Shown: positions 1 to 64,000 of the stretch, piece after piece | Layout: every line of letters starts with the position of its first letter | How positions within the stretch are numbered: the stretch's first letter is position 1 | DNA from: Shigella phage ESh28 | Sequence record: ON528738 | Direction: 5' to 3' (one strand) | DNA length: 64,000 bases | Notes under the pieces: model-generated | Seen by the model: only the letters and a program-made list of their open reading frames with translations | Told to the model about the DNA's origin: nothing | Database searches by the model: none | Translations under genes and position numbers: made by a program

Positions 1-247
1 GACGAGCATCATGTGCCTCATCGTTCATTACTGTAACAGTCCAGTCATCGAATGTACGATCGCCTGCTACGTTAATTTTACGGTTCATAAAACCGACTGG
101 AATTTTTTCTACAATACCAGCTGGTAAAGCAGTGGCTTTACATTGAAACGTAAAATTTTGTCCAAGATAAGAAATTTCTACTTGGAATAAGTTAGGTCGA
201 GCAAAATCACCAGATTCAAACGCTCGTGTTACATCATCTACAAACAT
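1..247 (-). CDS. 19: tail tube protein gp19 (partial, N-terminal 82 aa; continues beyond window start)
   Basis: Reverse translation from ATG at 247 reads MFVDDVTRAFESGDFARPNLFQVEISYLGQNF..., matching the T4 gp19 N-terminus; lies downstream of gene 18 as in T4. Confidence 0.9.
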   Translation of the reverse strand, partial: MFVDDVTRAFESGDFARPNLFQVEISYLGQNFTFQCKATALPAGIVEKIPVGFMNRKINVAGDRTFDDWTVTVMNDEAHDAR

Positions 248-261
248 ATTAGCCTCTGTAG

Positions 262-269
262 TATTTATA
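262..269 (-). promoter_or_regulatory. T4-type late promoter motif TATAAATA upstream of gene 19
   Basis: Plus-strand tatttata is TATAAATA on the minus strand, a few bp upstream of the gene 19 SD (GAGG) and ATG. Confidence 0.45.
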
Positions 270-320
270 TCCCTATGTTTAACCTAGGGCATATAGAATT
301 AAAGAATTAAGGATATAGTG

Positions 321-328
321 TATTTATA
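321..328 (-). promoter_or_regulatory. second T4-type late promoter motif in the 18-19 intergenic region
   Basis: TATAAATA on the minus strand immediately downstream of the intergenic hairpin. Confidence 0.45.
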
Positions 329-329
329 T

Positions 330-347
330 GGCCTGCCGAAACAGGCC
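330..347 (-). terminator. GC-rich stem-loop after gene 18
   Basis: Inverted repeat ggcctg-ccgaaa-caggcc directly after the gene 18 stop; no strong U tract, so may be an RNA-stability or attenuating hairpin. Confidence 0.4.
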
Positions 348-363
348 TTTAGAATGCACCGTA

Positions 364-2343
364 TTAACCTGCAAGACCAGTTAACTCATCGAAATCTGCA
401 CCAGTAGCAGTTGCTACGAAGTTCAAGGTAATGTAGTTAATGCTTCTAGCCGGTTGAATGTAGAATGTTGCAACAAACTCATTTCTATCAATTACTGACG
501 GAGTGTTATTTGTTGTATCGCAAACTACACGATATTCATAAATTCCACCGAGAGCTTTAATTCCCTGTAAGTATTGGGCAGTTTCTGTGCGGAATGATGA
601 ACGAGTAAACGCGTTGTTTAATTCGAACAAACGATATTTTGAACTACGTCCGATATTCGTTTTCAACATATTAAACAGACGACGAACGTTAATACGATCA
701 AATGGAGAAGGAACAGAAGTAGCTGTTTTATCACCATACAATACGTAACCATCACCACCTGTACCAGTTACTGGGTTGATAGCTTCTTGATATAAACGGT
801 CGCGCTGAGCTTGGCGAGTTTCAATAGCAAGTTTAATAACGTTAAGAATCTGACCACGATTATAACCAGCTGGAGACATCCAAGTCTGAGAAACGTTATC
901 AGTTCTCGCGCATAAACCAGCAATGTCAGCTGCTAATGGAACCCAACGATTTACATCATTATATTTGTCATACTGATACTTGTAGTTACCATCAATTGCT
1001 GCATAGGTTGAACTGATATTAAAGTTATTATCAGTGTATGAACCTGCCGCAGTTCTCCAGTTAACTAAATTATCTACTGCACGAGTTACAGGAATTCCAA
1101 CAACAGTTTCACGCGGTGGTGAGCACAATACTAAGCAATCTTGGCGAGCATCTCCAATTGAAACGACGTGTTTTTGGACAGTAGATGCTGTTTCTAAAGA
1201 TTCACCGGCACAAGAACCCGCAATAAACAACTGAACGTCAACAGATTCGCGGTCAGCAAAGAAGTCCCAAGCTTCCATCAAATCTCCTGCTGTTACTTCA
1301 GCATTTGATGATAATCCACCAGACAGAGTTAAAATTCCAGAGAAGCCTTCTGGCCAGTTTTGCGCAGTTGCGAAAATATATTCTGAACCACCTTTTGCGA
1401 AAAAGTCATCAATATAGATGTTACTATCGTAAATATCTTTTTCACCTCGCTTTGTCGAAAGAACAACGCTTTGAACAATAGCATCATTGCGACGAACTAT
1501 AATAGCGTATTGTGAATCAGTTTGTGGTCCATATCCAAACACTGCTTTGGCAGTAGATGCACGAGTACCACCACCTGGATAAATTGGGAGTAATGCAGAA
1601 GCTCCTTTTGCATAGTCAGCTTTAGATACGATTTCAATTTCAATTTTATCGCCCAACTCGCCTGGATAAAGCGCTACTACTCCTGGAATTCCGTATTTTT
1701 CGAGATTTGCTTGAAAGTCAACCGCTGTCATAGCAGCTTCAGCATTTTCAATTTCAGCTAATAAAATACCAGAATCAGTAATAATTTTTCCAAGAGTTAT
1801 TACTGCAGCTAAACCAGAGGAAGACGAAGAAATTTCGGCAGTCCAGTTAGAACCTAGTGCTGGATATTCACCGACTTCTTTCGCTTTAGCGATAATTTTT
1901 GCAGTAGGAATATTAATTTTCTTAATTTTTCCATCTGCGTCTACTTCGGTAATTTTACCTTCAGTTTCAATATCATCTGAAACATACTTAACCGTGATTT
2001 TATCTCCAACCGCGTAGTTACTACCTGGGGTAGAAATAGTGTATTCAATATTACCGGCAATCGGAGATGAGTTTTTAGCGGTATCTCTATCAACAGCACG
2101 AACTACTCGTAAGTCATTTCCGTACTGCAAGAAATTCATCGCAGACATAAAATAGTCAGCAGTTTCAGCGGTTGGTTGACCAAAAGTATTAACTAAATCT
2201 ACTTCATTTGTAACCTGTTTAATCTGAAAAGCAGGACCCCACTGGAATTTACCGGCCAAAGCTGCTGTACCAGTAGAGTTATTAACCACGGTGCTTTGAA
2301 CCGTAGTTTCTTTGAGCTCAATGCCCGGAGATAATAAAGTCAT
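364..2343 (-). CDS. 18: contractile tail sheath protein gp18
   Basis: 659-aa ORF, same length as T4 gp18, located between gp17 and gp19 as in T4. Confidence 0.93.
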   Translation of the reverse strand: MTLLSPGIELKETTVQSTVVNNSTGTAALAGKFQWGPAFQIKQVTNEVDLVNTFGQPTAETADYFMSAMNFLQYGNDLRVVRAVDRDTAKNSSPIAGNIEYTISTPGSNYAVGDKITVKYVSDDIETEGKITEVDADGKIKKINIPTAKIIAKAKEVGEYPALGSNWTAEISSSSSGLAAVITLGKIITDSGILLAEIENAEAAMTAVDFQANLEKYGIPGVVALYPGELGDKIEIEIVSKADYAKGASALLPIYPGGGTRASTAKAVFGYGPQTDSQYAIIVRRNDAIVQSVVLSTKRGEKDIYDSNIYIDDFFAKGGSEYIFATAQNWPEGFSGILTLSGGLSSNAEVTAGDLMEAWDFFADRESVDVQLFIAGSCAGESLETASTVQKHVVSIGDARQDCLVLCSPPRETVVGIPVTRAVDNLVNWRTAAGSYTDNNFNISSTYAAIDGNYKYQYDKYNDVNRWVPLAADIAGLCARTDNVSQTWMSPAGYNRGQILNVIKLAIETRQAQRDRLYQEAINPVTGTGGDGYVLYGDKTATSVPSPFDRINVRRLFNMLKTNIGRSSKYRLFELNNAFTRSSFRTETAQYLQGIKALGGIYEYRVVCDTTNNTPSVIDRNEFVATFYIQPARSINYITLNFVATATGADFDELTGLAG

Positions 2344-2371
2344 TTTTAATCCTCTTTAATATGCTTTAATA

Positions 2372-5512
<3,141 letters not shown>

Positions 5513-5553
5513 GATTTCTCCTAATCTGGGCTTTAATTAGTTTATAATATTTA

Positions 5554-7255
<1,702 letters not shown>

Positions 7256-7267
7256 TTAAAATCCTTT

Positions 7268-7283
7268 GGGGCCTTGCGGCCCC
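7268..7283 (-). other. GC stem-loop between wac and gene 13
   Basis: Perfect hairpin ggggcc-ttgc-ggcccc in the 32-bp intergenic gap, just upstream of the gene 13 SD. Confidence 0.4.
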
Positions 7284-7287
7284 CATG

Positions 7288-8745
7288 TTATGCTGGTGAT
7301 AAAAAGGTAGAAAGTAGTACCCATTCGCCGTCTTTACGAACGTAAGCTTGGCCATCTTTTGGAGCTTCAGGAATATAACCTGCTTCTTGTAGAGCTTGAA
7401 CGCTGCTCTGTAAAGAGGATATATTGTCTTTAGCTGTATTTACTTCATGTGTGACTGCCGCAATGTTGGTTTCATTCGTTTTTACAGAATTAGTTAATCC
7501 TCGTTCTTCAACAGTTGATCCGTCAGGATTATTTCCATTTATAAGTGAAGTAAGTTCAATAACTTGACCTTTAATTCCTGTTCTATTATTTCCTATTTCA
7601 ACTTGTATATTTTGAACATTATTGTTTAAAACTGAAACTTCTCCTTCAAGCACTGAAACTTTATTTAATAGAGATCCAGAAGGAGACGGTTGTCCTCCGC
7701 TGGAGTCAGTTCCAACAATTTGATTTAACCACGAAACATTCGCTCTTAAACCAGACGAAGTGTTTTCACCAACAATTCCGTTTAAAGACTCAATAGAAGT
7801 TGTGTGATTTTTAATTTTTCCTTTAATGCTAGAAGGAATATCATCTGAACCTATAGAAGTTTCAATAGCCGTTAAGCGTTGTTTAACACCTTCACTCTGA
7901 TTTAATTCATTATTAATAGCTTCAATGCTACTTTTGTTATTATTAATTTCTGTTATTATAGAAACATTTTCTGGGTATCCAATAGAAGATTTAATTTCTG
8001 CTATATCAGAATTTATTAAAGTTTGTTTATCATCTATAGTGTTTAATCTATTATAAATATTTGGTCCAAAATCTACCGGTTTATTACCAAGTTCATCACG
8101 TAATTTACCAACTTCAACAGTTAATGATCCTACGTCAGATTCAGTAAATTTATTTTCTAATTCGCTTAAACGAATGCCCTGTGAAGATAATAATGTACTA
8201 TTTGTTATTATTCTGTGTTTCATTCCTGTGCTAGCATTACCAACAACAGGAAGACCGTTAATGTCTTGGCCAGAATATTGTCCTAATTCCTGTTTAATCC
8301 ACAATAAATCATTTCTAATTGTTCTATAAACAGAGTTTTCTTCATCATTAAATGGACCTATATCAGCAATAATTTTGTCAACTGTATTATTAGTTCCAGT
8401 TAATATATCAGTGTGTTCACTGGTAAGTGTCTTTAAATTCGATATGTCATTTTTATTAACACTGATCTGCGATAGTGCTTCTATATCTCCTGATACATCT
8501 AAAACTCCTTGAATTGTTTTAATATCTTTCTGTGATGTTTCAATGGCAGTTTTAAGAATTCCCACATTTTCATCAAGAACTTCGACGTTTTTAAACACGG
8601 AAACAATTGGTCTATTCATTGATCCATCATTTCCATACTTAGTACTAGCTCCTAATATTTCTTCACCATTTTTAATCCATGAAATACGTTCCTGACCTTC
8701 GTCAGGAGCGCTATCAACAAAAGGTAACTCTTTTAATTCAATCAT
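7288..8745 (-). CDS. wac: fibritin (whisker antigen control protein)
   Basis: 485 aa with repetitive coiled-coil-like sequence; sits between gp12 and gp13 as in T4 (T4 wac remembered as 487 aa). Confidence 0.88.
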
Positions 8746-8754
8746 TTGTAATCC

Positions 8755-10305
8755 TTAGTAATGAATTTTAATAATATAGTTTAATGATATATTCCATGGT
8801 CTAGTTTCATAACCAATTAATCCTTCACGATTAAGTGTACCATGAGCATCTCTCGGTCCACCTAATTCAAATCCATCATTAGTGAAGTATGAAGCATTAT
8901 CCCAGTCGGAATATTTTCTAGTTCCAAGATATCCTTGATAAACTGACGCGCCAAATGGGCCTTCACTTCTGTTATATTCTCCCCAACCACCGGCGTGTTT
9001 ATGGTATGACATTTGTTGTGCCTGGACACCACCAACATGCATTCCGTCACATCCTACACCAAGTCTATCCTTTCCATAACCATCTTGTCCTCGTTGATTT
9101 AAAATATGACCGCCAGTACCGGCTCCTCTGACGAAAAGACCTCGCATATCAGGAATACCAGGATTGTTCCAATCACCACCAAATCTTGATCCAACTACGT
9201 TTCTATAATCAGGAAATTGGTCACCTGACACGGTTCCACCATGACACATAATCCAACCTGGAGGTGCTGAATCACCTGCAAACATCATAATAGTCCCAAC
9301 TGGAATTCTTTCGGACGCATATCTTTCAGTGGCAACAGGTTGATCGCCATTTTTCCACATTCCGCCGCGCGACCAAATTCCGTTTGCTGTAAGATGGTCT
9401 AAATTTAAAGAACCATTAATAGTTTGTCCACCACGAGTATTAATTACATCTGCGTTCCATGCTAATGCTCCAGAACTATCACCTTCAGGGGCAATACCGG
9501 CTTGCGTCGTTAATTTAACTACTCCGCGCATAGAACCAGTAGCTCCTCGACCATTTAGTGTTTCACCTGTTACTGCAACATCTCCCAAATTACTGTTAAT
9601 TTCCGATTGTGTTCCTAAACGTATAACACCCTTATATTCTTGTGTTGCAACAGAATTCATAAAGGTATACGGGGAAATTGCATATCCTTCGCGGAGAGTT
9701 CCTTGACGAGTTTGCGCAACAGTAGATAATTGAACTACACCTCTCACAGATTCTGATGCAGTATCTTCGGAAGGAGCTATTTGTGAAATTAATTTTATTG
9801 CAAGTTTTTGCGTTTTTAATGGAGTCATTGCCGTAGTATCATCTACTCCAGCTAAAGCTGCAGGTGTAGATGATATTTTAATAACCCCATTTGATGACTC
9901 AGACGAATATCTATTTTGGAACACATCGTCAGTATGGTATTTCAGTTTTTGCGGCGTTATTGATGAATTATTATCTGAGCCTTCTAATGTTTCTTCATTT
10001 GTTGAATAGCGCGTTAAACCATACTTAGTTTCAGTAGCATTTGGATACAATAATCTTGTTGCTAATGTAGCTGGTGTAACGATTTTAGAATTATTAGTTC
10101 CATCTAAAACCTCTTGCTCTGACGCAATCATTGCTATTCCTTTAACTTCCATAGTTGCATCAGGAATACCATTTACGCCGATATTACTTATTTTTGATAA
10201 TGCAGACTGCACTGTCGTGACAGTGTCAGGAAAATTCGATCCAGTAGGATCGAATTTAACATATTTTGATTCATTTGATACGTGCTGATATGTATTGTTA
10301 CTCAT
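8755..10305 (-). CDS. 12: short tail fibre protein gp12
   Basis: 516 aa, Gly/Thr/Ser-rich repeats; position between gp11 and wac (T4 gp12 remembered as 527 aa). Confidence 0.88.
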
Positions 10306-10961
10306 GCTATTCTCTCAAAATAATAAAATACCGTAGGTTGTGTGTGACTATCTAGCGTGACAGTTTGCGCACCTAATAATTGCCAAGTTCCGTATCCAGG
10401 TTTAGAAGGAGAAATTATTTCTTGTTTGAAAGTAATTCCTTTATCAGAGTATTGTTCTAAGATATGTTCTTGGTTATCTAAATACTTAACTTGTATTTTA
10501 TTTCCTATGGTAGGATGGTCTTCAAATGAATCAATTGCAATAAATTTTGCAACCATTTCCTGTAGAGCTGTTCTAACGGCACTGGTAAATTCGATTGAAG
10601 TCATTCCATTAGTAGCTTTAACTGGAATACCAAACATGTTAACAATAACTGGATCACCTGGTTTGGCTGAAGTATCAGTAACGGTTCCTTCAAATGACCA
10701 ATAGTCTGTTTGTTGCACGCCAGTAGGAGATACGCCGCTTATATTAACTAATACAGCTCCAACCTGTTGCTCTGCCATATTTCTAACATCATTGATAGCA
10801 GATTCTACATTCGGGTCATAAAAGCCTTTTGCTATTTGTGAAATTGTTACAGCGCCTACTGGCTGATTATTCATAACCGAAATATCATTTTTCTTAGTTC
10901 TAAAACCAAGAAAATCTGCTAAGCGGGAAATAACTCCCGCTTTATTATTAAGTAAACTCAT
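10302..10961 (-). CDS. 11: baseplate wedge protein gp11
   Basis: Start set at internal Met ([20 protein letters not shown]...) giving 219 aa as in T4 gp11; the ORF-track start MDKDCIM is 6 codons upstream. Confidence 0.88.
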
Positions 10962-12766
10962 TATGCAATCCTTATCCAACGGTATACAGTAATAGACGGT
11001 TGAATATTACTAATATTAGCAGGAGGAGTATGTGAAGAGTTTGTTGTTGCGTAGTCTTCACGATATTTTGTATATATAGGACCAGTTTCGTCTGGGTCAT
11101 ATTGACAACCTCCAATAATAACTGATCCGTTTTCATCTTCAATTAAAACTTTTTCATCAGTTTTAGTCGCAGGAAGATTTGCGTTCTCAAGTGCCACCGA
11201 TGTTGTTCCAACTGTTCCACCGGCAGTATGTGAAGGATTTCCGCTAGAATCTAAATCATTATTGTTTAAAGCAAAGTTTGGATCCGTAACATCATCATTC
11301 CATCCTACTAAAACTTGTCCTTTACCAAATAATTTCCATGAACCAAATCCCATATAAGTCACCGGATTATTTGGATTTATAGCATTTTCATAAATTGAAC
11401 CTACAGGATAAATGCTATCGAAAATAGATGATATTGAATTATACGTTCTAGTATAAGAATCAACTTTTTCAACATTTGGCCAACCGATTTTATCAAAATC
11501 TGTTAAGGCTACATCACCAGTAACTTCGGTAGATGATCCTTTGCTAACATAACGGTCATCTGTTAATTCAATAATGTCATCTTTTTCTAAAAGAGTTCCT
11601 AAATCATTATTGAACCACGTTATAACGATTATATCGCCTGATTCAAATTTTCTATCAAATAAAAGACTGATCGGTTTTCCATCTTCATATTCTATAGAAT
11701 AATCTGTGTTTGATTCTTTCCATTCGCCACCAAGAGATATACATCCTTCTTGCGTATCTGAATTAGCGCCTTCGCACAAAAACAGAGGATACCCAGCTGT
11801 TCCAGCCTGTTGCTGTAAAATTCCATTAAAACGAACCTCAAGAGAATTAGGATTAATGGGTTCGCCAGGAATTAATCCAAAAGCTGAAAATGGAATTGAT
11901 TTCATCGCCGATAAATCAGTAACATAAATGCTTCCTTCTAAAGAAGTCTTTGATGTTAGTTTTGAATCTAGCACTTTTATTTGGCGTCTTGTATATGAAC
12001 TTCTCCATTGTGATACACCATCCATAAACGTTTCAATTTGAACAGTGTCACCAACATTACAAGGCTGTCTTAATCTAATATTAAATCCATCAAGAGGAAT
12101 CAATTCTCCTTCATTTTCCCCAGGAGAGCCAAAGTCACTGTTTTCGCTAAATACATCACCGTAATACAATTCGTTACCACGATGTTTTACTCTGATGTTG
12201 TTGACATTATAACTAGTTCCATTAAAAACATCTAAAAAGTCTGTTTGTCCTTGAACTTCGACTAAAAATTCTTTACGAGCTACATTGCTAATGTCTGAAC
12301 TAATAATTTTGTCAATTTGTTTATTTTTGACATATTCCCAACGACCCGGAGCGCAATAAACTAGCTCTAAATCACTAAATTGAACGTTAATTTCAACCGA
12401 TGACGATGATCCTTTGATAGTATCACCAGAAGCGGCTACTAAAGTAACTGGATTAACATTCCATGTTGCAAATACATCCCTAGCTCTAATTACTTTATTA
12501 TAATCATTAACAGTTCCTTTAGGAAGTTGCAGTGTTACTCTTCCAGACGAAGTATTAATAGCGTATGATTTTCCCCATTCAGCTTTTAACGTTTGCCCAG
12601 ATGAAGCATTATAAGTTTTCCAGGCACCGGCTGAATATGGAACATTACCATCACCGAGTTCATAATAAAGCTCATCAAAGTTTTCATTTATTTTTATACC
12701 ACCTTTACGCAGGTAGTCACCGGTACCATCATCTACAACATTACCGATATTAATATTTTGTTTCAT
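10961..12766 (-). CDS. 10: baseplate wedge protein gp10
   Basis: 601 aa, [23 protein letters not shown]...; T4 gp10 size and order. Confidence 0.9.
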
Positions 12767-13632
12767 TATTGAGCCACCCCGATTTTCTGCGTAGCGATAA
12801 CTTTAACTGCTGCTCTCATACCGACAGTTGAAGAACTTATAGTCGCCGTTACATAATTTTCTTTAATACTAAATGCAATATTAGCGATTTCGTCTTCTTC
12901 GGTTTCATTCCCAACTCGCATGACAGCATATTCAGAAGAAATGACCTCTGAATTAACAGTATCCACAAGAATATTTATTTCTGCTGTTTTAATTTTTCTT
13001 CCATCTATCGATTGGCACGTAACTAACAATTTAGCCATATTGTATTCAGTACGATGAAATAGTGGAATATCAACTGATCCAGATGTAGAAATATTCCATG
13101 TACCTTCAGCTGGTGATTCCTTTTGTCCAAACATGCTTTCAATAGAATAATTCCAAACCGATGTAGAATTATCAGATGAAATACAGCGTAAAGTAACTTT
13201 ACTATATGGGCTAGTTACTACTAAATTACCTGAAACACCTTTAATTGAATCAATAGCTTGAATTGTCAAAGGATTAGTAACTGATATTGATCCATTAGAG
13301 TTAATGAATTCAACACAATCGCCGAGTTCGCCTCTTTCAATAATAACTTTAACACCTACAGTAGAGGTATCAATATCATGTCTAGTGCCAACTTTCACTG
13401 GAGTTGCGTACTCTGTAATAGAGTGTTTTTGATAATACCCAGTAGCATGGATAATTTGACCATCTGCTCCGGTGCCATTTGCTACTGCCATTTTACGTTG
13501 ATCGCCAAACGCATTATAAATTGCGTTAAAATCACTATTAATTTTATTACCACCGTCGAATAAGATATCACCAGTAGAAGCGTTACCAATTTCGCCGGTA
13601 TCAATCAATTTCTTTGGTTCTTGAATGAACAT
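12766..13632 (-). CDS. 9: baseplate wedge / long tail fibre attachment protein gp9
   Basis: 288 aa; T4 size and order. Confidence 0.9.
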   Translation of the reverse strand: MFIQEPKKLIDTGEIGNASTGDILFDGGNKINSDFNAIYNAFGDQRKMAVANGTGADGQIIHATGYYQKHSITEYATPVKVGTRHDIDTSTVGVKVIIERGELGDCVEFINSNGSISVTNPLTIQAIDSIKGVSGNLVVTSPYSKVTLRCISSDNSTSVWNYSIESMFGQKESPAEGTWNISTSGSVDIPLFHRTEYNMAKLLVTCQSIDGRKIKTAEINILVDTVNSEVISSEYAVMRVGNETEEDEIANIAFSIKENYVTATISSSTVGMRAAVKVIATQKIGVAQ

Positions 13633-13656
13633 AGCGGTTTCCTTATGAGTTTATAG

Positions 13657-13664
13657 TATTTATA
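13657..13664 (-). promoter_or_regulatory. T4-type late promoter TATAAATA for gene 9
   Basis: TATAAATA on the minus strand about 25 nt upstream of the gene 9 ATG. Confidence 0.5.
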
Positions 13665-13670
13665 AAGAAA

Positions 13671-13692
13671 AAGGGAGCCCATGGGCTCCCTT
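13671..13692 (-). terminator. rho-independent terminator after gene 8
   Basis: Hairpin gggagccc-atgg-gggctccc followed by a T-run on the minus strand. Confidence 0.6.
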
Positions 13693-13695
13693 AAT

Positions 13696-14700
13696 TTAAA
13701 ATGTAAACAGAATATTGATTTCTTCTGTTTGATCCATTGCCATGATAATAGGTGGCCTATTTTCCATATAAATCATTTCGCCCGAATGCCTCATTAAATC
13801 TTCCGGATCATAATAATCCTTTTCAGCTTTAACGTTTGGGTCATTTGGATGAACTTTAGCTTCAAGAGGATTGGTGATTATTGATATTTGTCTAAATCCT
13901 TTATTTCCCGGTAATGCAGCATCAGGAAAATAAACTGAATCTAAATATGCTTTAAAACGGATAGTATTTGCCTTAACACGGTAAATTAATCCAAAATCAT
14001 CTTGTTGCCAAGTGAGATTATCTTCATACCCCCATCTAGTTGGGTCTTCTTTTAATTCCTCAGGCCAAGGAACTACGATATATTCATTTGTGCATCTATT
14101 TATAGATACATCAGGCGGAATCTCAAAAAGATATTCCCAAACATATCCGTCTCCAGGTTCGATTGTTCCTTCCGCGTCTCCTCGACCTTCAGGAGGAGTC
14201 ATTGACCTAACAGAAGGAGTCCATTTTCCACCTAACTTAATACATTCATCCTTGTCAGTCAAAGATGTTATTGAGCATGTTCCTGTGTCAGGAACATCTA
14301 AACAACGATATACTAGCCATCCTGCGCCTGATTCAGTAGCATTGTAAGGAGCTGAGTTACATACTACAATATCGTTAATTCTAAATGTGTATGGATCCGG
14401 ATATCTAGTATCTCCCCAATCTCTACGAGGAATAACCGCATCAAGCATTGATGGAAGAACTTTTACTGTTCCCATCATATGCGTCCACATGTCAGTTACG
14501 CCTAATACAGAATCGGTTGGATAAGGTGGAGCAAAGCCCACCTCATTTTCATTTGATGACCACGGTTCTGATCTTCCAAATGTGATAAAGATAGTGTTTT
14601 TATCCGGACCACTCCCAATTGAATTATAAAAATTCAACATTTTTTCTGTTCTAAATTTTGAAGTAACTATCGCACGATAGATAACACTTGAATCATTCAT
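13696..14700 (-). CDS. 8: baseplate wedge protein gp8
   Basis: 334 aa; T4 size and order. Confidence 0.9.
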   Translation of the reverse strand: MNDSSVIYRAIVTSKFRTEKMLNFYNSIGSGPDKNTIFITFGRSEPWSSNENEVGFAPPYPTDSVLGVTDMWTHMMGTVKVLPSMLDAVIPRRDWGDTRYPDPYTFRINDIVVCNSAPYNATESGAGWLVYRCLDVPDTGTCSITSLTDKDECIKLGGKWTPSVRSMTPPEGRGDAEGTIEPGDGYVWEYLFEIPPDVSINRCTNEYIVVPWPEELKEDPTRWGYEDNLTWQQDDFGLIYRVKANTIRFKAYLDSVYFPDAALPGNKGFRQISIITNPLEAKVHPNDPNVKAEKDYYDPEDLMRHSGEMIYMENRPPIIMAMDQTEEINILFTF

Positions 14701-17700
14701 CTATTTTAACCTGTGTTGGATTTTCAGGGTCTCTTGGATTTCCTATATTATCTTTTAGACGTTTATTAACTAAATCCCTAAACTGTGCAAATGTTGTTCC
14801 AGATGCGTCAAATAGAGGACTCATTAACTTGCGTCGTTCAGAAGGCAATTGACCTTGAAATATTGAATTACTATTTTCAGCATTATAGTCATCAGGAAGA
14901 GGATATTTTACACCAGCCATTGGGCCAGGTTCATAAATTGCTTCTCCTGTTACTGAATCATGTTCAATTTCGCCAGTTGGAGTTAATTTAGCTACTCTAT
15001 CAGCATATTCAGTAGGCAATCCAGAATCCCATTTGTAGTTTTTGTATTTATTAATTATAGTCTCTGTGTGTTTAAGAGTTAAACCAACATTAATAAACAT
15101 CGTTAAAAGGGTAATTGCTATAAATCCAAATCCTACTGGATGAACAAAACGAATAACGTCAGATTTCCAGCGAGAAGAAGGTAAATTGGATTTAATTTTC
15201 ATTACATAATATGATCGGCTTCTATTAATATAGTCTATATTATTTTGAAGCAAATCCTTTCCTTTAACACCACGAATAATTTCGCCTTCAAAACTCGGAA
15301 GTCTTTCTGCTTTAACTTCTTGACCAGCAATTAATCTTCCCAAAAGATTATGAATAGTTACGGTCCATTGCAATTTACCATTAGAATAACTTCTTTCTAT
15401 ATAAGTAACATTACATCTTCCTGTAGATGTATAAATCGTTTGTCCTACCAAATCTTCAGTTAAAGAATCAGATTGAACGATTATATCGTATTCAGTACCA
15501 GCACCAGATTCAATTTCAATTTCAACTTCTTCATTATAAAGAACTTTAAAAAGAAATTTGTATGATGCTTCAATTCCTTTAGTAGAATAAAAATCATAGC
15601 TACGTGATTCAAAAAATCTTGCAACAGCATCACGTTTGTCAGCATTTAAATAAATGTTTCTTTTATATATCTCTGACCACAAATATTCCCATGCATGCTC
15701 TTCTCGTGGATATTTGTTACGAATTAAATTTCGTAAATTGTTATACTGAGTTCCATATCCATCAGAAAGATATTGAATATATGCTTCGCAAAATGCCTCA
15801 AAATTCGAATCTTGTAGTAAATAAGAATCAGGCATCATTGTGCCAATCAATGGTCTTAAATCAGGGTCAGCTAATCCGTGCTCTTCTTCTGGTGCCCAAG
15901 GAGTTTCATGCTCTTGGTTTTGTAAAAATGCTTTTAAAAATATTCCAGTTGGCTTCCAAATTATTTCAACCGTGTCTCTCACTCGATAGTTAAAATCATA
16001 ATAAGAAATTATTTCACCAGAGGATTTATAAAAAAGCATCCCAGACGCATATTTTTTAAATCCCGTGAATTTAACGTTTGGCATTACTATAGTGCAATCG
16101 CCGTCATCCCAGTATTCATGAACTAATCTATCTGGCGATGTTTCTGGAAAATTTTCAATAACTTTAGTATATTTTAAATCTGCATAAACTACCACAGCCC
16201 TATTAGAGTTGTTTATCCAGCACCGTGTATTAGACTTTTTAGACCAGTTAAAGAATGGTTCTGCATAGTATTTCATTGGCTGAGGCGTAAAAGTTTCCCA
16301 ATCAGACTTTTCATCTGCTATAAATGCCATCATATGATAATGCTTATCAGCTAACCATTCACGAGGAAATTCATATTTAACGGCACCGATTAACTGATAT
16401 TTTGCTACAGTTTCAGGGTCATTAACAACGTTATCATTTAAAAATTTAAAATTACTCGAAGATAGAGAAACTAATTTACCATCAGTTGACATATTCGCAT
16501 ACCCAGGTTGAATACGTCTTCTTTCTTCTTCAGTGTTGCCAAAAACTCTTTTCCACGTTTTTGTGTCATGATTTAAAACATATATTCCTTTATCAGTAGA
16601 ATCAATTATTTTTGACGTTCTAGGATTAGCATTTAATGTTTCAACTTCACCGATAATAAGAGCAAAAACTTTATCACCAATAGAATCCATTTTATAGCAT
16701 ACTGCTTTAGGATTTCCAGTTATAGTCATTGTATCAGGTTCAAATAGCCTTTCCGAATATGTTGGAGATAATGGATCAGAATCTATAGGTGCATTACTCG
16801 TTTTTATGTATCTAACTTTGTCTCTGGCGACAACGTAAATGTAATCATCGGTGCAAGTAATAGCTTCAGCTATACGATACACGTTTGCAGGTAATGTAGC
16901 ATAAGTACCAAAGATTTCAACATCAAATCCCAAATGAAGTTGATCACCAAGTTTAGCGAATGTTATGTCCTGCGAACTAAATCTGACATCATCAGCTGAC
17001 CATCTAACATCAGTAGATTTGCGGCCATAGAAAATCTTGTCGTATCCTAGAACATATGTTGTGCTCGCAGATTGGTAATATACAGTCTTAGATAAAGGAT
17101 ATCCTACACGGTCATTGAAGAGCTTTACAGCTTTCCAGGTTTGACCTTTATCATTGGATACTTTAACTACAGGTTGATAACGCTCAAAAAGATATAGAAT
17201 CCCTTCTGATTCCATCAAATAAACTCGATTAATATCCTTACATACTTGCTGAATAGAACCTTGTATTTCATGATACTCATTTTCACCAATAATAAAATTA
17301 CTTATTGATGAAACATCAGCATATGATGGGCTGAATTGGAATGATTCATTCATCAATGCAGCCATTATAGTGTCATTATTAAAATTGACATAATTAGAAT
17401 TGTTAAGAGTAAATTTTTCCTGAATGAATTTATTAGCTAATTGCATTTCAATCATGTTTTGAAATGTATAAGCATTTGTAGCAAAAGTTTCAAACTCTTC
17501 GGTATAAATCCAATCAGACTGCTCAAAATCTTGTGCAGCTGTAGCTACTCTAATGATGTATGATGTTAGTGGATCAGCATCATCAAAAAAGAAACTATTG
17601 TTTGCTGTATATCCTAAATTAATCCAACGATATTGATCACTCGGGAGATTTTCCCCCGAGTCTGTTTTTGTCTCAGCGATTTCTACAAAATAGTAGAAAT

Positions 17701-17791
17701 TAGCACCAACGTCATCCCAGCGTACTTGCACCTGATTTGCGGATAACTTGGAAATTCTGAGACTAGTGACTGAAGGTGCTTTTACTGTCAT
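14693..17791 (-). CDS. 7: baseplate wedge protein gp7
   Basis: 1032 aa, same length as T4 gp7. Confidence 0.92.
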   Translation of the reverse strand: MTVKAPSVTSLRISKLSANQVQVRWDDVGANFYYFVEIAETKTDSGENLPSDQYRWINLGYTANNSFFFDDADPLTSYIIRVATAAQDFEQSDWIYTEEFETFATNAYTFQNMIEMQLANKFIQEKFTLNNSNYVNFNNDTIMAALMNESFQFSPSYADVSSISNFIIGENEYHEIQGSIQQVCKDINRVYLMESEGILYLFERYQPVVKVSNDKGQTWKAVKLFNDRVGYPLSKTVYYQSASTTYVLGYDKIFYGRKSTDVRWSADDVRFSSQDITFAKLGDQLHLGFDVEIFGTYATLPANVYRIAEAITCTDDYIYVVARDKVRYIKTSNAPIDSDPLSPTYSERLFEPDTMTITGNPKAVCYKMDSIGDKVFALIIGEVETLNANPRTSKIIDSTDKGIYVLNHDTKTWKRVFGNTEEERRRIQPGYANMSTDGKLVSLSSSNFKFLNDNVVNDPETVAKYQLIGAVKYEFPREWLADKHYHMMAFIADEKSDWETFTPQPMKYYAEPFFNWSKKSNTRCWINNSNRAVVVYADLKYTKVIENFPETSPDRLVHEYWDDGDCTIVMPNVKFTGFKKYASGMLFYKSSGEIISYYDFNYRVRDTVEIIWKPTGIFLKAFLQNQEHETPWAPEEEHGLADPDLRPLIGTMMPDSYLLQDSNFEAFCEAYIQYLSDGYGTQYNNLRNLIRNKYPREEHAWEYLWSEIYKRNIYLNADKRDAVARFFESRSYDFYSTKGIEASYKFLFKVLYNEEVEIEIESGAGTEYDIIVQSDSLTEDLVGQTIYTSTGRCNVTYIERSYSNGKLQWTVTIHNLLGRLIAGQEVKAERLPSFEGEIIRGVKGKDLLQNNIDYINRSRSYYVMKIKSNLPSSRWKSDVIRFVHPVGFGFIAITLLTMFINVGLTLKHTETIINKYKNYKWDSGLPTEYADRVAKLTPTGEIEHDSVTGEAIYEPGPMAGVKYPLPDDYNAENSNSIFQGQLPSERRKLMSPLFDASGTTFAQFRDLVNKRLKDNIGNPRDPENPTQVKIDE

Positions 17792-19770
17792 TGTGATATA
17801 GGCTCCAAATCGATAGTTAAGTATTGCGGACGTAAATCATTTTCAAATACAATCAGTGAACCATCACGGGTAAAGATAACATCATCGGTTGGGTCAGAAT
17901 ATAATTCAATAGTCTGAACTTCAAATTTTTCAGATGTTAAATTAATTTTAGCGATATTCCAATAAATCATGTCAGCTGGATAATTTATTTCACCGATAAC
18001 ATAGTATTTGTCGCGTCCATCAGAATTTGCTAATTTGTTAAAATCGTTGCCCGTATACGGCTGAATGTTTTCATTTTCAGTAACATCGCCAGAAGCAAAT
18101 GGACCAATAATAACTTTACCGATTCCTTTAGAATCTCGGTCTGTTGATACTATACGAACGTCATATAATACATCTTCTTCTAAACCAGTATCAGGATTTA
18201 CAACCTTTCGTCCAGAATTAAATGAAAACGTATTAGATTCCATAGAACGGTCTTTTATTTGATTATTGTATTTAATACCTGCTTCAGGCGTTTTATAGAA
18301 GTTTTGTACTTCACGAACAATTTGAATAGTCGCTGATGAACCAATGATAGAATGATCTGCATCATCTACGTAAGTTAACATCTTAGACTTGGCAAAAGAT
18401 GAGTTAAAAATTTCTACATCTTCGATATAATAGCGATCAATTTTATCAATTATTTGACCTTCAAGCCACTGTTCGGATTCTTGCAGCTTATTTAAAGCAT
18501 ATGTGACTTTTAAATTAGTCTTAATAAAAAGATAATTAGGAGAAATAATTGACGGTGTAATAGGCGCTAAATTATAATCTTTGAGATAATTTTTAATATC
18601 TTCACGCTGTACAGTAGTTAAATACAATCCTGATTTAGGTTTAGCAGCAATAAATGCATACCCAGGTTTAGTAGAATCAGTGAAAGTCTGAACAGCTTGA
18701 ATAATAGAACCGAATCTCTCTGAAACGAATGTATCATAGTCAGTCGCAGTTACGCAGCGTTGCTGGGTTTCGCGTTTAATAGTACCCAATTCGCGAATAC
18801 GCTCAATATCTTCTGGATCGCCACCGCCATCTGCCCCAACAAAATCTGGGTCATCATTTGGATTTTCGTTAATATTGATGACAGTTATATTTGTTAATGT
18901 ATCTGCGTATGAAAATCCGACTGCACCATTCGCATCTGCACCGTTAGTACTGATATACTCAATAACAATCGTAGAGTTCTGAGTAGGTTTAAGACCTCCA
19001 ATATAATTAGCAGTCAATGCTCCTTCTGCCGCATTAACGGAAATCTCACCTTCGCCAAAATAGAATTCAGTGTTTCCATCAATAGTTTCACGCATATAGT
19101 AAATCGTTGATGTAGAACCAGCATGAACCATTGACTTTCTTGTCCAGTTAATCCATTCTGCTCCATCAACATATAATTTAACCTGGTTTCTATCAATATT
19201 TTTATCATAAATGATAATAGGTGTTAATTTATCATAAATGATTTCAGTTCTTACTATACGTCCCTGGGCCAATTTTAAACGTGGAAAATATTGGTTATTT
19301 TTATCACGAATAGCAATAACGTCTTCGGTAGAAACGAAGTTATATGGATTAACAGAAGTATCCTTTGCATATGCTAAAAAGCGAGTACCGCGAGGAATAG
19401 TAATGTAATTCCTATTCAATGCGTCGGTGCATGTTAACATAATTTCAGTTTGAGCAGCTGATTTTGAAGTAGGTAAATATCCGTTATCTTGCGCAGCTTG
19501 AACAACTGAACTTCGTAAGTTAGCAGTACGCATAAAGCTTTCATACACAGCAGCATTACCAAACTGCTGAATGTACAATGTATTATAAGCCAAAAGGTCA
19601 CACAGAACGTTTAATCTTGAGCCTTCAAAATCATAATCCAAAAATTCATTTTGGCCATTAAGCCATTCAATGAGGTTTTGTTTTATTTCAGCAAACGTAC
19701 CCCCGACGAATATCTCGGGAATAGCATTTGCTGTTCTTGTTAATTGATAATTTACAGGGGTATTTGCCAT
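17788..19770 (-). CDS. 6: baseplate wedge protein gp6
   Basis: 660 aa, same length as T4 gp6. Confidence 0.92.
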   Translation of the reverse strand: MANTPVNYQLTRTANAIPEIFVGGTFAEIKQNLIEWLNGQNEFLDYDFEGSRLNVLCDLLAYNTLYIQQFGNAAVYESFMRTANLRSSVVQAAQDNGYLPTSKSAAQTEIMLTCTDALNRNYITIPRGTRFLAYAKDTSVNPYNFVSTEDVIAIRDKNNQYFPRLKLAQGRIVRTEIIYDKLTPIIIYDKNIDRNQVKLYVDGAEWINWTRKSMVHAGSTSTIYYMRETIDGNTEFYFGEGEISVNAAEGALTANYIGGLKPTQNSTIVIEYISTNGADANGAVGFSYADTLTNITVININENPNDDPDFVGADGGGDPEDIERIRELGTIKRETQQRCVTATDYDTFVSERFGSIIQAVQTFTDSTKPGYAFIAAKPKSGLYLTTVQREDIKNYLKDYNLAPITPSIISPNYLFIKTNLKVTYALNKLQESEQWLEGQIIDKIDRYYIEDVEIFNSSFAKSKMLTYVDDADHSIIGSSATIQIVREVQNFYKTPEAGIKYNNQIKDRSMESNTFSFNSGRKVVNPDTGLEEDVLYDVRIVSTDRDSKGIGKVIIGPFASGDVTENENIQPYTGNDFNKLANSDGRDKYYVIGEINYPADMIYWNIAKINLTSEKFEVQTIELYSDPTDDVIFTRDGSLIVFENDLRPQYLTIDLEPISQ

Positions 19771-19778
19771 TTTAAATC

Positions 19779-20072
19779 CTATTTAATGAATACTTTAGAT
19801 GATGCCTGAGCCACAGTATCACCACATGATATTGGATCAGCCATTTGAACAGCTTTCTTTCCAGTGACATATACCTTAGAAGTTCTAGGTTGTGTCACTC
19901 CGCCATGTGTTTCATATGGCTTTTTAATTTCTGTATGTTCTGTAATTGGATCGCCTGCTACTAGAACAGCAATTCCTCCAGTGAATACTTTACTTTGCGT
20001 AGCATTCACAACTGTTGGAGGCCACGCTTCATGGCCAGCAGTAACACACTTATCATAACTCAATCCTGACAT
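19779..20072 (-). CDS. 5.4: PAAR-type spike tip protein gp5.4
   Basis: 97 aa, Gly/Cys-containing, between gene 5 and gene 6 as in T4. Confidence 0.8.
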
Positions 20073-20630
20073 TTATGACCTCTCATATACATAGCTTCTT
20101 AATTTATTAGCCCAACGACTCCAATTTCCAACTATAGTTTTTGTGTAATTTTTAACTAGAGTTTTTCTTACTGGAGCAGGAGGATCCGTTGGTTCAGTAG
20201 TATCAGAAGATGACCTAGAATTACTGCCAGAACCTCCAGATTCACTTTGTTCTTGGTAGTCATATATTAATGTTACTTCGTAAGTGAATGTCTTCTGGAG
20301 ATTTTGAGGAGCTTTCCACAAATACAACTGAGTATCAGAATCAGTAGGAAGTTCTTCCCATGAAGCAGCAGTTTTAAATTCATCGCCTAAACGATATTTC
20401 AACGCGTCATTTCCAAATCCAAACACAGATTCATATGTTCCATATAAGCGATTTTCTTCTACTAAAACCCCAGGAGTTTCTTCGTAACTAGTTATATTTA
20501 TAGATACTAACGTTTCACCTGTTTCTAATTGAGCGGTAAAGGTGACGTCGATAGAAGAACCTTCCATGGATTCTCCTAAATCAGCGCTCATTGGAAGTAT
20601 ATTAGCCAATGTCAATCCTCGATCCATCAA
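20073..20630 (-). CDS. hypothetical protein (gene 5.1 position)
   Basis: 185-aa ORF with Ser/Gly-rich C-terminal part, immediately downstream of gene 5. Confidence 0.6.
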
Positions 20631-22329
20631 TTGTGTATTGACCAGATGAAATAGAACTCATAGATGCCATTTTTTCTGTCCAATCACCACCAACGTCCCA
20701 ATCAACTGTCCCAGCAACTTTCCAAGAAAGATTTCCATTTACTGTATTAGTTTGATTTCCTTCAACTAAAGTAGTAGCATCTCCTTTAACTGTAATGTCA
20801 GCATTACCTTCAACTACAATAGTAACATTACCTTTAACTAGAATAGTTCCATTACCTTCAACCGTCTTAGTTTCATCGCCACGGACAAATATTGTATTGC
20901 TTCCATCTATCTGGTGAAGACGATTATCCATGTTGTAATAAATTTCTGATCCACCGACGTTAGTCTTTTTATCACCGGCTACCAAAAAATTACCATCAGC
21001 GTTGGTTATATCATACAAATTATCAACAGTTTTTCTTGTTCTTCTTCCTGACGGTGATACTTCTTCATAAGTTCCAGTTGGATGAACTAATCTGTATCGT
21101 TCTTGCCCAGGGGTATCATCAAATTCCTGAATATGTCCGCTTTCAGTTTCCATTGTATGCACATAAGGATATTCACCTTTATATGAAGAAACTGGTTCTT
21201 TGAATAAAATTCTCGAGTCATTTGGAATAGGAGGGTCAGCAGGGTCAGAAGATTTAGCTACAGTAGCAGCCATTGCTGATAGAGACCTAGCTGGGGTTTT
21301 CACTTCAACACCATATGATTCCAAATTTCCCGTAAGAATAATCATAGTAACACGGGATGCACGGCCTTTTGTTTGTTGATACCACAATGAATCACGACCG
21401 GCTTTATATGCTTTTTCCCAATCTCCGGCTAACATAGCAGTTAACATTGTGTTAAATTTAGCTACACCGCCAACACCCATCTGAAATGCCATATTTTCTA
21501 ACGCCATTTGACGAGAACGATTAACTGCTTGCCAAACTGGGCCAACTTTAGAATGTGATTTAATGTCACGTTGCATATCAGCTAAATCACGTTCAAATAA
21601 AGTTACCGCTTCTTCCATTGTAATAGAACCTGGATTTCCAGTAATTTCACGACCAACTTGTTTCGATAAAACTTTATTAATTTGGGTCATATCACGAACT
21701 GGCTGCTTCATGATAAGATGACCAATACCAATTGTCGGATATCCTTCGGTATCCCAATAAACTTTTAGTCTTAATCCTTCATCACGGCGAAGCATTTCAG
21801 CCATTGACATATTTGGATTATCATCAGTTGGAATTTCTGATAACGGTCTATCATCGGGATTTATCGCAGTGTCTAGATTGCTATCTTGGATAATATTAGA
21901 AGACGAATCATATCCTACTTCTCCGCCTTGGTTTAATACGTTAGTATCATTTCCTAGACGTCTAGGATACTGTCCAGTTGGGTCAGAAAATCCTTCAAGT
22001 CTATTAGGTTTTTCGCGAACTATTCCGCCATAAGTGCCAAGGACAATTCCGTTAGTTTTCCATTTGTCCAAAAAATGACCATAAACTCTAGTTCCTTCTA
22101 CTGGTCCAGTAACAGAACCTCCAATTCCAGACATTGCTGCAGAAGTTATCGGTTGAATAACTGACATCCATGGCAATTTATCGGTTGGAATACCCATTAC
22201 ATCGCCTTGTGCTCTTTGGGGTGGATGCAGACCAACCACACGAACACGAACACGACCTAATTTTAATGGGTCCATTCTATCTTCAACAACACCAACAAAC
22301 CAATTAAGGTTATTACTTATCATTTCCAT
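20602..22329 (-). CDS. 5: baseplate hub / cell-puncturing protein gp5 with lysozyme domain
   Basis: 575 aa as in T4 gp5; internal LRLKVYWDTEGYPTIGIGHLI lysozyme motif, paralogous to gene e. Confidence 0.93.
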   Translation of the reverse strand: MEMISNNLNWFVGVVEDRMDPLKLGRVRVRVVGLHPPQRAQGDVMGIPTDKLPWMSVIQPITSAAMSGIGGSVTGPVEGTRVYGHFLDKWKTNGIVLGTYGGIVREKPNRLEGFSDPTGQYPRRLGNDTNVLNQGGEVGYDSSSNIIQDSNLDTAINPDDRPLSEIPTDDNPNMSMAEMLRRDEGLRLKVYWDTEGYPTIGIGHLIMKQPVRDMTQINKVLSKQVGREITGNPGSITMEEAVTLFERDLADMQRDIKSHSKVGPVWQAVNRSRQMALENMAFQMGVGGVAKFNTMLTAMLAGDWEKAYKAGRDSLWYQQTKGRASRVTMIILTGNLESYGVEVKTPARSLSAMAATVAKSSDPADPPIPNDSRILFKEPVSSYKGEYPYVHTMETESGHIQEFDDTPGQERYRLVHPTGTYEEVSPSGRRTRKTVDNLYDITNADGNFLVAGDKKTNVGGSEIYYNMDNRLHQIDGSNTIFVRGDETKTVEGNGTILVKGNVTIVVEGNADITVKGDATTLVEGNQTNTVNGNLSWKVAGTVDWDVGGDWTEKMASMSSISSGQYTIDGSRIDIG

Positions 22330-22903
22330 AAGATTTCTCCATTATACGTATAAGGTCGTTCATAAATGAATTGATGTCTGATTTTGCTATTATTTTTATT
22401 TGACGAAGTTTTTCATTTTCAAGAACAGCAGCTTCATACGTATCGACCGCAGCAAGTGCTCCTTCGTATTGAGGATATTTTCTAGCTTTATCGCCTTTAT
22501 CATACCAAACATATGGATTATCATCGTATGATATTAAATTATAAAATTTTTCACCGTTCTCATTCACGTGATATACTATTTGGTCTCCACCTACATTTTT
22601 GTATTTTTGTATAGATGCTTGATAAGCAGCTTCTTGCGAAGTAATCCATCCATAATACGGGTCATAATTATCATTACACATCAATAAAACCCAATACAAC
22701 TGTGGATTTCCATATATAGCATTTGCTAATTCTTCCGGGCGTGGTGAACCTTTAATATAATAAGTACGTAAGCGGTATCCCGCAAGAGCGCGTTTAAAAT
22801 AGTCTTTATAGTTTCTAAAAATATCTGTCATAGGAATAGTCGGCGCGTTTTTATTCACCGTTTTGGCCGCATATTCAATCGGATCAAAAAATGTAAAGAG
22901 CAT
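22313..22903 (-). CDS. 53: baseplate wedge protein gp53
   Basis: 196 aa; T4 size and order. Confidence 0.88.
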   Translation of the reverse strand: MLFTFFDPIEYAAKTVNKNAPTIPMTDIFRNYKDYFKRALAGYRLRTYYIKGSPRPEELANAIYGNPQLYWVLLMCNDNYDPYYGWITSQEAAYQASIQKYKNVGGDQIVYHVNENGEKFYNLISYDDNPYVWYDKGDKARKYPQYEGALAAVDTYEAAVLENEKLRQIKIIAKSDINSFMNDLIRIMEKSYGNDK

Positions 22904-22916
22904 GGGCCCTCCTGTT

Positions 22917-22924
22917 TATAAATA
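22917..22924 (+). promoter_or_regulatory. T4-type late promoter TATAAATA for gene 4
   Basis: TATAAATA about 27 nt upstream of the gene 4 ATG, followed by SD AGGAG. Confidence 0.55.
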
Positions 22925-22931
22925 TATTATC

Positions 22932-22939
22932 TATTTATA
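22932..22939 (-). promoter_or_regulatory. T4-type late promoter TATAAATA for gene 53 (divergent)
   Basis: Plus-strand tatttata is TATAAATA on the minus strand, about 29 nt upstream of the gene 53 ATG. Confidence 0.5.
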
Positions 22940-22950
22940 AGGAGAATCCA

Positions 22951-23403
22951 ATGGCATATTCTGGAAAATGGGTTCCTAAAAATATATCAAAATATAGAGG
23001 TGACCCTAAAAAAATTACGTATAGATCAAATTGGGAAAAATTCTTTTTTGAATGGTTAGATAAAAATCCAGAAATTATTGCATGGGGTAGTGAAACAGCA
23101 GTAATTCCGTATTTTTGCAATGCAGAAGGCAAAAAGCGTAGATACTTCATGGATATTTGGATGAAAGATTCTTCTGGACAAGAATTTTTTATTGAAATAA
23201 AACCTAAAAAAGAAACACAACCACCAGTTAAACCAGCACATCTAACAACTGCAGCGAAGAAAAGATTTATGAATGAAATTTATACATATTCCGTTAATAC
23301 TGACAAATGGAAAGCAGCTCAATCTTTAGCTGAAAAGCGTGGAATAAAATTTAGAATTCTAACAGAAGATGGATTACGAGCTCTTGGCTTTAAGGGGGCA
23401 TAA
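22951..23403 (+). CDS. 4: head completion protein gp4
   Basis: 150 aa, [17 protein letters not shown]...; T4 gp4 size; divergent from gene 53. Confidence 0.9.
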
Positions 23404-24227
23404 TGGCTATTTTTCAAATAATTAATGAAAGCACTCCCCAAGTTCCAAAGGTTAAGCAATCATTAAACGAAAAGAAATGGATTCAGATAGGTCTTGAATA
23501 CAAAAAGGCCAAAGCAAAAGGAATGACAGGAAAACAATTTGCTGAAGAAAGAGGAATCAAATACTCTACGTTTACTTCAGCAATGTCAAAATATGCTTCA
23601 GGAATTAAAACGGCTGAAAAGATTCAAAAGCTTGAATCAAAACCAATGAATAAACTCAATAAGCAAGAAAGACAACTGCTTATGATAAATTCATTCAGAC
23701 AAACATTGCGTGATAAAATTCGTAATGAAGGTGCAGCAATTAATAATAAAACCAGAAAGTGGTTTGCCGAAACTATTAAGCAAGTAAAAGGACATAAAGT
23801 TGTTCGCCCGCAGCCGGGACGAATATATGCTTTTGCTTATGATGCTAAACACAAGGAAACTCTTCCTTATTGGGATAAATTTCCTTTGATAATTTACCTC
23901 GGTTTAGGTAAACACAATTTAATGTACGGATTGAACTTGCACTATATTCCACCTAAAGCTCGTCAGCAATTTCTAGAAGAGCTTTTAAAGCAATATGCAA
24001 ATACACCTACTATTACTAATAAAACGAAATTAAAAATTGATTGGAGTCAAGTGAAAGGATTTAGGGGTGCAGACCAAATGATTAAGGCATATATACCTGG
24101 TAATATTATGGGTAGCCTTGTTGAAATCGCCCCGAAAGACTGGGCGAACGTTGTGTTAATGCCACTTCAGCAGTTCGTTTCAAAAGGAAAACGTTTCTCT
24201 GCAAACAAAGTCTGGTCAAATATCTAA
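23403..24227 (+). CDS. 2: DNA end protector protein gp2
   Basis: 274 aa; T4 gp2 size and order (4-2-3). Confidence 0.88.
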
Positions 24228-24333
24228 TTCTATTATCTTCCATTCTTTTCTGTTGTTTGTTCTAAATGGAATTGAATGGAAGGGACTTAGACCCATTATA
24301 CCACTAACAGTTATAAAGCATTATGAGGAATAT

Positions 24334-24864
24334 ATGTCGCAAGCTCTGCAACAAATTTTTAACCAAGCAAATACAACTAACTTTGTAGTATCAATACCAC
24401 ATAGTAATACTACATCTGCTTTTACTTTAAATGCTCAGTCAGTTCCTATTCCAGGAATTAGAATACCTGTTACTGATACCGTGACTGGGCCGTTTGGACT
24501 GGGCCGAGCACAACGTCCAGGTGTTACATTTGAGTATGATCCACTCATCGTGAGATTTATAGTTGATGAAGAACTTAAGTCGTGGATAGGAATGTATGAA
24601 TGGATGCTAGGAACTAGCAACTATCTTACAGGTGAAAATACTGCCCAAAAAACAGGTCCTGAGTACATTACGCTTTACATCTTAGATAATAGCAAAACTG
24701 AAATCGTGATGTCAATAAATTTTTATAAGCCTTGGGTTTCTGACCTATCTGAAGTAGAATTTAGCTATACGGAAGATTCAGACCCGGCGTTAGTATGTAC
24801 TGCAACGATTCCTTACACCTATTTTCAAGTAGAAAAAGATGGTAAAATTATAGCAGAAGTTTAA
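24334..24864 (+). CDS. 3: tail completion and sheath stabilizer gp3
   Basis: Start set at MSQALQQIF... giving 176 aa as in T4 gp3; SD GAGGAA upstream. Confidence 0.85.
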   Translation: MSQALQQIFNQANTTNFVVSIPHSNTTSAFTLNAQSVPIPGIRIPVTDTVTGPFGLGRAQRPGVTFEYDPLIVRFIVDEELKSWIGMYEWMLGTSNYLTGENTAQKTGPEYITLYILDNSKTEIVMSINFYKPWVSDLSEVEFSYTEDSDPALVCTATIPYTYFQVEKDGKIIAEV

Positions 24865-24913
24865 TGCTTCAGTTTTGTGTGTTATAATCTTAATTAAATT
24901 TGAGGAGAAACAC

Positions 24914-25638
24914 ATGAAACTAATCTTTTTAAGCGGTGTAAAGCGTAGTGGAAAAGATACTACTGCTGATTTTATCATGAGCAATTATTCTGCAGTTAAA
25001 TATCAACTTGCTGGTCCTATTAAGGATGCATTGGCTTATGCATGGGGAGTATTTGCAGCAAACACTGACTATCCTTGCTTAACTCGTAAAGAGTTTGAAG
25101 GAATTGACTATGATCGTGAGACTAATTTAAATCTGACTAAATTAGAAGTAATCACGATTATGGAACAAGCATTTTGCTATCTTAATGGTAAAAGCCCAAT
25201 TAAAGGTGTGTTTGTTTTTGATGACGAAGGACAAGAATCAGTTAATTCCGTAGCATTTAACAAGATTATTGACGTTATAAATAATATTGAAGATCAATGG
25301 TCAGTCCGTCGTCTGATGCAAGCCCTAGGTACGGATTTGATTGTTAATAACTTCGATCGCATGTACTGGGTAAAATTATTTGCTTTAGATTATCTTGATA
25401 AATTTAACTCAGGTTATGATTATTATATCGTTCCTGATACTCGTCAAGATCATGAAATGGATGCGGCTAGGGCGATGGGTGCTACAGTAATTCATGTAGT
25501 TCGTCCTGGTCAAAAATCCAATGATACACATATTACAGAAGCTGGATTGCCAATTCGTGATGGCGATTTAGTAATTACAAACGATGGTTCTCTTGAAGAA
25601 CTTTTTTCTAAAATTAAAAATACACTAAAGGTACTATA

Positions 25639-25639
<1 letters not shown>
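24914..25639 (+). CDS. 1: deoxynucleoside monophosphate kinase gp1
   Basis: Start at MKLIFLSGVKRSGKDT (P-loop) giving 241 aa as in T4 gp1. Confidence 0.9.
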
Positions 25640-26336
<697 letters not shown>

Positions 26337-26344
26337 TTTCACAA

Positions 26345-26380
26345 AGTTGTTTACATACTGATGAGGTAGTGATACTATTA
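26345..26380 (+). promoter_or_regulatory. T4 early promoter module
   Basis: -35 GTTTAC and a -10-like TACTAT about 18 bp downstream, with inverted repeat gatgaggta/tacctcatc around the -10. Confidence 0.6.
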
Positions 26381-26408
26381 CCTCATCAAAATTAATTAGG
26401 AAAATAAA

Positions 26409-26666
26409 ATGAAAACTTTCAAAGAGTTTGCTACAAAAACTACTATTACTGAATCTTCCCACGGTATGGAAGTAAAGCTTGGAATGGCTTTAGCTGAAGC
26501 TGAGCGTCTTTTCTCTCGTATTAAAGAACTTGCTGCTGCAGTCGATCCTTCGTCTTTTAAAGGAGACCAAACTAAAGTTAAAGCGCTTTTAGCATTATGC
26601 TCCGATGCGGGAGAAATCGCTAAAAATGGTTCTAAGATGAAGAAACGATTAGAAGATTTAAAATAA
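26409..26666 (+). CDS. internal protein with capsid-targeting N-terminus (ipI position)
   Basis: 85 aa; N-terminus MKTFKEFATKTTITE resembles the T4 internal-protein capsid-targeting sequence with an I-x-E prohead-protease site. Confidence 0.6.
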   Translation: MKTFKEFATKTTITESSHGMEVKLGMALAEAERLFSRIKELAAAVDPSSFKGDQTKVKALLALCSDAGEIAKNGSKMKKRLEDLK

Positions 26667-26674
26667 TTTCACAA

Positions 26675-26710
26675 AGTTGTTTACATAGGGTTTTAGTTGT
26701 GATACTATTA
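26675..26710 (+). promoter_or_regulatory. T4 early promoter module (direct repeat of the 26345 module)
   Basis: Same ttcacaaagttgTTTACAta...gtGATACTATtacc core, with a different inverted repeat (ataggg/ccctat). Confidence 0.6.
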
Positions 26711-26736
26711 CCCTATCAACTACTGAGGAGAATAAA

Positions 26737-26922
26737 ATGAAACGTTGTGAATTAATTCGAAATGTTGCTATTGCAATTTCTGCTTCCGCTTTTAGTTTTT
26801 CAATGTTTGTTGGATTTATATGCGGATTATTAACTACAGCAGAAAATGTGTTTTCACTTGTAGTAGCATTTTTAATTGGTTTAATCGCTATTGTTATGGA
26901 TAAAATTTCTAAAGGTGAATAA
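26737..26922 (+). CDS. small hydrophobic membrane protein
   Basis: 61 aa, two predicted hydrophobic helices; strong SD GAGGAG upstream. Confidence 0.6.
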   Translation: MKRCELIRNVAIAISASAFSFSMFVGFICGLLTTAENVFSLVVAFLIGLIAIVMDKISKGE

Positions 26923-27327
26923 ATGAATATTAACGAATATTATGTTTATGCTGGGGATTATGCAAATCCTTCTCATTTTGAAGGTAATTTAATACCTGAT
27001 AGAGTTTTTAATACTCCTTTTGAAGCGTGGAGTTGGGTTGAAAGTAAAAATGGATTTTCTTACCGTTATGTTGAAGTAACTGATTGGAAAGGAACTAAAT
27101 ATCCTAAAGAGCATTATTATATAGACCCATCTAAAGTAAATTTTCTTTTGTTCGCAGGCGATAATTACTATCCTTGCGGTGGATATGATGATTTGATTGC
27201 GTATGCTGAAACAGAAGATGAATTACGCCAAATTATTGAAGACAATAAATCAAAACGATTTGGCGATAGTTTCGACTGGTGGCAAATTGTAAATGCCAAT
27301 ACGCACACTATTGTCGATAAAGGTTAA
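26923..27327 (+). CDS. hypothetical protein
   Basis: 134-aa ORF, start abuts the previous stop; no recognised motif. Confidence 0.6.
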   Translation: MNINEYYVYAGDYANPSHFEGNLIPDRVFNTPFEAWSWVESKNGFSYRYVEVTDWKGTKYPKEHYYIDPSKVNFLLFAGDNYYPCGGYDDLIAYAETEDELRQIIEDNKSKRFGDSFDWWQIVNANTHTIVDKG

Positions 27328-27329
27328 TA

Positions 27330-27620
27330 ATGATTCTTTATGCGAAAGTATCATCTATTGAAAATGGATATAAATATGATCAAGAAGCAGCTAAAGCCTT
27401 GATTGATGATTATGGCATTTTAACATATTTTGAAGTTGAAAAGGTTTACATTGACCGTTCATCTTCTCAAGTTAAATTAGTGAAGGAAGACAGTAAATTT
27501 AATACAGTAAATTTTGATTTCTTTATTGAAACAGAAAAAGGTCCTCTTGAATATGATATTTTCAAGAATCCTTTGGGTCTTGAATGTATTAAATATACTT
27601 ACATTAATGCAGCGTGGTGA
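27330..27620 (+). CDS. hypothetical protein
   Basis: 96-aa ORF packed tightly after the previous gene. Confidence 0.55.
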   Translation: MILYAKVSSIENGYKYDQEAAKALIDDYGILTYFEVEKVYIDRSSSQVKLVKEDSKFNTVNFDFFIETEKGPLEYDIFKNPLGLECIKYTYINAAW

Positions 27621-27622
27621 AA

Positions 27623-28138
27623 ATGAATATTTGTTTAGGTACTACAATTCCGCAGGGCTACGTAATTGATGTCACTACCTGGGAAAATGATGGTGACAAC
27701 TATAAAACCAAAACATTGTTTGGCGTAGAAGAGCATGAAATCTTACAATTTCAGTATCTTTTAAAGAAGTTTAAAAGCAGATATTCTAGTACTAAAATTG
27801 AGCGCTATTGTGGTAATGGTTTGTTCAGCGAGCAATCTCTTTTTATTTATGAATACTTGGTTGAAGGACTGTTCTCAGATCAGCTTTATCCAGAATTCAT
27901 TAAAAAGGTCTTTCGCATAGAAGTTGACCTTGGTAATAAATCTGAAGAAGATGAAGAACGTGTATTTGACTTATTCTTTGTGAATGGTAATAAAGTGCTT
28001 GAAGGACTTATTAATATTTTAGGTAATGCTTCTGAGTATTATGATTATGATTTTTTGCGTGTAGTTGAGAGTGTTAAATACTCTTATATAGAAGAAGAAA
28101 TTGTTTTGCCGACCGTTAAAATGTTTAATTTGCTTTAA
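27623..28138 (+). CDS. hypothetical protein
   Basis: 171 aa from the first ATG (MNICLG...); the ORF-track start is a GTG three codons upstream. Confidence 0.55.
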   Translation: MNICLGTTIPQGYVIDVTTWENDGDNYKTKTLFGVEEHEILQFQYLLKKFKSRYSSTKIERYCGNGLFSEQSLFIYEYLVEGLFSDQLYPEFIKKVFRIEVDLGNKSEEDEERVFDLFFVNGNKVLEGLINILGNASEYYDYDFLRVVESVKYSYIEEEIVLPTVKMFNLL

Positions 28139-28224
28139 GAATTATTTGTTATTATTAACTCATATCGCACTGATTAATACCCTCTATCATCAAGGGTTCT
28201 TGCTTAAGAGCCTTTGTTAATAAT

Positions 28225-28297
28225 TGGGAATTAGCCAAGTTGGTAAGGCATAGCACTTTGACTGCTAGATGCAAAGGTTCGAGTCCTTTATTCCCAG
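28225..28297 (+). tRNA. tRNA-Gln (anticodon UUG)
   Basis: Cloverleaf: acceptor tgggaat/attccca, anticodon stem tagca/tgcta with loop cuUUGac, T-loop TTCGAGT. Confidence 0.85.
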
Positions 28298-28298
28298 C

Positions 28299-28385
28299 GC
28301 GAGAATGGTCAAATTGGTAAAGGCACAGCACTTAAAATGCTGCGGAATGATTTCCTTGTGGGTTCGAGTCCCACTTCTCGCACCA
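28299..28385 (+). tRNA. tRNA-Leu (anticodon UAA)
   Basis: Class II tRNA: acceptor gcgagaa/ttctcgc, anticodon stem cagca/tgctg with loop cuUAAaa, long variable arm, encoded CCA. Confidence 0.85.
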
Positions 28386-28390
28386 AATTT

Positions 28391-28464
<74 letters not shown>

Positions 28465-28474
28465 ATTTAATTTA

Positions 28475-28548
28475 CTCCGTGTAGCTCAGTTTGGTAGAGC
28501 GTCTGCTTTGGGAGCAGAATGTCGCAGGTTCAAATCCTGCCGTGGAGA
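28475..28548 (+). tRNA. tRNA-Pro (anticodon UGG)
   Basis: Acceptor ctccgtg/cgtggag, anticodon stem tctgc/gcaga with loop uuUGGga, T-loop TTCAAAT. Confidence 0.8.
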
Positions 28549-28550
28549 CT

Positions 28551-28640
28551 GGAGGCGTGGCAGAGTGGTTTAATGCACCGGTCTTGAAAACCGGCAGTCG
28601 CTCCGGCGACTCATAGGTTCAAATCCTATCGCCTCCGCCA
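28551..28640 (+). tRNA. tRNA-Ser (anticodon UGA)
   Basis: Class II: acceptor ggaggcg/cgcctcc, anticodon stem ccggt/accgg with loop cuUGAaa, long variable arm, encoded CCA. Confidence 0.85.
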
Positions 28641-28645
28641 GTTTT

Positions 28646-28721
28646 GCTGATTTAGCTCAGTAGGTAGAGCAACTCACTTGTAATGAGAAGGTCGGCGGTT
28701 CGATTCCGTCAATCAGCACCA
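28646..28721 (+). tRNA. tRNA-Thr (anticodon UGU)
   Basis: Acceptor gctgatt/aatcagc, anticodon loop cuUGUaa, T-loop TTCGATT, encoded CCA. Confidence 0.85.
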
Positions 28722-28722
28722 A

Positions 28723-28797
28723 GGCCCTGTAGCTGGAAGGTTCAAGCAAGCGACTCATAATCGCCAGATGGTGGTTCAATTCCACCCAGGGCCACCA
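28723..28797 (+). tRNA. tRNA-Ile (anticodon CAU, lysidine type; Met by anticodon alone)
   Basis: Acceptor ggccctg/cagggcc, anticodon loop cuCAUaa, T-loop TTCAATT; occupies the position of T4 tRNA-Ile. Confidence 0.75.
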
Positions 28798-28809
28798 AAT
28801 TATGAATTA

Positions 28810-28896
28810 GGGGAGTTATCCCGTAGAGGTAGCGGTGTGGACTGTAAATCCATTGTCATTGCGACTCGGGTGGTTCGACTCCATCACTCCCCACCA
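28810..28896 (+). tRNA. tRNA-Tyr (anticodon GUA)
   Basis: Class II: acceptor ggggagt/actcccc, anticodon stem gtgga/tccat with loop cuGUAaa, long variable arm, T-stem ggtgg/ccatc, encoded CCA. Confidence 0.75.
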
Positions 28897-28900
28897 ATTT

Positions 28901-28975
28901 GGATGTGTAGCTCAATGGCAGAGCGATCGCCTGTTAAGCGATTGGTTATAGGTTCGAATCCTATCACGTCCGCCA
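28901..28975 (+). tRNA. tRNA-Asn (anticodon GUU)
   Basis: Acceptor ggatgtg/cacgtcc, D-stem gctc/gagc, anticodon stem atcgc/gcgat with loop cuGUUaa, T-stem atagg/cctat, encoded CCA. Confidence 0.8.
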
Positions 28976-28979
28976 AATC

Positions 28980-29055
28980 CGAGGCATAGCTCAGAAGGAA
29001 GAGCAAGGACCTTCTAAGTCCTAGGTCGTAGGTTCGATCCCTACTGCCTCGACCA
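28980..29055 (+). tRNA. tRNA-Arg (anticodon UCU)
   Basis: Acceptor cgaggca/tgcctcg, D-stem gctc/gagc, anticodon stem aggac/gtcct with loop cuUCUaa, T-loop TTCGATC, encoded CCA. Confidence 0.85.
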
Positions 29056-29401
29056 GACAAGAAGCCGGGTCGCTACCGGCAAGTCGTCGGACTGATGTTC
29101 CCTGGGTAAGGACTGGCATTAACAAATCTTTACGATCGGTTAATGCCCCCTTACATCACAGCAGAAACGGCGCACCGAATTATCGATTCGAGGAAATATC
29201 TTTGCCGTAAGCCGAGTAGCGTTTTTGACGGAACGTTCGGATATGGTCGAGATATGGCCTTTTAAAAATATTGAGTAGCGTCAACTACTTAATAACCGGG
29301 TTCGAATCCCGGCGTTTCGTACAAACACTTGCCTTAGCAGGTGGAACCCCGACAAGGTTGCCGCAAGGCTTAGCCCCGACCGAAAGGTTGGGGCTTTTTA
29401 G
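29056..29401 (+). ncRNA. GC-rich structured non-coding region, candidate stable small RNA(s) with a tRNA-like acceptor/T-arm module
   Basis: About 345 nt without a credible ORF and clearly GC-richer than flanks; about 29229-29320 has acceptor pairing cggaacg/cgtttcg and a canonical T-arm ccggg-TTCGAAT-cccgg but no clean anticodon arm; ends in a terminator. Confidence 0.4.
29372..29401 (+). terminator. rho-independent terminator closing the tRNA/stable-RNA transcription unit
   Basis: Hairpin agccccgacc-gaaa-ggttggggct followed by TTTTT. Confidence 0.7.
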
Positions 29402-29489
29402 TTTGAATCGCATAGAGAATGCTGTTACGGATAATAACAAAGTAATAAATAATTAATAACCAACCGATAAATTATTTCAAGGATTTTAA

Positions 29490-30053
29490 ATGAAAACCTA
29501 TGCCGAATTTTTAACCGAAGCAGCAAAATTACCATCTGAAGCAGATCTTACTAAAGTATTCTTCCAATTGGACCCAAAAGACCGTGGCGATTTTCTTAAG
29601 TGGAAAGCTAAAGCTATTGAAATGTATAACATCGATAATAGTTCTTTTACGATGAGTCAAGAAAATAAATTCAATAAAGCATTTTTCAAAATTTCTAAGA
29701 AACTGGCATCAGGCGCTCAGGTTCCTAAATCTGCCTTAGCTACTCCTGAACGCGCACCCGTCAAAATTTCTAAGAATATGTTTGACACTAAAAAATATGT
29801 TAATGCTTTGAATAAAGCTCTTGATGCATTGGATGATGCAAAGAAGGCAGCCCGCGATCTTCAAGACGTGTACACCGATTTTGATCGTAAAACTAAAGGT
29901 TCTATTTCAAATAGTGAACGCAATAGTGTAAGTGTTTATTCAGATAGCCTTGATGTTCTTGGCGATGCGTATACTGAAATTAAAAATCGTATTAACACTG
30001 CATCTAAGCTAAAAGCTGCTGCCGAAGCTATAATAACTAAACTGGGTAAATAA
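29490..30053 (+). CDS. internal protein III-like (capsid-targeted)
   Basis: 187 aa; N-terminus MKTYAEFLTEAAK matches the internal-protein capsid-targeting consensus (MKTYQEFIAE-like); Lys/Ala-rich. Confidence 0.6.
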   Translation: MKTYAEFLTEAAKLPSEADLTKVFFQLDPKDRGDFLKWKAKAIEMYNIDNSSFTMSQENKFNKAFFKISKKLASGAQVPKSALATPERAPVKISKNMFDTKKYVNALNKALDALDDAKKAARDLQDVYTDFDRKTKGSISNSERNSVSVYSDSLDVLGDAYTEIKNRINTASKLKAAAEAIITKLGK

Positions 30054-30059
30054 TTTTAA

Positions 30060-30087
30060 ATCCCTATCTAAATGATAGGGATTTTTG
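30060..30087 (+). terminator. rho-independent terminator
   Basis: Hairpin atccctatc-taaat-gatagggat followed by TTTTT. Confidence 0.65.
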
Positions 30088-30217
30088 GTATCTAGGCCTT
30101 TCCAGGCCTCTCTAGACATCATTTAGTTTCTACCCTTTATAATATATTATCCTATCCTTTGATTTCCCCTCTCTGCCCTAGAATTCCCCAAAACCTTTAA
30201 AATTTTTTTTTTTCACA

Positions 30218-30256
30218 AAACTGTTTACAAGACTGTTCTTCCATGGTACTATACAA
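30218..30256 (+). promoter_or_regulatory. T4 early promoter module
   Basis: A/T-rich upstream tract, -35 GTTTAC, -10 region tgGTACTATACAACTATC shared with other modules in the window. Confidence 0.6.
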
Positions 30257-30295
30257 CTATCAACTACTGATACAGAAAACAACTTGGAGAATGAA

Positions 30296-30559
30296 ATGGA
30301 TAATTACGGCGAACTGTTCAACTTCTTTATGAAATGTGTTTCAGAAGATTTCGGTCGTACGGTGAATGATATTAAAGTTATCGGTCCTGATCATCCAATG
30401 TTTGAAACTTACGCAGTAATGGGTAATGAAGACGGTCAGTGGTATACTGTAAAGGTTGTGATTAACATGTTCACTGCTGAAGGTTATGTTAAACTGTCTT
30501 CTAAAGTTTACCATGATAACGACGAAATCGCAGAAGAATATTTCAATAATATGAAATAA
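30296..30559 (+). CDS. hypothetical protein
   Basis: 87 aa from the first in-frame ATG (MDNYGELFNFF...), SD GGAGA upstream; the ORF-track start is TTG. Confidence 0.6.
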   Translation: MDNYGELFNFFMKCVSEDFGRTVNDIKVIGPDHPMFETYAVMGNEDGQWYTVKVVINMFTAEGYVKLSSKVYHDNDEIAEEYFNNMK

Positions 30560-30661
30560 GTTTGCATAGGCTCATGATTGAGATATTATGAGCCTATAAT
30601 TTGATGATAGAATATAATAATTTTTACAGATTTTAAATCTTAATCAACCTAAGGAAATACT

Positions 30662-31255
30662 ATGAACACACTGAAGAAAATTGTTGAGTTTATTCGCACT
30701 AAACTTGGTTCTGCTATGGCTAAAAATCTATCTGTTGAAGAACAGTATACTGCTGCGGCAGCAAAACTACTTGATAAAATTAAAGACCTAAAAACTGCTT
30801 CTGTTAAATCTATTAATGAAGAAAAACGTATTCGTGAACTTATTGTCGAAAAGAATAAGCAGGCCGAATCAAAAGAGCGTGAAATTCGCAAGCTTCTTTC
30901 CGAAGGTCAAGATGTAACAATGCATGCTAAACTCGGTTTACTATATCGTCGAACAGCTGAGCAGTTGACTACTAAGGCTGACGGTTATGCTGAAATGCGA
31001 ATTGAAATCGCCAAGAAAGTAGTTGAGTTAGATGATGCTCGTCAAGAACTTGCGGTTAAATTGGAATATATCCGTGAAACTCGTGCAGCAAATGCCCTTG
31101 GAATTAGTACTGCTGATGATGTAGTTGAAATTGCAGCACTGACTAAGGTTGATATTGAAGATACCCTTGCTCGAGTTGAAACCTTTAACGGTAATATTTC
31201 TGGGGTTGAAACTACCTCTGCCGATGTTCAGGAATACATTAATTCTCTGAAATAA
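30662..31255 (+). CDS. coiled-coil protein (weak PspA/IM30-like pattern)
   Basis: 197 aa, heptad-rich charged sequence ([11 protein letters not shown]...[26 protein letters not shown]); SD AAGGAAA upstream. Confidence 0.6.
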
Positions 31256-31260
31256 TGATA

Positions 31261-31280
31261 AGGGGCTTCGGCCCCTTATA
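31261..31280 (+). terminator. GC hairpin (terminator-like)
   Basis: aggggc-ttcg-gcccct stem-loop right after the stop; weak U tract. Confidence 0.45.
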
Positions 31281-31296
31281 CTTGGAGTAAATAGGA

Positions 31297-31911
31297 ATGA
31301 AAATGAAAATGCAAAGTGATTTCAATTCAATGTTTGAAGAGTTCCAAAGACAGGTTGATGTTCCAGACCAATTACTAAATGCTCTTAAACGCATGGCAGA
31401 AGGACGTAATTACTATTGGGGGTCTTCATATGAAACTGATGAAAGCCTTTCCGGAAGATTTTCTAGAGGTAAAAAGTCTTTAATACGTCCTGGAATACTC
31501 ATTAACAGTATTGAATCAATTCATTCATTGACGTGTGATTTTGATGTTGAATTTACTGATTTCATTTCTCCTGAATGGACGGTTTGTTATTTAAACGACG
31601 ATTATGATTATCTTGGCGTTTATAGTTTAAGTGATGCATGGTTTAAACGTAATTTACAAAAATCAAATTTATTTTATATTGATACTACGGTAAAATTTCA
31701 GGGAAAGAAATATTTCTTTACTCTTATAGTTGACTCTGAAACAAAATATGAAAATAAGCGTATTCTTAGTAAAAAGAATATCTTAACTATTGTTGATGAT
31801 CTTTTTGATAAATTCGTAGAAAATCCCAATTTTGAAAGCGATTTATTATTAGAAAAATTTGTTAAGGAATGTAGAGAATATGTCAAAGCCATCACTATAC
31901 CTTCCAAGTAA
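31297..31911 (+). CDS. hypothetical protein (C-terminal FVKECR motif family)
   Basis: 204-aa ORF; C-terminus ...EKFVKECREYVKAITIPSK shares a motif with the three following genes. Confidence 0.6.
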   Translation: MKMKMQSDFNSMFEEFQRQVDVPDQLLNALKRMAEGRNYYWGSSYETDESLSGRFSRGKKSLIRPGILINSIESIHSLTCDFDVEFTDFISPEWTVCYLNDDYDYLGVYSLSDAWFKRNLQKSNLFYIDTTVKFQGKKYFFTLIVDSETKYENKRILSKKNILTIVDDLFDKFVENPNFESDLLLEKFVKECREYVKAITIPSK

Positions 31912-32272
31912 ACCTGTGAAGTATGAACCAAAGCGTCAGCTAATTTCTACTGATGTGTTAATAGGTCCTGTGGTAGTTGTATCATTTGTGATTCTATTGA
32001 TTATTGGAGGTGTTTTAGATGTTATGACTGATATTGATTCTGGCGAAATACTTGTGTTAATGCTAATTCTTCCATTAATAGTTCCACTTTTATTAGTACC
32101 CGTAAATTGGGTAGGATACTGGTATCAAGGAAGACATTATCGTAAACGTGTACGTGATTGGAAAGCTCAGTGTAAAAAGATTAAAAAGGAACACCAGCTT
32201 AAGCTAGATATGTATGAATTTGATGAAATTATGAAATTTGTTAAGGAATCACGATGCAAAAGCCAAAACTAA
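31880..32272 (+). CDS. small membrane protein (C-terminal FVKESRCK motif)
   Basis: 130 aa from the ATG at 31880; two hydrophobic helices; start overlaps the 3' end of the previous gene. Confidence 0.55.
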   Translation: MSKPSLYLPSKPVKYEPKRQLISTDVLIGPVVVVSFVILLIIGGVLDVMTDIDSGEILVLMLILPLIVPLLLVPVNWVGYWYQGRHYRKRVRDWKAQCKKIKKEHQLKLDMYEFDEIMKFVKESRCKSQN

Positions 32273-32616
32273 ATAAAGTCAAATATTCGTTTCCTGAGGC
32301 ACTATTAATTCTTGCTGTATCAGTATTTACAGCTCTTGCGGGTAGTCTTATTGGATTGTTAATTGACTGTTTTATTTTAAATATCGACGGCACAGTAATT
32401 ATAACAGAGGTTTGGAGTGAACTTCGTTTTACTATAGCGATTTCATTATTTTCATTCTTTGGTACCATGTTATATTTTCATTATGATAATTTTAAAATAA
32501 ATTGGCAAAGAAAAAAGGATTACAAAATACAATTAAAGGAATATAATAGCTATATGTCTTATATTGAAAAAGAATCAATGGAAGAGTTTGTGAGTGATTG
32601 TAGGAAAATTAAATGA
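32254..32616 (+). CDS. small membrane protein (C-terminal FVSDCRKIK motif)
   Basis: 120 aa, two hydrophobic helices; overlaps the previous gene's 3' end. Confidence 0.6.
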   Translation: MQKPKLNKVKYSFPEALLILAVSVFTALAGSLIGLLIDCFILNIDGTVIITEVWSELRFTIAISLFSFFGTMLYFHYDNFKINWQRKKDYKIQLKEYNSYMSYIEKESMEEFVSDCRKIK

Positions 32617-33101
32617 TTTTAAAAACTCGCTGGTATGATTTAGATGATGGGGACGATGGCATTTCAGTTGATAGAGTTGACTGGAGCGGCTGTTCTGAAG
32701 ATACAAAGAAACGATTAATTAGGGAGTTTAGAATGGGATATCAAGCAGTTAAGCCATCTACTGTAACAGATGATAAATTCGTGTGTATTCATAATGGTCG
32801 TGCTAAGTTAACGAATGCTGAATGGTTCACAGATAAGATTATGATTCTGTGGTATATCATTAGTCTTCCTGTGTCATCATTCGTATTTTACTTTTTTATA
32901 AAAAATCCAATGGACAGAATAGGAGATTGGATTCTTTTAACCATACTTGTTAATATTTTTACAGCATCAATATTATCTGGGATATGGTACACGTTCATTG
33001 AAATGCCATGGCGGCTACGCAGACAACAAAAGATTTTTGATGAAAAGAAATATACTCAAAATTTAAATAACTTTATCACTGAATGCAGGAAATTAAAATG
33101 A
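32613..33101 (+). CDS. small membrane protein (C-terminal FITECRKLK motif)
   Basis: 162 aa, hydrophobic central helices; ATGA start/stop overlap with the previous gene. Confidence 0.6.
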   Translation: MILKTRWYDLDDGDDGISVDRVDWSGCSEDTKKRLIREFRMGYQAVKPSTVTDDKFVCIHNGRAKLTNAEWFTDKIMILWYIISLPVSSFVFYFFIKNPMDRIGDWILLTILVNIFTASILSGIWYTFIEMPWRLRRQQKIFDEKKYTQNLNNFITECRKLK

Positions 33102-33538
33102 AAACATTATCAGCTGGTATTATCTTCATGACAGAAGATAAAGATTTATTTATGGGTCGGGTTACTGGTTCTCGTAAGCCTGGAATGATGGCACATCGCT
33201 GGGATATTCCAAAGGGACGTGTAGAAAGTTCTGATTTGAATGCACTGGAAGCTGCAAAAAGAGAATGCTTAGAAGAGACCGGTTTTAGCAATTATAATCC
33301 AGACCTTCTAGAAGACCTAGGTGTATTTAAATATTCTAGTAATAAAGACTTACAGTTATTTTATTATACGATTCCAGTAGAGCATGAGATGTTCAGAAAT
33401 TGCTATTGTGAGTCTTATTTTGAAAATAAAGATGGCGTTATGATTCCAGAGATGGATGCTTTTGCTCTTATTCCTCGTACTCAGTGGCAATATGTGATGG
33501 GTCCTTCACTTTACCGAATAATGAACAACCTCTTTTAA
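33083..33538 (+). CDS. nudE: Nudix hydrolase NudE
   Basis: 151 aa; Nudix box GRVESSDLNALEAAKRECLEETGF; directly upstream of e as in T4 (an alternative start at 33098 has a better SD). Confidence 0.85.
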   Translation: MQEIKMKTLSAGIIFMTEDKDLFMGRVTGSRKPGMMAHRWDIPKGRVESSDLNALEAAKRECLEETGFSNYNPDLLEDLGVFKYSSNKDLQLFYYTIPVEHEMFRNCYCESYFENKDGVMIPEMDAFALIPRTQWQYVMGPSLYRIMNNLF

Positions 33539-34069
<531 letters not shown>

Positions 34070-34106
34070 AGTTGTTTACTTTCTCCTAGAATTGTGATAG
34101 TATATT
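34070..34106 (+). promoter_or_regulatory. T4 early promoter module upstream of denV
   Basis: -35 GTTTAC with a -10-like gtgaTAGTAT about 18 bp downstream. Confidence 0.5.
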
Positions 34107-34128
34107 CACAGTTACTTGGAGGGATAAA

Positions 34129-34545
34129 ATGACTCGTATTAATTTGACTTTAGTATCTGAACTTGCTGATCAACATTTAATCGCAGAATACCGTGAATTG
34201 CCGCGTGTTTTTGGTATAGTTCGTAAACATGTTGCAAATGGTAAGCGGGTTAAAGATTTTAAAATATCTTCCGAGTTTATTTTAGGTTCTGGTCATGTTA
34301 CTTTCTTTTACGATAAGTTAGAATTTTTGCGAAAGCGTCAATCAGACATTATAACGGAATGCTTAAAACGTGGGTTTAGTATAAAAGATACTGAAGTTCC
34401 TGACATCAGCGATATTCCAGTAGAATGGAAAAATGATTATAATCCATGCAAATCAGCTATTAAATTGAGTCAACAACGACTTGATGAAAAAATTTTAATG
34501 AAACCACATTGGTATAAGTATTACGGTAAAAATATTTACATTTAA
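34129..34545 (+). CDS. denV: endonuclease V (pyrimidine-dimer DNA glycosylase)
   Basis: 138 aa, [29 protein letters not shown]..., matches T4 endonuclease V as remembered. Confidence 0.95.
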
Positions 34546-34554
34546 AGGAAACCC

Positions 34555-35028
34555 ATGAAAACATATCAAGAATTTATTACTGAAGCAGCTATTAATTCTC
34601 AAATTATTGCTGAATCTTTTACTGATCTTTTGAAATTTAAAAAAGGTCAAAAAATCACTGCTGTATTGGATGATGGTACAGAAGTTGAGATGGATGTACA
34701 GGGATATAATTATGCAGTAGATGGAAAACTGTATAATAAATCTCATGCTAAATTTGATTCATTTGACGATTTTGTTAATACAGTTGAAGATGAAAAAACT
34801 CGTAGATCCATTGCAACTGGCGACGCTAAGGTTCTTATGGCACACGGTCATGAACGTATCCGCGTCAAACAGAATAAAATGGGCGAAGATAATTTCGCAT
34901 TAGTTGGTTATCAATCTGGTAAACAAACTTATGGCTATCAACGTACTGCTACCATGTATAACAAAAATGGTAAAATTGCCTTTGTAAATAGTAAAGGTTC
35001 TATTCAGTACGTTAAATCGTTCAAATAA
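34555..35028 (+). CDS. internal-protein-like protein with capsid-targeting N-terminus
   Basis: 157 aa; N-terminus MKTYQEFITEAA matches the capsid-targeting consensus; located between denV and the regB-side small genes, not at the T4 ipII/ipIII position. Confidence 0.55.
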   Translation: MKTYQEFITEAAINSQIIAESFTDLLKFKKGQKITAVLDDGTEVEMDVQGYNYAVDGKLYNKSHAKFDSFDDFVNTVEDEKTRRSIATGDAKVLMAHGHERIRVKQNKMGEDNFALVGYQSGKQTYGYQRTATMYNKNGKIAFVNSKGSIQYVKSFK

Positions 35029-35180
35029 GCAAATAAGAAATATGGGAACAAACTGGACCTCATGATTCTGTGAGGGATTCCCGCCAACCTGTAATAAGGT
35101 CGAGCCCAAGTGCGGTAATGGGTAAATACAGAAATGGACAATTCATGCGCCACGGAATGGCCCAAATTTAGAGAGAAGAA

Positions 35181-35720
35181 ATGAGAACATTTTTAACTGG
35201 TCCTTATCTATCCCTGATGAATGCTTTTACACACCATTCTGATGCTAGAGTAGAAGAAATTTGTAAAAACGATTATATCCCACCATTTGAAGACTTACTT
35301 AAGCAGTATTGCACACTTCGACTAGATGGTGGACGTCAATCCGGTAAATCAACTGCAGTAACTAATTTTGCCGCTAATTGGTTGTATGACGGTGGAACAG
35401 TTATTGTTCTTTCTAATACTTCAGCTTACGCTAAAATTTCCGCAGATAATATTAAAAAGGAATTTTCGCGTTATTCTAATGATGATATTCGATTCCGCTT
35501 ATTTACTGATTCTGTGCGCAGTTTTATTGGTAATAAAGGAAGCAAGTTCAGAGGTTTATCGCTTTCGCGAATTTTATATATAATTGATGAGCCTGTCAAA
35601 TCTCCTGATATGGATAAGATTTATAGTGTCCATATTGACACTGTACACTGCTGCTGTAATATTAAATGTTGCATTGGTGGTATTACTCGTCCACAGTTTT
35701 TCGTAATCGGAATGCAATGA
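35181..35720 (+). CDS. P-loop NTPase-like hypothetical protein
   Basis: 179 aa; Walker A-like GGRQSGKST and Walker B-like hydrophobic run ending IIDE. Confidence 0.6.
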   Translation: MRTFLTGPYLSLMNAFTHHSDARVEEICKNDYIPPFEDLLKQYCTLRLDGGRQSGKSTAVTNFAANWLYDGGTVIVLSNTSAYAKISADNIKKEFSRYSNDDIRFRLFTDSVRSFIGNKGSKFRGLSLSRILYIIDEPVKSPDMDKIYSVHIDTVHCCCNIKCCIGGITRPQFFVIGMQ

Positions 35721-36046
35721 TGACAGACACTCAGCTTTTCGAATATCTTTATTTTTCGCCAAAAACTATTAAAAATAAATTGGTGAATCATTTTGAAATT
35801 TTGGCAAATAACAACGTCTTGAGCGAATTTTATCCTAAGCAATACAAATTACAAAAAGGCGTATTCAAAGGATGCAGAGTTTTGTGTACTGCTCCTAATG
35901 CACGGTTAATGAATAAAATTCCATATTTTACCATGGAATTTATTGATGGTCCTTTTAAAGGACTAATCACACAGAGTTTAATGGCATATGATTCTGAGCC
36001 ATTTTTAATTAAAGAACAATCTTGGATAAATTTATTTTCTAATTGA
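35717..36046 (+). CDS. hypothetical protein
   Basis: 109 aa from ATG at 35717 ([13 protein letters not shown]...), ATGA overlap with the previous stop. Confidence 0.55.
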
Positions 36047-36053
36047 GGTTTAT

Positions 36054-36416
36054 ATGAAAGCATATCAAATTCTTGAAGGCACACACAAAGGTACTATTTA
36101 TTTTGAAGATGGTATTCAAGCACGAATTATTGTCTCTAAAACCTTTAAAGAGGACTCTTTTGTAGACCCAGAAATTTTCTACGGTTTGCATTCCCGTGAA
36201 ATTGAAATTGAAACACAACCTACAGTTAAAATTGAAGGTGGTCAACACCTGAACGTTAACGTTCTGCGTCGTGAAACTCTGGAAGATGCAGTTAAGCATC
36301 CGGAAAAATATCCGCAGCTGACCATCCGTGTATCCGGTTATGCAGTTCGCTTTAACTCTCTGACTCCGGAACAGCAGCGCGACGTTATCGCTCGTACCTT
36401 CACCGAGAGCTTGTAA
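36054..36416 (+). CDS. autonomous glycyl radical cofactor (GrcA/YfiD-like; T4 Y06I homolog)
   Basis: 120 aa; C-terminal half [59 protein letters not shown] carries the RVSGY glycyl-radical motif; codon usage switches to GC-rich host-like codons near 36240. Confidence 0.85.
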
Positions 36417-36637
36417 TGGCAAAGATAATTATTGAAGGTTCTGAAGATGTGCTAAATGCTTTCGCCGAGTGGTTTAGTAATTCAGGCGAACAGCAATTTA
36501 ATGAAGCATGGAACATGGGTGATATTAATGGAATTTATCCTACGACAGAAATTTCTGTTCAGGGATATGGCATTCATGAACCTATTCGTTTAGTTGAATA
36601 TGATTTATGCACTGGTGAGGAAGTCAAATATGATTGA
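36416..36637 (+). CDS. hypothetical protein
   Basis: 73-aa ORF, start abuts the previous stop. Confidence 0.55.
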   Translation: MAKIIIEGSEDVLNAFAEWFSNSGEQQFNEAWNMGDINGIYPTTEISVQGYGIHEPIRLVEYDLCTGEEVKYD

Positions 36638-36896
36638 AGATATTAAAGGTTATAAGCCACATACCGACGAAAAAATCGGTAAAGTAAATGCTATCAAAGA
36701 TGCTGAAGTTCGTTTAGGACTTATCTTTGATGCTTTATACGATGAATTTTGGGAAGCATTTGATAGCTGTGAAGATGATGAACTCGCGAAGAATTATGCT
36801 GAAAGCCTCGATCAGTTAACTATTGCTAAAACGAAACTCAAAGAAGCCAGTATGTGGGCTTGCCGTGCTGTGTTCCAACCAGAGGAAAAATACTAA
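36630..36896 (+). CDS. hypothetical protein, candidate Vs.4/Acb2-like
   Basis: 88 aa from ATG at 36630 ([17 protein letters not shown]...); sits at the vs.4 position counting from regB; assignment by position and size only. Confidence 0.5.
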
Positions 36897-37174
36897 TGGC
36901 TCAATTAAGTGCAGGGTTTGGTTATGAATATTATACTGCACCTCGTCGTGTATCTGCCGCTCCTAAGAAAATTCAAAGTCTTGATGACTTCCAAGAAGTA
37001 ATTCGTAATGCTTTCCAGGACTATGCGCGTTATCTTAAAGAAGATTCACAGGACTGCCTCGAAGAAGATGAAATTGCTTACTATGCGCAGCGTCTTGAAC
37101 AGCTCAAAAATCTACATGAGGTTCGTGCAGAAGTTTCAAAGTCTATGAATAAATTGATCAGATTTAAAGAATAA
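36896..37174 (+). CDS. hypothetical protein
   Basis: 92 aa from ATG at 36896 ([13 protein letters not shown]...), TAATG overlap with the previous stop. Confidence 0.55.
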
Positions 37175-37208
37175 CTGTTTACTTTTCCTCTTGACTGTGG
37201 TATAATTT
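37175..37208 (+). promoter_or_regulatory. sigma70-type early promoter upstream of regB
   Basis: -35 GTTTAC and extended -10 TGgTATAAT. Confidence 0.6.
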
Positions 37209-37233
37209 TTCTATCAGTTAAGAGGAGAATAAC

Positions 37234-37695
37234 ATGACTATCAATACAGAAGTTTTTATCCGTCGAAATAAGCTCCGTCGTCACTTTGAGTCGGAGTTTC
37301 GTCAAATTAACAATGAGATTCGTGAGGCATCAAAAGCAGCAGGGGTCTCATCGTTTCATCTAAAATATTCTCAGCATCTTCTTGATCGTGCAATTCAACG
37401 GGAGATTGATGAGACATATGTTTTTGAATTATTCCATAAAATAAAAGACCATGTTTTAGAAGTTAATGAATTCCTGAGTATGCCTCCACGTCCTGACATT
37501 GACGAGGATTTTATTGATGGGGTTGAATATCGTCCTGGACGTTTAGAAATCACAGATGGAAATCTTTGGCTTGGATTTACAGTTTGTAAACCTAATGCGA
37601 AGTTCAAAGACCCGTCACTTCAGTGCAGGATGGCAATTATCAATAGTCGCCGTTTACCAGGAAAGGCTTCTAAAGCAGTAATTAAAACTCAATGA
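37234..37695 (+). CDS. regB: endoribonuclease RegB
   Basis: 153 aa, MTINTEVFIRRNKLRRHFESEFRQINNEIREASK..., matches T4 RegB as remembered. Confidence 0.93.
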   Translation: MTINTEVFIRRNKLRRHFESEFRQINNEIREASKAAGVSSFHLKYSQHLLDRAIQREIDETYVFELFHKIKDHVLEVNEFLSMPPRPDIDEDFIDGVEYRPGRLEITDGNLWLGFTVCKPNAKFKDPSLQCRMAIINSRRLPGKASKAVIKTQ

Positions 37696-37702
37696 GGTAA
37701 GC

Positions 37703-38248
37703 ATGAGAAAAGCACTACTCGCTGGTCTATTGGCCATTTCAATGATGGCACATAGCTCCGAGCATACTTTCAGTAATGTCCAACTCGATAACATGCGTTA
37801 CGCGTATCAATTCGGGGAACAATTTTCTAAGGATGGAAAATATAAAACACACAAAAATATCCACAAGAGCGGATTAGGTCATATAATGGCTGCTATTTTA
37901 TGGCAAGAAAGCTCTGGCGGAGTTAATTTAAAATCTAAACCAAAGCATCACGCCTACGGAATGTTCCAAAATTATTTGCCTACTATGCGAGCAAGAGTTA
38001 AGGAACTTGGTTATAATATGACCGATGCTGAAATAAAAAGAATGTTGAATAAACGATCCAATTCAGCTTCCTGGGCGTACATTGAACTTTCTTATTGGTT
38101 AAATATACATAAGGGCGATATAAGAAAAGCAATATCCTCTTATAATTCGGGATGGAATGTTAAAGCTGGTTCTAAATATGCTTCTGAAGTCCTAGAAAAG
38201 GCTAATTACCTTAAAAATAATAAACTTTTGGAAATAGTAAATGACTAA
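37703..38248 (+). CDS. secreted lytic-transglycosylase-like protein
   Basis: 181 aa; N-terminal signal peptide (MRKALLAGLLAISMMAHS); SLT-like motifs WQESSGG, GMFQ, SYNSG. Confidence 0.6.
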   Translation: MRKALLAGLLAISMMAHSSEHTFSNVQLDNMRYAYQFGEQFSKDGKYKTHKNIHKSGLGHIMAAILWQESSGGVNLKSKPKHHAYGMFQNYLPTMRARVKELGYNMTDAEIKRMLNKRSNSASWAYIELSYWLNIHKGDIRKAISSYNSGWNVKAGSKYASEVLEKANYLKNNKLLEIVND

Positions 38249-38588
38249 AATTTTAGTTTTATGTATAGGATTAATTTCATTTTCTGCTTCTGCGTCAGCA
38301 GATACATCATATACTGAAATTAGAGAATATGTAAACCGCACTGCGGCAGATTATTGTGGGAAAAATAAAGCATGCCAAGCTGAATTTGCACAGAAATTAA
38401 TATATGCATATAAAGACGGAGAAAGAGATAAATCAAGCAGATACAAAAACGATACATTATTAAAACGATATGCTAAAAAGTGGAATACCTTAGAATGTTC
38501 AGTTGCGGAGGAGAAAGATAAAGCCGCTTGTCATTCAATGGTTGACCGTTTAGTAGATTCTTATAATCGAGGATTGAGTACTAGATGA
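38241..38588 (+). CDS. secreted Cys-containing small protein
   Basis: 115 aa; signal peptide MTKILVLCIGLISFSASASA; four Cys. Confidence 0.6.
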   Translation: MTKILVLCIGLISFSASASADTSYTEIREYVNRTAADYCGKNKACQAEFAQKLIYAYKDGERDKSSRYKNDTLLKRYAKKWNTLECSVAEEKDKAACHSMVDRLVDSYNRGLSTR

Positions 38589-39064
38589 TTGTAAAATATA
38601 TCAAGGGCGATATTGTCGCCCTATTTCTTCAAGGTAATATTATTGCGCACGGGTGCAATTGCTTCCACACAATGGGCTCTGGCGTAGCGGGTCAATTAGC
38701 AAGAGCCTATCCCAAAATTTTAGAAATAGATAAAACCACTACCGAGTACGGTTCTCGTGATAAATTAGGCGATATGTCTATTGTTTTTAAACATAGTCCT
38801 ACGGGATTTGGTATATGCTATAACCTGTATACACAATACGAACCGGGTCCTAATCTTGATTATGGTGCTTTAGTAAACTGCATGATAGAATTAAATCTAC
38901 AGGCAGAAACCCTTTTGTTTAAACCAGTAATTTACATTCCACGCATAGGTTGTGGTATTGCTGGCGGTGATTGGGATAAGGTTTCTAAATTAATCGACAT
39001 GTTTACTCCTGATATTGATTTGATAGTGGTGGATTATGAAAGTACATTACCCGCATCCGTTTGA
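38585..39064 (+). CDS. macro-domain-like protein (putative ADP-ribose binding/processing)
   Basis: 159 aa; GDIVAL...NIIAHGCNCFHTMGSGVAGQLA and PRIGCGIAGGDW resemble macro-domain glycine-rich ADP-ribose-binding loops. Confidence 0.5.
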   Translation: MIVKYIKGDIVALFLQGNIIAHGCNCFHTMGSGVAGQLARAYPKILEIDKTTTEYGSRDKLGDMSIVFKHSPTGFGICYNLYTQYEPGPNLDYGALVNCMIELNLQAETLLFKPVIYIPRIGCGIAGGDWDKVSKLIDMFTPDIDLIVVDYESTLPASV

Positions 39065-39248
39065 TCCTAAAAACAAAGCAGAAATTATTCGTCAATGGGA
39101 ACGCATTTGCCGTACTAAATGTCCAATTAATAGTCCACATGATGTAGATAAAGACTACATTGGAACATTCGTTGAATATACCTTTATTGATAAGAAAGGT
39201 CGTAAACAACATGTAGAAGAATATTGCTTAAAGGTTACATGGTTATGA
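39036..39248 (+). CDS. hypothetical protein
   Basis: 70-aa ORF overlapping the 3' end of the previous gene by 29 nt. Confidence 0.4.
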   Translation: MKVHYPHPFDPKNKAEIIRQWERICRTKCPINSPHDVDKDYIGTFVEYTFIDKKGRKQHVEEYCLKVTWL

Positions 39249-39451
39249 GCCAAACTAGTATTCTTAAAAATGCCCACTGTGAAAAGTGTAAGTGGCCGGT
39301 TGTTTTTGCTTTATGTAATGATGAAATGGCTTGTGATTTCGATTATTGGTGCTATTGTTCTAATAAAGGATGCATCAATCATAAAGGTGAAGGATTTTAT
39401 TCAGGATTTTATCCTTATCCTGATTTCGTTAAAGAAGGTAAACCAAAATGA
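39245..39451 (+). CDS. Cys-rich small protein (zinc-ribbon-like)
   Basis: 68 aa from ATG at 39245 (MSQTSILKNAHCEKCKWP...); CxxC...C...CxC...C pattern; ATGA overlap with the previous stop. Confidence 0.5.
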   Translation: MSQTSILKNAHCEKCKWPVVFALCNDEMACDFDYWCYCSNKGCINHKGEGFYSGFYPYPDFVKEGKPK

Positions 39452-39621
39452 ATAGTTTTGAGTTACAATACGAAGTGTTACGTGAGCTTGATAATTTAAT
39501 TGAACTCGCTGTTAATAAAGGTTTTGCCATTGGAATCGGTCAAAAAGATACTGGTCATTTAACTATGGAAATATTTAAGCAAAAGCGAATTATTTTAAAA
39601 CTCCTGGAAATTAATATATGA
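39448..39621 (+). CDS. hypothetical protein
   Basis: 57-aa ORF (MNSFELQYEVLRELDNL...) found by reading the frame; below the ORF-track length cutoff; coupled to both neighbours by overlapping stop/start. Confidence 0.4.
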   Translation: MNSFELQYEVLRELDNLIELAVNKGFAIGIGQKDTGHLTMEIFKQKRIILKLLEINI

Positions 39622-39803
39622 GTCTGAGTAAAGAACAAAAAGATAAATTGTTTGAGCTTATCCATGAACTTCTAGATGAGCATACAGAAACAAACACCTT
39701 TTATGATGAATACGGCCCGCTATCTCCCGAACAGCAGGAAGAATTTGTTGATCGGTTTGATAAGAAAGAAAATGAATTAATAGCTTATGTGAATACGCTT
39801 TAA
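39618..39803 (+). CDS. hypothetical protein
   Basis: 61-aa acidic ORF immediately upstream of tk. Confidence 0.5.
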   Translation: MSLSKEQKDKLFELIHELLDEHTETNTFYDEYGPLSPEQQEEFVDRFDKKENELIAYVNTL

Positions 39804-39812
39804 GAAGGTGAT

Positions 39813-40394
39813 ATGGCGAGTTTAATTTTTACTTATGCAGCAATGAATGCTGGAAAATCTGCTTCTCTTTTGACTGCTGCGCATAATTATAAAGAACGTG
39901 GAATGAGTGTATTAGTTCTTAAGCCTGCTATTGATACTCGCGATTCTGTCTGTGAAGTTGTTTCTCGCATTGGAATTAAACAGGAAGCGAATATTATTAC
40001 AGATGATATGGATATTTTCGAATTCTATAAATGGGCCGAAGCACAAAAAGATATTCATTGCGTATTTGTAGATGAAGCTCAGTTTTTAAAAACTGAACAG
40101 GTGCACCAATTAAGCCGAATTGTTGATACATATAATGTTCCTGTTATGACTTATGGATTAAGGACTGATTTCGCTGGAAAATTGTTTGAAGGTTCTAAAG
40201 AACTTTTAGCGATTGCAGATAAACTTATTGAACTAAAGGCAGTTTGTCATTGCGGCAAAAAAGCGATTATGACAGCTCGATTAATGGAAGATGGAACACC
40301 AGTTAAAGAAGGTAATCAAATCTGTATTGGTGATGAAATTTATGTTTCTTTGTGCAGAAAACATTGGAATGAATTAACTAAAAAGCTCGGTTAG
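39813..40394 (+). CDS. tk: thymidine kinase
   Basis: 193 aa; P-loop AAMNAGKSASLL; C-terminal Zn ribbon CHCG...C; T4 tk size. Confidence 0.93.
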   Translation: MASLIFTYAAMNAGKSASLLTAAHNYKERGMSVLVLKPAIDTRDSVCEVVSRIGIKQEANIITDDMDIFEFYKWAEAQKDIHCVFVDEAQFLKTEQVHQLSRIVDTYNVPVMTYGLRTDFAGKLFEGSKELLAIADKLIELKAVCHCGKKAIMTARLMEDGTPVKEGNQICIGDEIYVSLCRKHWNELTKKLG

Positions 40395-40436
40395 TGCAAA
40401 AGTTATAAATAGGTTTATCTAACTAAAGGGGTATAT

Positions 40437-40649
40437 ATGCTACAATTAACTGAAAAGCAACTTCGCAATCTTACTGTGCTTCAATTAGATGAAATTCGTA
40501 GGGAAGTTGGAAATATCATTTCAGCTTTGCGTCGAGAAGTATCACTCAACCAATCTCCGGCAGACTATACTAGATTGCGAAATTTTGAAAAATACCTTGA
40601 TAAAGTTAAGGCCGTGCATCGGCATAAAGTAAATACAGGACAAAAATGA
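40437..40649 (+). CDS. rI.1: hypothetical protein (rI.1 position)
   Basis: 70-aa ORF between tk and rI. Confidence 0.6.
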
Positions 40650-40661
40650 TAGGAGGCCTTT

Positions 40662-40955
40662 ATGGCCTTAAAAGCAACGGCACTATTTGCCATGCTAGGA
40701 TTGTCATTTGTTTTATCTCCATCGATTGAAGCGAATGTCGATCCTCATTTTGATAAATTTATGGAATCTGGTATTAGGCATGTTTATATGCTTTTTGAAA
40801 ATAAAAGCGTAGAATCGTCTGAACAATTCTATAGTTTTATGAGAACGACCTATAAAAATGACCCGTGCTCTTCTGATTTTGAATGTATAGAACGAGGCGC
40901 GGAGATGGCACAATCATACGCTAGAATTATGAACATTAAATTGGAGACTGAATGA
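40662..40955 (+). CDS. rI: lysis inhibition regulator RI
   Basis: 97 aa; N-terminal signal-anchor MALKATALFAMLGLSFVLSPSIEA; matches T4 RI in size and sequence as remembered. Confidence 0.9.
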   Translation: MALKATALFAMLGLSFVLSPSIEANVDPHFDKFMESGIRHVYMLFENKSVESSEQFYSFMRTTYKNDPCSSDFECIERGAEMAQSYARIMNIKLETE

Positions 40956-41338
40956 AATTCAGCGACTTTTCACAAAGTGGAAAACCTTCAAAGGCAGATG
41001 AATACTTAGGTTTATTAATGGCTGCACAAGCTTATTTTCATTCTGCACATTTTGAAACTAAAAGTTATGCTAGACACAAAGCATACGATTTTATTTTCTC
41101 CGAGTTGCCAGATTTGATTGATAAATTTGGTGAGCAATATTTGGGGTATTCTGGTAGAAAATACACGCCTTCAATTCCAGATGCCAGTAAACTTCCTACC
41201 GACACAATTAAAATGATTGATCGCATACTAGACCAATCTAACAGCATTTACAAAGAAATGCCTCCAGCCATCCAAAGCACGATAGATGATATTACTGGAA
41301 TGTTTTACCAGAGTAAGTATCTTCTTTCCCTCGAATAA
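40952..41338 (+). CDS. rI.-1: hypothetical protein (rI.-1 position)
   Basis: 128-aa ORF with ATGA overlap to rI. Confidence 0.65.
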
Positions 41339-41342
41339 CATT

Positions 41343-41366
41343 AGTCTCCTTCGGGAGACTTTTTTC
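41343..41366 (+). terminator. rho-independent terminator
   Basis: Hairpin agtctcc-ttcg-ggagact followed by TTTTTT. Confidence 0.7.
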
Positions 41367-41371
41367 ATTTT

Positions 41372-41408
41372 ACCGGTTTACTTTCCGTTTGAGCTGTGGT
41401 ACTATACA
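41372..41408 (+). promoter_or_regulatory. T4 early promoter module
   Basis: -35 GTTTAC and -10 region tgGTACTATACAACTATC. Confidence 0.6.
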
Positions 41409-41433
41409 ACTATCGGATAAAGAGGAGAACATC

Positions 41434-41622
41434 ATGAAAATTGAAGCACTCAATCAAGAAGGAAATATCTACGTCATCATTAATGGTGATTTTTTCGTCG
41501 ACATGGATGAAGTTACTAGTGAAGAACTTGTAGAACTTCTTAAGAAACGTTATAATATGTGTGATGAAGTTGCAACTCATATGGCGTGTGCAATATTCTC
41601 TCTTTCATATGTGGTGGAATAA
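41434..41622 (+). CDS. hypothetical protein
   Basis: 62 aa from ATG at 41434 ([16 protein letters not shown]...), SD AGAGGAG; the upstream part of the ORF-track reading is translated promoter sequence. Confidence 0.55.
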
Positions 41623-41804
41623 TGATTAGTATCGAACAAGCGGATAAGATTAAAGAATTGGTAGCTTTAATTCGTAAAGCAGACGAGGAGCGCATTAACT
41701 TTGCCTTATCAGGTATTGAAGAATTTGAAGCTAAAGTTGATAATGCTTTAGAAGCGTTAGATATGTTTCTTGATGAAATTATCGATCATAATACGAGAGT
41801 TTAA
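41622..41804 (+). CDS. hypothetical protein
   Basis: 60 aa from ATG at 41622 ([14 protein letters not shown]...), TAATG overlap. Confidence 0.5.
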   Translation: MISIEQADKIKELVALIRKADEERINFALSGIEEFEAKVDNALEALDMFLDEIIDHNTRV

Positions 41805-41805
41805 T

Positions 41806-42000
41806 ATGCTAACACGCGAACAGTTTGAAAAAATCATTAAATTAGCACGTGATATTGAAATAGATTCATACCAATTAGCAGTTGAGCATTGTGAAGGATA
41901 TTCATACGACGGTATAGAAGCAGCTAAAAAGGATTTGGATAAATCCAAAGCTAAGTTAGTTCAATATCTTGAAATGATTAGGTGGAATAATGAAAACTGA
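41806..42000 (+). CDS. hypothetical protein
   Basis: 64 aa from ATG at 41806 (MLTREQFEKIIKLARD...). Confidence 0.5.
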   Translation: MLTREQFEKIIKLARDIEIDSYQLAVEHCEGYSYDGIEAAKKDLDKSKAKLVQYLEMIRWNNEN

Positions 42001-42163
42001 AAAGCAGATGTTTTTAATGAAACTAATTGAAGAATATGCTAATGCAGTTTCTGACTATGAATGTTCTTCTCGGGAAAGAGGTACAGCTTTCGCCAAAGAA
42101 GAAATGAAAATCATGGTTGATGCTCACACAAAGCTTCAGAATTTTATTGAAAACGTCATTTAA
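41990..42163 (+). CDS. hypothetical protein
   Basis: 57-aa ORF (MKTEKQMFLMKLIEEY...) found by reading the frame; overlaps the previous stop. Confidence 0.4.
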   Translation: MKTEKQMFLMKLIEEYANAVSDYECSSRERGTAFAKEEMKIMVDAHTKLQNFIENVI

Positions 42164-42198
42164 TGGTTTACAAGTTGGCAAGGTTATGGTATAGTAAT
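42164..42198 (+). promoter_or_regulatory. sigma70-type early promoter
   Basis: -35 GTTTAC and extended -10 TGgTATAGT, flanked by inverted repeat ttggca/tgccaa. Confidence 0.55.
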
Positions 42199-42327
42199 CT
42201 TGTCAACTGCCAAGGAGAAGAGAATGAAAGTTTTGTTTGTTGTGTATGTGATGATTCAATATAATTACCCAATGTTTACTTATAATCTGGTGAACAACAT
42301 TATTGATATTATTCAAAGGAGTATGTA

Positions 42328-42513
42328 ATGACGAGTGAGCAGGCTTTTAAATTAAGAGAATTAATTGAGACGTATAGTAAAGCTGTTCATACATCAACAA
42401 TTATTGATGAATCAGCTTTCTCCGGACATGCTAACAAGATTAAATACAAAACTCTTATGGAAGAAGCTAAAGTAAATCTTGATTCTTATATTGAAACTTT
42501 AATTGGTGAATAA
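42328..42513 (+). CDS. hypothetical protein
   Basis: 61-aa ORF with SD AAGGAG upstream. Confidence 0.5.
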   Translation: MTSEQAFKLRELIETYSKAVHTSTIIDESAFSGHANKIKYKTLMEEAKVNLDSYIETLIGE

Positions 42514-42514
42514 C

Positions 42515-42781
42515 ATGGGCTTTCCTAAATTAGAAGTAGGTGATTTAATCTTAACAAAATTATGGAATGATGTTCAATCAGTAGAAATCTGCCAATATCG
42601 TGGAGCAACAGGTAATTTGATGTACACGATTTATAATCCAGAAATTTTGTTAGAGTGTCATTTGGAACGCTTTATAAAAGACACCGATAGTATGCCTTAT
42701 AGTGTATCAATTGTACGTAAATCTGATACAAAGGAATATTCTAAAATTTTAGAACAAATCAGCGCAAATAAAAAGGATTAA
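42515..42781 (+). CDS. hypothetical protein
   Basis: 88 aa from ATG at 42515 (MGFPKLEVGDLILTK...). Confidence 0.5.
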   Translation: MGFPKLEVGDLILTKLWNDVQSVEICQYRGATGNLMYTIYNPEILLECHLERFIKDTDSMPYSVSIVRKSDTKEYSKILEQISANKKD

Positions 42782-42782
42782 T

Positions 42783-43316
42783 ATGAAACGATTAGTATTA
42801 GAAGTTAGTCCACTTTTTGGTGAATTGGCTATAGAAAAAGTAAATAATATGTATCGTTTGACGCAAGAAGACGATATGATGTATTTTACACCTAGTGAAA
42901 TTATTCATTTAACCCAAATTGAATATCCTTATACTGATAAAATAGTAAGCATCAATGATGAGCACAAAATTCATTTTTATTCTTCATGCCCAGGATTTAA
43001 TATTAAAAGTGAGTCAATGTGTTTATCAGTTATCCATTGGGATAGTTTTATAGCTAAGATTAAATATTTTTATTATTCTAATGAAAGAAAACATAGTTTA
43101 AAATGGCTCAAAAATTGCAATGCTATTATTACTAACGCTTGCAATCAGAATGATGAAACTCTTTTAAATGTATCAAAATGTTATGAAGATGGAGATGTCT
43201 TAACTATTCGTCAAATTGACGATTTTCGATCGCATATTGTCACATTTACCAAAGACGAAGCTATTGCGCTAAAGACTTATCTTGATTCTGTCATTCCAAC
43301 TATGATTTCAAAGTGA
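42783..43316 (+). CDS. hypothetical protein (paralog A, shared C-terminal motif)
   Basis: 177 aa; C-terminus FTKDEAIALKTYLDSVIPTMISK resembles the C-terminus of the next gene. Confidence 0.6.
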   Translation: MKRLVLEVSPLFGELAIEKVNNMYRLTQEDDMMYFTPSEIIHLTQIEYPYTDKIVSINDEHKIHFYSSCPGFNIKSESMCLSVIHWDSFIAKIKYFYYSNERKHSLKWLKNCNAIITNACNQNDETLLNVSKCYEDGDVLTIRQIDDFRSHIVTFTKDEAIALKTYLDSVIPTMISK

Positions 43317-43322
43317 GGAAAT

Positions 43323-43844
43323 ATGTTTATTTCAAGTGAAAGTGGTTTAATTCGTGCTGAATTTAAAAATGACATCTTTCTTATTCAAGGAGATGATATT
43401 ATTAAAATGAGTTATGACGAAATCAAGAAAATTTGTCATGCTCTTGAAAGTCATGGAAAAGTGAACGCTGTTATTGATATTGGCGATTTATGGGTGACAC
43501 TTTATGAAGTATCCGAAGGATTTAATATTGAAGATGAAAACAACATCTTAGCTATTGATAAAAGAAGTGATTTGTTTGATGTATTAAAAGTTTATGAACA
43601 GTCAAACGGTGGAAGAAAAGCTGTATTGATTTATCAAAAACCACATTCATGTGGAACTGCTTCAATCATTTCAAATATTGATGATGAAACTGATACTTAT
43701 ATGTGTGTTTTAAAAGCTGGTGGTGACCGTCATCCGGATTTTATTTCTATTCGTCAAAACAATGGAGAAATTTCATTATCAAAATCAGAAGCTGAAGCGA
43801 TGATTAAGTATTTAACAACCGTTACGCCTTCAATGAAAGGATAG
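43323..43844 (+). CDS. hypothetical protein (paralog B, shared C-terminal motif)
   Basis: 173 aa; C-terminus LSKSEAEAMIKYLTTVTPSMKG. Confidence 0.6.
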   Translation: MFISSESGLIRAEFKNDIFLIQGDDIIKMSYDEIKKICHALESHGKVNAVIDIGDLWVTLYEVSEGFNIEDENNILAIDKRSDLFDVLKVYEQSNGGRKAVLIYQKPHSCGTASIISNIDDETDTYMCVLKAGGDRHPDFISIRQNNGEISLSKSEAEAMIKYLTTVTPSMKG

Positions 43845-43846
43845 TT

Positions 43847-44308
43847 ATGATTATTAATGAAAACTCTTGGCACTATAAATTATTCAAATTGTTTAACGAT
43901 GAATGGCAACGACCTAAGACACTATGCGCATACTTTTGGTCTATTGTTATCCCTACATTTTTCGTTTCTATTTTTGGGTGTGCTATACTCGTAGGGTTAA
44001 CAATTATTTGTGCAGAAAGCCTACAACGTTGGCTTATTTTCGGTAGTTTATGGACTTTGCTTCCATCAGCATTTATACTTGCGCTTTTGGTTGTTTTACT
44101 TATTATCGGTTCATTTGTTATTCCTGCACAACTGCGTGAAAAATATAAAGATTATAAATGGAAAAAGGACTATGCTTTACACGTAGAAAATATTGATAGA
44201 GCGTATAAAGGTTTACCTCCTATTCAACCCAAGAAATCGATTATCGTCGAATTTTTAAAAGCTCGTAAAGCTAAAGTATGTCCTGTTATTGAATATAAGG
44301 CTGAATGA
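43847..44308 (+). CDS. membrane protein
   Basis: 153 aa; two long hydrophobic segments (FWSIVIPTFFVSIFGCAILVGLTIICA; LLPSAFILALLVVLLIIGSFVIPA). Confidence 0.6.
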   Translation: MIINENSWHYKLFKLFNDEWQRPKTLCAYFWSIVIPTFFVSIFGCAILVGLTIICAESLQRWLIFGSLWTLLPSAFILALLVVLLIIGSFVIPAQLREKYKDYKWKKDYALHVENIDRAYKGLPPIQPKKSIIVEFLKARKAKVCPVIEYKAE

Positions 44309-45318
44309 TGAAAACAGTAATGAAAAGCTATTTTGGTAGTCATCTTTATGGAACTTCTACCCCAGAATCTGATGTAGATTTTAAAGAAATCTTTGTTCCT
44401 CCTGCTCGCGATATTCTTATTGGAAATGTTAAAGAGCACATGAGTAAAAATACCAACAACACATCATCTAAAAACACTAAAGATGATATTGACCACGAAT
44501 TGTATAGTCTTAAGTATTTCTTTAAATTAGCAGCAGATGGTGAAACTGTAGCATTGGATATGCTTCACACTCCACCTGAACTAGTGGTTAAATCTGATTT
44601 GCCTGATGTGTGGAAGTTTATTCAAGACAACCGTTCTCGTTTTTATACGACTAACATGAAATCCTATTTAGGATATGTCCGCAAGCAAGCTTCTAAATAT
44701 GGTGTCAAGGGTTCTCGTTTGGCTGCATTACGCGATGTATTGAAAGTAGTTAATCAAATCCCTGAGCAATGGGTTGATTACCAAGAAGATGGTTCTATTA
44801 AGCAGCGTCGTACTAAAGTTGAAGATATTAAGCATCGTCTTCCAGAAAACGAATTCTGTGAATGGGTGTTCCATAATCATGAGAAAACAGGCCCACAAAC
44901 GTTCTACACTGTGTTGGGTCGTAAATATCAGACAACGCTTTCTCTTATTGAGCTTAAGCAGTCACTGAACAAATTAGATGCTGAATATGGTGAACGTGCT
45001 CGTAAGGCCGAAGCCAATGAAGGTATTGACTGGAAAGCTCTGAGTCATGCTTGCCGTGGTGGACTCCAACTATTGGAAATTTACAAAACTGGTGACTTGG
45101 TTTATCCACTCAAAGATGCTCCTTTTATTCTCGACGTGAAGTTGGGTAAGCATCCATTTAAAACGGTTCAAGAGTTTTTGGAAGATGTGGTCGATCAAGT
45201 AGAAGCAGCATCTACTGAAGCTTCTAAGAACGGTATGCAACAAAAAGTAGACATGAGTTTCTGGGATGACTTCCTTGAGAAGGTCTATCTTGAAAACCAC
45301 CGAAATTATTATAAATGA
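44305..45318 (+). CDS. nucleotidyltransferase-fold protein (Pol-beta-like GS...DxD motif)
   Basis: 337 aa; N-terminal YFGSHLYGTSTPESDVDF fits the G-S-x9-D-x-D nucleotidyltransferase signature. Confidence 0.55.
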   Translation: MMKTVMKSYFGSHLYGTSTPESDVDFKEIFVPPARDILIGNVKEHMSKNTNNTSSKNTKDDIDHELYSLKYFFKLAADGETVALDMLHTPPELVVKSDLPDVWKFIQDNRSRFYTTNMKSYLGYVRKQASKYGVKGSRLAALRDVLKVVNQIPEQWVDYQEDGSIKQRRTKVEDIKHRLPENEFCEWVFHNHEKTGPQTFYTVLGRKYQTTLSLIELKQSLNKLDAEYGERARKAEANEGIDWKALSHACRGGLQLLEIYKTGDLVYPLKDAPFILDVKLGKHPFKTVQEFLEDVVDQVEAASTEASKNGMQQKVDMSFWDDFLEKVYLENHRNYYK

Positions 45319-45320
45319 TA

Positions 45321-45346
45321 GGGAGCCTTCGGGCTCCCTTTTTTAT
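45321..45346 (+). terminator. rho-independent terminator
   Basis: Hairpin gggagcc-ttcg-ggctccc followed by TTTTTT. Confidence 0.75.
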
Positions 45347-45364
45347 TTCAAAAATTTTTCACAA

Positions 45365-45400
45365 AGTTGTTTACAAGCATAAAGCTTTATGGTACTATAC
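45365..45400 (+). promoter_or_regulatory. T4 early promoter module
   Basis: ttcacaaagttGTTTACA...tgGTACTATACAACTATC, with palindrome cataaagctttatg between -35 and -10. Confidence 0.6.
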
Positions 45401-45432
45401 AACTATCAACTGATACGGATTTGGAGAATAAA

Positions 45433-46401
45433 ATGAAAACTGTAACTATCAATAAGGGTATCTACTTCGGTAAAGAAATCTCTGGAACTTTTGAGCTCTT
45501 AGGCGAATGGTTCCCAGATAATGCTCCGGTAGATGCACAAGGAGATGGTAAAGTTTTTGTTGAAATTGACGGTAAGCGTCGCGGTGTTTGGGTTTACAAA
45601 TCAGACATTTCATATGATGGTGTAAAAGTTGAAGAAGTTAAAGAATCATATGAAGATATGAAAACCCGCATTAATAAAAGATTTAATGTTATGGGAATGA
45701 TGACGAATGGTATTATTAACGGAAACATTCGTTCATTAATTATCTCTGGTGCGGCGGGTATTGGTAAAACGTATTCTTTAGATAAAGCTTTAAATAAAGC
45801 AAATGATATTGGATACATTGAATATAAAAGCATTAACGGTAAAATCTCTGGTATCGGTCTTTATGAACAGCTTTGGAATAATCGTGAAGAGAATTCTGTC
45901 CTTTTGATTGATGATGTGGATGTTTTCTCTGATATGGACATTCTTAATCTTCTAAAAGCTGCTCTGGACACTGGAGAGACCCGTAAAGTCTGCTGGAGCA
46001 CTGCATCTTCTTACTTAGAAGAAAAAGGCATTGAGCGTGAGTTTGAATTTAAAGGAACGATTGTTTTTATCACAAACGTTGACATTGACCGCGAATTAGA
46101 CCGTGGTACTAAACTTGCTCCGCATTTACAAGCATTAGTGTCCCGCTCAGTTTATTTGGATTTGGGTGTTCACACTAATGAAGAAATTATGGTCAGGGTT
46201 GAAGATGTTATTCTTTCAACTGACATGATGCAAAAGCGCGGTCTTTCTGATGAAGAAACTTATAAAGCATTATCATGGATGAAAGTCAATGTTAATCGTT
46301 TACGCAATGTTTCACTGCGTACTGCACTTTATCTTGCTGACTTTATTATGACCGACAAAAATGGTTGGGAAGAAATTGCTGAGGTTACTCTTCTGAAATA
46401 A
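45433..46401 (+). CDS. P-loop ATPase (AAA-like)
   Basis: 322 aa from ATG at 45433 (MKTVTINKG...); Walker A GAAGIGKT, Walker B VLLIDDVD. Confidence 0.7.
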   Translation: MKTVTINKGIYFGKEISGTFELLGEWFPDNAPVDAQGDGKVFVEIDGKRRGVWVYKSDISYDGVKVEEVKESYEDMKTRINKRFNVMGMMTNGIINGNIRSLIISGAAGIGKTYSLDKALNKANDIGYIEYKSINGKISGIGLYEQLWNNREENSVLLIDDVDVFSDMDILNLLKAALDTGETRKVCWSTASSYLEEKGIEREFEFKGTIVFITNVDIDRELDRGTKLAPHLQALVSRSVYLDLGVHTNEEIMVRVEDVILSTDMMQKRGLSDEETYKALSWMKVNVNRLRNVSLRTALYLADFIMTDKNGWEEIAEVTLLK

Positions 46402-46499
46402 TTCATAAGAGGCCTTCTATGACAAAAAGGCAGTTCAGAAATAGATTATATGGACTGCCATCAAAAAGATGACTAGAATTAAACTGGTAAATGGAGGTA

Positions 46500-46805
46500 A
46501 TGATGTTATACTCAAAGGCTCGTGAAATTTATGAAACTAAAATTAAAGACGCGGTTCATCAGTTCGCAACGACAATGCGTTGGACAAATGACTGGGAATA
46601 CTCCAAGAATCATAAGAAGCCCTTGGTGACAAGAAAGGCTCATATATTAGTGTTAATAGACCGTGAGCAGATTAAAGCCCGAGAAGCCCTCCAGAATCAT
46701 AAAAAGGCTGCCTTTGAATGGTTTATGGATAACACTGCTCCTGAGACTAAGAAAGCAGTGAGCGCTTGGTTCAGTGGAAAAAATTGTGAAAGAAGTTTCT
46801 TTTAG
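46500..46805 (+). CDS. hypothetical protein
   Basis: About 101 aa from ATG at 46500 with SD GGAGG upstream. Confidence 0.5.
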   Translation: MMLYSKAREIYETKIKDAVHQFATTMRWTNDWEYSKNHKKPLVTRKAHILVLIDREQIKAREALQNHKKAAFEWFMDNTAPETKKAVSAWFSGKNCERSFF

Positions 46806-46840
46806 TTGTTTACAAGACCGTTCCTCTGTGGTACTATACA
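46804..46840 (+). promoter_or_regulatory. T4 early promoter module
   Basis: GTTTACA...tgGTACTATACAACTATC with inverted repeat gttcctc/gaggaac; overlaps the stop of the previous gene. Confidence 0.6.
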
Positions 46841-46865
46841 ACTATCAACTACGGAGGAACAGAAA

Positions 46866-47393
46866 ATGAATGCTAAAGATATTTTCAACTTGGTAAACTA
46901 CAATGATGGTAAATTTAAATCTGAAGCTCAAAGCAAGTTCTTTAATGATGTCTCAATCGGTGGTGAAATCACGGTTGATGGAGGACAAATTTACAAATCC
47001 CGTTGGAATTGGATCGTTATTATCGATGAGATTGGTATTGTAGAAATTTACAAGAATACGAATAAAAATCGTACATTACACTGGTCTCGTGATACTAACG
47101 AACAGTACAAAAAGGATAAAGCATCTAAATTATCTCGTGTAACTCAAGAAGATATTGAGTTCATCAAGAAAGATATTTTGATGTATGATAACTTAATTGC
47201 TGAAGAGCAAGCTGTTATTGATAAATTTGACGAGATTAAAGCTTCTCGTGAAATTCCTGATTTTATGAAAGAATCAGTAAATGAACGATACACTCTCATT
47301 TCAGAGCGTATTGAAACTTACAAAAAGCAAAGAGCTGAACGCCAAAATACTCTTCGGAAGTTTGAAGAACGGTTAAAGACGGTACTCGCATAA
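46866..47393 (+). CDS. hypothetical protein
   Basis: 175 aa from ATG at 46866 (MNAKDIFNLVNYNDG...), SD GGAGGAA. Confidence 0.6.
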   Translation: MNAKDIFNLVNYNDGKFKSEAQSKFFNDVSIGGEITVDGGQIYKSRWNWIVIIDEIGIVEIYKNTNKNRTLHWSRDTNEQYKKDKASKLSRVTQEDIEFIKKDILMYDNLIAEEQAVIDKFDEIKASREIPDFMKESVNERYTLISERIETYKKQRAERQNTLRKFEERLKTVLA

Positions 47394-47394
47394 C

Positions 47395-47419
47395 CGCTTT
47401 ATACCAAGGATGGTATAAT
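47395..47419 (+). promoter_or_regulatory. candidate T4 middle promoter (MotA-box-like plus -10)
   Basis: cGCTTTA (MotA box is TGCTTtA) 12 bp upstream of extended -10 TGgTATAAT; no GTTTAC -35. Confidence 0.35.
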
Positions 47420-47448
47420 GGTTCTAAGCCCTTTTAATTGAGATTATT

Positions 47449-47811
47449 ATGAAACAGTTGATAATTAAAAGATTGAATTTATTGATATGTTGTTTATGTA
47501 TAGTAATTGCATATGGTTATTACGCAATTAATGATTATATGCATTATAAAGATTATGATGTTACTGTAGTTAATACCATTACAGGAACACAAGGAAAGGG
47601 GTCTAGTTTATCGTTTATTGCCGTATATGAACTCAAAGACGGTTATAGATTTAGCGAATATATTTCGCCAGAGATGTATTCATCAATAGAAAAAGGTGAT
47701 AATATTACTGTAAGTTTACGTCCTTTCGACGTAAAACAGACATTGTTTGATAATATTGTTTGGTTTTTTGGAATGGTATTAGTTCAATCTGTGTGTGTGG
47801 TGCTTATATAG
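47449..47811 (+). CDS. membrane-anchored small protein
   Basis: 120 aa; N-terminal hydrophobic helix LLICCLCIVIAYGYYAI and a C-terminal hydrophobic segment. Confidence 0.6.
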   Translation: MKQLIIKRLNLLICCLCIVIAYGYYAINDYMHYKDYDVTVVNTITGTQGKGSSLSFIAVYELKDGYRFSEYISPEMYSSIEKGDNITVSLRPFDVKQTLFDNIVWFFGMVLVQSVCVVLI

Positions 47812-47865
47812 TCTGTTCCATCTTATTCTGTATATTTAGTAAAATTGAAATTGAGTGAGGAAAAT

Positions 47866-48753
47866 ATGTCAGTAGTAATTAATAATGTCAATGCAGTAAT
47901 TAAATCTTTAGTTAATAAAAAATTGAATGAATGGACTGTACTTCGTCGTGGAGAGCCAGATAAATTTTTTCATAGATTTAACCCAACTTTGGATTTGAAT
48001 GTTATTGATAAAGATGTTCATGCTGAAATTTTAGATAAATTTAAAGTTGATATTGGGTTTGGATTAGATAAACATTTACAACGAACAAACGGGTCTGGAA
48101 TGGGTTTATCTAATCGCATTATGAAAGCCCTTAATAAAATTGGAGCATTGTCTCGTATTAACGCGAGTGAAATCCTTCGCAATTATAATAAAGGATACGA
48201 CCTTTATGGTCGACTAATGCCGAAATTATCATTTGACCAAATGATAGCGGATTTGTGGGAAAATCAACGACGATTATTAGCATTAGGCGCTCGATTAGCT
48301 AAAGGTCTAGATAAACAAATGATTTTTAAGACCAATAATACAGAAGACCTTAAATGCTTTAAATTTAGTATTCGCGGAGATGATTATTACATCAGAGCTC
48401 GCTCTACAGATTATGTTAATATGGGACATCATCTCTGTTTAGCTTTTGAAGTTTTAAAAGAAGCCGGAACATTAGAATATTCGTCTGGTGCAAAATGCCC
48501 GATTGGTTCAAGTTGTATTTTAATTTATCGCCCGGATGAATCCAGTTCATCTAAATTACCTACAAAACCTGTACCAGTTCGTAGTAACGAAAAACATTCT
48601 GAACAAATTGATTATTTTAATAAGCAAATTGAAGAGCTGAATATTTCTATTCAACAGTATGACGATGAAATTTTCAGACTATCTGGATTGAGTAGTAAAG
48701 CTAAATCTGAGCGTGAAAAGTTAATTAAAATTGTTGATTTACTTAAATCTTAA
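47866..48753 (+). CDS. hypothetical protein with C-terminal coiled-coil tail (array member 1)
   Basis: 295 aa from ATG at 47866; C-terminus NKQIEELNISIQQYDDEIFRLSGLSSKAKSEREKLIKIVDLLKS. Confidence 0.6.
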   Translation: MSVVINNVNAVIKSLVNKKLNEWTVLRRGEPDKFFHRFNPTLDLNVIDKDVHAEILDKFKVDIGFGLDKHLQRTNGSGMGLSNRIMKALNKIGALSRINASEILRNYNKGYDLYGRLMPKLSFDQMIADLWENQRRLLALGARLAKGLDKQMIFKTNNTEDLKCFKFSIRGDDYYIRARSTDYVNMGHHLCLAFEVLKEAGTLEYSSGAKCPIGSSCILIYRPDESSSSKLPTKPVPVRSNEKHSEQIDYFNKQIEELNISIQQYDDEIFRLSGLSSKAKSEREKLIKIVDLLKS

Positions 48754-48761
48754 GGAACACT

Positions 48762-49790
48762 ATGAAAACTCGTTCTCAAATTGAAGATATAGTTCGTAAT
48801 GCCAGCTATACTCGTGATGTTATGACATTTTTGTGCCAAAATAATTTAGACCCTGATAAAGTTAATCGTGATATTCATCACTTTAAGTATACGAATAGCA
48901 GTGAATGGGTGCGTAATTTTAGTAAAGCAGGGTATATTACGCAAATGACTGCTCGTGAACAGCTCACCGATTTCTGTAAAACTATTGATTATAAAAATCC
49001 TTTATTTGTTCAAGGCGTTGGTCAGAGTAAGGTTGATTTATCAACAGGATTTTTTAATCCAAATCATTATCGTCTTGAATGGAGATTTATTGCTCTATTC
49101 CGTAAACAATTAAAGCAAATTTTGTCTACAGCTAGTCGATTAAAAGGTTCTAATATTAACTTAAAGAATCTGAAATTTGATGGTTATACTCTTCAAATGG
49201 AAGTAAGACCATCTAAAGAAAATAATAGAACTGCACGAATTAGCTTTAAACCTAATACAAAAAATTCTCTTTCAATTTGTGAATGTCTTAAATCACAGTT
49301 GACAGAAGCATTTAAGTATATGGATGTTGTTGCTGCTGTTCAATCTAAGATTTTACCTCGTTTTGAACGATTTAAGTTAGATACAACATCATATGAACTT
49401 GATATGATCGTTTCATTTAAATACGATTTTTTGAGAAAGGACGAAGTCCCGCAAGAGAAAAAGCAGGAAGTGCAAGATAACTTAAATTTAAATTTATCCA
49501 ATTACTTATCAAACGATCCTAAATTTTGGATGTATAGCTCAAGCAATATAGATGCATGTAAACTTAATAAAGTGAGTTTTCTTCCTACTGAAAATTCAAA
49601 TTTTAAACCTGTAGAAAAATGGCACGCTGACGCGATTGAGAAGTCTCTTAAGGCAGTAGATGATGAACTCGTTAAAGCGACCAATGAAGTGCTAGAAGCT
49701 GAAAAGGTGTTAGAACAAGCTCAGTCAAGGGTTCAAAATCTGACAAAGCAACGTTCTAAACTGAACAATGCACTAAATGCACTGAACTAG
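48762..49790 (+). CDS. hypothetical protein with C-terminal coiled-coil tail (array member 2)
   Basis: 342 aa; N-terminus MKTRSQIEDIV; C-terminus ...LEAEKVLEQAQSRVQNLTKQRSKLNNALNALN. Confidence 0.65.
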   Translation: MKTRSQIEDIVRNASYTRDVMTFLCQNNLDPDKVNRDIHHFKYTNSSEWVRNFSKAGYITQMTAREQLTDFCKTIDYKNPLFVQGVGQSKVDLSTGFFNPNHYRLEWRFIALFRKQLKQILSTASRLKGSNINLKNLKFDGYTLQMEVRPSKENNRTARISFKPNTKNSLSICECLKSQLTEAFKYMDVVAAVQSKILPRFERFKLDTTSYELDMIVSFKYDFLRKDEVPQEKKQEVQDNLNLNLSNYLSNDPKFWMYSSSNIDACKLNKVSFLPTENSNFKPVEKWHADAIEKSLKAVDDELVKATNEVLEAEKVLEQAQSRVQNLTKQRSKLNNALNALN

Positions 49791-49821
49791 TTTACTTTGC
49801 CACAAGGATGTGGTATAATGT
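49788..49821 (+). promoter_or_regulatory. sigma70-type early promoter
   Basis: -35 GTTTAC and extended -10 TGgTATAAT. Confidence 0.55.
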
Positions 49822-49847
49822 TCTTACTTTCTACTGAGGAGATTAAT

Positions 49848-50849
49848 ATGACTCGTAACGAATATATCAAATCATTCAATAGCGTTATTGATGATAAAGC
49901 TATACCGATGTTTGGTCAAAATATCGTTCTTTCTATTATCAATCAATGGCTCAATAGTGTTGATGCAAGTATTGTTTCTTCTACTAAATTTATTCATGAA
50001 ATTCGTAAAATTTCTAGCCGTGTAGATAAAGATCTTATCAAGAAAACCTTTAAAGAGTCTCGTCTTCTTTCATATTTGGTTAATCGGGATATTCTTGGTA
50101 ATTTTGGGAAAGAAATTAAACGAACCAAAGATGTAGTAGGATATAATTGGTTCGGTGATGTTAATTCTTATCATCTTAATAATAAAGAAGACCCTGAGAA
50201 TATTTTTACTCGTCGTTGGATTAGTAATTTCAGACTTTTCAAAGGACAGATTCTAAAATCAGCTTCTAAATTATGTTATGGCGATTATCGTCAAATTCAT
50301 CCTTTGGCTTCTGATATGATTATCGTAAAAGAATATGAGCTTGATGAAAATAAAGTAGCTATTTTTGTGAATTATGGATTTTTTACACCAGAAACTAACC
50401 AAAAGAACATCAATAAATTTTTCTCAATTGCTAGCACTATAACTCGTCAATTAGAGACCGCATTACTTTGTATGGAAACAGTAGAAAATATTCATACATA
50501 TCCTTTTAAGAATATATGCGGTTGGGAAGGATATAAAATTGTAGTTAGTCTTCGTGAAGTGAAATGTACTTATTCACCTACTAGTAAAGAAATTTACCAA
50601 CAAAAATGTGATGAAATTGTGAATACTCCTAAAGAAGAAACTACCCTTGAGGAACTAATGGAATGTCTTGACGATTCACCTGAACCGATAGAAATTCGTC
50701 CAGAAGTTATTGCACTAGAAAAAGCTTATAAAGAAGCTCTAGAAATTTCTAATAAAGCACAGAAAGAATATGAGAAGGCTAAAAGGATTTGGGAAGAATC
50801 TGTTAATCGCCTGGATCGTCTTGAACAAGCTTTACAGTTAATTAAGTAA
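49848..50849 (+). CDS. hypothetical protein with C-terminal coiled-coil tail (array member 3)
   Basis: 333 aa from ATG at 49848 (MTRNEYIKSF...), SD GAGGAG; C-terminus ...EYEKAKRIWEESVNRLDRLEQALQLIK. Confidence 0.6.
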   Translation: MTRNEYIKSFNSVIDDKAIPMFGQNIVLSIINQWLNSVDASIVSSTKFIHEIRKISSRVDKDLIKKTFKESRLLSYLVNRDILGNFGKEIKRTKDVVGYNWFGDVNSYHLNNKEDPENIFTRRWISNFRLFKGQILKSASKLCYGDYRQIHPLASDMIIVKEYELDENKVAIFVNYGFFTPETNQKNINKFFSIASTITRQLETALLCMETVENIHTYPFKNICGWEGYKIVVSLREVKCTYSPTSKEIYQQKCDEIVNTPKEETTLEELMECLDDSPEPIEIRPEVIALEKAYKEALEISNKAQKEYEKAKRIWEESVNRLDRLEQALQLIK

Positions 50850-50901
50850 TTTAAAGCCAAGGATGGCTCGGAGTATAAACCATTAACCAAGTGAGAAGAA
50901 T

Positions 50902-51831
50902 ATGAAAACTCGTAAACATTATATTGATTATTTTGACAGTCTTATTACTAAACACCGTAATTATCAGATCGGGCACAGAGCAGTAATCAATAATATTCTT
51001 CGTGATTTCCTTCAATATGTTGGCCAGGAAAATCATATCTGTAAAGATACTCAAAACGCTTATTCTCATTCGTTAGGCAATTTGCTTCAATGGTTTAAAC
51101 GTTCTCGTCTGTTATCTTCTACTGTAGCTAGTGATAACATTAAAAACTTTATGAAGCCGAGCTTCATTAAATCTGAGACATCTATAACCGATTTGGTTGA
51201 ATTTACTATTGTTAACGATGTTAAAAAGACCCATTTGGCTGATTGGTTATCTACCATTCCCGAAACTAAATTTGCTGATAAATTCGCTTGTCAATTCAAT
51301 GACCAAGTGAATATGCTTTTTAAGCATGCTCGTAAACTATTTACCGCGGGCGATGACCGTACAAATACAGTTCATGTTAAGGATTGGGTTATTGCTGATG
51401 AAGTAACACACAAGCCAGGTGGTTCATCAGTATTAATTAATATCCAGGTTCCTTATTATTACTCACGTAATCTCGGCACCATGACAGCTAGAGAAATTAA
51501 TAAGCACAACAAAACTATTCGTTCGTTGTCTTATAAACTCTGCACGATGGTGGAGATGATGGACGTAGTGGAAATGTATGATGAAACCGAAGATAATGGT
51601 TCAATGTTATACAGTTCACGCATTCTAATTAAACTGAAGAACCCTAATACATATAAGACAGTTGTAAAAGAGCCTAAAGTAGAAAAGGTTGATAATCTGA
51701 GTGAAGAACGTGAATATCTCAATGCCCGTTTGACTGAAGTTGAAAAACAAATTGCAGAACACACCAAATTGTTAAAATCTCTTAATGCAAAAGCAAATGG
51801 TTTACGTAATGCTATTGAGGTATTGAAATGA
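50902..51831 (+). CDS. hypothetical protein with C-terminal coiled-coil tail (array member 4)
   Basis: 309 aa; N-terminus MKTRKHYIDYF; C-terminus ...[42 protein letters not shown]. Confidence 0.65.
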   Translation: MKTRKHYIDYFDSLITKHRNYQIGHRAVINNILRDFLQYVGQENHICKDTQNAYSHSLGNLLQWFKRSRLLSSTVASDNIKNFMKPSFIKSETSITDLVEFTIVNDVKKTHLADWLSTIPETKFADKFACQFNDQVNMLFKHARKLFTAGDDRTNTVHVKDWVIADEVTHKPGGSSVLINIQVPYYYSRNLGTMTAREINKHNKTIRSLSYKLCTMVEMMDVVEMYDETEDNGSMLYSSRILIKLKNPNTYKTVVKEPKVEKVDNLSEEREYLNARLTEVEKQIAEHTKLLKSLNAKANGLRNAIEVLK

Positions 51832-52145
51832 AAAAGCGTCTATTAGAAGACATTGCAGCTTCAAGTAATTCCAGTTTAATTAAAATTATTATGGCCGGTG
51901 AAGAAGACGATATGGAAATGCGTGGAAAGATTCACGGCTGCGACGATCTAGACTTTAAACCTCCTGCTTGGGATGCTATTATGGCTATGGTTGAACGTCG
52001 CGAAAGGGCTTCTAAAAACGTTCCTAATTGTCCTGAATGCGGTACTGAACAGGTTCAATTGGTCCATTGGCAGACTAGTAATCTTCGTTATAAATGCCGT
52101 CATTGCAAACACCGATTTAACCGAGAAGAAAATGACAAAGCGTAA
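51828..52145 (+). CDS. zinc-ribbon protein
   Basis: 105 aa; CPECGTEQ...KCRHCKH (CxxC-x19-CxxC). Confidence 0.6.
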
Positions 52146-52374
52146 AGAATATATGGAGGCTGCTGAAAAGGCAGTCCGTGAATTAGCAATATCTTATTAT
52201 AATGAACATGGCAAATTTCCTGATAGATACAGTGTGCTTAAATCTGCTTTAACTCGTTCATACAAAAATATGCTATCAGAAGTAAGTGATATTATATACA
52301 AACATAAAGAACAAACGGGCCAAAGTCTTGATTACGACGAGACTTTTAAACAAGTACTAGGAATTAAGGAATAA
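52132..52374 (+). CDS. hypothetical protein
   Basis: About 80 aa from ATG at 52132 ([15 protein letters not shown]...); the long ORF-track version overlaps the previous gene and is unlikely. Confidence 0.45.
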
Positions 52375-52375
52375 T

Positions 52376-52639
52376 ATGTTTAAAGTATATGGTTATGATA
52401 GCAACATCCACAAATGCGTATATTGCGATAATGCAAAACGTCTCTTGACTGTGAAGAAACAGCCATTTGAATTTATCAATATTATGCCGGAAAAAGGTGT
52501 TTTTGATGATGAGAAAATCGCTGAGCTTCTGACTAAACTAGGTCGTGATACTCAAATCGGCTTGACGATGCCTCAAGTATTTGCTCCTGATGGAAGTCAT
52601 ATTGGTGGATTTGACCAATTGCGGGAATACTTTAAATGA
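52376..52639 (+). CDS. nrdC: glutaredoxin (thioredoxin) NrdC
   Basis: 87 aa, MFKVYGYDSNIHKCVYCDNAKRLL...; CVYC active site; matches T4 NrdC as remembered. Confidence 0.93.
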   Translation: MFKVYGYDSNIHKCVYCDNAKRLLTVKKQPFEFINIMPEKGVFDDEKIAELLTKLGRDTQIGLTMPQVFAPDGSHIGGFDQLREYFK

Positions 52640-52851
52640 TTCTCGAAGGAACTGATTATATCCATGATTACCGCGGAAGCGCGGTATATGTAGGTGATGA
52701 AGTTGCAGTTTATTATGGGTATGGAACTTTGATGACAGCTAAGGTTATTCAAATTAAAAATAATCGTGCTAAACTCGAAGTTTATTATTCTAATGGTGAA
52801 AAGTCTATTTCTAAGTGGAAATATGGCGATTGCATGGTCAAACTGGGGTAA
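52636..52851 (+). CDS. hypothetical protein
   Basis: 71-aa ORF with ATGA overlap to nrdC. Confidence 0.55.
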   Translation: MILEGTDYIHDYRGSAVYVGDEVAVYYGYGTLMTAKVIQIKNNRAKLEVYYSNGEKSISKWKYGDCMVKLG

Positions 52852-52853
52852 AT

Positions 52854-53024
52854 ATGATTTACGATATTAATGCAGCAAGAGCTCCGTCAATGGTTACTAT
52901 TCCAGTTGAAGAATTAGATCGTCTTCATAAAATTGAAGAACTTCTTTGGGAAATTGAATCTGATTTGCCATCAGGATTAGAATCCTGGATTGATTATGAA
53001 GACCTTAATAAATTGCGAAATTAA
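52854..53024 (+). CDS. hypothetical protein
   Basis: 56 aa from ATG at 52854 (MIYDINAARAPS...). Confidence 0.45.
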   Translation: MIYDINAARAPSMVTIPVEELDRLHKIEELLWEIESDLPSGLESWIDYEDLNKLRN

Positions 53025-53034
53025 GTGGTGACAA

Positions 53035-53355
53035 ATGACTATTGAAAATAAATTAGATGTTGATGCAGTTCTGAGTGAAATCATTGAAGACCATGATGCA
53101 TTTTCAGAAAACTATGATTTCGATTTTTCCGATTATCTCAAACCTGTCGAAATAGAAGACTGGGTACAAGACGGCAAATGTCAATATCGTCAGTGTGTTT
53201 ATTTTAGTCCAAAACATAACGTTCATGTGGCTGTAAATGAAACTCGCTCAGGTTCTTACCATTCTGACTGGTATTATGCAGTTCCTACTGTTGAACTGGT
53301 TGAGCTTCGAGAACGTGTAGTAACTCAGACAGTACGAGAATGGATTACGCTATAA
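53035..53355 (+). CDS. hypothetical protein
   Basis: 106-aa acidic ORF. Confidence 0.55.
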   Translation: MTIENKLDVDAVLSEIIEDHDAFSENYDFDFSDYLKPVEIEDWVQDGKCQYRQCVYFSPKHNVHVAVNETRSGSYHSDWYYAVPTVELVELRERVVTQTVREWITL

Positions 53356-53478
53356 AACCTTGGTGGGCGGCTAGATGGGAAATTGTAGAGCCAGAGCCGG
53401 AAGAACCGGTTTACACTGATGAAGAAACAGTATATAATGAACCAACGATAAATGACTTAATTGATATGGAGATGGGAC

Positions 53479-53964
53479 ATGATTACAGTAGATAAGTGGT
53501 TTAGAATTAATCGTGCTGATAAAGAGCTATGTAATTACTGGCCGGAACTTAGTGCAGGTACTGTCTTTAAAGTTCGTGAACTTGCAAAAGAATGCGAAGA
53601 TGATATAGAACCTGATACTGGAATTATTGAAATTGAACTTTCTGGTGGAAAGATTATTAACATCTACGATAAGCCAACTGCGTATTGGTGCTTGTGGAAT
53701 ACTGAATCAGTAGAAAATGGTGAAATCGAGGAAGTTGTAGAGAGAACTAATCAAGTTGTTCAGAAGCCTAAAGCCGATTTTCAAGGTGAACGTATTCCAT
53801 ACGCATTAGCTAAATTAGCTGCGCAAGAAAATAACGATGGCTATGAAGGTAACCTGATGCAAGCTGCCGCAGAATACATTGAATGGCTTGAAAATCAAAT
53901 TTCTTTTTCTGACCAAAAGATTCGGCAATATAAGCGATTGAATCAAATGTTTTACAATACTTGA
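53479..53964 (+). CDS. pin: Pin, inhibitor of host Lon protease
   Basis: 161 aa from MITVDKWFRIN...; position between nrdC and gene 49 as in T4. Confidence 0.7.
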   Translation: MITVDKWFRINRADKELCNYWPELSAGTVFKVRELAKECEDDIEPDTGIIEIELSGGKIINIYDKPTAYWCLWNTESVENGEIEEVVERTNQVVQKPKADFQGERIPYALAKLAAQENNDGYEGNLMQAAAEYIEWLENQISFSDQKIRQYKRLNQMFYNT

Positions 53965-53975
53965 AAATAATAAAT

Positions 53976-54005
53976 ACCCTTATCTATTTAAGGTAAGGGT
54001 TTATT
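53976..54005 (+). other. stem-loop immediately upstream of the gene 49 start
   Basis: Inverted repeat accctta...taagggt followed by a T-rich run directly before the gene 49 ATG; possible terminator or translational control hairpin. Confidence 0.45.
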
Positions 54006-54479
54006 ATGTTATTGACTGGCAAATTATATAAAGAAGAAAAACAGAAATTTTATGATGCACAAAACGGTAAATGCTTAATTTGCCAACGAGAACTAAATCC
54101 TGATGTTCAAGCTAATCACCTCGACCATGACCATGAATTAAATGGACCAAAAGCAGGAAAGGTACGTGGATTGCTTTGTAATCTCTGCAATGCCGCAGAA
54201 GGTCAAATGAAACATAAATTTAATCGTTCTGGCTTAAAGGGGCAAGGTGTTGATTATCTTGAATGGTTAGAAAATTTACTTACTTATTTAAAATCCGATT
54301 ACACCCAAAATAATATTCACCCTAACTTTGTTGGAGATAAATCAAAGGAATTTTCTCGTTTAGGAAAAGAGGAAATGATGGCCGAGATGCTTCAAAGAGG
54401 ATTTGAATATAATGAATCTGACACCAAAACACAATTAATAGCTTCATTTAAGAAGCAGCTTAGAAAGAGTTTAAAATGA
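54006..54479 (+). CDS. 49: endonuclease VII (Holliday junction resolvase)
   Basis: 157 aa, MLLTGKLYKEEKQKFYDAQNGKCLICQRELNPDVQANHLDHDHELNGP...; matches T4 gp49 as remembered. Confidence 0.95.
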   Translation: MLLTGKLYKEEKQKFYDAQNGKCLICQRELNPDVQANHLDHDHELNGPKAGKVRGLLCNLCNAAEGQMKHKFNRSGLKGQGVDYLEWLENLLTYLKSDYTQNNIHPNFVGDKSKEFSRLGKEEMMAEMLQRGFEYNESDTKTQLIASFKKQLRKSLK

Positions 54480-56293
54480 CAATTGAAAAAGAAATTGAAG
54501 GATTGATTCATAAAACTAATAAAGACCTTTTGAACGAGAATGCTAATAAAGATTCTCGTGTTTTTCCAACTCAACGGGACCTTATGGCTGGTATTGTGTC
54601 TAAACACATTGCCAAAAATATGGTCCCGTCTTTTATTATGAAAGCGCATGAAAGCGGAATTATTCATTTCCATGATATTGATTATTCCCCTGCTCTTCCA
54701 TTTACTAATTGTTGTTTAGTAGATTTAAAAGGAATGCTTGAAAACGGATTTAAGCTAGGTAATGCACAGATTGAAACTCCTAAATCAATTGGAGTTGCTA
54801 CTGCAATTATGGCACAAATTACTGCGCAAGTTGCTTCTCACCAATACGGCGGAACGACTTTTGCGAATGTAGATAAAGTACTTTCTCCTTATGTTAAACG
54901 CACCTATGCAAAACATATTGAGGATGCAGAAAAATGGCAAATCGCTGATGCGTTGAATTATGCTCAATCTAAAACAGAAAAAGATGTATACGATGCATTC
55001 CAAGCTTATGAATATGAAGTAAATACTCTCTTTAGTTCAAACGGACAGACTCCTTTTGTAACAATTACATTTGGTACGGGAACTGACTGGACTGAACGAA
55101 TGATTCAGAAAGCAATTCTGAAAAATCGTATTAAAGGTCTTGGTCGTGATGGGATAACTCCTATTTTCCCTAAGCTTGTTATGTTCGTCGAAGAAGGTGT
55201 TAATCTTTATAAAGACGATCCGAACTATGATATTAAGCAACTTGCTCTAGAGTGCGCAAGTAAAAGAATGTATCCTGATATTATTTCAGCTAAGAACAAT
55301 AAAGCTATCACTGGCTCATCTATTCCTGTTTCTCCAATGGGTTGTCGTAGTTTCTTGAGCGTGTGGAAAGATTCGACTGGTAATGAAATTCTTGATGGAC
55401 GTAATAATCTTGGCGTTGTAACACTGAATCTTCCTCGTATTGCGTTAGATTCTTATATTGGAACACAGTTCAATGAACAGAAATTTATCGAATTGTTCAA
55501 TGAACGAATGGATTTATGTTTTGAAGCTTTGATGTGTAGAATTAGTTCCTTAAAAGGAGTTAAAGCGACTGTTGCTCCTATTCTTTACCAAGAAGGTGCA
55601 TTTGGGGTTCGTCTTAAACCTGATGACGATATAATTGAGTTATTTAAAAACGGTAGAAGTTCAGTGTCTCTAGGATACATTGGTATTCACGAATTGAATA
55701 TTCTTGTCGGTCGTGATATTGGACAGGAAATTTTAACTAAAATGAATGCTCGTCTTAAACGGTGGACTGAAAGAACCGGATTTGCTTTTAGCTTGTATTC
55801 TACTCCTGCTGAAAACCTTTGTTATCGCTTCTGTAAACTTGATACAGAAAAATACGGAAGTGTAAAGGATGTTACTGATAAAGGATGGTACACTAATAGT
55901 TTCCATGTTTCAGTAGAAGAAAATATTACTCCGTTTGAAAAGATTTCTCGTGAAGCGCCATATCATTTCATTGCGACAGGTGGTCACATTTCTTATGTTG
56001 AACTTCCTGATATGAAAAATAATCTAAAAGGTCTTGAGGCCGTATGGGATTATGCTGCACAGCATTTAGATTATTTTGGTGTTAACATGCCAGTAGATAA
56101 GTGTTTTACATGCGGAAGTACCCATGAAATGACTCCTACTGAAAACGGATTTGTTTGTTCTATTTGTGGAGAAACTGATCCTAAAAAGATGAATACCATA
56201 AGAAGAACATGTGGTTATTTGGGAAATCCGAACGAGCGCGGATTTAATCTAGGTAAAAATAAAGAAATCATGCATAGGGTTAAACACCAATGA
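54476..56293 (+). CDS. nrdD: anaerobic ribonucleoside-triphosphate reductase NrdD
   Basis: 605 aa, uninterrupted; C-terminal Zn ribbon and glycyl radical motif RRTCGYLG. Confidence 0.93.
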   Translation: MTIEKEIEGLIHKTNKDLLNENANKDSRVFPTQRDLMAGIVSKHIAKNMVPSFIMKAHESGIIHFHDIDYSPALPFTNCCLVDLKGMLENGFKLGNAQIETPKSIGVATAIMAQITAQVASHQYGGTTFANVDKVLSPYVKRTYAKHIEDAEKWQIADALNYAQSKTEKDVYDAFQAYEYEVNTLFSSNGQTPFVTITFGTGTDWTERMIQKAILKNRIKGLGRDGITPIFPKLVMFVEEGVNLYKDDPNYDIKQLALECASKRMYPDIISAKNNKAITGSSIPVSPMGCRSFLSVWKDSTGNEILDGRNNLGVVTLNLPRIALDSYIGTQFNEQKFIELFNERMDLCFEALMCRISSLKGVKATVAPILYQEGAFGVRLKPDDDIIELFKNGRSSVSLGYIGIHELNILVGRDIGQEILTKMNARLKRWTERTGFAFSLYSTPAENLCYRFCKLDTEKYGSVKDVTDKGWYTNSFHVSVEENITPFEKISREAPYHFIATGGHISYVELPDMKNNLKGLEAVWDYAAQHLDYFGVNMPVDKCFTCGSTHEMTPTENGFVCSICGETDPKKMNTIRRTCGYLGNPNERGFNLGKNKEIMHRVKHQ

Positions 56294-56760
56294 ATTATGA
56301 TAGATTTTATCCTTGTGATTTTGTGAATGGCCCTGGTTGCAGGGTCGTTCTTTTCGTCACAGGTTGTTTGCATAAATGCGAAGGGTGTTATAATAAATCA
56401 ACATGGAATGCTAGAAATGGTATTCCATTCACTGGAGAGACACTAGAACAATTAATTGAATGTTTGAATAATGATTATATAGAAGGATTAACTATAACCG
56501 GAGGAGACCCTCTCTATCCTGACAATCGAGATGTTATTCATTGCATTGTTCAAACAGTAAAAAATCTTTATCCCAATAAAAGCATTTGGTTGTGGACAGG
56601 ATATAAGTTTGAAGATATTAAACAACTAGAAATGCTTAAATATGTTGATGTTATTATTGATGGGAAGTATGAGAAAAATCTTCCGACTAAAAAGCTGTGG
56701 CGAGGATCAGATAATCAGCGACTTTGGTCAAATACCGATGGGGTGTGGAAACATGATTAA
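56290..56760 (+). CDS. nrdG: anaerobic RNR activating protein NrdG (radical SAM)
   Basis: 156 aa; radical-SAM cluster CLHKCEGC; ATGA overlap with nrdD. Confidence 0.9.
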   Translation: MNYDRFYPCDFVNGPGCRVVLFVTGCLHKCEGCYNKSTWNARNGIPFTGETLEQLIECLNNDYIEGLTITGGDPLYPDNRDVIHCIVQTVKNLYPNKSIWLWTGYKFEDIKQLEMLKYVDVIIDGKYEKNLPTKKLWRGSDNQRLWSNTDGVWKHD

Positions 56761-56874
56761 ATTGAATTATATTATGGATACTATAAATGATATGATTTTT
56801 CATTTTGGTCCAGAATTTTATTCACAGTATAGTTTAGTGCTTATCAATGCTTGGTTAATTAATTAAGGGTAAAT

Positions 56875-57087
56875 ATGTATAAATTTCGTAAAGGTTTAGC
56901 TGATTTTCTTACAACTGTAACATTCTTTCTGTTTATGGCAGTTGGAGCTATTTTCCTTATTCCTTTTATTGTTATATTTTTCGTAATTAGTTTAATTTCT
57001 CCAGAAAAAGGACTATCTTCTAGCGAGTTCAATGAGCGTCTGGATAAAATTACTAACAAGCTGAATGCTGCTCTTAGTAAGGAATAG
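56875..57087 (+). CDS. small membrane protein
   Basis: 70 aa; hydrophobic helix TVTFFLFMAVGAIFLIPFIVIFFVISLI. Confidence 0.55.
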   Translation: MYKFRKGLADFLTTVTFFLFMAVGAIFLIPFIVIFFVISLISPEKGLSSSEFNERLDKITNKLNAALSKE

Positions 57088-57089
57088 TT

Positions 57090-57398
57090 GTGAAACAAAA
57101 TAAGATTGAAGTCTATGGAATTCCAGATGAAGTAGGTCGTTGTCCTGGATGTCAATCAGTTACAAAACTTCTAAAGGAGCTCAATGCTCCTTTTACTTTC
57201 TATAAAGTTCTTACAAATAATGGTAAGATTGAGTATGATCGTCCACTGATTGTATCTCTTGCTAAACGTGCTGGATTCACATCTCTTAACATTCGTTATC
57301 CAGTCATTTTCATTAATGATTCTAGACAAAAGAACATTAAACACTTCAAAGAAACTCTCATTTCACTTGGATATGATAGAGATATCATAGAAGACTAA
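57090..57398 (+). CDS. nrdH: glutaredoxin-like protein NrdH
   Basis: 102 aa; CPGC redox motif; adjacent to nrdG/nrdD. Confidence 0.8.
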   Translation: MKQNKIEVYGIPDEVGRCPGCQSVTKLLKELNAPFTFYKVLTNNGKIEYDRPLIVSLAKRAGFTSLNIRYPVIFINDSRQKNIKHFKETLISLGYDRDIIED

Positions 57399-57402
57399 GA
57401 CG

Positions 57403-57426
57403 GGCCCTCTGGGCCTTTCTTTCTTA
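57403..57426 (+). terminator. rho-independent terminator
   Basis: Hairpin gggccc-tct-gggcc followed by a T-rich run. Confidence 0.65.
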
Positions 57427-57492
57427 CATTCTGTATATTACCATTCTAAGCTATCGTTCCCTTCTTATCATTCCCTAAAATAATTTTCACAA

Positions 57493-57528
57493 AGTTGTTT
57501 ACAACAAGTTCAAACCGTGGTATTATTA
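57493..57528 (+). promoter_or_regulatory. T4 early promoter module
   Basis: ttcacaaagttGTTTACA with -10 tgGTATTAT about 18 bp downstream. Confidence 0.55.
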
Positions 57529-57556
57529 ATACATGAATTGCCTTTGAGGAATTGAT

Positions 57557-57733
57557 ATGGTTGATAAAGAGATTAAAATTGACCAGTACTATCGTGTTAA
57601 CGGACATATCGTTATTGTTACAGCAGTCGATGATTTAGATGTTCATTATACTGTAATTAAATGGAACAAACGTATGATTTGTGACCGTGTTGTATTTAGT
57701 TCAGTTGCTAAGGAAATTAAACTCCATGGGTAA
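57557..57733 (+). CDS. hypothetical protein
   Basis: 58-aa ORF (MVDKEIKIDQYYRVNGH...) found by reading the frame; SD GAGGAA. Confidence 0.45.
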   Translation: MVDKEIKIDQYYRVNGHIVIVTAVDDLDVHYTVIKWNKRMICDRVVFSSVAKEIKLHG

Positions 57734-58019
57734 AACGTATCGTCGTAAAGACTTAAAAGTGCGTGATTATGACTATTTCGGAAAGCGTAAAGCTCCTGAT
57801 GGGGTAAGTCATAAAGATATGGTTGAAAACATTTTTCGCTCAGATAAATGGCGTAGAATGAAAGGTATTGATTCAGAAGTTAAAGATGAGCTAAATCGCC
57901 AATTACGTGGTGAAGTAAGAAAGTTGAAAAAATCAGTTTACATTGACGATGATTTTGATTATAATACATCTCAACGAGTTGCTAAGCGCAAATCAAACGA
58001 GTGTTATCGTTACAGCTGA
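57726..58019 (+). CDS. hypothetical protein
   Basis: 97 aa from ATG at 57726 (MGKTYRRKDLKVRDY...); basic. Confidence 0.5.
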   Translation: MGKTYRRKDLKVRDYDYFGKRKAPDGVSHKDMVENIFRSDKWRRMKGIDSEVKDELNRQLRGEVRKLKKSVYIDDDFDYNTSQRVAKRKSNECYRYS

Positions 58020-58026
58020 GGAAAAT

Positions 58027-58158
58027 ATGAATATCAAACGAATGCTTTTTAAGCAAGGACTATACACTTTAAATGTTGCACCAAAAGGCGATACAACTAA
58101 GTGGTCAGTAAATGACTGGATTAAATTCATTGATGAAAACGGTAATTGGAAAATTTAA
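58027..58158 (+). CDS. hypothetical small protein
   Basis: 43 aa from ATG at 58027 (MNIKRMLFKQGLYTL...), SD GAGGAAAA. Confidence 0.4.
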   Translation: MNIKRMLFKQGLYTLNVAPKGDTTKWSVNDWIKFIDENGNWKI

Positions 58159-58359
58159 ATGAATCCTGAATCTAAATTATCGCAACGAATTGCTGAAGCT
58201 CGTCGCCAGTTCTTTGAAAATATGATAGCCCAAGGTATTGATGACGAAGTTTTTCTAAACTGGTTTTGGAATCACAAATATTCAAGTTGCTCAGGAGCAA
58301 TATTAATATCAGCCGCAATGATGTACGAAGGCTGGAAGGGTGCCAAAAAGTTTAGCTAA
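58159..58359 (+). CDS. hypothetical protein
   Basis: 66-aa ORF followed by a terminator. Confidence 0.55.
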   Translation: MNPESKLSQRIAEARRQFFENMIAQGIDDEVFLNWFWNHKYSSCSGAILISAAMMYEGWKGAKKFS

Positions 58360-58377
58360 GGGCTTCGGCCCTTTTTG
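58358..58377 (+). terminator. rho-independent terminator
   Basis: Hairpin agggc-ttcg-gccct followed by TTTTT. Confidence 0.7.
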
Positions 58378-58411
58378 GATAATAAAATTTTAATGCAATT
58401 GAGGATAATGT

Positions 58412-58738
58412 ATGACTATTCAAATTAAAAACGCCATCAATTCTTACGCATATGATAAAGTAGTTTCTTTGCTAGAAAAAGGCGATATTGTAACTCCTCA
58501 AATTTTGGATAAATGGGAAAAAGAGCTTCATCAAACGATGAAACAGAATGATCAGAAGATTGGACGCAATACTGTCCGTGAATTGTTGGTTCAATATATC
58601 TTGTCAGAATTTGATGTTAAAGCTTTTGGTGTAGAATCTAAAGCTTATCAAAAGCATGAAATTTCCGATAAAACTATTCGTCGCATGAAAAATCAACGCA
58701 AGAAAAAATTTGCAGACCTGAAAATTACTAAGGTATAA
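58412..58738 (+). CDS. hypothetical protein
   Basis: 108-aa ORF with SD GAGGA. Confidence 0.55.
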   Translation: MTIQIKNAINSYAYDKVVSLLEKGDIVTPQILDKWEKELHQTMKQNDQKIGRNTVRELLVQYILSEFDVKAFGVESKAYQKHEISDKTIRRMKNQRKKKFADLKITKV

Positions 58739-58740
58739 TT

Positions 58741-58956
58741 ATGAACGAAGCTCTTATTAACGATTTACGTCTTGCTGGGTATGAAGTAAATACAAATGGC
58801 ATTGGTTTAACTCAAATTGAAGGAAATGGATTCATCCTTGAGTATGAATTTAGCCAATGGTGGTTATACGCTAATTACGGCGAATTGATTGAATATGTTG
58901 ATCAATTTGATTCACTAGATGCAGCTCTTGAAGCGGCTAAGTTGATGAATGCATGA
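58741..58956 (+). CDS. hypothetical protein
   Basis: 71-aa ORF. Confidence 0.5.
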   Translation: MNEALINDLRLAGYEVNTNGIGLTQIEGNGFILEYEFSQWWLYANYGELIEYVDQFDSLDAALEAAKLMNA

Positions 58957-59222
58957 AATTTATTAATATTTCTATTACTATTGAAAATTATGGCATTTTC
59001 TATGTTGATCAATACATGAAAATTTCATTTTTCCCAAATAAGACTGGTGTTGGATATTGGGAAAGCCATGTTTCTGAATTAAATGAAAGTGAATATGTTA
59101 GTACACATGAAAAGTTTTTAGACTTTTTATATCATGCTGATCTAACTAGTCATTATATAGATATTCATGAATTTAAAAAGATGATGGAGAAAGTATTCCA
59201 AGCATACTGTTTACTTAGATAA
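58953..59222 (+). CDS. hypothetical protein
   Basis: 89-aa ORF with ATGA overlap. Confidence 0.5.
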   Translation: MKFINISITIENYGIFYVDQYMKISFFPNKTGVGYWESHVSELNESEYVSTHEKFLDFLYHADLTSHYIDIHEFKKMMEKVFQAYCLLR

Positions 59223-59300
59223 CTGATATCCTCTATGCTTTAAGATAGATCTTCAAATATTATGATATAATAGATCTATGAATTGAGCTAAGAGGTGAAA

Positions 59301-59858
59301 ATGTCAGAAACTAAGCCTAAATATAATTACGTAAACAATAAAGAGCTTTTACAAGCTATTATTGATTGGAAAACAGAATTAGCAAATAATAAAGACCCAA
59401 ATAAAGTAGTTCGTCAGAATGATACTATCGGATTAGCCATTATGCTTATTGCAGAAGGCTTATCTAAACGTTTTAACTTTTCAGGATACACCCAATCTTG
59501 GAAACAAGAAATGATTGCAGATGGTATAGAAGCTTCTATTAAGGGGCTTCACAATTTTGATGAAACGAAATATAAAAACCCACATGCATATATAACTCAA
59601 GCTTGTTTTAATGCATTCGTCCAACGTATTAAAAAAGAACGTAAGGAAGTTGCAAAGAAATATAGTTACTTCGTTCACAATGTCTATGACAGTCGTGACG
59701 ACGATATGGTTGCGTTAGTAGATGAAACTTTTATTCAAGACATCTATGATAAAATGACGCATTACGAAGAATCAACCTATAGAACACCGGGGGCTGAAAA
59801 GAAAAGTGTTGTAGACGATTCTCCTAGTTTGGATTTTTTATATGAGGCTAACGATTAA
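59301..59858 (+). CDS. 55: late-transcription sigma factor gp55
   Basis: 185 aa from [24 protein letters not shown]...; matches T4 gp55 as remembered. Confidence 0.93.
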
Positions 59859-60060
59859 CCTCTCCGGATTCTTGGAAGAAATACCTGAAGTTGAAGCTAT
59901 TCCCTATTTACTTAAAATGTATCTCAGGGAAGTTTTAGCTCTTGACATTGATATTGATCCAGAAAATCCGTATGATACCGCTTTTAAATCTAATGGTGTA
60001 GAATTAAACTATCGGTATCATTTAACAGATGATGATTTTTATTTTATATTAGAGAAATAA
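59842..60060 (+). CDS. hypothetical protein
   Basis: 72-aa ORF downstream of gene 55. Confidence 0.5.
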
Positions 60061-60061
60061 T

Positions 60062-60379
60062 ATGACTGATAAACCCGAAATTAATGATGAAGTGGAAAAG
60101 CTTATTTCTTCTATTGAAGAAAAGAACCGTCTTGAAGCAGAAAGAAAAGCAAATAAGTTATTGTCTAAAAACAAACGCGAACTGAATCGTCTTTATAAGC
60201 ACGCTCAGATCGCAGCTGAAAATAATAATTTTGCTCAATACGAATATGCTATCAAGAAAAGTCGGGATATTCTAAAACAGCCATATAACGATGAACTCAT
60301 CAGTATTCTTTGGAAGACTACTAGATCGCAAATTGAGGATATGATTGATGCTTACACACGTAAAATTCAAGCGTCTTAA
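60062..60379 (+). CDS. hypothetical protein
   Basis: 105-aa ORF. Confidence 0.55.
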   Translation: MTDKPEINDEVEKLISSIEEKNRLEAERKANKLLSKNKRELNRLYKHAQIAAENNNFAQYEYAIKKSRDILKQPYNDELISILWKTTRSQIEDMIDAYTRKIQAS

Positions 60380-60551
60380 AATTAATGCAGGATTTACTGA
60401 ATCTTTGAATGGTCATCTTTGTGTGAAAATTTCTGAAAAAGAATACCATGATAGTTCAATTAAAGAAGTTAATCCTCCTATTGTAAGAGCAGACCCTAAT
60501 ATGAAAGTGTGGGTTGATTCCTATCAAGTCAAAAAATGGTGGCAACTGTGA
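60348..60551 (+). CDS. hypothetical protein
   Basis: 67 aa from ATG at 60348; overlaps the previous gene by about 30 nt. Confidence 0.4.
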   Translation: MLTHVKFKRLKINAGFTESLNGHLCVKISEKEYHDSSIKEVNPPIVRADPNMKVWVDSYQVKKWWQL

Positions 60552-60554
60552 AAG

Positions 60555-60728
60555 ATGAACACCCAGACTTCTGAAATAGATTATAATAAAATTCGTTCCT
60601 CTAAAGAGGAAATGATGAGACGCTTTAAAGAGTCTCATGATAAAGCTAAAGCAGAAGGAACTATAAAATATAAGCGCATAAAATTTAAAAGTTCTAACGA
60701 GCCTCTGTACGGCGTATTATGCGGATAG
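60555..60728 (+). CDS. hypothetical protein
   Basis: 57-aa ORF (MNTQTSEIDYNKIRSS...) found by reading the frame; followed by a terminator hairpin. Confidence 0.4.
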   Translation: MNTQTSEIDYNKIRSSKEEMMRRFKESHDKAKAEGTIKYKRIKFKSSNEPLYGVLCG

Positions 60729-60745
60729 GAGCTTCGGCTCCTATA
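60725..60745 (+). terminator. terminator-like hairpin
   Basis: taggagc-ttcg-gctccta stem-loop followed by a T-rich run. Confidence 0.55.
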
Positions 60746-60794
60746 TTGCTTTATAAATTTTTGGTAAAATAAACCAAAACAAAGAGGATATTAA

Positions 60795-61997
60795 ATGAAA
60801 GTATGTATTTTTATGGCTCGAGGTCTTGAAGGTTGTGGTGTAACAAAATTCTCACTCGAGCAACGTGATTGGTTTATTAAAAATGGTCATGAAGTGACTT
60901 TGGTTTATGCTAAAGATAAATCATTTACTCGTAATTGCGCGCATGATTATAAATCATTTTCAATTCCGGTTTTATTGGCAAAAGAATATGATAAAACACT
61001 TAAGCTGGTAAATGATTGTGATATTCTAATTATCAATTCAGTTCCTGCTACTTCGGTTGAAGAAGACACTATTAATAACTATAAAAAAATTATTGATAAC
61101 ATTAAACCTTCTGTTCGTGTTGTAGTTTATCAGCATGACCATTCTTCTCTTTCTTTGCGTCGAAATTTGGGATTAGAAGAAACTGTTCGTCGAGCTGATG
61201 TTATTTTTAGCCATTCTGATAATGGCGATTTTAATAAAGTTCTGATGAAAGAATGGTATCCAGAAACTGTTTCTCTGTTTGATGATATTGAAGAAGCACC
61301 GACAGTATATAACTTTCAGCCTCCTATGGATATTGCGAAGGTTCGGTCAACCTACTGGAAAGATGTTTCTGAAATTAACATGAATATCAACCGTTGGATT
61401 GGTCGTACGACTACATGGAAAGGTTTTTATCAGATGTTTGATTTTCACGAAAAACATCTTAAACCTGCAGGACTAAGTACTATTATGGAAGGTCTGGAAC
61501 GTTCTCCAGCGTTCATTCCCATTAAAGAAAAAGGAATTCCATACGAGTATTATCGTCTTCATCAAGTAGACCAAATTAAAATTGCTCCTAATTTGCCAAC
61601 GCAAATTCTTGACCGTTATGTAAATAGCGAAATGCTTGAACGCATGAGTAAATCCGGATTTGGTTATCAGCTGAGTAAGTTGGACAAAAAATATCTACAA
61701 CGTTCTTTAGAATATACTCATCTCGAGCTTGGTGCATGTGGAACAATTCCGGTATTTTGGAAATCTACTGGCGAAAATTTAAAATTCCGTGTTGATAATA
61801 CTCCTTTGACCTCGCATGATAGCGGTATCATTTGGTTTGATGAAAATGACATGGAATCAACATTTGAACGTATTAAAGAACTGTCATCTGACCGAACTCT
61901 TTATGACCGCGAACGCGAAAAAGCTTATGAATTTTTGTATCAGCATCAAGATTCAAGCTTCTGCTTTAAAGAACAGTTTGACATTATTACAAAATAA
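60795..61997 (+). CDS. agt: DNA alpha-glucosyltransferase
   Basis: 400 aa, MKVCIFMARGLEGCGVTKFSLEQRDWFIKNGHEVTLVYAKDK...; matches T4 alpha-glucosyltransferase as remembered. Confidence 0.95.
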   Translation: MKVCIFMARGLEGCGVTKFSLEQRDWFIKNGHEVTLVYAKDKSFTRNCAHDYKSFSIPVLLAKEYDKTLKLVNDCDILIINSVPATSVEEDTINNYKKIIDNIKPSVRVVVYQHDHSSLSLRRNLGLEETVRRADVIFSHSDNGDFNKVLMKEWYPETVSLFDDIEEAPTVYNFQPPMDIAKVRSTYWKDVSEINMNINRWIGRTTTWKGFYQMFDFHEKHLKPAGLSTIMEGLERSPAFIPIKEKGIPYEYYRLHQVDQIKIAPNLPTQILDRYVNSEMLERMSKSGFGYQLSKLDKKYLQRSLEYTHLELGACGTIPVFWKSTGENLKFRVDNTPLTSHDSGIIWFDENDMESTFERIKELSSDRTLYDREREKAYEFLYQHQDSSFCFKEQFDIITK

Positions 61998-62013
61998 AGG
62001 GCTTCGGCCCTTT
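61997..62013 (+). terminator. terminator-like hairpin after agt
   Basis: aagggc-ttcg-gccctt stem-loop. Confidence 0.55.
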
Positions 62014-62036
62014 AGCTTTATACGGAGTTTGATATA

Positions 62037-62177
62037 ATGATATTTCTTGGATATGTGATACTTTTTCTTGCATTTTATCTATTCACTAGAGCATGTTGGA
62101 TTGGGTTCTTTAGCACACCAGATGGGTTTATTTCAATAATTTTATTTTGCATTTCAATGACGGTTCTTGATATATGA
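62037..62177 (+). CDS. small hydrophobic peptide
   Basis: 46-aa ORF (MIFLGYVILFLAFYLFTRACWIGFF...), SD GGAG upstream, stop overlaps the gene 47 ATG. Confidence 0.35.
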   Translation: MIFLGYVILFLAFYLFTRACWIGFFSTPDGFISIILFCISMTVLDI

Positions 62178-63193
62178 AAATTTTAAATTTAGGTGATTGG
62201 CATTTAGGCGTTAAAGCTGATGATGAGTGGATTCGCGGTATTCAAATTGATGGAATTAAGCAAGCGATAGAATATTCTAAGAAAAATGGAATTACGGTAT
62301 GGATTCAATACGGTGATATTTTTGATGTGCGAAAAGCGATCACGCATAAAACTATGGAGTTTGCCCGTGAAATAGTTCAAATGCTTGATGGTGCTGGAAT
62401 CAAATTACATACTATTGTAGGAAATCACGATCTCCACTACAAAAATGTAATGCATCCAAATGCCTCTACTGAGCTTTTGGCTAAATATCCTAATGTTAAA
62501 GTATATGATAAGCCTACTACAGTAGATTTTGACGGATGTTTAATTGATTTAATTCCTTGGATGTGTGAAGAAAATACTGGTGAAATTCTTGAACACATCA
62601 AAACTTCATCTGCTTCTTTTTGTGTTGGTCACTGGGAGCTGAATGGATTTTATTTTTATAAAGGAATGAAATCTCACGGTCTTGAACCTGATTTCCTTAA
62701 GACTTATAAAGAAGTGTGGTCTGGTCACTTCCATACTATCTCTGAGGCTGCTAACGTCAGATATATTGGGACACCATGGACACTAACTGCAGGTGACGAG
62801 AATGACCCTCGTGGGTTCTGGATGTTTGATACAGAAACAGAACGAATGGAATTTATTCCAAACAATACTACCTGGCATCGTAGAATTCATTATCCATTTA
62901 AAGGAAAAATTGACTATAAAGATTTTACAAATCTATCAGTACGTGTTATAGTAACTGAGGTAGACAAAAATCTGACGAAGTTCGAATCTGAACTAGAAAA
63001 AGTTGTGCATTCATTACGAGTTGTGTCAAAAATTGATAACTCTGTCGAGTCAGATGAAAGTGAAGAAGTTGAAGTTCAATCTCTTCAGACGTTGATGGAA
63101 GAATACATTAATGCAATTCCAGACATCACTGATTCTGACCGCGAAGCACTTATTCAATATGCAAATCAGTTATATGTAGAGGCAACACAATGA
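62174..63193 (+). CDS. 47: recombination endonuclease subunit gp47 (Mre11-like)
   Basis: 339 aa; phosphoesterase motifs GDWHLG, GNHD; T4 gp47 size. Confidence 0.93.
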   Translation: MKILNLGDWHLGVKADDEWIRGIQIDGIKQAIEYSKKNGITVWIQYGDIFDVRKAITHKTMEFAREIVQMLDGAGIKLHTIVGNHDLHYKNVMHPNASTELLAKYPNVKVYDKPTTVDFDGCLIDLIPWMCEENTGEILEHIKTSSASFCVGHWELNGFYFYKGMKSHGLEPDFLKTYKEVWSGHFHTISEAANVRYIGTPWTLTAGDENDPRGFWMFDTETERMEFIPNNTTWHRRIHYPFKGKIDYKDFTNLSVRVIVTEVDKNLTKFESELEKVVHSLRVVSKIDNSVESDESEEVEVQSLQTLMEEYINAIPDITDSDREALIQYANQLYVEATQ

Positions 63194-63453
63194 CTTTTGA
63201 TGAATTTAAAAATGTTATGATGAGTCAGCATTTTGAATGCGAAGTAAAAGATGATATTGGGCATAAAGAAATTATTGAATATTGGTTTGAACCGCTAGAG
63301 GTTGAAGATAATTGTATTAAAAAGGTTACAGTCTGCACTGACTGGGCTGTATCTTTTAACTTCAACATTTTAGATAATGACACACCTAAATCATTACGAG
63401 ATATGGCTGTATCTTGTATTAAGGATGCATACTGTGAAGTTTTCGACATTTGA
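63190..63453 (+). CDS. hypothetical protein
   Basis: 87-aa ORF with ATGA overlap to gene 47. Confidence 0.55.
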   Translation: MTFDEFKNVMMSQHFECEVKDDIGHKEIIEYWFEPLEVEDNCIKKVTVCTDWAVSFNFNILDNDTPKSLRDMAVSCIKDAYCEVFDI

Positions 63454-63640
63454 CATTAATGATGAATTCATAGCAAATATTGATTATACTGAAGAAGATT
63501 CCAGATATGTTGGAATAATTTATATTACATCAAAAACAGCACAAGGTGTTGTTTGCATGGCTGAATTTGATGAATACTTTCTAGATTATGATGATATGAT
63601 AGAATGGTCTAAAAGATACATTAAAAGGAATCTTTTGTGA
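63425..63640 (+). CDS. hypothetical protein
   Basis: About 71 aa (MHTVKFSTFDINDEF...); start uncertain (ATG at 63425 or GTG at 63434); overlaps the previous gene. Confidence 0.4.
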   Translation: MHTVKFSTFDINDEFIANIDYTEEDSRYVGIIYITSKTAQGVVCMAEFDEYFLDYDDMIEWSKRYIKRNLL

Positions 63641-64000
63641 AAAATTTTAAACTAAACCGAGTTAGGTATCAAAATATAATGTCAGTAGGTGGAAATCCTA
63701 TTGACATTCAATTAGATAAGGTTCAAAAAACTCTTATTACTGGACGAAATGGCGGTGGTAAGTCTACTATGTTAGAAGCCATCACATTTGGGCTTTTTGG
63801 CAAGCCATTTCGTGATGTAAAGAAAGGTCAATTAATAAACAGCACAAATAAGAAAGAACTTTTAGTTGAACTGTGGATGGAATATGATGAGAAAAAGTAC
63901 TACATCAAAAGAGGACAAAAACCAAACGTTTTCGAAATCACCGTTAACGGTACACGTCTTAATGAATCTGCCAGCAGTAAAGATTTCCAAGCAGAATTTG
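63637..64000 (+). CDS. 46: recombination endonuclease subunit gp46 (Rad50-like), N-terminal part; continues beyond window end
   Basis: Open frame from GTG at 63637 reads VKNFKLNRVRYQNIMSVGGNPIDIQLDKVQKTLITGRNGGGKST (Walker A); not in the ORF track because it runs off the window. Confidence 0.88.
   Translation, partial: MKNFKLNRVRYQNIMSVGGNPIDIQLDKVQKTLITGRNGGGKSTMLEAITFGLFGKPFRDVKKGQLINSTNKKELLVELWMEYDEKKYYIKRGQKPNVFEITVNGTRLNESASSKDFQAEF

Follow-up and report, generated by a model that had tools for sequence, protein, structure and literature searches.

A family of T4-type early promoter cassettes with variable embedded hairpins in Shigella phage ESh28

The promoter cassettes and their genes

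The window, i.e. the whole stretch of 64,000 nucleotides from Shigella phage ESh28 (record ON528738) that was analysed, belongs to a Tequatrovirus and is about 93–97% identical to T4, with reversed orientation. It carries eleven promoter modules on the + strand, each of which is the positional orthologue of a motif-bearing T4 sequence at the same locus; the late-gene half of the window is without any module. The first cassette (26324–26411; GTTTAC from 26349, −10 element TACTAT at 26373–26378, T4 orthologue at 73939) lies at the ipI locus, where an open reading frame at 26409–26666 matches phrog_3499, an internal head protein, and replaces T4 ipI. It is followed by the cassettes of trna.4 (26654–26739; GTTTAC 26679, TACTAT at 26703–26708, T4 73572) and e.8 (30198–30298; GTTTAC 30223, TGG-TACTATACAACTATC, T4 70696). 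The denV cassette (34049–34131; GTTTAC 34074, −10 TAGTAT) corresponds to T4 position 66498; the T4 orthologue drives ipIII, whereas the module in the window drives denV. Further along are the cassettes of regB (37152–37236; GTTTAC 37177, TGG-TATAAT, T4 62797), mobD.5 (41343–41436; GTTTAC 41376, T4 58780), mobD.2 (42141–42226; GTTTAC 42166, TGG-TATAGT, T4 57990), nrdC.10 (45320–45435; GTTTAC 45369, T4 55384), nrdC.8 (46783–46868; GTTTAC 46808, TGG-TACTATACAACTATC, T4 53943), nrdC.4 (49765–49850; GTTTAC 49790, TGG-TATAAT, T4 50973) and 55.6 (57402–57559; GTTTAC 57497, TGG-TATTAT, T4 41706). Three of them include a + strand terminator structure 5′ of the promoter: an intrinsic terminator directly before the mobD.5 promoter (41343–41360 plus T run), another 5′ of the nrdC.10 promoter (45320–45339 plus T run) and a terminator-like hairpin 5′ of the 55.6 promoter (57402–57416). 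A degenerate twelfth module, overlooked in the original prediction, is found on the + strand 5′ of e.6 (30535–30664; GTTTGC at 30560, −10 TATTAT, no TGn). It carries a 13-bp hairpin at 30566–30597 and corresponds to a weak T4 site at 70359, which lies 5′ of e.7 in T4; e.7 itself and the T4 e.6 promoter (69967) are absent from the window.

A window-wide search with GTTTAC-N13-15-TGn-TAnnnT picked out exactly the eleven sites on the + strand and gave no match on the − strand. They occupy the places that had been predicted, with the true G of GTTTAC 2–5 nt further downstream. The −35 to −10 spacing is 17 bp at 11/11 sites, a single register described by GTTTAC-N15-TGn-TAnnnT; 300 dinucleotide shuffles gave 0.16 such sites on average and never more than 2. 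In a position-weight-matrix scan the eleven sites scored 31.6–50.5 bits in-sample, compared to 12.2 for the next-best match in the window and a shuffle maximum of 5–15; held to a fixed register, the matrix is blind to promoters with 16-bp spacers such as the T4 denV promoter at 65413. Leave-one-out scores ranged from 14.8 to 39.9 bits, and the weakest sites, 37177 and 49790, reached about 15 bits, i.e. only the top of the shuffle range. A relaxed pattern yielded no further early promoters in the window. Only the T4-specific pattern discriminates, since a generic sigma-70 consensus scan matched chance level (77 and 95 matches against 80 and 87 expected). Scanning IMG/VR with TGTTTAC-N15-TGGTAYWAT gave mostly single chance matches on unrelated contigs, and this search was left out of the analysis.

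The −10 hexamer is TACTAT at six sites, TATAAT at two, and TAGTAT, TATAGT or TATTAT at one each, directly preceded in all eleven by an extended −10 (TGG at eight, TGA at three). Four exact copies of the 17-mer GGTACTATACAACTATC are present. Column consensus of the UP element region shows ‘(t)ttcacaaa’ or A/T-rich tracts 5′ of the modules, and the complete ‘ttcacaaagtt’ that had been reported upstream of the −35 occurs at four to five of the eleven. The description of the family as near-identical was overstated: in-register identity over 80 nt averages 50% with a pairwise range of 35–74%, and the longest exact runs common to modules measure 18–33 nt. In every module a Shine–Dalgarno sequence and an ATG come 19–37 nt after the putative transcription start, most leaders being 19–24 nt long.

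T4 early promoters have been under study since the 1980s, and the promoter family itself is already known. The published consensus comprises GTTTAC at −36 to −31, an A-rich stretch at −40 to −44, TGn and a −10 element (PMC1524935, PMC2988021), including T at −33 within GTTTAC and a −10 of the form TAnnnT (PMC1524935); the extended −10 is a described T4 early promoter feature (PMC2988021), and the regB promoter has been termed “a typical early promoter” (PMC3014915). The predicted early-promoter function is supported by the match to this consensus, by T4 kinship and by the presence of the same motif 5′ of the same early genes. Judged by their sequence, the modules are members of the published T4 early promoter class (P_E; the sigma-70 “uber” type with UP element, −35, TGn and −10), with which they share consensus, orientation and position. 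Nothing essential differs apart from a few point differences. The T4 GenBank records contain no promoter features, and no T4 start-site sequencing paper was found in the literature searched. The related PST/T4 consensus for promoter-early stem-loops (PeSLs), TTTACW-N17-TAYWAT (PMC4122927), fits 9/11 modules.

A further question was whether the shared DNA could instead be coding, as an N-terminal extension or leader peptide containing GTIQLS, or represent a MotA-dependent middle or gp55 late promoter. As had been noted, the module is translated in several open reading frames as a spurious N-terminal extension: four modules have GTIQLS in frame 5′ of the true ATG, and a gene caller that accepts TTG would extend the gene through it from 41389, 45367 and 46806. 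At 7/11 modules an in-frame stop lies upstream of the ATG within the module, TTG is the only start available, and the T4 homologues start at the downstream ATG with a Shine–Dalgarno sequence before it. The coding reading was rejected on these grounds. Likewise, neither a MotA box (TGCTTnA) nor TATAAATA overlaps any module, and the 14 window matches to the MotA box (a/t)(a/t)(a/t)TGCTTtA centred at −30 all fall outside the modules, so that middle and late promoter readings were also rejected. Taken together, we give these readings virtually no credence. In annotation, recognising the cassettes allows several gene starts to be corrected and the early transcription units to be located in a T4-like genome.

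Hairpins and spacer–leader pairing

The palindromes noted between or around the promoter elements are real, with folding z scores of −3.3 or lower at five modules and about −2 at two more. Embedded hairpins with z ≤ −1.96 are thus found in 7/11 modules, and in three others a terminator hairpin immediately precedes the promoter. The promoter's own spacer forms the 5′ arm of the embedded hairpins, which places that arm 5′ of every possible transcription start. Three stems engage the Shine–Dalgarno sequence fully (z −3.3 to −5.2). At regB, a 15-bp hairpin (37183–37229, z = −5.18) pairs the whole spacer with the Shine–Dalgarno region; at denV, the outer stem of the hairpin at 34080–34124 (z = −3.32) pairs UCUCC of the spacer with the Shine–Dalgarno GGAGG; and at nrdC.8 (46820–46860, z = −3.73) the spacer sequence GUUCCUCUG pairs with CGGAGGAAC, which contains the Shine–Dalgarno. 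Three further hairpins make no contact with it: those at the ipI locus (26359–26388, z = −4.67), enclosing TGn and the −10, at trna.4 (ATAGGGT/ACCCTAT, 26685–26716, z = −1.96) and at mobD.2 (42173–42208, z = −3.84), surrounding the −10. A short nrdC.4 hairpin at 49798–49815 (z = −2.13) lies within the spacer, overlaps TGn and −10 and is followed by T-rich DNA. No significant embedded hairpin was found in the remaining four modules, e.8 (z = +0.44), mobD.5 (z = −0.80), nrdC.10 (z = +1.04, albeit with a small palindrome, ATAAAGCTTTAT, in its spacer) and 55.6 (z = +0.41).

Spacer–leader pairing was assessed in 121 distinct modules from T4, RB69 and T4-like IMG/VR contigs, grouped into 38 spacer clusters. 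Spacers pair with their own leader better than with other leaders (Wilcoxon p = 7e-5 over the 38 clusters, which are not entirely independent and could be related by descent). Own-leader pairing exceeded the 99% null in 8/38 clusters (0.38 expected) and the 95% null in 13/38 (1.9 expected). An anti-Shine–Dalgarno tetramer (CTCC or CCTC) is present in 11 of the 38 spacers, against 1.65 expected and 2 for the complement control, and it is always found at spacer position 3–5. The regB stem is kept with differing sequences and compensatory changes in at least four clades. RNAalifold recovers this stem with three pairs changed on both sides, and manual register adds more; tool pair counts understate the covariation because MAFFT shifts the T4 row of the alignment by one column. 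Compensatory changes are likewise seen at the denV, nrdC.8 and trna.4 stems. Orthologous trna.4 stems read GGGT/ACCC, GGGCT/AGCCC, GGGATA/TATCCC and GGACTA/TAGTCC, RB69-type mobD.2 orthologues have another stem, TTGGTAGGACTA/TAGTCCTATCAA, and in a distant clade the nrdC.8 Shine–Dalgarno pairing is kept with another sequence, UCUCCAGUAG/CUACUGGAGG. On these comparative grounds, selection acts on the promoter spacers to keep them complementary to the DNA 3′ of the −10.

The covariation also bears on whether the palindromes act as DNA, either as operators for a phage or host protein (e.g. in early-promoter shut-off) or as cruciforms. They do overlap the −10 and the spacer, so that a bound repressor would be in the way of RNA polymerase, and the mechanism of early-promoter shut-off has been described as not completely understood (PMC3014915). 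Still, the arm sequences vary among modules and orthologues while pairing stays, leaving no common half-site, and many stems extend 30–40 nt downstream as far as the Shine–Dalgarno. Moreover, the stems tolerate sense-strand G–U pairs and rarely A–C mismatches (11 versus 2; counted as independent events 8 versus 2, which is only suggestive), pointing to the coding-strand RNA. A DNA-level operator is very improbable, and this reading was rejected for want of a common half-site and on the preference for G–U over A–C.

Candidate roles of the hairpins

The account that we consider very probable is one of T4-type early promoter and leader cassettes with hairpins in read-through RNA, and with recombination as a side effect. 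Host sigma-70 RNA polymerase would recognise the A-rich proximal UP element (‘ttcacaaagtt’), GTTTAC, the 17-bp spacer, TGn and TAnnnT, and would start transcription about 7 nt past the −10, giving a leader of 19–37 nt with a GGAG-type Shine–Dalgarno and the early-gene ATG. The family resemblance would stem from selection on polymerase contact points, not from recent copying. Spacer and leader can vary freely and, in most modules, have evolved mutual complementarity. Transcripts begun at the module's own start site would lack the 5′ arm, so the hairpin is expected only in read-through RNA from units further upstream. No intrinsic terminator was detected on the + strand between modules 34074 and 37177.

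At regB, denV and nrdC.8 the read-through hairpin would bury the Shine–Dalgarno. The predicted fraction of unpaired Shine–Dalgarno in long read-through RNA compared to RNA from the gene's own start is 0.00 versus 0.22 for regB, 0.01 versus 0.34 for denV and 0.00 versus 0.41 for nrdC.8. With the ribosome-binding site buried in read-through RNA, the gene's own early promoter would decide whether the message is translated and probably also whether RegB cuts it at GGAG; we infer that the hairpins form in read-through transcripts only and tie translation to that promoter. Sequestration accounts for a subset only, since the ipI-locus, trna.4 and mobD.2 hairpins leave the Shine–Dalgarno untouched. 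We tentatively propose, as one possible function, that the spacer is a covarying anti-Shine–Dalgarno device at a fixed position just 3′ of the −35, which locks the ribosome-binding site of incoming transcripts and shields GGAG from RegB. In that case genes such as regB, denV and nrdC.8 would yield protein only from transcripts begun at their own immediate-early promoter.

The logic resembles that of the T4 e, soc, 49 and I-TevI hairpins, whose 5′ arm precedes the local start (PMC3014915). There, only transcripts from upstream promoters fold, hiding the Shine–Dalgarno or AUG (PMC3014915). The window contains the e and 49 hairpins, both experimentally characterised (PMC3014915), with the same layout as in the modules and similar z scores, and the features of this group recur at regB, denV and nrdC.8: a paired Shine–Dalgarno, an own transcript without the 5′ arm, and compensatory changes. 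Conversely, the internal promoter of e, soc, 49 and I-TevI is late and expression is delayed, whereas in the window modules it is early and the hairpin would limit translation to the immediate-early period. A sequestering hairpin of this kind at early promoters, including those of regB, denV and nrdC.8, was found nowhere in the literature searched, and the anti-Shine–Dalgarno spacer is possibly a modest addition to known biology.

Also similar are the PeSLs of T4-like phages and the PeSL-like elements of the T-even internal-protein loci (Arbiol 2010; Comeau 2014; Repoila 1994 as cited there), which share the unit of early promoter, stem-loop, Shine–Dalgarno and ATG, and often have the stem-loop between −35 and −10 or over the −10 (PMC2839356, PMC4122927). 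Their published function is termination or attenuation, which raises the question of whether the embedded stem-loops act on incoming RNA polymerase rather than on translation or RNA stability. In RB49/phi1 the stem-loop of a PeSL reduced lacZ expression to a degree similar to that of a strong terminator, and PeSL stem-loops most commonly sit between −35 and −10 or over the −10 (PMC2839356). The nrdC.4 spacer hairpin, with T-rich DNA after it, is terminator-like in a terminator scan, and an embedded hairpin is lacking from the three modules that have a true terminator immediately 5′ of the promoter. However, the T-even stems are AT-rich, the G/C-rich stems of RB49 type are absent from the window modules, and 49798–49815 is the only embedded stem with a T run or a terminator-scan match. 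The long stems reach exactly into the Shine–Dalgarno and covary with it, which a terminator would not require, and the anti-Shine–Dalgarno tetramer is about seven times more frequent than expected, at a fixed spacer position. By sequence criteria, termination by the embedded stems is considered unlikely. The alternation of upstream terminators and embedded hairpins in the window (no embedded hairpin in 3/3 modules with a terminator, a hairpin in 7/8 of the others) was not significant in the 38-cluster set, at 1/5 versus 9/33, and was discarded.

The promoters are textbook biology; what deserves specialist attention is a promoter spacer selected to pair with leader and Shine–Dalgarno. If functional, one 60-nt element would combine promoter, translational insulator and recombination joint. 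This might account in part for how tightly toxic early products such as RegB are timed, and for how well T-even genomes tolerate exchanged cassettes. The proposed device mirrors the late-promoter hairpins of e, soc and 49, and would explain how cassettes are shuffled without taking on the expression of their new neighbours.

Possible cassette shuffling and homology breakpoints

The original prediction also held the repeats to be potential substrates for homologous recombination across the early region. This idea is reasonable and agrees with the breakpoints at 4/11 modules among close relatives, although its premise of near-identity fails; it is already published as the PeSL or internal-protein-locus model (PMC2839356, PMC4122927). 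As with the PeSLs, the modules are repeated intergenic cassettes; PeSLs are tied to indels in plastic regions and at internal-protein loci (PMC2839356, PMC4122927), and the modules may be so too. A role in shuffling was published in 2010 and 2014. Homology breakpoints among close relatives fall at four modules, but most gene-content differences from T4 lie elsewhere, e.g. at homing endonuclease genes. In total, 8 of 51 homology breakpoints of close relatives fall in module intervals, at these four modules only, compared to 2.3 expected (p = 0.0017) under a uniform null, while breakpoints favour intergenic DNA generally.

This enrichment is what would be anticipated if the modules were primarily mobile or recombinogenic cassettes, as in PeSL shuffling and mini-circles, with similarity kept for gene exchange and promoter function secondary. 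Mini-circles have been demonstrated in RB49/phi1 (PMC2839356), and the same model has been put forward for T4/PST (PMC4122927). We consider such a primary role rather unlikely. Conservation is concentrated where RNA polymerase makes contact, with divergent spacers and leaders, the breakpoints of close relatives touch 4/11 modules with most events at homing endonuclease genes or other non-module sites, and exact repeats of 18–33 nt are short for efficient T4 homologous recombination. In the promoter-and-leader account, blocks of this length at cassette boundaries would, as a side effect, offer short homologies to the T4 recombination system, at which gene cassettes, notably internal-protein genes, may be swapped.

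Three loci may illustrate such exchange. Modules 26349 and 26679, 330 bp apart, flank the internal-protein gene as direct repeats of 86% identity; they are the most similar pair of modules and have in common a 33-nt exact run that includes the last codons and stop of the upstream gene. ipIII and ipII are missing from the window, and T4 homology breaks at 34118/34125, so that the joint lies inside module 34074. Finally, among near-identical genomes the nrdC.10 promoter module has been swapped: two other promoter modules occupy this place in phages with an nrdC.10 of ≥99% identity.

Eleven early promoter modules of the T4 type

A search of the window with the consensus GTTTAC-N13-15-TGn-TAnnnT returned exactly eleven modules, all of them on the + strand; the − strand gave no match. 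Modules had been predicted at these sites, and each indeed comprises GTTTAC, 15 nt, TGn, a TAnnnT hexamer, a purine-rich Shine–Dalgarno sequence and ATG. A single register, with 17 bp from TTTACx to the −10 element, is kept in 11/11, and 300 dinucleotide-preserving shuffles gave a mean of 0.16 chance matches (maximum 2). Scored in-sample with a position-weight matrix, the modules reached 31.6–50.5 bits; the next-best score in the window was 12.2 bits and the shuffle maximum 5–15. Leave-one-out scores were 14.8–39.9 bits, and the weakest sites, 37177 and 49790, at about 15 bits, therefore only match the top of the shuffle range. Window positions 1–26000, a region of late structural genes on the opposite strand, held no module.

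Four exact copies of the 17-mer GGTACTATACAACTATC are present (0.24 expected), and the −10 hexamers are TACTAT (six), TATAAT (two), TAGTAT, TATAGT and TATTAT (one each). Still, "near-identical", as the family was originally described, goes too far: compared in register over 80 nt, modules are on average 50% identical (range 35–74%), and exact shared runs extend over at most 18–33 nt. Conservation is concentrated in the upstream A-rich block, the −35 element, TGn with the −10 element and the Shine–Dalgarno region, with a further block, CTATCAAC, downstream of the −10. Translation of shared DNA into fake N-terminal extensions was confirmed, GTIQLS standing in frame 5′ of the true ATG at 30223, 41376, 45369 and 46808. 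An ORF caller accepting TTG would place starts at 41389, 45367 or 46806; alignment of the T4 homologues begins at the downstream ATG, not at the GTIQLS extension.

Megablast with the window retrieved 1218 phage records at ~95–96% identity, mostly Escherichia and Shigella Tequatrovirus. Positions 15851–64000 are collinear with T4 85000–34621 in reverse orientation, with block identities of 78–99%, mostly 90–98%. The same matrix run on T4 located a counterpart at the equivalent position for 11/11 modules. Numbered by the G of GTTTAC and all on the + strand, these precede the internal head protein gene of the ipI locus (26349; T4 counterpart 73939), trna.4 (26679; 73572), e.8 (30223; 70696), denV (34074; 66498), regB (37177; 62797), mobD.5 (41376; 58780), mobD.2 (42166; 57990), nrdC.10 (45369; 55384), nrdC.8 (46808; 53943), nrdC.4 (49790; 50973) and 55.6 (57497; 41706).

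The eleven modules are T4-type early promoters, a reading upheld by these counterparts and by the published T4 consensus: GTTTAC at −36 to −31, a UP-element-like A-rich tract at −40 to −44 and a sigma-70 −10 element (PMC1524935). Here, the A-rich bases at −40 to −44 are supplied by ttcacaaagtt. Those of T4 have been described as "uber" UP/−35/TGn/−10 promoters, which prevail over host promoters in competition and gain activity when Alt ADP-ribosylates the alpha subunit (PMC2988021). Most Shine–Dalgarno sequences of the modules read GGAG, a RegB target characteristic of early messages (PMC3014915). Assignment as middle or late promoters was rejected, with a MotA box or the late element TATAAATA overlapping 0/11 modules. 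A generic sigma-70 scan of the window was uninformative. The feature is the already-known family of T4 early promoters and cassettes like PeSL (promoter-early stem-loop), in a new T4 relative.

Elsewhere on the + strand, the middle-promoter pattern TGCTTnA-N11-13-TAnnnT (MotA box) has 14 matches against 4.5 expected, including 24865, 28131, 38866, 54388 and 60747. GTTTAC-N17-TATAAT lacking TGn occurs within the coding sequences of 49.1 (53409–53438), upstream of pin, and of 55.5 (57936–57965), upstream of 55.4; gene 47 contains TTTTAC...TGT-TATAGT (62923–62952), which T4 keeps at 35698. These three sites may be internal promoters of lower strength or may match by chance.

Hairpins embedded in the promoters

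Each module was folded from the −35 element to the ATG and its stability compared with shuffles. The palindromes noted in several modules correspond to hairpins far stabler than shuffles at five sites, namely 26349 (z = −4.67), 34074 (−3.32), 37177 (−5.18), 42166 (−3.84) and 46808 (−3.73), with weaker signals at 26679 (−1.96) and 49790 (−2.13). The promoter spacer between −35 and −10 always forms the 5′ arm, which pairs with a 3′ arm located beyond the −10. Two layouts are seen. At the ipI locus, trna.4 and mobD.2, a short stem surrounds the −10 or overlaps it and leaves the Shine–Dalgarno untouched; at denV, regB and nrdC.8, a long stem extends to the Shine–Dalgarno. Four modules are without an embedded hairpin: 41376, 45369, 57497 and 30223 (e.8). 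The first three are each preceded by a genuine intrinsic terminator, a terminator-or-hairpin pattern that fits an insulation role; the corresponding trend in a larger module set was not significant.

With the transcription start positions that we infer for the modules, the 5′ arm lies upstream of the local start, so that only RNA entering from the upstream unit can fold. The predicted unpaired probability of the Shine–Dalgarno was 0.22 in own-start and 0.00 in read-through RNA for regB, 0.34 and 0.01 for denV, and 0.41 and 0.00 for nrdC.8. On these predictions, the hairpins of regB, denV and nrdC.8 probably act by hiding the Shine–Dalgarno in read-through RNA. An early promoter within the hairpin would then limit translation to the immediate-early window. 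The architecture of the long-stem modules is that of T4 e, soc, 49 and I-TevI, where a hairpin with a promoter inside is experimentally established (PMC3014915), although the promoter there is late rather than early. As positive controls, the hairpins that hide the ribosome-binding sites of e (33538–33580, z = −4.3) and 49 (53967–54007, z = −4.1) are conserved on the + strand of the window, the former holding two late promoters TATAAATA at 33541 and 33554. Secondary structure is known to keep RegB off GGAG (PMC3014915), so the hairpin would protect GGAG in polycistronic RNA too. PeSL stem-loops noted between −35 and −10, or across the −10, have instead been read as terminators or attenuators (PMC2839356). 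This reading is ranked second to Shine–Dalgarno occlusion because, apart from the stem at 49798–49815, the embedded stems are not followed by T runs.

Covariation of spacer and leader

Pooling the window, T4, RB69 and IMG/VR T4-like contigs gave 121 distinct modules, all 121 on the coding strand, in 38 spacer clusters. Spacers paired better with their own leader than with leaders of other clusters (Wilcoxon p = 7e-5); own-leader pairing exceeded the 99% null level in 8/38 clusters (0.38 expected) and the 95% level in 13/38 (1.9 expected). CTCC or CCTC is present in 11 of the 38 spacers, always at spacer position 3–5. Shuffling predicts 1.65 such spacers and never exceeded 6 in 2000 rounds, and the control with complementary tetramers gave 2. 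Compensatory change was found among regB-stem orthologues of four clades, whose 5′ and 3′ arms are UUUUCCUCUUGACUG and CAGUUAAGAGGAGAA (T4 type), UUCUCCUCUAGUUG and CAACUAGAGGAGAA (RB69 type), UCUCCUGUAAG and CUUACAGGAGA (third clade) and AUCUCCUGUAG and CUACAGGAGAU (fourth clade), and likewise in denV, nrdC.8 and trna.4 orthologues. RNAalifold found the regB spacer-to-Shine–Dalgarno helix with three pairs altered on both sides, in an alignment whose T4 row was misregistered by one column. Stem mismatches comprised 11 sense-strand G-U pairs versus 2 A-C, both transition mismatches being scored alike, or ~8 to 2 as independent events; this excess is suggestive of coding-strand RNA as the folded molecule. 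An anti-Shine–Dalgarno promoter spacer with covariation is possibly an aspect under-described so far, as no account of such a spacer at early promoters was found in the literature searched, older subscription papers lying outside that search.

The module GTTTACATCTCCTGTAG...CTACAGGAGA, seen in T4 (L001) and the related-phage sequences L143/L144 and L152–L158, stands 5′ of denV in T4 (65413) and 5′ of regB in other clades. The anti-Shine–Dalgarno/Shine–Dalgarno pair therefore moves between genes as a unit.

Gene content and proposed recombination at the modules

Variation of gene content between modules among relatives had been suggested as a check. Several differences from T4 do fall at modules; most others lie elsewhere. 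The internal-protein gene between 26349 and 26679 differs from that of T4. These two modules, 330 bp apart, are the most similar pair (86% over 69 nt), and their exact shared run of 33 nt spans the last codons and stop of the upstream genes. Relative to T4, ipIII and ipII were lost, and the joint (34118/34125) falls inside module 34074, past its −10 and short of its Shine–Dalgarno. The e.7 gene and the e.6 promoter were lost adjoining a degenerate twelfth module (30560–30664, + strand), which precedes e.6 and has GTTTGC, no TGn, a TATTAT −10 and a 13-bp hairpin around it. Among phages sharing at least 99% identity in nrdC.10, three different promoter modules precede the gene, so the module itself was exchanged; two relatives (L140, L141) carry wholly different modules 5′ of nrdC.10 compared with window 45335–45440. 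Across ten close relatives, 8/51 distinct homology breakpoints fell within module intervals, where a uniform null predicts 2.3 (p = 0.0017), with only four modules involved. These module-associated differences agree with the PeSL model as published and with what had been seen earlier at the internal-protein loci of T-even phages (PMC2839356, PMC4122927); they add no new principle.

Most remaining differences from T4 concern homing endonuclease genes (segB, mobB, mobC, mobD, I-TevII) or module-free sites. T4 genes without a counterpart in the window are segB, mobB, mobC, mobD, ipI, ipII, ipIII, e.7, tk.1 and 49.3, and the nrdD intron with I-TevII is absent. Unusually divergent from T4 are tk.4, nrdC.3, tk.2 and denV (54–78% amino-acid identity). 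A 174-aa ORF (27614–28138, +; PHROG 2290, function unknown) fills a ~520-bp insertion, relative to T4, between trna.2 and the tRNA genes. A 187-aa ORF (29490–30053, +; PHROG 2280, also of unknown function) lies within a ~660-bp insertion, again relative to T4, just 3′ of a strong terminator (29372–29395), and lacks its own early-promoter module; its leader, MKTYAEFLTEAA, is presumably similar to that of the T4 internal proteins. Finally, at least five tandem 24-nt units, 65–71% identical, occupy 20731–20874 (− strand) in gene 5 by T4 collinearity and probably encode the gp5 beta-helix octapeptide repeats.

Follow-up and report, generated by a model that had tools for sequence, protein, structure and literature searches.

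The species 1 and species 2 RNAs of bacteriophage T4 have been known since the 1970s, and their processing by RNase P and RNase III belongs to the older literature. Non-decoding RNAs in which an acceptor/T-arm module is joined to a body unrelated to tRNA are also found elsewhere, namely in the tRNA-like domain of tmRNA and in the bacterial and phage Y-like RNAs (YrlA), where the RNA ends form the Ro-binding stem and not an acceptor stem. T4 has been described as making one primary transcript that covers the tRNA genes and ends beyond the species I RNA gene (PMC2330249). In T4 infection, RNA-seq revealed RNAC and RNAD and Northern blotting confirmed them, their function being described as unknown (PMC9697503); the function of rnaC and rnaD was likewise described as unknown in a 2010 review (PMC3014915) and in a 2025 paper (PMC12685909). 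Beyond PMC3014915, PMC9697503 and PMC12685909, the literature searched contained no paper naming both RNAs.

Here we describe the corresponding locus in Shigella phage ESh28 (ON528738), analyzed in a stretch of 64,000 nucleotides (the window). The block at 29056-29401 is a T-even phage stable-RNA module consisting of rnaD, rnaC, a 3' trailer and an intrinsic terminator, and all features given below lie on the + strand. The element was already known, so that its recovery is a rediscovery of annotated T4 RNAs. What the comparative analysis adds is the correct acceptor stem of rnaC with its U.U mismatches, a CCA encoded in one clade, covarying loops, evidence that the two RNAs are gained and lost independently, and the hypervariability of the rnaD arm.

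The stable-RNA block of phage ESh28

The block matches the T4 tRNA-region record X03016 with 94.1% identity (blastn), and the features annotated under this match are 'species 2 RNA' (4615-4734), 'species 1 RNA' (4741-4877) and 'pot. terminator'. At the aligned positions, RB27 carries the ncRNAs rnaD and rnaC, and T4T annotates 'small, stable RNA; species 2 / species 1 RNA'. Because of this identity to a record with both RNAs annotated at the aligned positions, the block very probably represents the T4-type species 2 and species 1 RNAs (rnaD and rnaC) with conserved folds, a confidence that covers identity and fold only, with functional inference outside it. The earlier note, made from the sequence alone, had offered T4 species 1/2-like stable small RNAs as one of several readings of the block, and had named an alignment with the region downstream of tRNA-Arg in T4 as a check; that alignment places the species 2 and species 1 RNAs exactly there, and the X03016, RB27 and T4T annotations bear the reading out. 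Its description of a GC-rich block also agrees with the base composition, which reaches a GC content of 0.45-0.53 across 28900-29400 compared to 0.27-0.36 in the flanking DNA.

Among 50,697 phage records searched with blastn, 799 matched 29056-29401, 679 of them with at least 80% query coverage, and nearly all matches belonged to T4-like phages of Enterobacterales. Some matches fell into two pieces spanning ~900 bp; these arise because the terminator recurs downstream of the next gene, and the RNAs themselves contain no insertion. ESh28 shares with T4 the order tRNA-Arg, rnaD, rnaC, terminator and the lengths of both RNAs. It differs in the 3' end of rnaD (CACCG vs CACCA in T4), in the tip of the rnaD arm, which carries several substitutions and indels, and in the upstream cluster, where tRNA-Tyr and tRNA-Asn take the place of segB.

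The window coordinates of both RNAs were transferred from X03016 and RB27 via alignment A1. Upstream of them, ARAGORN and the Rfam tRNA model delineate a cluster of ten tRNA genes (28225-29055) in the order Gln, Leu, Gly, Pro, Ser, Thr, CAU-anticodon 'Met', Tyr, Asn and Arg, the same order as annotated in RB27. The CAU-anticodon tRNA called 'Met' in this cluster is annotated as tRNA-Ile at the same position in T4. Directly after the last gene, tRNA-Arg(UCU) (28980-29055; ARAGORN and Rfam), follows rnaD (species 2 RNA; 121 nt, 29057-29177; X03016 4615-4734). A 6-nt spacer, AAUUAU (29178-29183), with a U at position -1, separates rnaD from rnaC in alignment A1 and in a survey of flanking sequences; during processing it would act as the RNase P leader of rnaC. 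The species 1 RNA, rnaC, comprises 137 nt up to its discriminator U (29184-29320; X03016 4741-4877, or 29183-29321 in RB27 style) and differs from X03016 by one substitution in the aligned block displayed. The tRNA cluster is co-transcribed with these stable RNAs.

Downstream of rnaC lies a 3' trailer (29321-29371) that is conserved in T4 and RB27 and contains a hairpin at 29326-29343. Its CCCCGAC motif (29347-29353) recurs in the stem of the intrinsic terminator (29372-29400), which was located by terminator scan and folding. The terminator hairpin (29372-29395) has a stem of ten pairs, seven of them G-C, a GAAA loop and a following TTTTT run (UUUUU in the RNA), as is typical of Rho-independent terminators, and the fold of the trailer reaches -36.5 kcal/mol (z -4.0). 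The strong terminator noticed earlier at the end of the block is thereby confirmed by hairpin, T run and the potential terminator annotated in X03016.

Protein coding by the block was weighed against these RNA assignments. Its open reading frames do not exceed 61 aa, and the next credible gene is a 187-aa ORF at 29490-30053. Small proteins from the ORFs at 29143-29265 (40 aa) and/or 29271-29456 (61 aa) could be argued for from their matches to phrog_24262 (6e-33) and phrog_28391 (2e-32), both PHROG families of unknown function, and from the many GenBank records labeling a 'hypothetical protein' here. However, the 40-aa frame contains an internal stop codon in T4 and lacks its start codon in SP18, L035 and L043, while the 61-aa frame begins with TTG, varies at its C-terminus and is interrupted in L043, AS6, UFV01, PEi20 and P545. 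Moreover, Pfam gave no match for these two longest + strand ORFs of the block, substitutions track base-pair covariation and not codon structure, and curated T4 records annotate RNAs at this locus. Both PHROG families probably derive from automatic ORF calls on the same RNA locus, and we regard the chance that the block encodes small proteins as negligible. This agrees with the initial impression that no credible ORF is present.

Fold of rnaC and its tRNA-like end

A covariance model (R1) recovered rnaC just once in the window (154.8 bits, E 1.4e-39); the minimum free energy (MFE) of rnaC amounts to -50.1 kcal/mol (z -4.15). Homologs were drawn from Tequatrovirus, Gaprivervirus (SP18), Karamvirus (AS6, UFV01, Pet-CM3-4, EnA02 and VIPECLOM01), the unclassified Enterobacter phage MY742, Kanagawavirus (PEi20), Marfavirus (P545), IMG/VR and metagenome contigs, giving 26 distinct sequences by strict motif plus the MY742 type. 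RNAalifold on ten rnaC homologs returned 45 pairs, 21 of them compensatory. When an explicit structure was scored on 22 distinct homologs, 92.1% of cells were paired, compared to 36-44% with the 3' partners slid by 1-3 columns. Changes on both sides were found for 22 pairs across these 22 sequences from five genera, a number that none of 500 shuffles matched. Since many of the pairs are G.U, the fold is predicted to form on the + strand RNA only. Single-sequence MFE folds of PEi20 and P545 rnaC miss the consensus, and for both the assignment comes from the alignment.

The supported structure opens with the 5' strand of the acceptor stem, CGAUUCG (29184-29190), which pairs with CGUUUCG at 29313-29319. 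Positions 4 and 5 of this stem are invariant U.U mismatches, pair 3:137 (3:70) is A-U in nine sequences and G-C in 13, and the other four pairs are invariant Watson-Crick pairs. In place of a D arm follows a long arm (29191-29260), whose base is formed by the invariant AGG (29191-29193) and CCU (29258-29260) and continues into helices spanning 29196-29255 with a 3-nt bulge; in helices 3 and 4, both partners have changed in 11 pairs, and the arm is capped by the hexaloop UUGACG (29225-29230). The arm is followed by a single-stranded U/A-rich linker, UUUAAAAA (29261-29268), in which several A positions are invariant in alignment A5, as is the next nucleotide, U29269. Hairpin 2 (29269-29294) has a 10-bp stem with compensatory changes in eight of its ten pairs and the hexaloop CGUCAA (29279-29284). 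One nucleotide further, the T arm CCGGG-UUCGAAU-CCCGG (29296-29312) is abutted without spacer by the 3' strand of the acceptor and the discriminator U29320 (29313-29320), the same U on which the annotated 3' end in T4 falls. The T loop keeps the UUCRA pattern in all sequences except the MY742 type. The T arm had been recognized from the sequence at the outset and is real; its third stem pair covaries from G-C (10 sequences) to U-A (12 sequences).

The T arm had originally been enclosed in a different acceptor stem, formed by cggaacg (29229-29235) and cgtttcg (29313-29319), and the resulting ~92-nt module (29229-29320) had been considered as a tRNA-derived RNA, decayed or unusual. Both heptamers exist and are complementary in the window, and they remain 89% paired across the 22 homologs; in addition, the Rfam tRNA-Sec model aligns weakly on 29228-29320 (17 bits, E 1.4), and two relatives are annotated automatically at this place as 'tRNA-???' and 'tRNA-Lys(ttt)'. 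Nevertheless, the pairing shows zero compensatory changes, column 48:137 is unpaired in 10 of the 22 homologs, and column 137 covaries perfectly with column 3. As column 137 tracks column 3 and not column 48, the acceptor 5' strand corresponds to rnaC nucleotides 1-7, that is, to 29184-29190. The 5' strand first proposed instead occupies the loop and the 3' side of the helix that caps the long arm (helix 4), which has four compensatory pairs of its own, and the annotated start of the T4 species 1 RNA lies 45 nt further upstream. Neither ARAGORN nor an Rfam tRNA model made a call on the module in the window. A self-contained module of this kind is therefore highly improbable; the 92-nt element is a portion of the 137-nt rnaC drawn in the wrong register. 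A decayed tRNA is not supported either, because 22 compensatory pairs across five phage genera keep the fold.

The automatic annotation of the two relatives repeats the same mis-registration, and one of these records places its tRNA-Lys at the CUUUUAA linker. A mimic of the tRNA-Lys(UUU) anticodon loop by this CUUUUAA (29259-29265) was considered and rejected as a feature of the family, as the motif occurs in Tequatrovirus only and lies outside the hairpin loops of the supported fold.

The two hexaloops of rnaC, UUGACG (29225-29230) and CGUCAA (29279-29284), match each other as perfect reverse complements in every one of the 22 sequences, and the complementarity ends exactly at the loop boundaries. 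Two hexaloops would match by chance with a probability of ~1 in 4096. In the Marfavirus clade, the loops read UUGGCG and CGCCAA, an A-U to G-C double change that represents one evolutionary event in one clade. Calculated loop duplex energies were -5.5 and -7.6 kcal/mol for the cognate combinations, -4.9 kcal/mol for the G.U intermediate and -0.4 kcal/mol for the mismatched combination. The complementarity suggests an intramolecular kissing loop that closes the two non-tRNA arms, although it could also serve dimerisation. The kissing hexaloops of TAR-TAR* and of ColE1 RNA I-RNA II likewise involve two hairpin loops complementary over all six nucleotides; in rnaC, unlike in these systems, both loops reside in one molecule, and the interaction is deduced from sequence and a single covariation event.

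Judged by its sequence and covariation, rnaC is a tRNA mimic that retains the acceptor and T-arm half of a tRNA, with a 60-nt arm and a 26-nt hairpin replacing the D and anticodon arms. It resembles a canonical tRNA in its 7-bp acceptor stem, which continues directly into a 5-bp T stem, its UUCGAAU T loop and its discriminator, as well as in its CCA in one clade, its position inside tRNA clusters and its short, tRNA-like spacers. It differs in its length of 137 nt, the lack of an anticodon or D arm and the two invariant U.U mismatches of the acceptor stem. Accordingly, ARAGORN and Rfam RF00005 called no cloverleaf tRNA within 29056-29401. That no normal anticodon arm could be folded, as stated in the earlier note, is explained by a covariation-supported structure that has none. 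Among the checks named in that note, RNA folding yielded stable structures; the Rfam covariance search, at the gathering threshold in the whole window and at E values up to 10 in 28950-29500, returned only tRNAs and noise and no family for rnaC or rnaD. In these searches neither RNA matched an Rfam 15 family, and many genome records place spurious ORFs or pseudo-tRNAs at the locus.

T4 species 1 is annotated to start exactly where the acceptor stem starts and to end on the discriminator base, and tRNA-type processing fits because these ends coincide with those of the acceptor stem. Host tRNA-maturation enzymes would cut the operon transcript, with RNase P acting at 29183/29184, and 3' trimming and CCA addition would follow U29320. 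The species 1 RNA of ~140 nt in the literature of the 1970s presumably corresponds to the 137 encoded nucleotides plus CCA. In ESh28, the discriminator is followed by ACA. The flank survey found UCCAA after the acceptor strand in six of six Marfavirus-type copies and UACAA in all Tevenvirinae, so that CCA is genome-encoded only in the Marfavirus clade. The loop-loop kiss would close both non-tRNA arms into a compact, nuclease-resistant body.

As a non-decoding RNA with an acceptor/T-arm module and a non-tRNA body, rnaC resembles tmRNA and YrlA. The presence of acceptor stem, T arm and discriminator, together with the CCA encoded in one clade, would be compatible with a chargeable tRNA-like RNA that is aminoacylated at its added CCA and takes part in a tmRNA-style, translation-linked or transfer reaction. 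We consider this very unlikely. Unlike tmRNA, rnaC has A3-U70 or G3-C70 in its true acceptor stem, with no G3.U70, and contains no tag reading frame. To our knowledge, the combination of C1-G72 and U73 matches no E. coli identity set working from the acceptor alone. The two U.U mismatches of the acceptor and the absence of an encoded CCA in Tevenvirinae are also atypical for a tRNA-like substrate. ARAGORN made no tmRNA call, and at E values up to 10 no Rfam tmRNA model matched the whole of rnaC; the tmRNA-family hits obtained (E ~1-9) covered 26 nt in tRNA-Asn (28950-28975) and, for a permuted tmRNA, 17 nt on the T arm (29296-29312). No Rfam Y RNA or YrlA model matched 28950-29500 at E values up to 10.

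The rnaD arm and a host-adaptation SNP

For rnaD, RNAalifold returned 25 pairs, five of them with compensatory changes, and its MFE is -43.5 kcal/mol (z -3.1). A 5' hairpin with a covarying closing pair (29064-29080) precedes a closing helix formed by 29083-29089 and 29168-29175 with a bulged C, from which a long irregular arm extends to a hypervariable tip. The flanks of this arm are nearly invariant, and the central ~50 nt fall into three or more sequence types unrelated to each other. All arm types (four were folded) share the same rod architecture in their MFE structures. These models depict rnaD as a rod whose arm is hypervariable. The CCA encoded at the 3' end of T4 species 2 is not a conserved feature: ESh28 has CCG there, and CCT or CAG occur elsewhere.

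Published work bears on this arm. In phage BW-1, a convergent host-adaptation SNP at position 164264 accompanied an increase in virulence on ECOR34 from 0.17 to 0.98 (PMC12685909). On the RNA strand, this SNP is an A to G change in the hairpin that tips the rnaD arm, where BW-1 has an arm type different from that in the ESh28 window. It converts the hairpin CACAG-UUUUA-CUAUG to one with CUGUG as its 3' strand, restoring a C-G pair and the consensus rod and lowering the MFE from -25.9 to -31.0 kcal/mol. The ancestral BW-1 41-mer was found as an exact match in five of ~150 records with the same arm type. The distributions of identity are displaced in the way predicted for a G in nearly all other records, and the natural contigs examined carry G. 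In terms of the folding model, the adaptive change in BW-1 is a helix repair in rnaD, which would argue that the structure of rnaD matters in a particular host.

Modularity and possible roles

The two RNAs occur independently of each other. In Karamvirus, 6-7 nt spacers separate rnaC from tRNA-Trp on one side and from tRNA-Gly on the other, and rnaD is absent; in Dhakavirus IME281, rnaD is followed directly by the trailer, and rnaC is precisely absent; in Kanagawavirus, rnaC is placed behind an ORF with its fold kept. rnaD and rnaC are thus independent modules that have been separately gained and lost. To assess how far rnaC extends, motif scans were performed on larger collections. The loci searched from 93 motif matches in IMG/VR contained 17 true rnaC copies, and metagenomes contributed another 11. 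A scan of 185,579 bacterial and archaeal genomes yielded zero copies, and a second IMG/VR scan with a differently anchored motif revealed no further homolog. As far as these motif scans reach, the rnaC family appears limited to Tevenvirinae genera and Marfavirus.

The function of both RNAs is a 50-year-old question, which the comparative structure and the reread SNP render more testable. Both may be dispensable accessory RNAs of a host-range or anti-defence type, and not core functions. That rnaC serves as a non-decoding tRNA decoy, occupying or titrating a host factor that reads the acceptor/T-arm end, is a possibility suggested by its sequence that we take seriously without expecting it to hold. 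The separate, rod-shaped rnaD could contribute through its variable arm, which might matter in particular hosts. Combining both, we put forward the tentative and rather doubtful proposal that rnaC and rnaD are host-range RNAs acting in counter-defence or host takeover: rnaC would be a kiss-ringed decoy showing its acceptor/T-arm end with the tandem U.U to a host tRNA-binding factor, and the rnaD arm would be a specificity module evolving against a host factor.

Alternatively, the structures might act only in cis, in processing, stabilising or termination, for instance by protecting the 3' end of tRNA-Arg, leaving the RNAs themselves as functionless by-products. Such a role fits their location between tRNA-Arg and the terminator, where the operon ends, and 50 years have brought no trans function to light. 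Yet rnaC keeps its fold where tRNAs flank it on both sides, as in Karamvirus, or where it follows an ORF, as in Kanagawavirus, its invariant loops, tandem U.U and linker exceed the needs of a spacer, and discrete RNA species accumulate that are seen by Northern blot. Selection in a specific host for mending one base pair at the tip of the rnaD arm, remote from any processing site, likewise speaks against a purely local role, which we consider unlikely. What favors host-specific accessory RNAs over by-products is that rnaC ends like a tRNA, that the two RNAs are gained and lost as modules and that the arm of rnaD is hypervariable. Rereading the published convergent SNP as an rnaD helix repair makes ECOR34 an E. 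coli host in which an rnaD phenotype could be measured; if the host-range reading is true, BW-1 on ECOR34 would provide the first host with an assayable phenotype.

Variable arm and loop sequences in the species 2 and species 1 RNAs

Comparison with the related loci L006, L003, L035 and L118 sorts the central arm of the species 2 RNA (rnaD; window 29100-29160) into three or more sequence types that are unrelated to one another. The flanks of the arm are near-identical across these types, and the same rod fold is predicted for all of them; the pattern is that of a mosaic or hypervariable arm. In phage BW-1 (L118), the published SNP at record position 164264, a convergent change in adaptation to ECOR34, re-establishes a C-G pair within the apical rnaD hairpin. 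Its published location is "at about position 41, 3' end" (PMC12685909); here it maps to nt 76 of the extracted 116-nt stretch, corresponding to ~nt 75 of the ~115-nt rnaD. The 5' hairpin of rnaD (29064-29080) and the T-rich run after it score as terminator-like in the minus-strand direction, which is probably incidental.

In the MY742-type species 1 RNA (rnaC; L007 601-739, also L031, L082 and L094), the T loop UUCGAAU is replaced by UGCAUGC and, in the same copies, UGGCC by UCGCC. Despite both changes, every helix of rnaC is retained. The joint change may be a sign of an elbow contact between the T loop and the GG.

tRNA and ORF annotations on the RNA locus

Automatic annotation of two related phages placed tRNA calls over the 3' ~95 nt of rnaC (L121 323-418 and L122 316-409; equivalent to window 29228-29323), labeled 'tRNA-???(aa)' and 'tRNA-Lys(ttt)'. 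The rnaC linker CUUUUAA (29259-29265) is identical to the anticodon-loop sequence of tRNA-Lys(UUU), and conservation of this match is restricted to Tequatrovirus.

Two PHROG families, phrog_24262 and phrog_28391, match ORFs overlying rnaD and rnaC (window 29143-29265 and 29271-29456). Because neither of these ORFs is conserved as a reading frame, both families are probably ORF-calling artefacts on the RNA locus.

Flanking tRNA genes and the operon terminator

Upstream, the tRNA at 28723-28797, called Met(CAT) by ARAGORN, sits where the T4 tRNA-region record X03016 has tRNA-Ile and is probably a CAU-anticodon isoleucine tRNA requiring lysidine modification. Whereas T4 carries the segB homing-endonuclease ORF at the following site, the window has tRNA-Tyr and tRNA-Asn there (28798-28979), the same arrangement as in T2L, RB1 and RB3 (PMC2330249).

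In Dhakavirus IME281, rnaC is absent and the trailer lies directly 3' of rnaD. Within window 29322-29400, the 3' trailer includes a hairpin at 29326-29343 and the motif CCCCGAC at 29347-29353; the motif recurs at 29374-29380 as part of the terminator stem. Pairing between its first copy and the 3' strand of the terminator would be a possible alternative to termination. The operon terminator sequence itself is present twice in several Tequatrovirus genomes, with the second copy beyond the next gene (in L120, 607-652 and 1164-1209), and this duplication accounts for two-piece BLAST matches spanning ~900 bp.

Follow-up and report, generated by a model that had tools for sequence, protein, structure and literature searches.

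About half of the genes of bacteriophage T4 still have no known function, and e.2 to e.5 belong to this half. The locus considered here raises the question why four such genes, lying one behind the other, end in almost the same peptide: this could be due to serial duplication, as a sequence-only reading of the DNA had proposed, to a nucleotide signal at the gene borders, or to a role of the peptide itself. The window, by which we mean the whole stretch of 64,000 nucleotides that was analysed, belongs to a Tequatrovirus (T4-like) genome, in which the four genes correspond to the T4 ORFs e.5, e.4, e.3 and e.2, with DNA identities to Tequatrovirus genomes of 92-99% (98.9% for e.5). Gene order is as in T4 (e.6-e.5-e.4-e.3-e.2-nudE-e), the syntenic position between e.6 and nudE matches that in T4, RB14, AR1 and vB_SsoM_113, and the assignment of the genes to the early region of a T4-like phage, made from the letters alone, was correct. 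In the T4 annotation the products figure as conserved hypothetical or predicted membrane proteins. The genes have thus been known for a long time; what appears to be new is the C-terminal tag that runs through all four, of which we found no mention in the database records and papers that we consulted. The family databases consulted treat the four as unrelated, with separate PHROGs and separate Pfam accessions for homologues of e.5, e.2 and apparently e.4.

All four genes are located on the plus strand. The first, e.5 (31297-31911), encodes 204 amino acids when counted from the first ATG, the T4 start being one AAAATG unit further downstream, and is followed by e.4 (31880-32272; 130 amino acids), e.3 (32254-32616; 120 amino acids) and e.2 (32613-33101; 162 amino acids). 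The products of e.5, e.4 and e.3 match their own family profiles over the full length (phrog_2607, E 3e-110; phrog_2604, E 1e-70; phrog_2330, E 2e-58), and that of e.2 matches phrog_2203 over residues 1-160 (E 1.8e-77). Down the series e.5-e.4-e.3-e.2-nudE, starts and stops overlap by 32, 19, 4 and 4 nt, and each motif indeed lies at the start of the next gene, since the ATGs of e.4 and e.3 abut it and the starts of e.2 and nudE are ATGA overlaps. The e.4 ATG (31880) is 4 nt downstream of the Arg codon that closes F-V-K-E-C-R in e.5 (codons at 31858-31875), and the A of the e.3 ATG (32254) is the last base of the Arg codon of F-V-K-E-S-R in e.4 (32237-32254). Downstream of F-V-S-D-C-R in e.3 (32587-32604) the start of e.2 lies on the e.3 stop, and downstream of F-I-T-E-C-R in e.2 (33072-33089) the nudE ATG (33098) lies on the e.2 stop. 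The proteins end in ...KFVKECREYVKAITIPSK (e.5), ...KFVKESRCKSQN (e.4), ...EFVSDCRKIK (e.3) and ...NFITECRKLK (e.2), and in e.5 the motif is followed by an 11-residue extension that overlaps the start of e.4. Hits in a promoter scan were no more frequent than in shuffled sequences. The fused e.5-e.4 coding sequence in the record of vB_SsoM_113 is due to the loss of 1 nt from an A5 run that precedes the motif; its probable cause is a mutation or an error in sequencing rather than programmed frameshifting.

That the four C-termini resemble each other by accident is not supported by the counts. F-[VI]-x-[ED]-[CS]-R is present within the last 17 residues of all four products, i.e. in 4 of the 93 plus-strand ORFs of at least 60 amino acids, where 0.006 would be expected, so that the shared motif from which the sequence-only reading started is real. 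When residues were shuffled within ORFs (n=2000), at most 1 ORF acquired a C-terminal motif, as compared to the 4 observed. The slightly wider pattern F[VIL]x[ED][CS]R occurs five times in the six-frame translation of the 64 kb, and four of these occurrences are the C-termini described here; no further C-terminal copies were found in the window together with positions 1-50 kb of T4 (about 114 kb of T4-type sequence).

Comparison across the Tevenvirinae extends the motif to a nine-residue consensus, hydrophobic-[E/N/D]-x-[F/W]-[I/V]-x-x-Cys-Arg. Among the 168 cluster representatives of e.3, e.5 and e.2, which cover at least five genera, every one has both Cys and Arg, and 167 have [FW][VIL]xxCR as a whole. 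All 89 members of the e.2 family carry the motif, and a search with the e.2 profile against 1.84 billion representatives returned e.2-like proteins alone, the full-length ones all ending in [FW]IxxCR. In the alignments of e.5 and e.2, F, C and R are the sole invariant C-terminal columns. The e.4 lineage deviates in having S, I or V at the position of the Cys; in the e.4 product of the window, with FVKESRC, a Cys is found shifted by two residues. The Arg of the motif is encoded by AGA, AGG, CGT, CGA or CGC, the codons for Phe, Val/Ile and Cys vary as well, and the Shine-Dalgarno sequence moves relative to the motif from gene to gene. This combination of varied codons, a shifting Shine-Dalgarno sequence and invariant Cys and Arg places the constraint on the protein and not on the ribosome-binding site, and what the alignments show is conservation of the peptide itself.

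The proteins that carry the motif are quite different. According to hydropathy, e.5 has no hydrophobic segment and no transmembrane (TM) segment, whereas e.4, e.3 and e.2 have two TM segments each, at about residues 25-46 and 57-79 in e.4 and 16-43 and 58-76 in e.3; these calls were made with Kyte-Doolittle windows and, for e.2, one AF2 model, and agree with the three membrane proteins recognized earlier. The N-terminus and the C-terminal tail of the membrane members are basic and the loop between the TM segments is acidic, a charge distribution that fits an orientation with both termini in the cytoplasm (N-in/C-in). The e.5 product is a soluble protein, with homologues that have a precomputed assignment to Pfam PF26876 and are annotated as e.5 in T4 and RB14. 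Of the hairpin proteins, e.4 is 87% identical to T4 e.4, and all 45 homologue clusters of e.3 are at least 72% identical. The e.2 protein, for which all 87 homologue clusters have a precomputed assignment to PF26896 (Phage_T4_Y06M; UniProt Y06M), consists of a small N-terminal domain with the signature W..DD..G....DW.GC, two TM segments, a basic tail and the terminal [FW]IxxCR, with W7, D11, D12, G16, W24, C27, F154, C158 and R159 as the invariant columns. Its AF2 model (pLDDT 77) has helices at 74-95 and 103-161; the monomer model of e.5 is poor (pLDDT 58).

Searches for known relatives gave little. Scans of the four proteins against Pfam, NCBIfam and PHROGs yielded only PHROGs that lack a function, and fold searches with the e.5 and e.2 models revealed no structural analogue: the e.5 model matched nothing in the PDB below E 0.03, and the e.2 model had no PDB match with E <2.8 and matched only e.2-like proteins in BFVD. 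The top Foldseek matches of e.5, to small alarmone synthetases, reached a TM score of only 0.18, which is not meaningful. Labels that occur on these ORFs in GenBank, including 'sulfurtransferase', 'site-specific RNA endonuclease', 'DNA primase', 'glutaredoxin' and 'host specificity protein', had no HMM support and were therefore treated as annotation noise.

If the genes had arisen by serial duplication, as was proposed for both recent and older copies, traces beyond the motif could be expected. Only one DNA repeat joins any two of these genes in register, the 16-nt sequence AAATTTGTTAAGGAAT, correctly seen earlier at the first two junctions. Its first copy (31855-31870) includes the AAGGA Shine-Dalgarno sequence of e.4 and its second copy (32234-32249) that of e.3, and both encode the pentapeptide KFVKE. 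The identity is not found between the Mosigvirus orthologues, and the three other repeat families are two-copy and 12-18 nt long, as is typical of chance. Extended DNA identity between the copies, as would follow from recent duplication, was not found. Furthermore, all four orthologue groups are present in Mosigvirus and Gaprivervirus and three in Dhakavirus and Kanagawavirus, and all four predate the genus splits. With a single 16-nt repeat and groups of that age, the proposal of recent besides older duplications does not hold.

At the protein level, the notion of a family goes too far for e.5. Profile comparison of e.3 with e.4 gave an hhalign value of 89% over 42 tail columns (Smith-Waterman z 3.4), against a background of at most 8% for unrelated T4 membrane proteins. 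Between e.3 and e.2 a value of 95% was obtained, the alignment being restricted to 18 motif columns, and in e.5 nothing besides the motif could be aligned with the other three. With an HMM of the C-terminal half of e.2, run against 615 ORFs, the E values of e.5, e.3 and e.4 were 0.35-5, which is not significant. The motif also ends two proteins of sister genera, a two-TM hairpin in Mosigvirus (x101) and a soluble protein of about 100 amino acids in Dhaka-, Gapriver- and Kanagawavirus (s100). Of these, x101 shows weak similarity to e.2 (hhalign 95% over 44 columns; E 1e-4 against phrog_2203). Homology beyond the C-terminal tail thus seems to be weak (e.3-e.4, x101-e.2) or absent (e.5), with e.5 sharing the motif and nothing else. 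The bearers comprise a soluble domain of 200 amino acids (e.5), hairpins (e.4, e.3, x101) and an N-terminal domain followed by two TM segments (e.2). Since it ends otherwise unrelated proteins in sister genera, the motif behaves as a portable C-terminal module.

The reading that we favour, although only tentatively, is that the motif is a shared docking or assembly helix at the cytoplasmic face of the inner membrane, through which the tails bundle or share a partner. With both termini of the membrane members toward the cytoplasm, the motif would make up the final two turns of a helix extending for about 35-50 residues from the second TM segment. Its hydrophobic residues and the Cys would then lie on one helix face with a heptad-like a/d spacing, and it is this arrangement that makes a docking or assembly helix the most likely role. 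The tails could bundle together and thereby bring the soluble e.5 protein to the e.4, e.3 and e.2 hairpins, or every tail could bind one common partner of phage or host origin. The overlapping and presumably translationally coupled genes would deliver the subunits together, and the complex may act at the host membrane in a way that is useful only under some conditions and is not needed on laboratory E. coli, while the gene ends that encode the motif may double as short recombination homologies for loss or exchange of cassettes. Several phages lack e.2, so any complex must tolerate the loss of a member. Co-variation between members does not give a clean picture: it is suggestive in Kanagawavirus, where the acidic motif residue is lost in all members, and is not reproduced in another lineage, where e.2 has W-I-E-G-C-R while e.5 retains FVQECR. 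In a more specific form, which we consider unlikely to be correct as it stands, the tag would join one or two soluble proteins (e.5, s100) and the hairpin proteins e.4, e.3, x101 and e.2 in a hetero-oligomeric bundle at the cytoplasmic face, with the invariant Cys-Arg as a core layer that is possibly sensitive to metals or redox conditions. The Cys layer cannot be universal, since the e.4 lineage has no Cys at the motif position.

The general architecture of a membrane anchor with a cytoplasmic amphipathic helix may be compared to that of small bitopic or hairpin adaptors in the membrane, such as PspB and PspC with PspA, in which a cytoplasmic helix recruits a soluble partner, but no homology links e.4, e.3 and e.2 to PspB or PspC and the comparison is an analogy only. 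Immediately upstream of the four genes, e.6 encodes a highly conserved coiled-coil protein that is called 'shock protein A' in one GenBank record. An identity of e.6 with PspA/IM30 was rejected, as four e.6 orthologues gave no PspA_IM30 match at E values up to 10. In a PDB profile search with e.6 no PspA or Vipp1 chain and no related solved structure was found, and hhalign against E. coli PspA, for which an approximate query sequence was used, gave 0.3%.

A different explanation, also put forward in the sequence-only reading, is that the genes are serially duplicated membrane proteins, each acting independently in exclusion or on the host membrane, and that the motif is a remnant of common ancestry. 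The Imm and Sp proteins of T4, which mediate superinfection immunity and exclusion, are small, early, non-essential inner-membrane proteins, and e.4, e.3 and e.2, as small, early membrane proteins with a predicted N-in/C-in orientation, have the format of Imm; the weak collinear similarities of e.4 with e.3 and of x101 with e.2 would suit duplication. The genes are also dispensable and often lost, like accessory host-interaction genes. Their RNA is early and the proteins have been detected by mass spectrometry (PMC9697503, supplements), yet published T4 tables list e.2-e.5 as 'Unknown' and without fitness effect, and a CRISPRi-ART screen on a laboratory host scored e.2-e.6 as 'Not Fit' (PMC11879866, supplements). 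The engineered phage T4_583L, which lacks e.7-e.2, is viable. Thus, e.5-e.2 are early-expressed yet dispensable. However, no exclusion phenotype has been reported, and we found no literature that discusses the function of e.5-e.2. Comparison of the four genes by hhalign gave 0.3-8% with Imm and at most 1% with Sp, there was no match to Pfam, NCBIfam, PADLOC-type or other families, and neither the motif nor a long basic tail on the cytoplasmic side is present in Imm or Sp. Moreover, e.5 and s100 are soluble and have the motif alone in common with the others, and simple divergence leaves unexplained why, in every lineage, only the last nine residues remained invariant when the hairpins diverged beyond recognition. 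We regard independent effectors as an unlikely explanation.

The locus varies between phages, by decay as well as by recombination. The e.2 gene is intact in the window, whereas a -1/+1 frameshift pair splits the gene in reference T4, and about 64 of 504 records lack it altogether. In RB33 a precise deletion of e.2 occurred at a TGYAGGAAA microhomology between the ends of e.3 and e.2 that encode the motif, for which the alignment of the window, T4 and RB33 identifies the partners as the TGTAGGAAAATTAAATGA region at the e.3 end (32596-32616) and TGCAGGAAATTAAAATGA at the e.2 end (33081-33101). UFV05 carries a chimeric ORF with the N-terminal part of e.4 and the C-terminal part of e.2. Such events, together with the occurrence of the motif on unrelated bodies that all lie in one neighbourhood between e.6 and nudE, could mean that the motif is a recombination or cassette-junction module, from which unrelated genes inherited the same last codons with no common protein function. 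The DNA identity at the junctions, however, is just 9-16 nt and is not kept between genera, whereas the amino acids are kept through many synonymous changes, with Cys and Arg in every one of the representatives mentioned above, which requires selection on the peptide. As the sole explanation a junction module is quite improbable; it is compatible with a docking helix, because a tag that has a function can also be spread by recombination.

That the motif serves in processing, targeting or degradation, the tails being cut by gp21 or bound by host proteases (FtsH, ClpXP or the like) late in infection, is very unlikely. A cytoplasmic tail of 35-50 residues is a typical handle for proteases on a small membrane protein, and the internal proteins of T4 carry an N-terminal capsid-targeting sequence, MKTYQEFI[AT]E, which is cleaved by the gp21 prohead protease after I/L-x-E. 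Like the motif, it is a short terminal peptide on otherwise unrelated proteins encoded in the same region, so that portable tags have a precedent among the T-even phages. The two are also locally similar, EFI[AT]E as compared to [EN]F[IV]xE, and NFITEC, EFVSDC and KFVKEC recall the EFITEA of the internal proteins encoded at 29490 and 34555. The capsid-targeting sequence, however, is found at the N-terminus of soluble packaged proteins that are cut after an invariant Glu, and the motif at the C-terminus of proteins that are mostly membrane-bound, with the aromatic residue, I/V, Cys and Arg as invariant positions instead of Glu. A role of the motif as targeting sequence or gp21 site was rejected because of this location and because the wider family does not keep the Glu that gp21 requires (G, Q, N, M, R or Y stands there in many of its members), while the targeting sequences of these phages do keep it. 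A pattern as short as F-[IV]-x-E can turn up repeatedly by chance. Finally, although every motif overlaps or abuts the next Shine-Dalgarno sequence and ATG, with AAGGA falling on the codons for K-E in e.5 and e.4 and AGGAAA on those for R-K in e.3 and e.2, it is extremely improbable that the motif is a by-product of translational coupling or a nascent-peptide pausing element, since the Shine-Dalgarno sequence occupies different motif codons in different genes, CGN codons for Arg cannot form one, the Phe, Val/Ile and Cys codons vary, and the distances of 1-18 codons to the stop and 0-37 nt to the next ATG are a variation that arrest peptides do not tolerate, so that the suspicion that initiation signals alone explain the motif fails and a nucleotide-signal reading appears largely refuted.

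The practical impact is limited, since laboratory phages can do without the cluster and it has no known phenotype. For the biology of the T-even phages, a nine-residue tag, with Cys and Arg unchanged across hundreds of phages, ties together four orphan genes, and up to five in sister genera, so that four separate unknowns become one hypothesis that can be tested, that of a common partner or a common membrane complex, for which the motif names the exact residues to mutate. The locus is also a concrete small example of how accessory cassettes of T-even phages are lost or hybridised via microhomology at gene ends. If the hetero-oligomeric bundle exists, T-even phages would have a membrane complex that had so far gone unrecognised and that is built from database orphans.

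The four consecutive plus-strand genes are T4 e.5 (31297-31911), e.4 (31880-32272), e.3 (32254-32616) and e.2 (32613-33101), as follows from the 92-99% identity with which about 500 Tequatrovirus (T4-like) genomes match this 2-kb stretch, and from the gene names and order in annotated relatives, which share with the window the succession e.6, e.5, e.4, e.3, e.2, nudE, e (lysozyme) and denV. Each gene also matches a PHROG of its own (E-values 1e-58 to 1e-110), none of which has an assigned function. Local copies of Pfam and NCBIfam gave no matches for the four products; newer Pfam accessions precomputed on homologues are PF26876 for e.5 and PF26896 'Phage_T4_Y06M' for e.2, and PF26873 is probably e.4, since it is recorded on a chimera (P0176) with the N-terminus of e.4. 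The genes themselves have long been known, and family databases keep them apart as orphan families, with separate PHROGs and Pfam accessions. No mention of a shared C-terminal tag was found in annotations or in the accessible literature, to which the T4 genome review does not belong. The region is an accessory early membrane-protein cluster of T-even phages, and its unifying motif is newly defined. Product names for these ORFs conflict among GenBank records (BW-1, T6 AP018814, UTI-E2 and others: sulfurtransferase, site-specific RNA endonuclease, DNA primase, glutaredoxin, host specificity protein) and appear to be propagated annotation errors.

Directly upstream of e.5, e.6 (30662-31255, plus strand) is 65-88% identical across genera, as against 20-50% for its neighbours, and looks like a coiled-coil protein; the labels 'shock protein A' and 'host specificity protein', each carried by one GenBank record, found no support from HMM, PDB or hhalign comparisons. 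Between e.6 and e.5 lies a GC-rich UUCG-tetraloop hairpin (AAGGGGC-TTCG-GCCCCTT, 31258-31279), which looks like an RNA-stability or processing element rather than a terminator, since the plus strand lacks a T-run. The start of e.5 holds three units of a hexanucleotide repeat, AAAATG (31296-31311, giving MKMKM). In T4 and most relatives the repeat is one unit shorter, as judged from the many alignments that begin at query base 6 or 9, and because the unit number varies the start codon is ambiguous (31297 or 31303). Further away, internal-protein-like genes on the plus strand (29490-30053 and 34555-35028) start with a capsid-targeting sequence (MKTYAEFLTEA, MKTYQEFITEA), which the N-terminus of T4 gp61.1 (MKTFKEFIKED..., gene 61.1, L012 ~19130) also resembles. 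The window order e-denV-ip departs from that of T4, which has ipIII and ipII between e and denV, an instance of the known variability of internal-protein cassettes.

The sequence-only reading had proposed a common C-terminal F-V-x-E-C-R-K motif, a 16-nt repeat between gene ends and three membrane proteins, and all three were borne out: the products end in KFVKECREY..., KFVKESRCKSQN, EFVSDCRKIK and NFITECRKLK, the repeat is present, and hydropathy assigns two TM segments each to e.4, e.3 and e.2 but not a single one to e.5. In the six-frame translation of the 64 kb, the pattern F[VIL]x[ED][CS]R has five matches, four of them the ends of these genes. It falls within the last 17 residues of 4 of the 93 plus-strand ORFs (0.006 expected; at most one such ORF in each of 2000 shuffles), and no further C-terminal copies were found in the window or in T4 1-50 kb. 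The 16-nt repeat is the sole DNA repeat linking two of the genes in register, three others being short two-copy matches.

Since the N-termini and C-terminal tails of e.4, e.3 and e.2 are rich in Lys and Arg and their inter-TM loops are acidic, an N-in/C-in topology fits, and by the positive-inside rule the motif is predicted to be cytoplasmic. In the AF2 model of e.2 (pLDDT 77), a small N-terminal domain (1-66) is followed by TM1 (74-95) and a single unbroken helix (103-161), composed of TM2 and a cytoplasmic extension of about 34 residues with the motif at its tip. Alignment of 30 tails on the Phe places hydrophobic residues at -3, 0, +1 and +4 (the Cys), and again at +7 in tails that reach so far; because this spacing is a heptad-like a/d pattern, the motif reads as the final two turns of an amphipathic helix that carries the Cys on its hydrophobic face. 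A metagenomic protein from the e.2 profile search (P0192, 223 aa) has three tandem modules resembling the e.2 N-terminal domain (DDGxxGI....DWS..S...K..L), and carries neither TM segments nor the motif.

Orthologues were taken from T4, Mosigvirus APCEc01, Dhakavirus QL01, Gaprivervirus VR25, Kanagawavirus KLB31, one metagenomic contig and 16 IMG/VR loci. Taken more broadly, the consensus reads hydrophobic-[END]-x-[FW]-[IV]-x-x-C-R, and the acidic residue in the motif as first described is variable (E, D, G, Q, N, M, R and Y occur). In the e.4 lineage S, I or V takes the Cys position, and e.4 of Tequatro- and Mosigvirus has a Cys two residues later. Codon choice varies for Phe (TTT/TTC), Cys (TGT/TGC) and Arg (AGA/AGG/CGT/CGA/CGC), and Val/Ile is encoded by GTT/GTG/GTA/ATT/ATC. 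The Shine-Dalgarno sequence of the downstream gene lies in the K-E codons of some genes, the R-K codons of others and the E-E codons of Dhakavirus e.2. When e.3, e.5 and e.2 are clustered at 90% identity, all 168 cluster representatives keep the Cys and the Arg, and 167 have [FW][VIL]xxCR. F, C and R are the only invariant C-terminal columns common to the e.5 and e.2 alignments, whose members are just 20-50% identical overall; e.5 has an additional invariant Lys four residues further on. Codon variety, shifting Shine-Dalgarno positions and residue conservation together argue against overlapping translation-initiation signals as the whole explanation, the outcome that would have undone the original proposal, and mark the motif as a peptide under selection.

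The idea of a single duplicated family holds in part. In pairwise Smith-Waterman comparison, e.4-e.3 (z 3.4) and e.3-e.2 (z 4.0) reach marginal scores, and e.5 against the others stays at background. With enlarged alignments and controls, hhalign gave 95% probability for e.3 and e.2 over 18 columns (the motif), 95% over 44 columns for e.2 and x101, an extra 101-aa two-TM hairpin of Mosigvirus, and 89% for e.3 and e.4 over 42 tail columns. Beyond the motif itself, similarity is weak for e.3 with e.4 and for x101 with e.2, and absent for e.5. An HMM of the e.2 membrane half did not significantly find e.3, e.4 or e.5 among 615 ORFs, and 1.84 billion representatives, scanned in full with HMMER, yielded e.2-like proteins alone. 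Recent duplication finds no support, since the 16-nt identity only encodes KFVKE and is missing between the Mosigvirus orthologues. Phages of the Dhaka-, Gapriver- and Kanagawa-type also have a soluble protein (s100, about 100 aa) that ends in the motif (...LFLEYCRSDVQL, ...FIKQCRRNQNVS), so that at least five different protein bodies bear it, all encoded between e.6 and nudE. The genera compared have 3-5 motif genes per genome (Tequatrovirus four, or three where e.2 is absent; Mosigvirus and Gaprivervirus five; Dhakavirus and Kanagawavirus four), and all orthologue groups are older than the genus splits. That the products are independent exclusion or effector proteins, with the motif a leftover of ancestry, is unlikely, though it deserves some weight. 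A second tandem family, phrog_899, lies between e.3 and e.2 in sister genera (L005 4731-5525; L006 34-1073; L007 56-1306; L008 28-1322; L030 5502-7153); its three to six small soluble proteins all share a conserved C-terminal Cys motif of their own, G-x-W-[VIFY]-S-S-S-x-x-C-stop, and the family was not found in the window or in the scanned T4 stretches.

Natural decay of these genes is common. Unlike the intact e.2 of the window (32613-33101), that of the T4 reference (NC_000866 67491-67960) shifts frame by -1 in an A-run and takes a compensating +1 shift some 70 nt further on, so that the product is cut to 102 aa and has neither TM2 nor motif; other independent T4-type records show the same two-piece match. 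The gene e.2 is missing from about 64 of 504 Tequatrovirus records. The motif-coding ends of e.3 and e.2 are the exact limits of the loss in RB33-type phages (~64 records); in RB33 they are fused within the shared TGYAGGAAA, and e.3 now ends in ...CRKLK and is coupled straight to nudE. UFV05 has an e.4(N)/e.2(C) hybrid that retains two TM segments and the motif. From this junction and this hybrid, the motif-coding ends appear to double as recombination microhomologies. A recombination module with no shared peptide function is compatible with a docking or assembly role of the motif, but the codon evidence makes it insufficient alone, and we regard it as quite unlikely. Separately, RB33 e.3 (L004 3453-3830) has a 4-nt A-run expansion that shifts the frame and may be a homopolymer sequencing error, and vB_SsoM_113 has e.5 and e.4 annotated as a single 324-aa CDS (L001 3098-4072), due to the loss of one nucleotide from an A5 run shortly before the motif; an error of sequencing or a mutation is the probable cause.

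In T4, e.2-e.6 all have early RNA and their proteins were detected by mass spectrometry (PMC9697503 supplementary files 4 and 6). In a genome-wide knock-down screen with dCas13d they scored 'Not Fit', with function 'Unknown' and prior essentiality 'UNKNOWN' (PMC11879866 supplementary files 8 and 15), and the engineered mutant T4_583L lacks e.7 to e.2. The C-terminal helix motif is portable and conserved at the protein level, in genes that are tightly overlapping, early and dispensable. The favoured reading, held tentatively, is a shared docking or assembly element: the tails could form a bundle, by which soluble e.5 would be drawn to the membrane hairpins, or every tail might instead bind one common partner. 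When co-variation was checked, Kanagawa-type phages were found to lack the acidic residue in all motif members, but in another lineage e.2 has WIEGCR while e.5 has FVQECR and s100 FIKMCR.

A processing or degron signal, like the capsid-targeting sequence of internal proteins (EFI[AT]E|A), is improbable, because that sequence keeps its Glu in the same phages in which the motif position varies. The defining features of the Imm/Sp, capsid-targeting-sequence and Psp families were looked for and are lacking, which places e.5-e.2 outside them; no member exceeded 8% hhalign probability against Imm, Sp, gp40 or 55.8. For a motif whose codons vary as described, an artefact of nucleotide-level signals or of the nascent peptide can hardly be the explanation. 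The unifying motif is a useful, testable result for T4 biology, with nothing surprising in terms of mechanism classes.

Follow-up and report, generated by a model that had tools for sequence, protein, structure and literature searches.

Ip4, a T4-type internal protein encoded directly after denV in Shigella phage ESh28, and a structured-RNA candidate downstream of its gene

Identity and relatives of the protein encoded after denV

We analyzed a 64,000-nucleotide stretch of DNA from Shigella phage ESh28 (record ON528738), hereafter the window, which belongs to a Tequatrovirus other than T4 and is about 96–97.5% identical to T4_ev151, Sf21 and similar phages. The 157-residue open reading frame (ORF) that directly follows denV is almost certainly Ip4, a T4-type internal protein, and the interpretation as a whole—a protein that would be packaged in the head, cleaved and injected, with an anti-defense role assigned by analogy—is one that we hold with high confidence. 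Ip4 itself is already known: it has a name, it is represented in Pfam and PHROGs, and many genome annotations list it as internal virion protein. The gene and its immediate surroundings comprise the following features.

34129–34545, plus strand: denV (endonuclease V), the upstream neighbor of Ip4, with 77.5% amino acid identity to T4 denV
34546–34554, plus strand: 9-nt spacer between the denV stop and the Ip4 start, containing the ribosome-binding site AAGGAAACC, as read from the sequence
34555–35028, plus strand: Ip4 coding sequence, ATG start, 157 codons plus stop, member of Pfam DUF7412 and PHROG 3155
34555–34584, plus strand: capsid-targeting sequence MKTYQEFITE, Ip4 codons 1–10, with the prohead-protease motif I-T-E at residues 8–10
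34606–34614, plus strand: second protease-like motif, I-A-E, Ip4 codons 18–20; (I/L/M)-x-E is kept in 14 of 14 close relatives

The ORF matches Pfam DUF7412 over residues 1–157 of 158 profile positions (E = 2.7e-95; 317 bits, where the curated cut-off is 27) and PHROG 3155, "internal virion protein" (E = 2.9e-101, 337 bits). When its predicted structure was compared with a viral structure library, the best match was UniProt Q38388, "Ip4 [Enterobacteria phage K3]". The K3 protein is 98% identical over the full length (TM 0.90 to the BFVD model), carries the same leader and falls into the same family (DUF7412, PHROG 3155), with no difference of substance between the two. The gene is also named Ip4 in phage ime09 and described as "coliphage T4 Ip4 homolog" in the CGG4-1 record. 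The ip gene series takes its names from Repoila et al (1994; EMBO J 13:4181), whom we cite through PMC12373910, where that work is given for "at least 10" Ips; Q38388, an old accession, fits its ip4–ip10 series. A preliminary description of the window had already picked out the 157-residue ORF directly after denV, which is present as described, and had taken it, correctly, for an ip-type, capsid-targeted gene.

A tblastn search recovered Ip4 from 470 phage records; it is at least 95% identical in 306 of them, among which are T2, RB3, RB18, RB33 and ime09, and 60–80% identical in about 160 from Klebsiella, Salmonella and other T4-like phages. When residues 21–157 were searched with phmmer against 1.84 billion representative proteins, only five family members were matched. 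The distant relatives P0015–P0017, 37–42% identical, have leader-like N-termini that end in LNE|S (MNFEQFLNES, MNFKDFLNES and an internal ...SLNES), and since such starts occur even at this distance, the Ip4 body is always accompanied by a leader. With a dN/dS of 0.02–0.14, Ip4 is a real gene under strong purifying selection. The PDB sequence search with Ip4 returned nothing meaningful and the NCBIfam search only sub-threshold noise, and a literature search with the terms "Ip4" and "DUF7412" found no papers. The AF2 model (pLDDT 77.6, pTM 0.72) consists of β-strands and three helices, with residues 11–20 predicted to be disordered. No sequence or fold likeness was detected between the mature domain and Ip1, Ip2 or Ip3, and what Ip4 shares with T4 IPII, T4 IPIII and a 187-residue ORF at 29490 in the window is the leader only.

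Leader and probable packaging and processing

A review of Black's work assigns targeting to leader residues 4 and 7, and cleavage to residues 8 and 10 (PMC9026906). Ip4 has the targeting residues Y4 and F7 characteristic of T4-type internal proteins and, at the level of the motif, the gp21 protease site I/L-x-E at residues 8–10 as I8-T9-E10. An alignment of 14 family members shows no variation at M1, K2, F7 and E10; position 4 holds either Y or F, and position 8 one of I, L and M. When the leader was written as a degenerate DNA pattern, it matched once in the 64-kb window and not at all in 100 shuffles. The ribosome-binding site ahead of the gene reads AAGGAAA. The preliminary description had called the leader perfect; a capsid-targeting leader is indeed present, but it is near-perfect, agreeing with the T4 capsid-targeting sequence MKTYQEFIAE at nine of ten residues (A9T). 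Similarly, the body had been described as Lys/Gly/Tyr-rich, of which the lysine part stands: residues 11–157 contain 11.6% lysine, a clear enrichment, whereas glycine (8.2%) and tyrosine (5.4%) are only mildly enriched. The two other ip-like genes mentioned there do exist (26409–26666 and 29490–30053), and their bodies are, as stated, unlike that of Ip4.

Virion proteomics, which the preliminary description had proposed as a check, has already been published for an orthologue and supports both packaging and loss of the leader. CsCl-purified virions of the Klebsiella phages ValerieMcCarty03/04 gave 66/66 spectra for the "internal virion protein" gp127/119 (PMC13119998, Table 3). The gene for the ValerieMcCarty03 protein gp127 (VMC263_127) adjoins that for lysozyme, and its product shares 70% identity with the window protein, so that these mass spectrometry data concern the Klebsiella phage orthologue and not the ESh28 protein itself. 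Within the portion of the ValerieMcCarty04 spectrum table that was analyzed (PMC13119998), none of the 66 rows for the orthologue is the leader tryptic peptide TYQEFLNESR, which, as negative evidence only, fits a cut at Glu10. Three rows of the same table are LATVGVMTESVGSNLLK, residues 13–29, which spans the second motif; the occurrence of this peptide in virions argues against complete cutting at residues 18–20, and the second motif is probably uncut or only partly cut. A mature start at S21, considered on account of the invariant (I/L/M)-x-E at residues 18–20, was dropped because the orthologue's virion peptides span that site. Packaging of Ip4 in the head has a very high probability and its leader is quite probably cut at E10. 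Mature Ip4 would then most likely comprise residues 11–157, a basic protein with a predicted mass of 16.5 kDa and a pI of 9.1.

Following the biology of T4 IPIII, the Ip4 precursor would be made late in infection, and its leader would dock it to the prohead's scaffolding core. Cleavage after Glu10 by the gp21 protease would leave a basic protein of ~16.5 kDa (pI about 9.1) that would stay in the head and be injected together with the DNA, as has been shown for the T4 IPs (PMC9026906). Once in the host, and here by analogy only, injected Ip4 might neutralize a defense that acts on incoming T-even DNA.

The only late-promoter motifs upstream of Ip4 on its strand lie ahead of e.

33541–33548 and 33554–33561, plus strand: two T4-type late-promoter motifs, TATAAATA, upstream of e

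The motif TATAAATA does not occur directly upstream of Ip4 (33562–34555), nor is there a terminator-like site on the plus strand between 33000 and 36000. We infer from this arrangement that late expression of Ip4 would occur by read-through of e and denV. An adjacent late promoter has been described as typical for ip genes; the nearest one here is ~1 kb off, before e, which counts against our interpretation of Ip4.

Gene order at the denV locus

In the window, the local order is nudE, e, denV, Ip4, a 152-nt gap, vs.8, vs.7 to vs.3 and regB, whereas T4 has e, ipIII, ipII, denV and vs.8, with no gene and only 26 annotated nucleotides between denV and vs.8. The denV–regB interval thus holds seven genes in the window (Ip4, vs.8, vs.7, vs.6, vs.5, vs.4 and vs.3) against six in T4. 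The preliminary description had counted one gene more than in T4 and found no T4 counterpart at this position; both statements are correct, the extra gene being Ip4. An e–denV–Ip4–vs.8 block was covered to at least 80% in 415 of 834 matching records, compared with 30 of 765 for the T4-type block e–ipIII–ipII–denV; the 12 listed among these 30 are T4 and phages nearly identical to it, for example RB55 and RB59. Phage ime09 likewise has Ip4 in this slot. Other genera keep Ip4 in the same surroundings, with a further ip gene after it: the order is e, Ip4, second ip, vs.8 in the Jiaodavirus phages PKO111 and ValerieMcCarty03, and denV, Ip4, second ip, vs.8 in the Gelderlandvirus CGG4-1. The metagenomic relative P0016, only 37% identical to Ip4, directly follows a gene of the Pyr_excise (denV) family. 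In T2, Ip4 comes directly after e, without denV; the T2 record PV648364 (L002, 3913–4001) has no denV between the two genes. T2 is classically UV-sensitive, which a T2 record without denV fits.

Sequence divergence at the locus points to an exchange on the T4 side. The window denV is 77.5% identical to T4 denV at the amino acid level (dS about 1.5) and no closer to the allele of Salmonella phage CGG4-1 (75.4%), whereas e is 96% identical to its T4 counterpart (dS 0.23), nudE is also 96% identical, and the downstream sequence is nearly identical. The drop from 96% in the flanking e to 77.5% in denV indicates that T4 carries a swapped module, ipIII–ipII–denV with the T4 allele, in place of denV–Ip4. 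Taken together, the majority order, the same slot in other genera and the 37%-identical relative after denV mark T4 as the derived genome, atypical at this locus, and the denV–Ip4 order as the common one, which is probably also ancestral. Ip4 sits between denV and vs.8, while in T4 the e–denV interval holds ipII and ipIII, just across denV; the Ip4 slot is therefore the known polymorphic ipII/ipIII locus and not a new one.

These data bear on two alternative accounts of the gene. The preliminary description had seen in it an ip-type cassette inserted at a new locus, which amounts to a recent acquisition at a site normally without ip genes. T4, which has no gene at the position of Ip4, agrees with such an event, but the synteny comparison of the denV region that the same description had suggested showed the window order to be that of the majority (415 against 30 records) and T4 to be the odd one out. 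Moreover, Ip4 had already been named, the same slot is occupied in three genera, denV–Ip4 linkage persists in the 37%-identical relative, Ip4 has diverged at synonymous sites in step with its neighbors, and T4 ipII and ipIII flank the very same denV gene. Recent insertion is refuted by the synteny data, and we consider it extremely improbable. The constancy of the neighborhood could instead reflect a partnership in which Ip4 and DenV work jointly, Ip4 being injected, for instance, to shield incoming DNA or make it ready for repair. Such a partnership would explain why the adjacency is kept from Tequatrovirus to a distant metagenomic relative, and the 9-nt spacing after denV is tight. However, T2 and the Jiaodavirus phages carry Ip4 without an adjacent denV, T4 has denV without Ip4, and the Foldseek matches of Ip4 to AAG glycosylase were not significant (E = 0.1, TM 0.16), so that we judge it very improbable.

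Possible functions of Ip4

Ip4 and the T4-type Ips (Ip1–3, IPII and IPIII) are alike in having an N-terminal leader with a protease motif, conserved at 9–10 of 10 residues, in their packaging logic, in their location at a hotspot by denV and e, and in their dispensability, whereas their mature domains are unrelated. Ip4 is also far more widespread and conserved than T4 ipII and ipIII, with 470 records against 30 for the T4-type module. The leading candidate role for Ip4, by analogy only, is that of an injected anti-defense protein, which we rate about as likely as not: Ip1, Ip2, Ip3 and Bas37_0260 are each an inhibitor of a type IV restriction enzyme. Ip1, Ip2 and Ip3 each block one distinct GmrSD variant (PMC12373910), while Bas37_0260 blocks McrBC (bioRxiv 10.1101/2025.11.20.689424) and shows that Ips can target type IV enzymes beyond GmrSD. 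Bas37_0260 resembles Ip4 in carrying a leader and in having a mature part unrelated to Ip1–3; it is injected by its phage, a T4 relative, and differs in being encoded at the ipI locus. In contrast to Ip1–3, ip4–10 did not reproducibly inhibit any GmrSD variant tested (Silas 2025, PMC12373910, Supplementary Fig. 9), where "ip4" is matched to the present protein by name only. T2, whose deposited genome encodes Ip4, is restricted by the GmrSD of ECOR17 and of ECOR21 (PMC12373910). The null result for ip4–10 and the restriction of T2 together suggest that Ip4 does not block those GmrSD variants.

Between genera, Ip4 retains 70.7% identity, compared with 65–67% for lysozyme, 55% for nudE and 39–47% for vs.8. 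Ip4 is unusually conserved for an arms-race gene, which counts against an anti-defense explanation; such conservation fits either a conserved target or a structural role. A structural or housekeeping function of the packaged protein, whether in core or head assembly, in the neutralization of DNA charge or organization of the DNA, or in ejection, would agree with conservation across genera above that of neighboring genes, and with an old origin, given that relatives at 37–42% identity retain the leader. It would also suit the basic character of Ip4 (pI 9.1–9.3), the abundance of the orthologue in virions, the negative GmrSD tests of ip4–10, and the lower head assembly rate and burst size that follow loss of T4 IPIII (PMC9026906). 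Set against this, T4 and its close relatives grow well without Ip4, which makes it dispensable for the shared head machinery and for head assembly as such; all four Ips of known function are restriction inhibitors; and the Ip4 model has no recognizable DNA-binding fold. On balance, we think it rather unlikely that the main role of Ip4 is structural.

Returning to anti-defense, Ip4 could, as a tentative proposal, be older and better conserved than any other injected internal protein and might disarm a widespread defense outside the GmrSD variants tested. If this were true, finding the target of Ip4 would expose a so far unrecognized barrier to the entry of T-even DNA. Being unusually conserved for an internal protein, Ip4 is in any case a reasonable candidate for anti-defense screens. 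The Dar proteins of phage P1 (DarA, DarB and Hdf) offer a likeness of strategy: they are packaged in the head, injected, and shield incoming DNA from restriction, the restriction in their case being of type I. To our knowledge, they have no sequence relationship to Ip4 and no T4-type leader.

A conserved structured-RNA candidate downstream of Ip4

The identification of Ip4 by itself alters little, and an element found in the gap downstream of the gene, where it forms the downstream border of the variable ip cassette, may matter more. This element looks like an undescribed structured RNA common to several unrelated lytic enterobacterial phage groups. It begins after the Ip4 stop and ends 17 nt before the ATG of vs.8.

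35044–35163, plus strand: conserved GC-rich structured-RNA candidate of 120 nt, with its core at 35088–35120
35044–35048 with 35078–35082, plus strand: helix P1 of the element, covarying
35058–35062 with 35071–35075, plus strand: helix P2 of the element
35088–35090 with 35097–35099, plus strand: hairpin P3 of the element, CCU-GUAAUA-AGG
35181–35720, plus strand: vs.8 homologue of 179 residues with a Walker-A GKST, PHROG 1488, the downstream neighbor of Ip4

The element is near-identical in T4, T2, ime09 and the window, and it is conserved in Jiaodavirus and Gelderlandvirus with indels of 2, 8 and 12 nt, which rule out coding. A blastn search found it in 1,116 phage records, which span T4-like phages, Vequintavirus and sipho-type phages of 45–46 kb from E. 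coli and Klebsiella. The core, CCTGTAANAAGGNCNAGCCNAAGNGNGG, was likewise seen in Vequintavirus, a coliphage of 45 kb and Klebsiella siphophages of 46 kb, where it often lies close to tRNA clusters. The core was absent from 185,579 bacterial and archaeal genomes, the families of Rfam 15 gave no match to the element even at E 10, and the core string appeared in none of the paper texts searched. A likeness to T4 rnaC/rnaD was considered and not seen.

Helix P1 covaries and encloses a variable loop. Its strands occur as GGGAA/UUCCC, GGGAG/CUCCC, AAAGG/CCUUU and AAAGC/GCUUU, and further covarying pairs are GGGG/CCCC, GAAUG/CAUUC, GAGUG/CACUC and GAGGG/CCCUC. The P1 strands of one sequence paired better with each other than with strands swapped between sequences in 50,000 of 50,000 permutations. 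Using MAFFT, we observed changes on both sides of all five P1 pairs, with 100% of cells paired; in a model-based alignment of 34 distinct copies, an alignment that leans towards structure, four of four pairs changed on both sides and 94% of cells were paired. P3 is invariant save for one compensatory closing pair, and the loop AAGUGCGGUAAUG is conserved. P4 and a proposed pseudoknot are weaker than P1, the pseudoknot having a modest p of 0.007 and being weak in the window's own type. A single-sequence fold of the element was not more stable than shuffles (z = 0.67), and RNAalifold on the MAFFT alignments recovered P3 only.

The model found one copy of the element in the window and two in Jiaodavirus phages, one after each ip gene. 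The Jiaodavirus copies lie at 3495–3602 and 4034–4125 of L004 and, on the minus strand, at 14671–14778 and 14148–14239 of L037. In the KPV15-like L022, the element (10331–10438, minus strand) has an ip gene (MKTYKEFITE...) just downstream. Its position beside ip genes in Jiaodavirus and in L022 indicates that the element marks the borders of ip cassettes in T4-like phages. Its possible roles are those of a stable small RNA, of an element at the 3' or 5' end of an mRNA, and of an anchor for recombination when cassettes are exchanged. Two tandem copies were seen in L021, at 5196–5302 and 5084–5167 (minus strand).

The vs.8 start and other leader-bearing genes

In T4 (NC_000866, 64793–64912), the element is annotated as codons 1–40 of vs.8, a protein given there as 219 residues long. 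The same frame in the window (35070–35171, plus strand) is a 33-codon ORF with a GTG start, whose TAG stop falls 9 nt before the ATG of vs.8. This stop and the frame-breaking indels in other genera make the T4 vs.8 start doubtful, and codons 1–40 of the T4 gene were probably annotated in error. The Walker-A sequence of the window vs.8 homologue is GGRQSGKST, and the protein has weak matches to AAA_14 and to the N-terminal domain of the terminase large subunit. Where some phage records call vs.8 a "large terminase subunit" or an "IpIII internal head protein", the label looks mistaken.

The two other leader-bearing ORFs of the window are the following.

29490–30053, plus strand: ORF of 187 residues with a good capsid-targeting leader, MKTYAEFLTEAA... 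(MKTYAEFLTE...), PHROG 2280, "unknown function"
26409–26666, plus strand: leader-bearing ORF of 85 residues with the diverged leader MKTFKEFATKTTITES (MKTFKEFATK...), PHROG 3499, "internal head protein"

The 187-residue ORF was found in 164 records; among the 25 of those listed, every annotated one calls it only a hypothetical or unnamed phage protein, and the others carry no annotation. It is likely an unrecognized internal protein at a third ip locus. It lies just after the tRNA cluster and the rnaD/rnaC region, where T4 has e.8 and e.7. The 85-residue ORF is located at the ipI locus, after 57B.

Follow-up and report, generated by a model that had tools for sequence, protein, structure and literature searches.

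The described systems to which the locus reported here is closest are: the vs.6 gene of phage T4 and its product Y06I; the E. coli GrcA (YfiD) protein (PDB 6owr; family model TIGR04365); the pyruvate formate-lyases (PFL) PflB and TdcE, which have the same C-terminal glycyl-radical domain; and the psbA genes of marine T4-like cyanomyoviruses. As far as the account in PMC8683613 of Wagner et al. (2001) extends, Y06I, like GrcA, acquires a glycyl radical from the PFL activase and then restores PFL that has been cleaved by oxygen, the repair target being PflB cut at Gly734. This rescue by the vs.6 protein is already published, and the biochemical role is not new. The gene was present in all six T4-like genomes compared by Nolan et al. 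(2006), and a link to nucleotide metabolism was suggested for it (PMC1524935). In the psbA genes of the cyanomyoviruses a patchy host-like GC content is seen, which has been explained by recombination of the phage copy with that of the host (PMC3900582). As a host-derived metabolic gene of a T4-like phage with patches of host-like composition, psbA is the closest analogue of the gene we describe.

The window, i.e. the whole stretch of 64,000 nucleotides from Shigella phage ESh28 (ON528738) that was analysed, belongs to a T4-type phage (Tequatrovirus), with the best database matches being Escherichia and Shigella T-even phages at ~98%. T4 vs.8 through vs.1 align with 35040-37914 at 95.6% DNA identity and the gene neighbourhood is the same in both phages (denV, vs.8, vs.7, vs.6, vs.5 ... 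regB, vs.1). Between vs.7 and vs.5, with unrelated phage ORFs on both sides, lies an ORF (Table 1) with 97.5% protein identity to T4 vs.6 (UniProt Y06I_BPT4), which agrees with the naming of the gene as Y06I in the earlier note. T4 vs.6 differs from it in three amino acids and has CAT (His) where the window has CGT. At its 3' end the gene runs into the next one in a TAATG, where the last base of the vs.6 stop codon is the first base of the ATG of the next ORF (36416). Promoter and terminator scans of 34000-37300 returned counts no higher than in shuffled sequence. The terminator scan flagged, on the minus strand, a short inverted repeat (AGGTG GTCAA CACCT, 36236-36250) located within the tract described below, 4 bases from its 5' junction; it is also present in E. 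coli grcA and is probably a coincidence. Further upstream, the segment 34419-35039 between denV and vs.8, with an ORF of 157 aa (34555-35028), is without counterpart in the T4 reference, where vs.8 directly follows denV; over the first 294 bases of denV identity to T4 drops to 78.6%, as against 95.6% in the rest of the region.

Table 1. Features of vs.6 and of the anaerobic ribonucleotide reductase genes in the window.
Feature	Position	Strand	Basis
Shine-Dalgarno-like GAGG, 5 bases before the vs.6 ATG (putative)	36045..36048	+	read from the sequence
Complete CDS, phage GrcA homologue (T4 vs.6 / Y06I), 120 aa + stop	36054..36416	+	ORF, homology
Phage-type 5' segment: diverged GrcA N-terminal domain, residues 1-59 and first base of codon 60	36054..36231	+	
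Host-derived tract (putative conversion tract) = E. coli grcA positions 200-368; encodes the glycyl-radical domain	36232..36400	+	169-base exact match
Gly95 codon, radical residue in RVSGYAV	36336..36338	+	computed motif position; alignment to PflB 697-759; role from literature
Phage-type 3' end with four synonymous differences from E. coli, and stop codon	36401..36416	+	
NrdD, anaerobic ribonucleotide reductase	54476..56293	+	Pfam NRDD 1.9e-171, Gly_radical 1.2e-25
NrdG, radical-SAM activase of NrdD	56290..56760	+	Pfam Fer4_12 2.3e-48, Radical_SAM 2.2e-07

The encoded protein has the structural features of the GrcA family: a glycyl-radical domain with RVSGYAV and the radical glycine; a small stand-alone architecture (about 14 kDa), as in E. 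coli GrcA, from a 120-aa ORF with its own start and Shine-Dalgarno-like site; and a GrcA-specific N-terminal domain recovered by both hhalign and BLASTP. The C-terminal GrcA/YfiD module that had been recognized in the sequence is recovered by Pfam (Gly_radical, 2.1e-18), and residues 61-120 are identical to E. coli GrcA. By motif position, Gly95 corresponds to Gly102 of E. coli GrcA, and its equivalent in PflB is Gly734 (PMC8683613); residues 58-120 align with PflB 697-759 (E 4.4e-26). The full-length protein matches PDB 6owr with E 4.8e-42 and TIGR04365 with 155.4 bits, which falls short of the NCBIfam equivalog cut-off of 170 bits (E. coli GrcA: 234). This shortfall results from the diverged N-terminal domain, and by the curated rule the phage protein is a GrcA homologue and not an equivalog. 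As compared to E. coli GrcA, the phage N-terminal domain is 7 residues shorter and only ~26-33% identical. The genomic contexts are also distinct: E. coli grcA sits between ung and eamB, and the phage gene is found in an early-gene region of a lytic phage.

An abrupt switch from AT-rich to GC-rich codons within the gene had been noted, and the windowed GC3 and codon analysis bears this out: from 36054-36239 to 36240-36416 the GC content rises from 0.333 to 0.503 and GC3 from 0.194 to 0.492. The switch is real; its position was given as about 36240, which is slightly too far downstream, as exact identity to E. coli grcA already starts at 36232. The first 178 bases of the gene (36054-36231) accordingly have a GC of 0.33 and a GC3 of 0.19-0.20. 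At 36240, the GC of a 177-base window exceeds the 64-kb mean by 3.3 sd, and only the tRNA cluster at 28428-29395 is equally GC-rich. Relative to 57-codon windows drawn from 50 ORFs of the same phage, the tract falls in the top 1.1% by GC3 and in the bottom 1.6% by fit to the phage codon usage, and the GC3 jump between adjacent windows at the tract is in the top 0.1%. CTG, CGT/CGC, CCG and CAG are used 5, 6, 3 and 3 times in the tract versus 0, 1, 0 and 0 times in the 5' part.

The tRNA genes of the window number 10 in 28225-29055 (Gln, Leu, Gly, Pro, Ser, Thr, Met-CAU, Tyr, Asn and Arg). T4 has 8 tRNA genes, and Tyr and Asn thus look like extras of the window cluster. For the tRNA-Tyr stretch (28807-28899), a plasmid record of E. 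coli O111:H8 has a tRNA-Tyr that matches at 91.5% identity; in 263 further E. coli records the best match reaches only 80-90%.

The GC-rich part of vs.6 is derived from the host grcA gene, as the earlier note had proposed: the final 183 bases of the gene match grcA of all 5426 complete E. coli genomes at 97.3-97.8% identity, versus 78% expected for an old phage gene with the same protein product, and the longest exact match, to grcA of E. coli SK1144, spans 169 bases (36232-36400). The K-12 grcA has one mismatch to the tract, at 36272, a site that is polymorphic within E. coli. Mismatches to E. coli grcA are distributed in an all-or-none fashion, with 75 in 151 aligned bases of the 5' part versus 0 in the 169 of the tract (Fisher p = 7e-31). 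The nearest of 83 bacterial grcA sequences (81 loci) is that of E. coli (178/183), followed by Trabulsiella (167) and Citrobacter (166), with more distant Enterobacterales and Pasteurellaceae at about 139-160 of 183. In a megablast search of the whole 64-kb window against all E. coli genomes the tract was the sole chromosomal match, the only other match being tRNA-Tyr-like and on plasmid records. In the bacterial genes the 5'/3' identities are 99%/99% in Escherichia sp., 84%/84% in Salmonella and 84%/88% in K. pneumoniae. Both halves of the bacterial gene thus diverge with taxonomic distance, though not always equally, which suggests vertical descent of the host gene, with the phage as recipient. 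Hence, the tract is host-derived, the transfer was from host to phage, and both of its junctions are located. The genes of the larger glycyl-radical enzymes are not the donors: the best tdcE match, among the matches listed for E. coli genomes, is 75% identical to the tract versus 97-98% for grcA, and pflB reaches ~83%, as measured against the Klebsiella-phage tract.

The identity of the tract could in principle reflect selection on the DNA or RNA sequence itself, such as codon optimisation or an RNA element, acting alike on phage and host without any transfer. The tract codons are indeed typical of highly expressed enterobacterial genes; however, the identity is species-specific. The identical 60-residue protein is encoded in many enterobacterial genera, and over the tract E. 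coli matches at 167-168 of 168 positions versus at most 154 for the other genera with this same protein. Among other E. coli phages, Krischvirus and T5-like ones have similar proteins encoded at a tract DNA identity of 72-81%, and Klebsiella phages match Klebsiella instead. Protein conservation is likewise an insufficient cause: when the same protein was rewritten 100,000 times with the codon usage of this phage, the identity to the E. coli tract was 77.6% +/- 2.3% (130 +/- 3.8), with a maximum of 146/168, as against the observed 167/168 (z = 9.5). Identity without transfer is, therefore, a very improbable reading.

An artefact, through contamination by host DNA or chimeric assembly, would account for the identity with the propagation host and for nothing beyond it. 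The same mosaic is found in ~500 independently sequenced phage genomes, including the reference T4, and in metagenome-derived viral contigs, and in the window the reading frame is continuous and phage sequence is present on both flanks. We accordingly give this explanation next to no credence.

The comparison with psbA can now be made more specific. In vs.6 the host-like sequence is a single block, with ends resolved to the base, which is 100% identical to a living host species and covers exactly one protein domain. It is found in hmC-containing T-even coliphages, and the product is a repair cofactor of 120 aa as opposed to a photosystem core protein.

The earlier note had seen in this gene the capture of a host domain by fusion onto a phage-derived N-terminus. 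While the host origin of the 3' half stands, the fusion does not. A fusion would have been the outcome of illegitimate recombination, joining the host domain to an unrelated leader invented by the phage, and this would fit both the sharp composition switch at the domain boundary and the lack of a Pfam or NCBIfam match to the N-terminal 60 aa taken alone. Homology of this region is seen only in pairwise and profile-profile comparisons; in these, however, it aligns with the N-terminal domain of GrcA. Pairwise BLASTP recovers residues 28-67 of E. coli GrcA at 33% identity (E 4e-6), and hhalign of a profile of ten phage N-terminal halves against the bacterial N-terminal profile gives 96.8% (E 2.4e-10; 61/61 columns; 26% identity). 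The TIGR04365 and PDB 6owr alignments also extend across the junction, from phage residue 20-22 to 120. At the other end, the last 16 bases of the gene are again of phage type, with synonymous differences from E. coli at 36401, 36404, 36407 and 36411, and the TTC and GAG states seen there are common to Jiaodavirus and other phage genera; 3' of the vs.6 stop codon no host sequence was found.

Furthermore, full-length homologues of vs.6 are present in 1588 phage records (T4-like genera, T5-like phages, jumbo Yersinia and Erwinia phages and Aeromonas phages), and those of distant T4-like, T5-like and jumbo phages have phage-type 3' halves, which also speaks against a fusion. In Karamvirus PG7, Slopekvirus, Krischvirus, T5-like and Aeromonas phages the tract is only 70-86% identical to any of the 83 bacterial grcA sequences, and its codons are much less host-like. 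The unconverted state is thus kept in related phages, and Enterobacter phage CYPEBC003, in which the identical domain protein is encoded at 85% DNA identity, illustrates the appearance of an old phage copy. Given these observations, we regard a fusion to an unrelated leader as very unlikely. Sequence homologous to grcA and of the phage lineage lies on both sides of the patch, which is the signature of gene conversion and not of illegitimate fusion. Very likely, then, the host sequence is an internal patch that replaced the homologous part of a pre-existing phage grcA homologue, and the gene is to be read as an old phage homologue with a refreshed domain.

The homology of both halves to grcA would also be consistent with a recent acquisition of the whole gene from the host, followed by rapid divergence of just the 5' half toward phage composition. 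This would need 75 of 151 bases in the 5' part to have changed against no change in the adjoining 169, and mutation cannot stop at a single-base boundary; moreover, the 5' half is common to several phage genera, with graded divergence. A recent whole-gene capture is, hence, highly improbable.

The replacement can be traced across the T-even phages. An identity of 95-99% over the tract is seen in 496 phage records when E. coli grcA is the reference, and in 106 Klebsiella-phage records when the K. pneumoniae tract is. The pattern is reciprocal: a phage tract matches the species that is its own host at 95-99%, and the other of the two at 86-89%, and the 86-88% between E. coli phages and the K. 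pneumoniae tract equals the distance between the bacterial E. coli and Klebsiella genes. T4, other Tequatroviruses and Mosigviruses have the E. coli-type tract with one common 5' junction, T4 itself showing the same mosaic as the window. An apparently different 5' junction in Mosigvirus RPN187, CCU7 and MM02 (blastn match to grcA 155-384) was rejected, as codon alignment shows it to be a blastn extension through weak similarity, with the junction unchanged. Jiaodavirus, the sister genus infecting Klebsiella, has a like architecture with a Klebsiella-type tract (LLDAVEH; GC3 0.55-0.62). The Jiaodavirus-like contig IMGVR_UViG_2974754850_000001 (L129) departs from K. pneumoniae grcA at 1 internal position of the tract and has the common 5' junction and a phage-type 3' end. 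At ~301-659 of that contig, the 5' half of the gene has a one-base deletion relative to KP179 and KMI13, which is either a frameshift or a sequence error. From these patterns it is certain that there were at least two donors: E. coli for Tequatrovirus and Mosigvirus, and Klebsiella for Jiaodavirus.

How many exchanges took place is less clear-cut. The 5' halves of Tequatrovirus and Mosigvirus are 10-12% apart (~20% of synonymous codons changed), their tracts only 0.6-1.8%; the tract thus postdates the separation of the two genera. One account posits a single capture each from E. coli and from Klebsiella, which spread by phage-to-phage recombination and changed thereafter by mutation, with no continuing exchange with hosts. 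The common 5' junction of all T-even tracts, the free recombination of T-even phages with one another and the graded tract variants within phages are in line with it. So is the retention of the E. coli-type tract by Tequatroviruses isolated on Yersinia or Salmonella, which indicates that the tracking follows the history of the lineage and not always the isolation host. Against it stand several observations: a 168/168 match to present-day E. coli is seen in phages of both genera (Mosigvirus RPN187 and the IMG/VR contigs L105, L106 and L109) despite the 10-12% difference in their 5' halves; the 3' limit of E. coli identity varies, falling at grcA position 368 in the window, ~374 in Mosigvirus and ~377 in T4, where the identical stretch thus extends ~9 bases further 3' than in the window; both E. 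coli alleles at grcA position 240 are present among the phages; and the Jiaodaviruses KP179 and KMI13 differ at 2 of 177 bases in the 5' half and at 10 of 171 in the tract. We consider the single-capture account a possible but rather doubtful one. Repeated host-phage exchange at vs.6 has probably occurred, and exchange may well be ongoing. As to the stronger proposal, that vs.6 is a standing hotspot of host-to-phage conversion in the strictly lytic T-even phages, re-copied from whichever enterobacterium the lineage grows on, we see the chances as evenly poised. Part of the pattern between genera could also have come from phage-to-phage recombination after one capture per host.

The tract is not always refreshed, as is indicated by the E. 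coli phages Killian and MM02, whose tracts are 4-6% diverged with no bacterial match. No other bacterial donor was identified for the 10 synonymous tract differences of Killian: a 52-base Killian-specific probe had no match in metagenome contigs, and a graded series of variants is found in phages. Divergence inside the phage lineage is the simplest reading of the Killian tract.

Some of the records encountered in these comparisons are of note in their own right. A second Klebsiella reference, K. aerogenes, was left out of the comparisons on account of a frameshifted grcA, the frameshift being in the deposited sequence of strain NCTC10006. The records labelled 'plasmid 2' of K. aerogenes NCTC10006 (L098) and 'plasmid unnamed2' of K. 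pneumoniae strain 176 (L097; 5.37 Mb) are chromosome-sized or chromosome-derived. Among the IMG/VR contigs, the short L174-L180 and L182 have a GC-rich ORF (GC3 0.50-0.61) that resembles the C-terminus of a complete pyruvate formate-lyase rather than a GrcA-type gene, and in L132 there is a full GrcA of bacterial type, nearest to that of Yersinia; such contigs may be host fragments or prophage-adjacent DNA in a viral collection.

With regard to mechanism, the mosaic points to recombination (gene conversion) between the phage copy and the host gene. In the ancestral state the phage group would have inherited a full-length grcA copy with phage-like codons. A fragment of host DNA might then pair with the phage copy across the conserved region coding for the domain, probably ~75-86% identical before conversion, and the paired region could be copied into the phage genome via the recombination-dependent replication of the phage. 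The 5' limit of the exchange would be set where phage and host are too different to pair, and the 3' limit would fall a few codons before the stop. A first patch would lift the identity to the host to near 100%, which would make the next exchange easier. In T4 infection host DNA is broken down and the phage uses modified cytosine; host-to-phage exchange is, therefore, expected to be rare, which counts against the proposal. Any selective advantage of the conversion would be hypothetical, as phages with unconverted tracts encode almost the same protein.

To our knowledge, T4, the textbook lytic phage, has essentially no DNA in common with its host. A 169-base E. coli block in a T4-type genome, with its Klebsiella counterpart in Klebsiella phages, thus provides a clean natural marker of a process not easily observed, the copying of host sequence into a virulent phage. 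It also indicates that nucleotide-level matches to the host in phage genomes need not mean a prophage or contamination. If the hotspot reading holds, host chromosomal DNA would act as a recombination template in T4-type infection despite its breakdown and the cytosine modification, and the tract would be a readable record of the recent host species of a phage lineage. The mosaic is clean enough for experimental use and sits in a model group of lytic phages. In the literature searched, neither the DNA-level mosaic of vs.6 nor the exact identity to E. coli nor the reciprocal E. coli/Klebsiella pattern is described; earlier mention is possible, as Wagner et al. (2001), Miller et al. (2003) and Bowman et al. 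(2019) were outside the search.

The product of the converted gene is unchanged in kind. Since the protein of the window has every one of residues 61-120, Gly95 among them, in common with E. coli GrcA, it would be expected to act in the same way: the host activase PflA would install the radical on Gly95, and the small protein would dock on oxygen-cleaved PFL and bring back its activity. Formate is the reductant of class III ribonucleotide reductase. The presence of NrdD and its activase NrdG in the same window, to which the earlier note had drawn attention, is upheld by the Pfam matches (Table 1). The phage may benefit from active PFL: if the enzyme were kept running during infection, the supply of acetyl-CoA and formate would be sustained, and the formate could be used by the phage NrdD. 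In phages with other gene orders, the vs.6 homologue of the T5-like phage DT57C (L089) follows two tRNA genes, and those of the Aeromonas phages Ah1 (L092, 301-684) and Aswh_1 (L093, 257-616) are found directly downstream of nrdG, beside nrdC or nrdH. This linkage to nrdG fits a role tied to anaerobic nucleotide synthesis.
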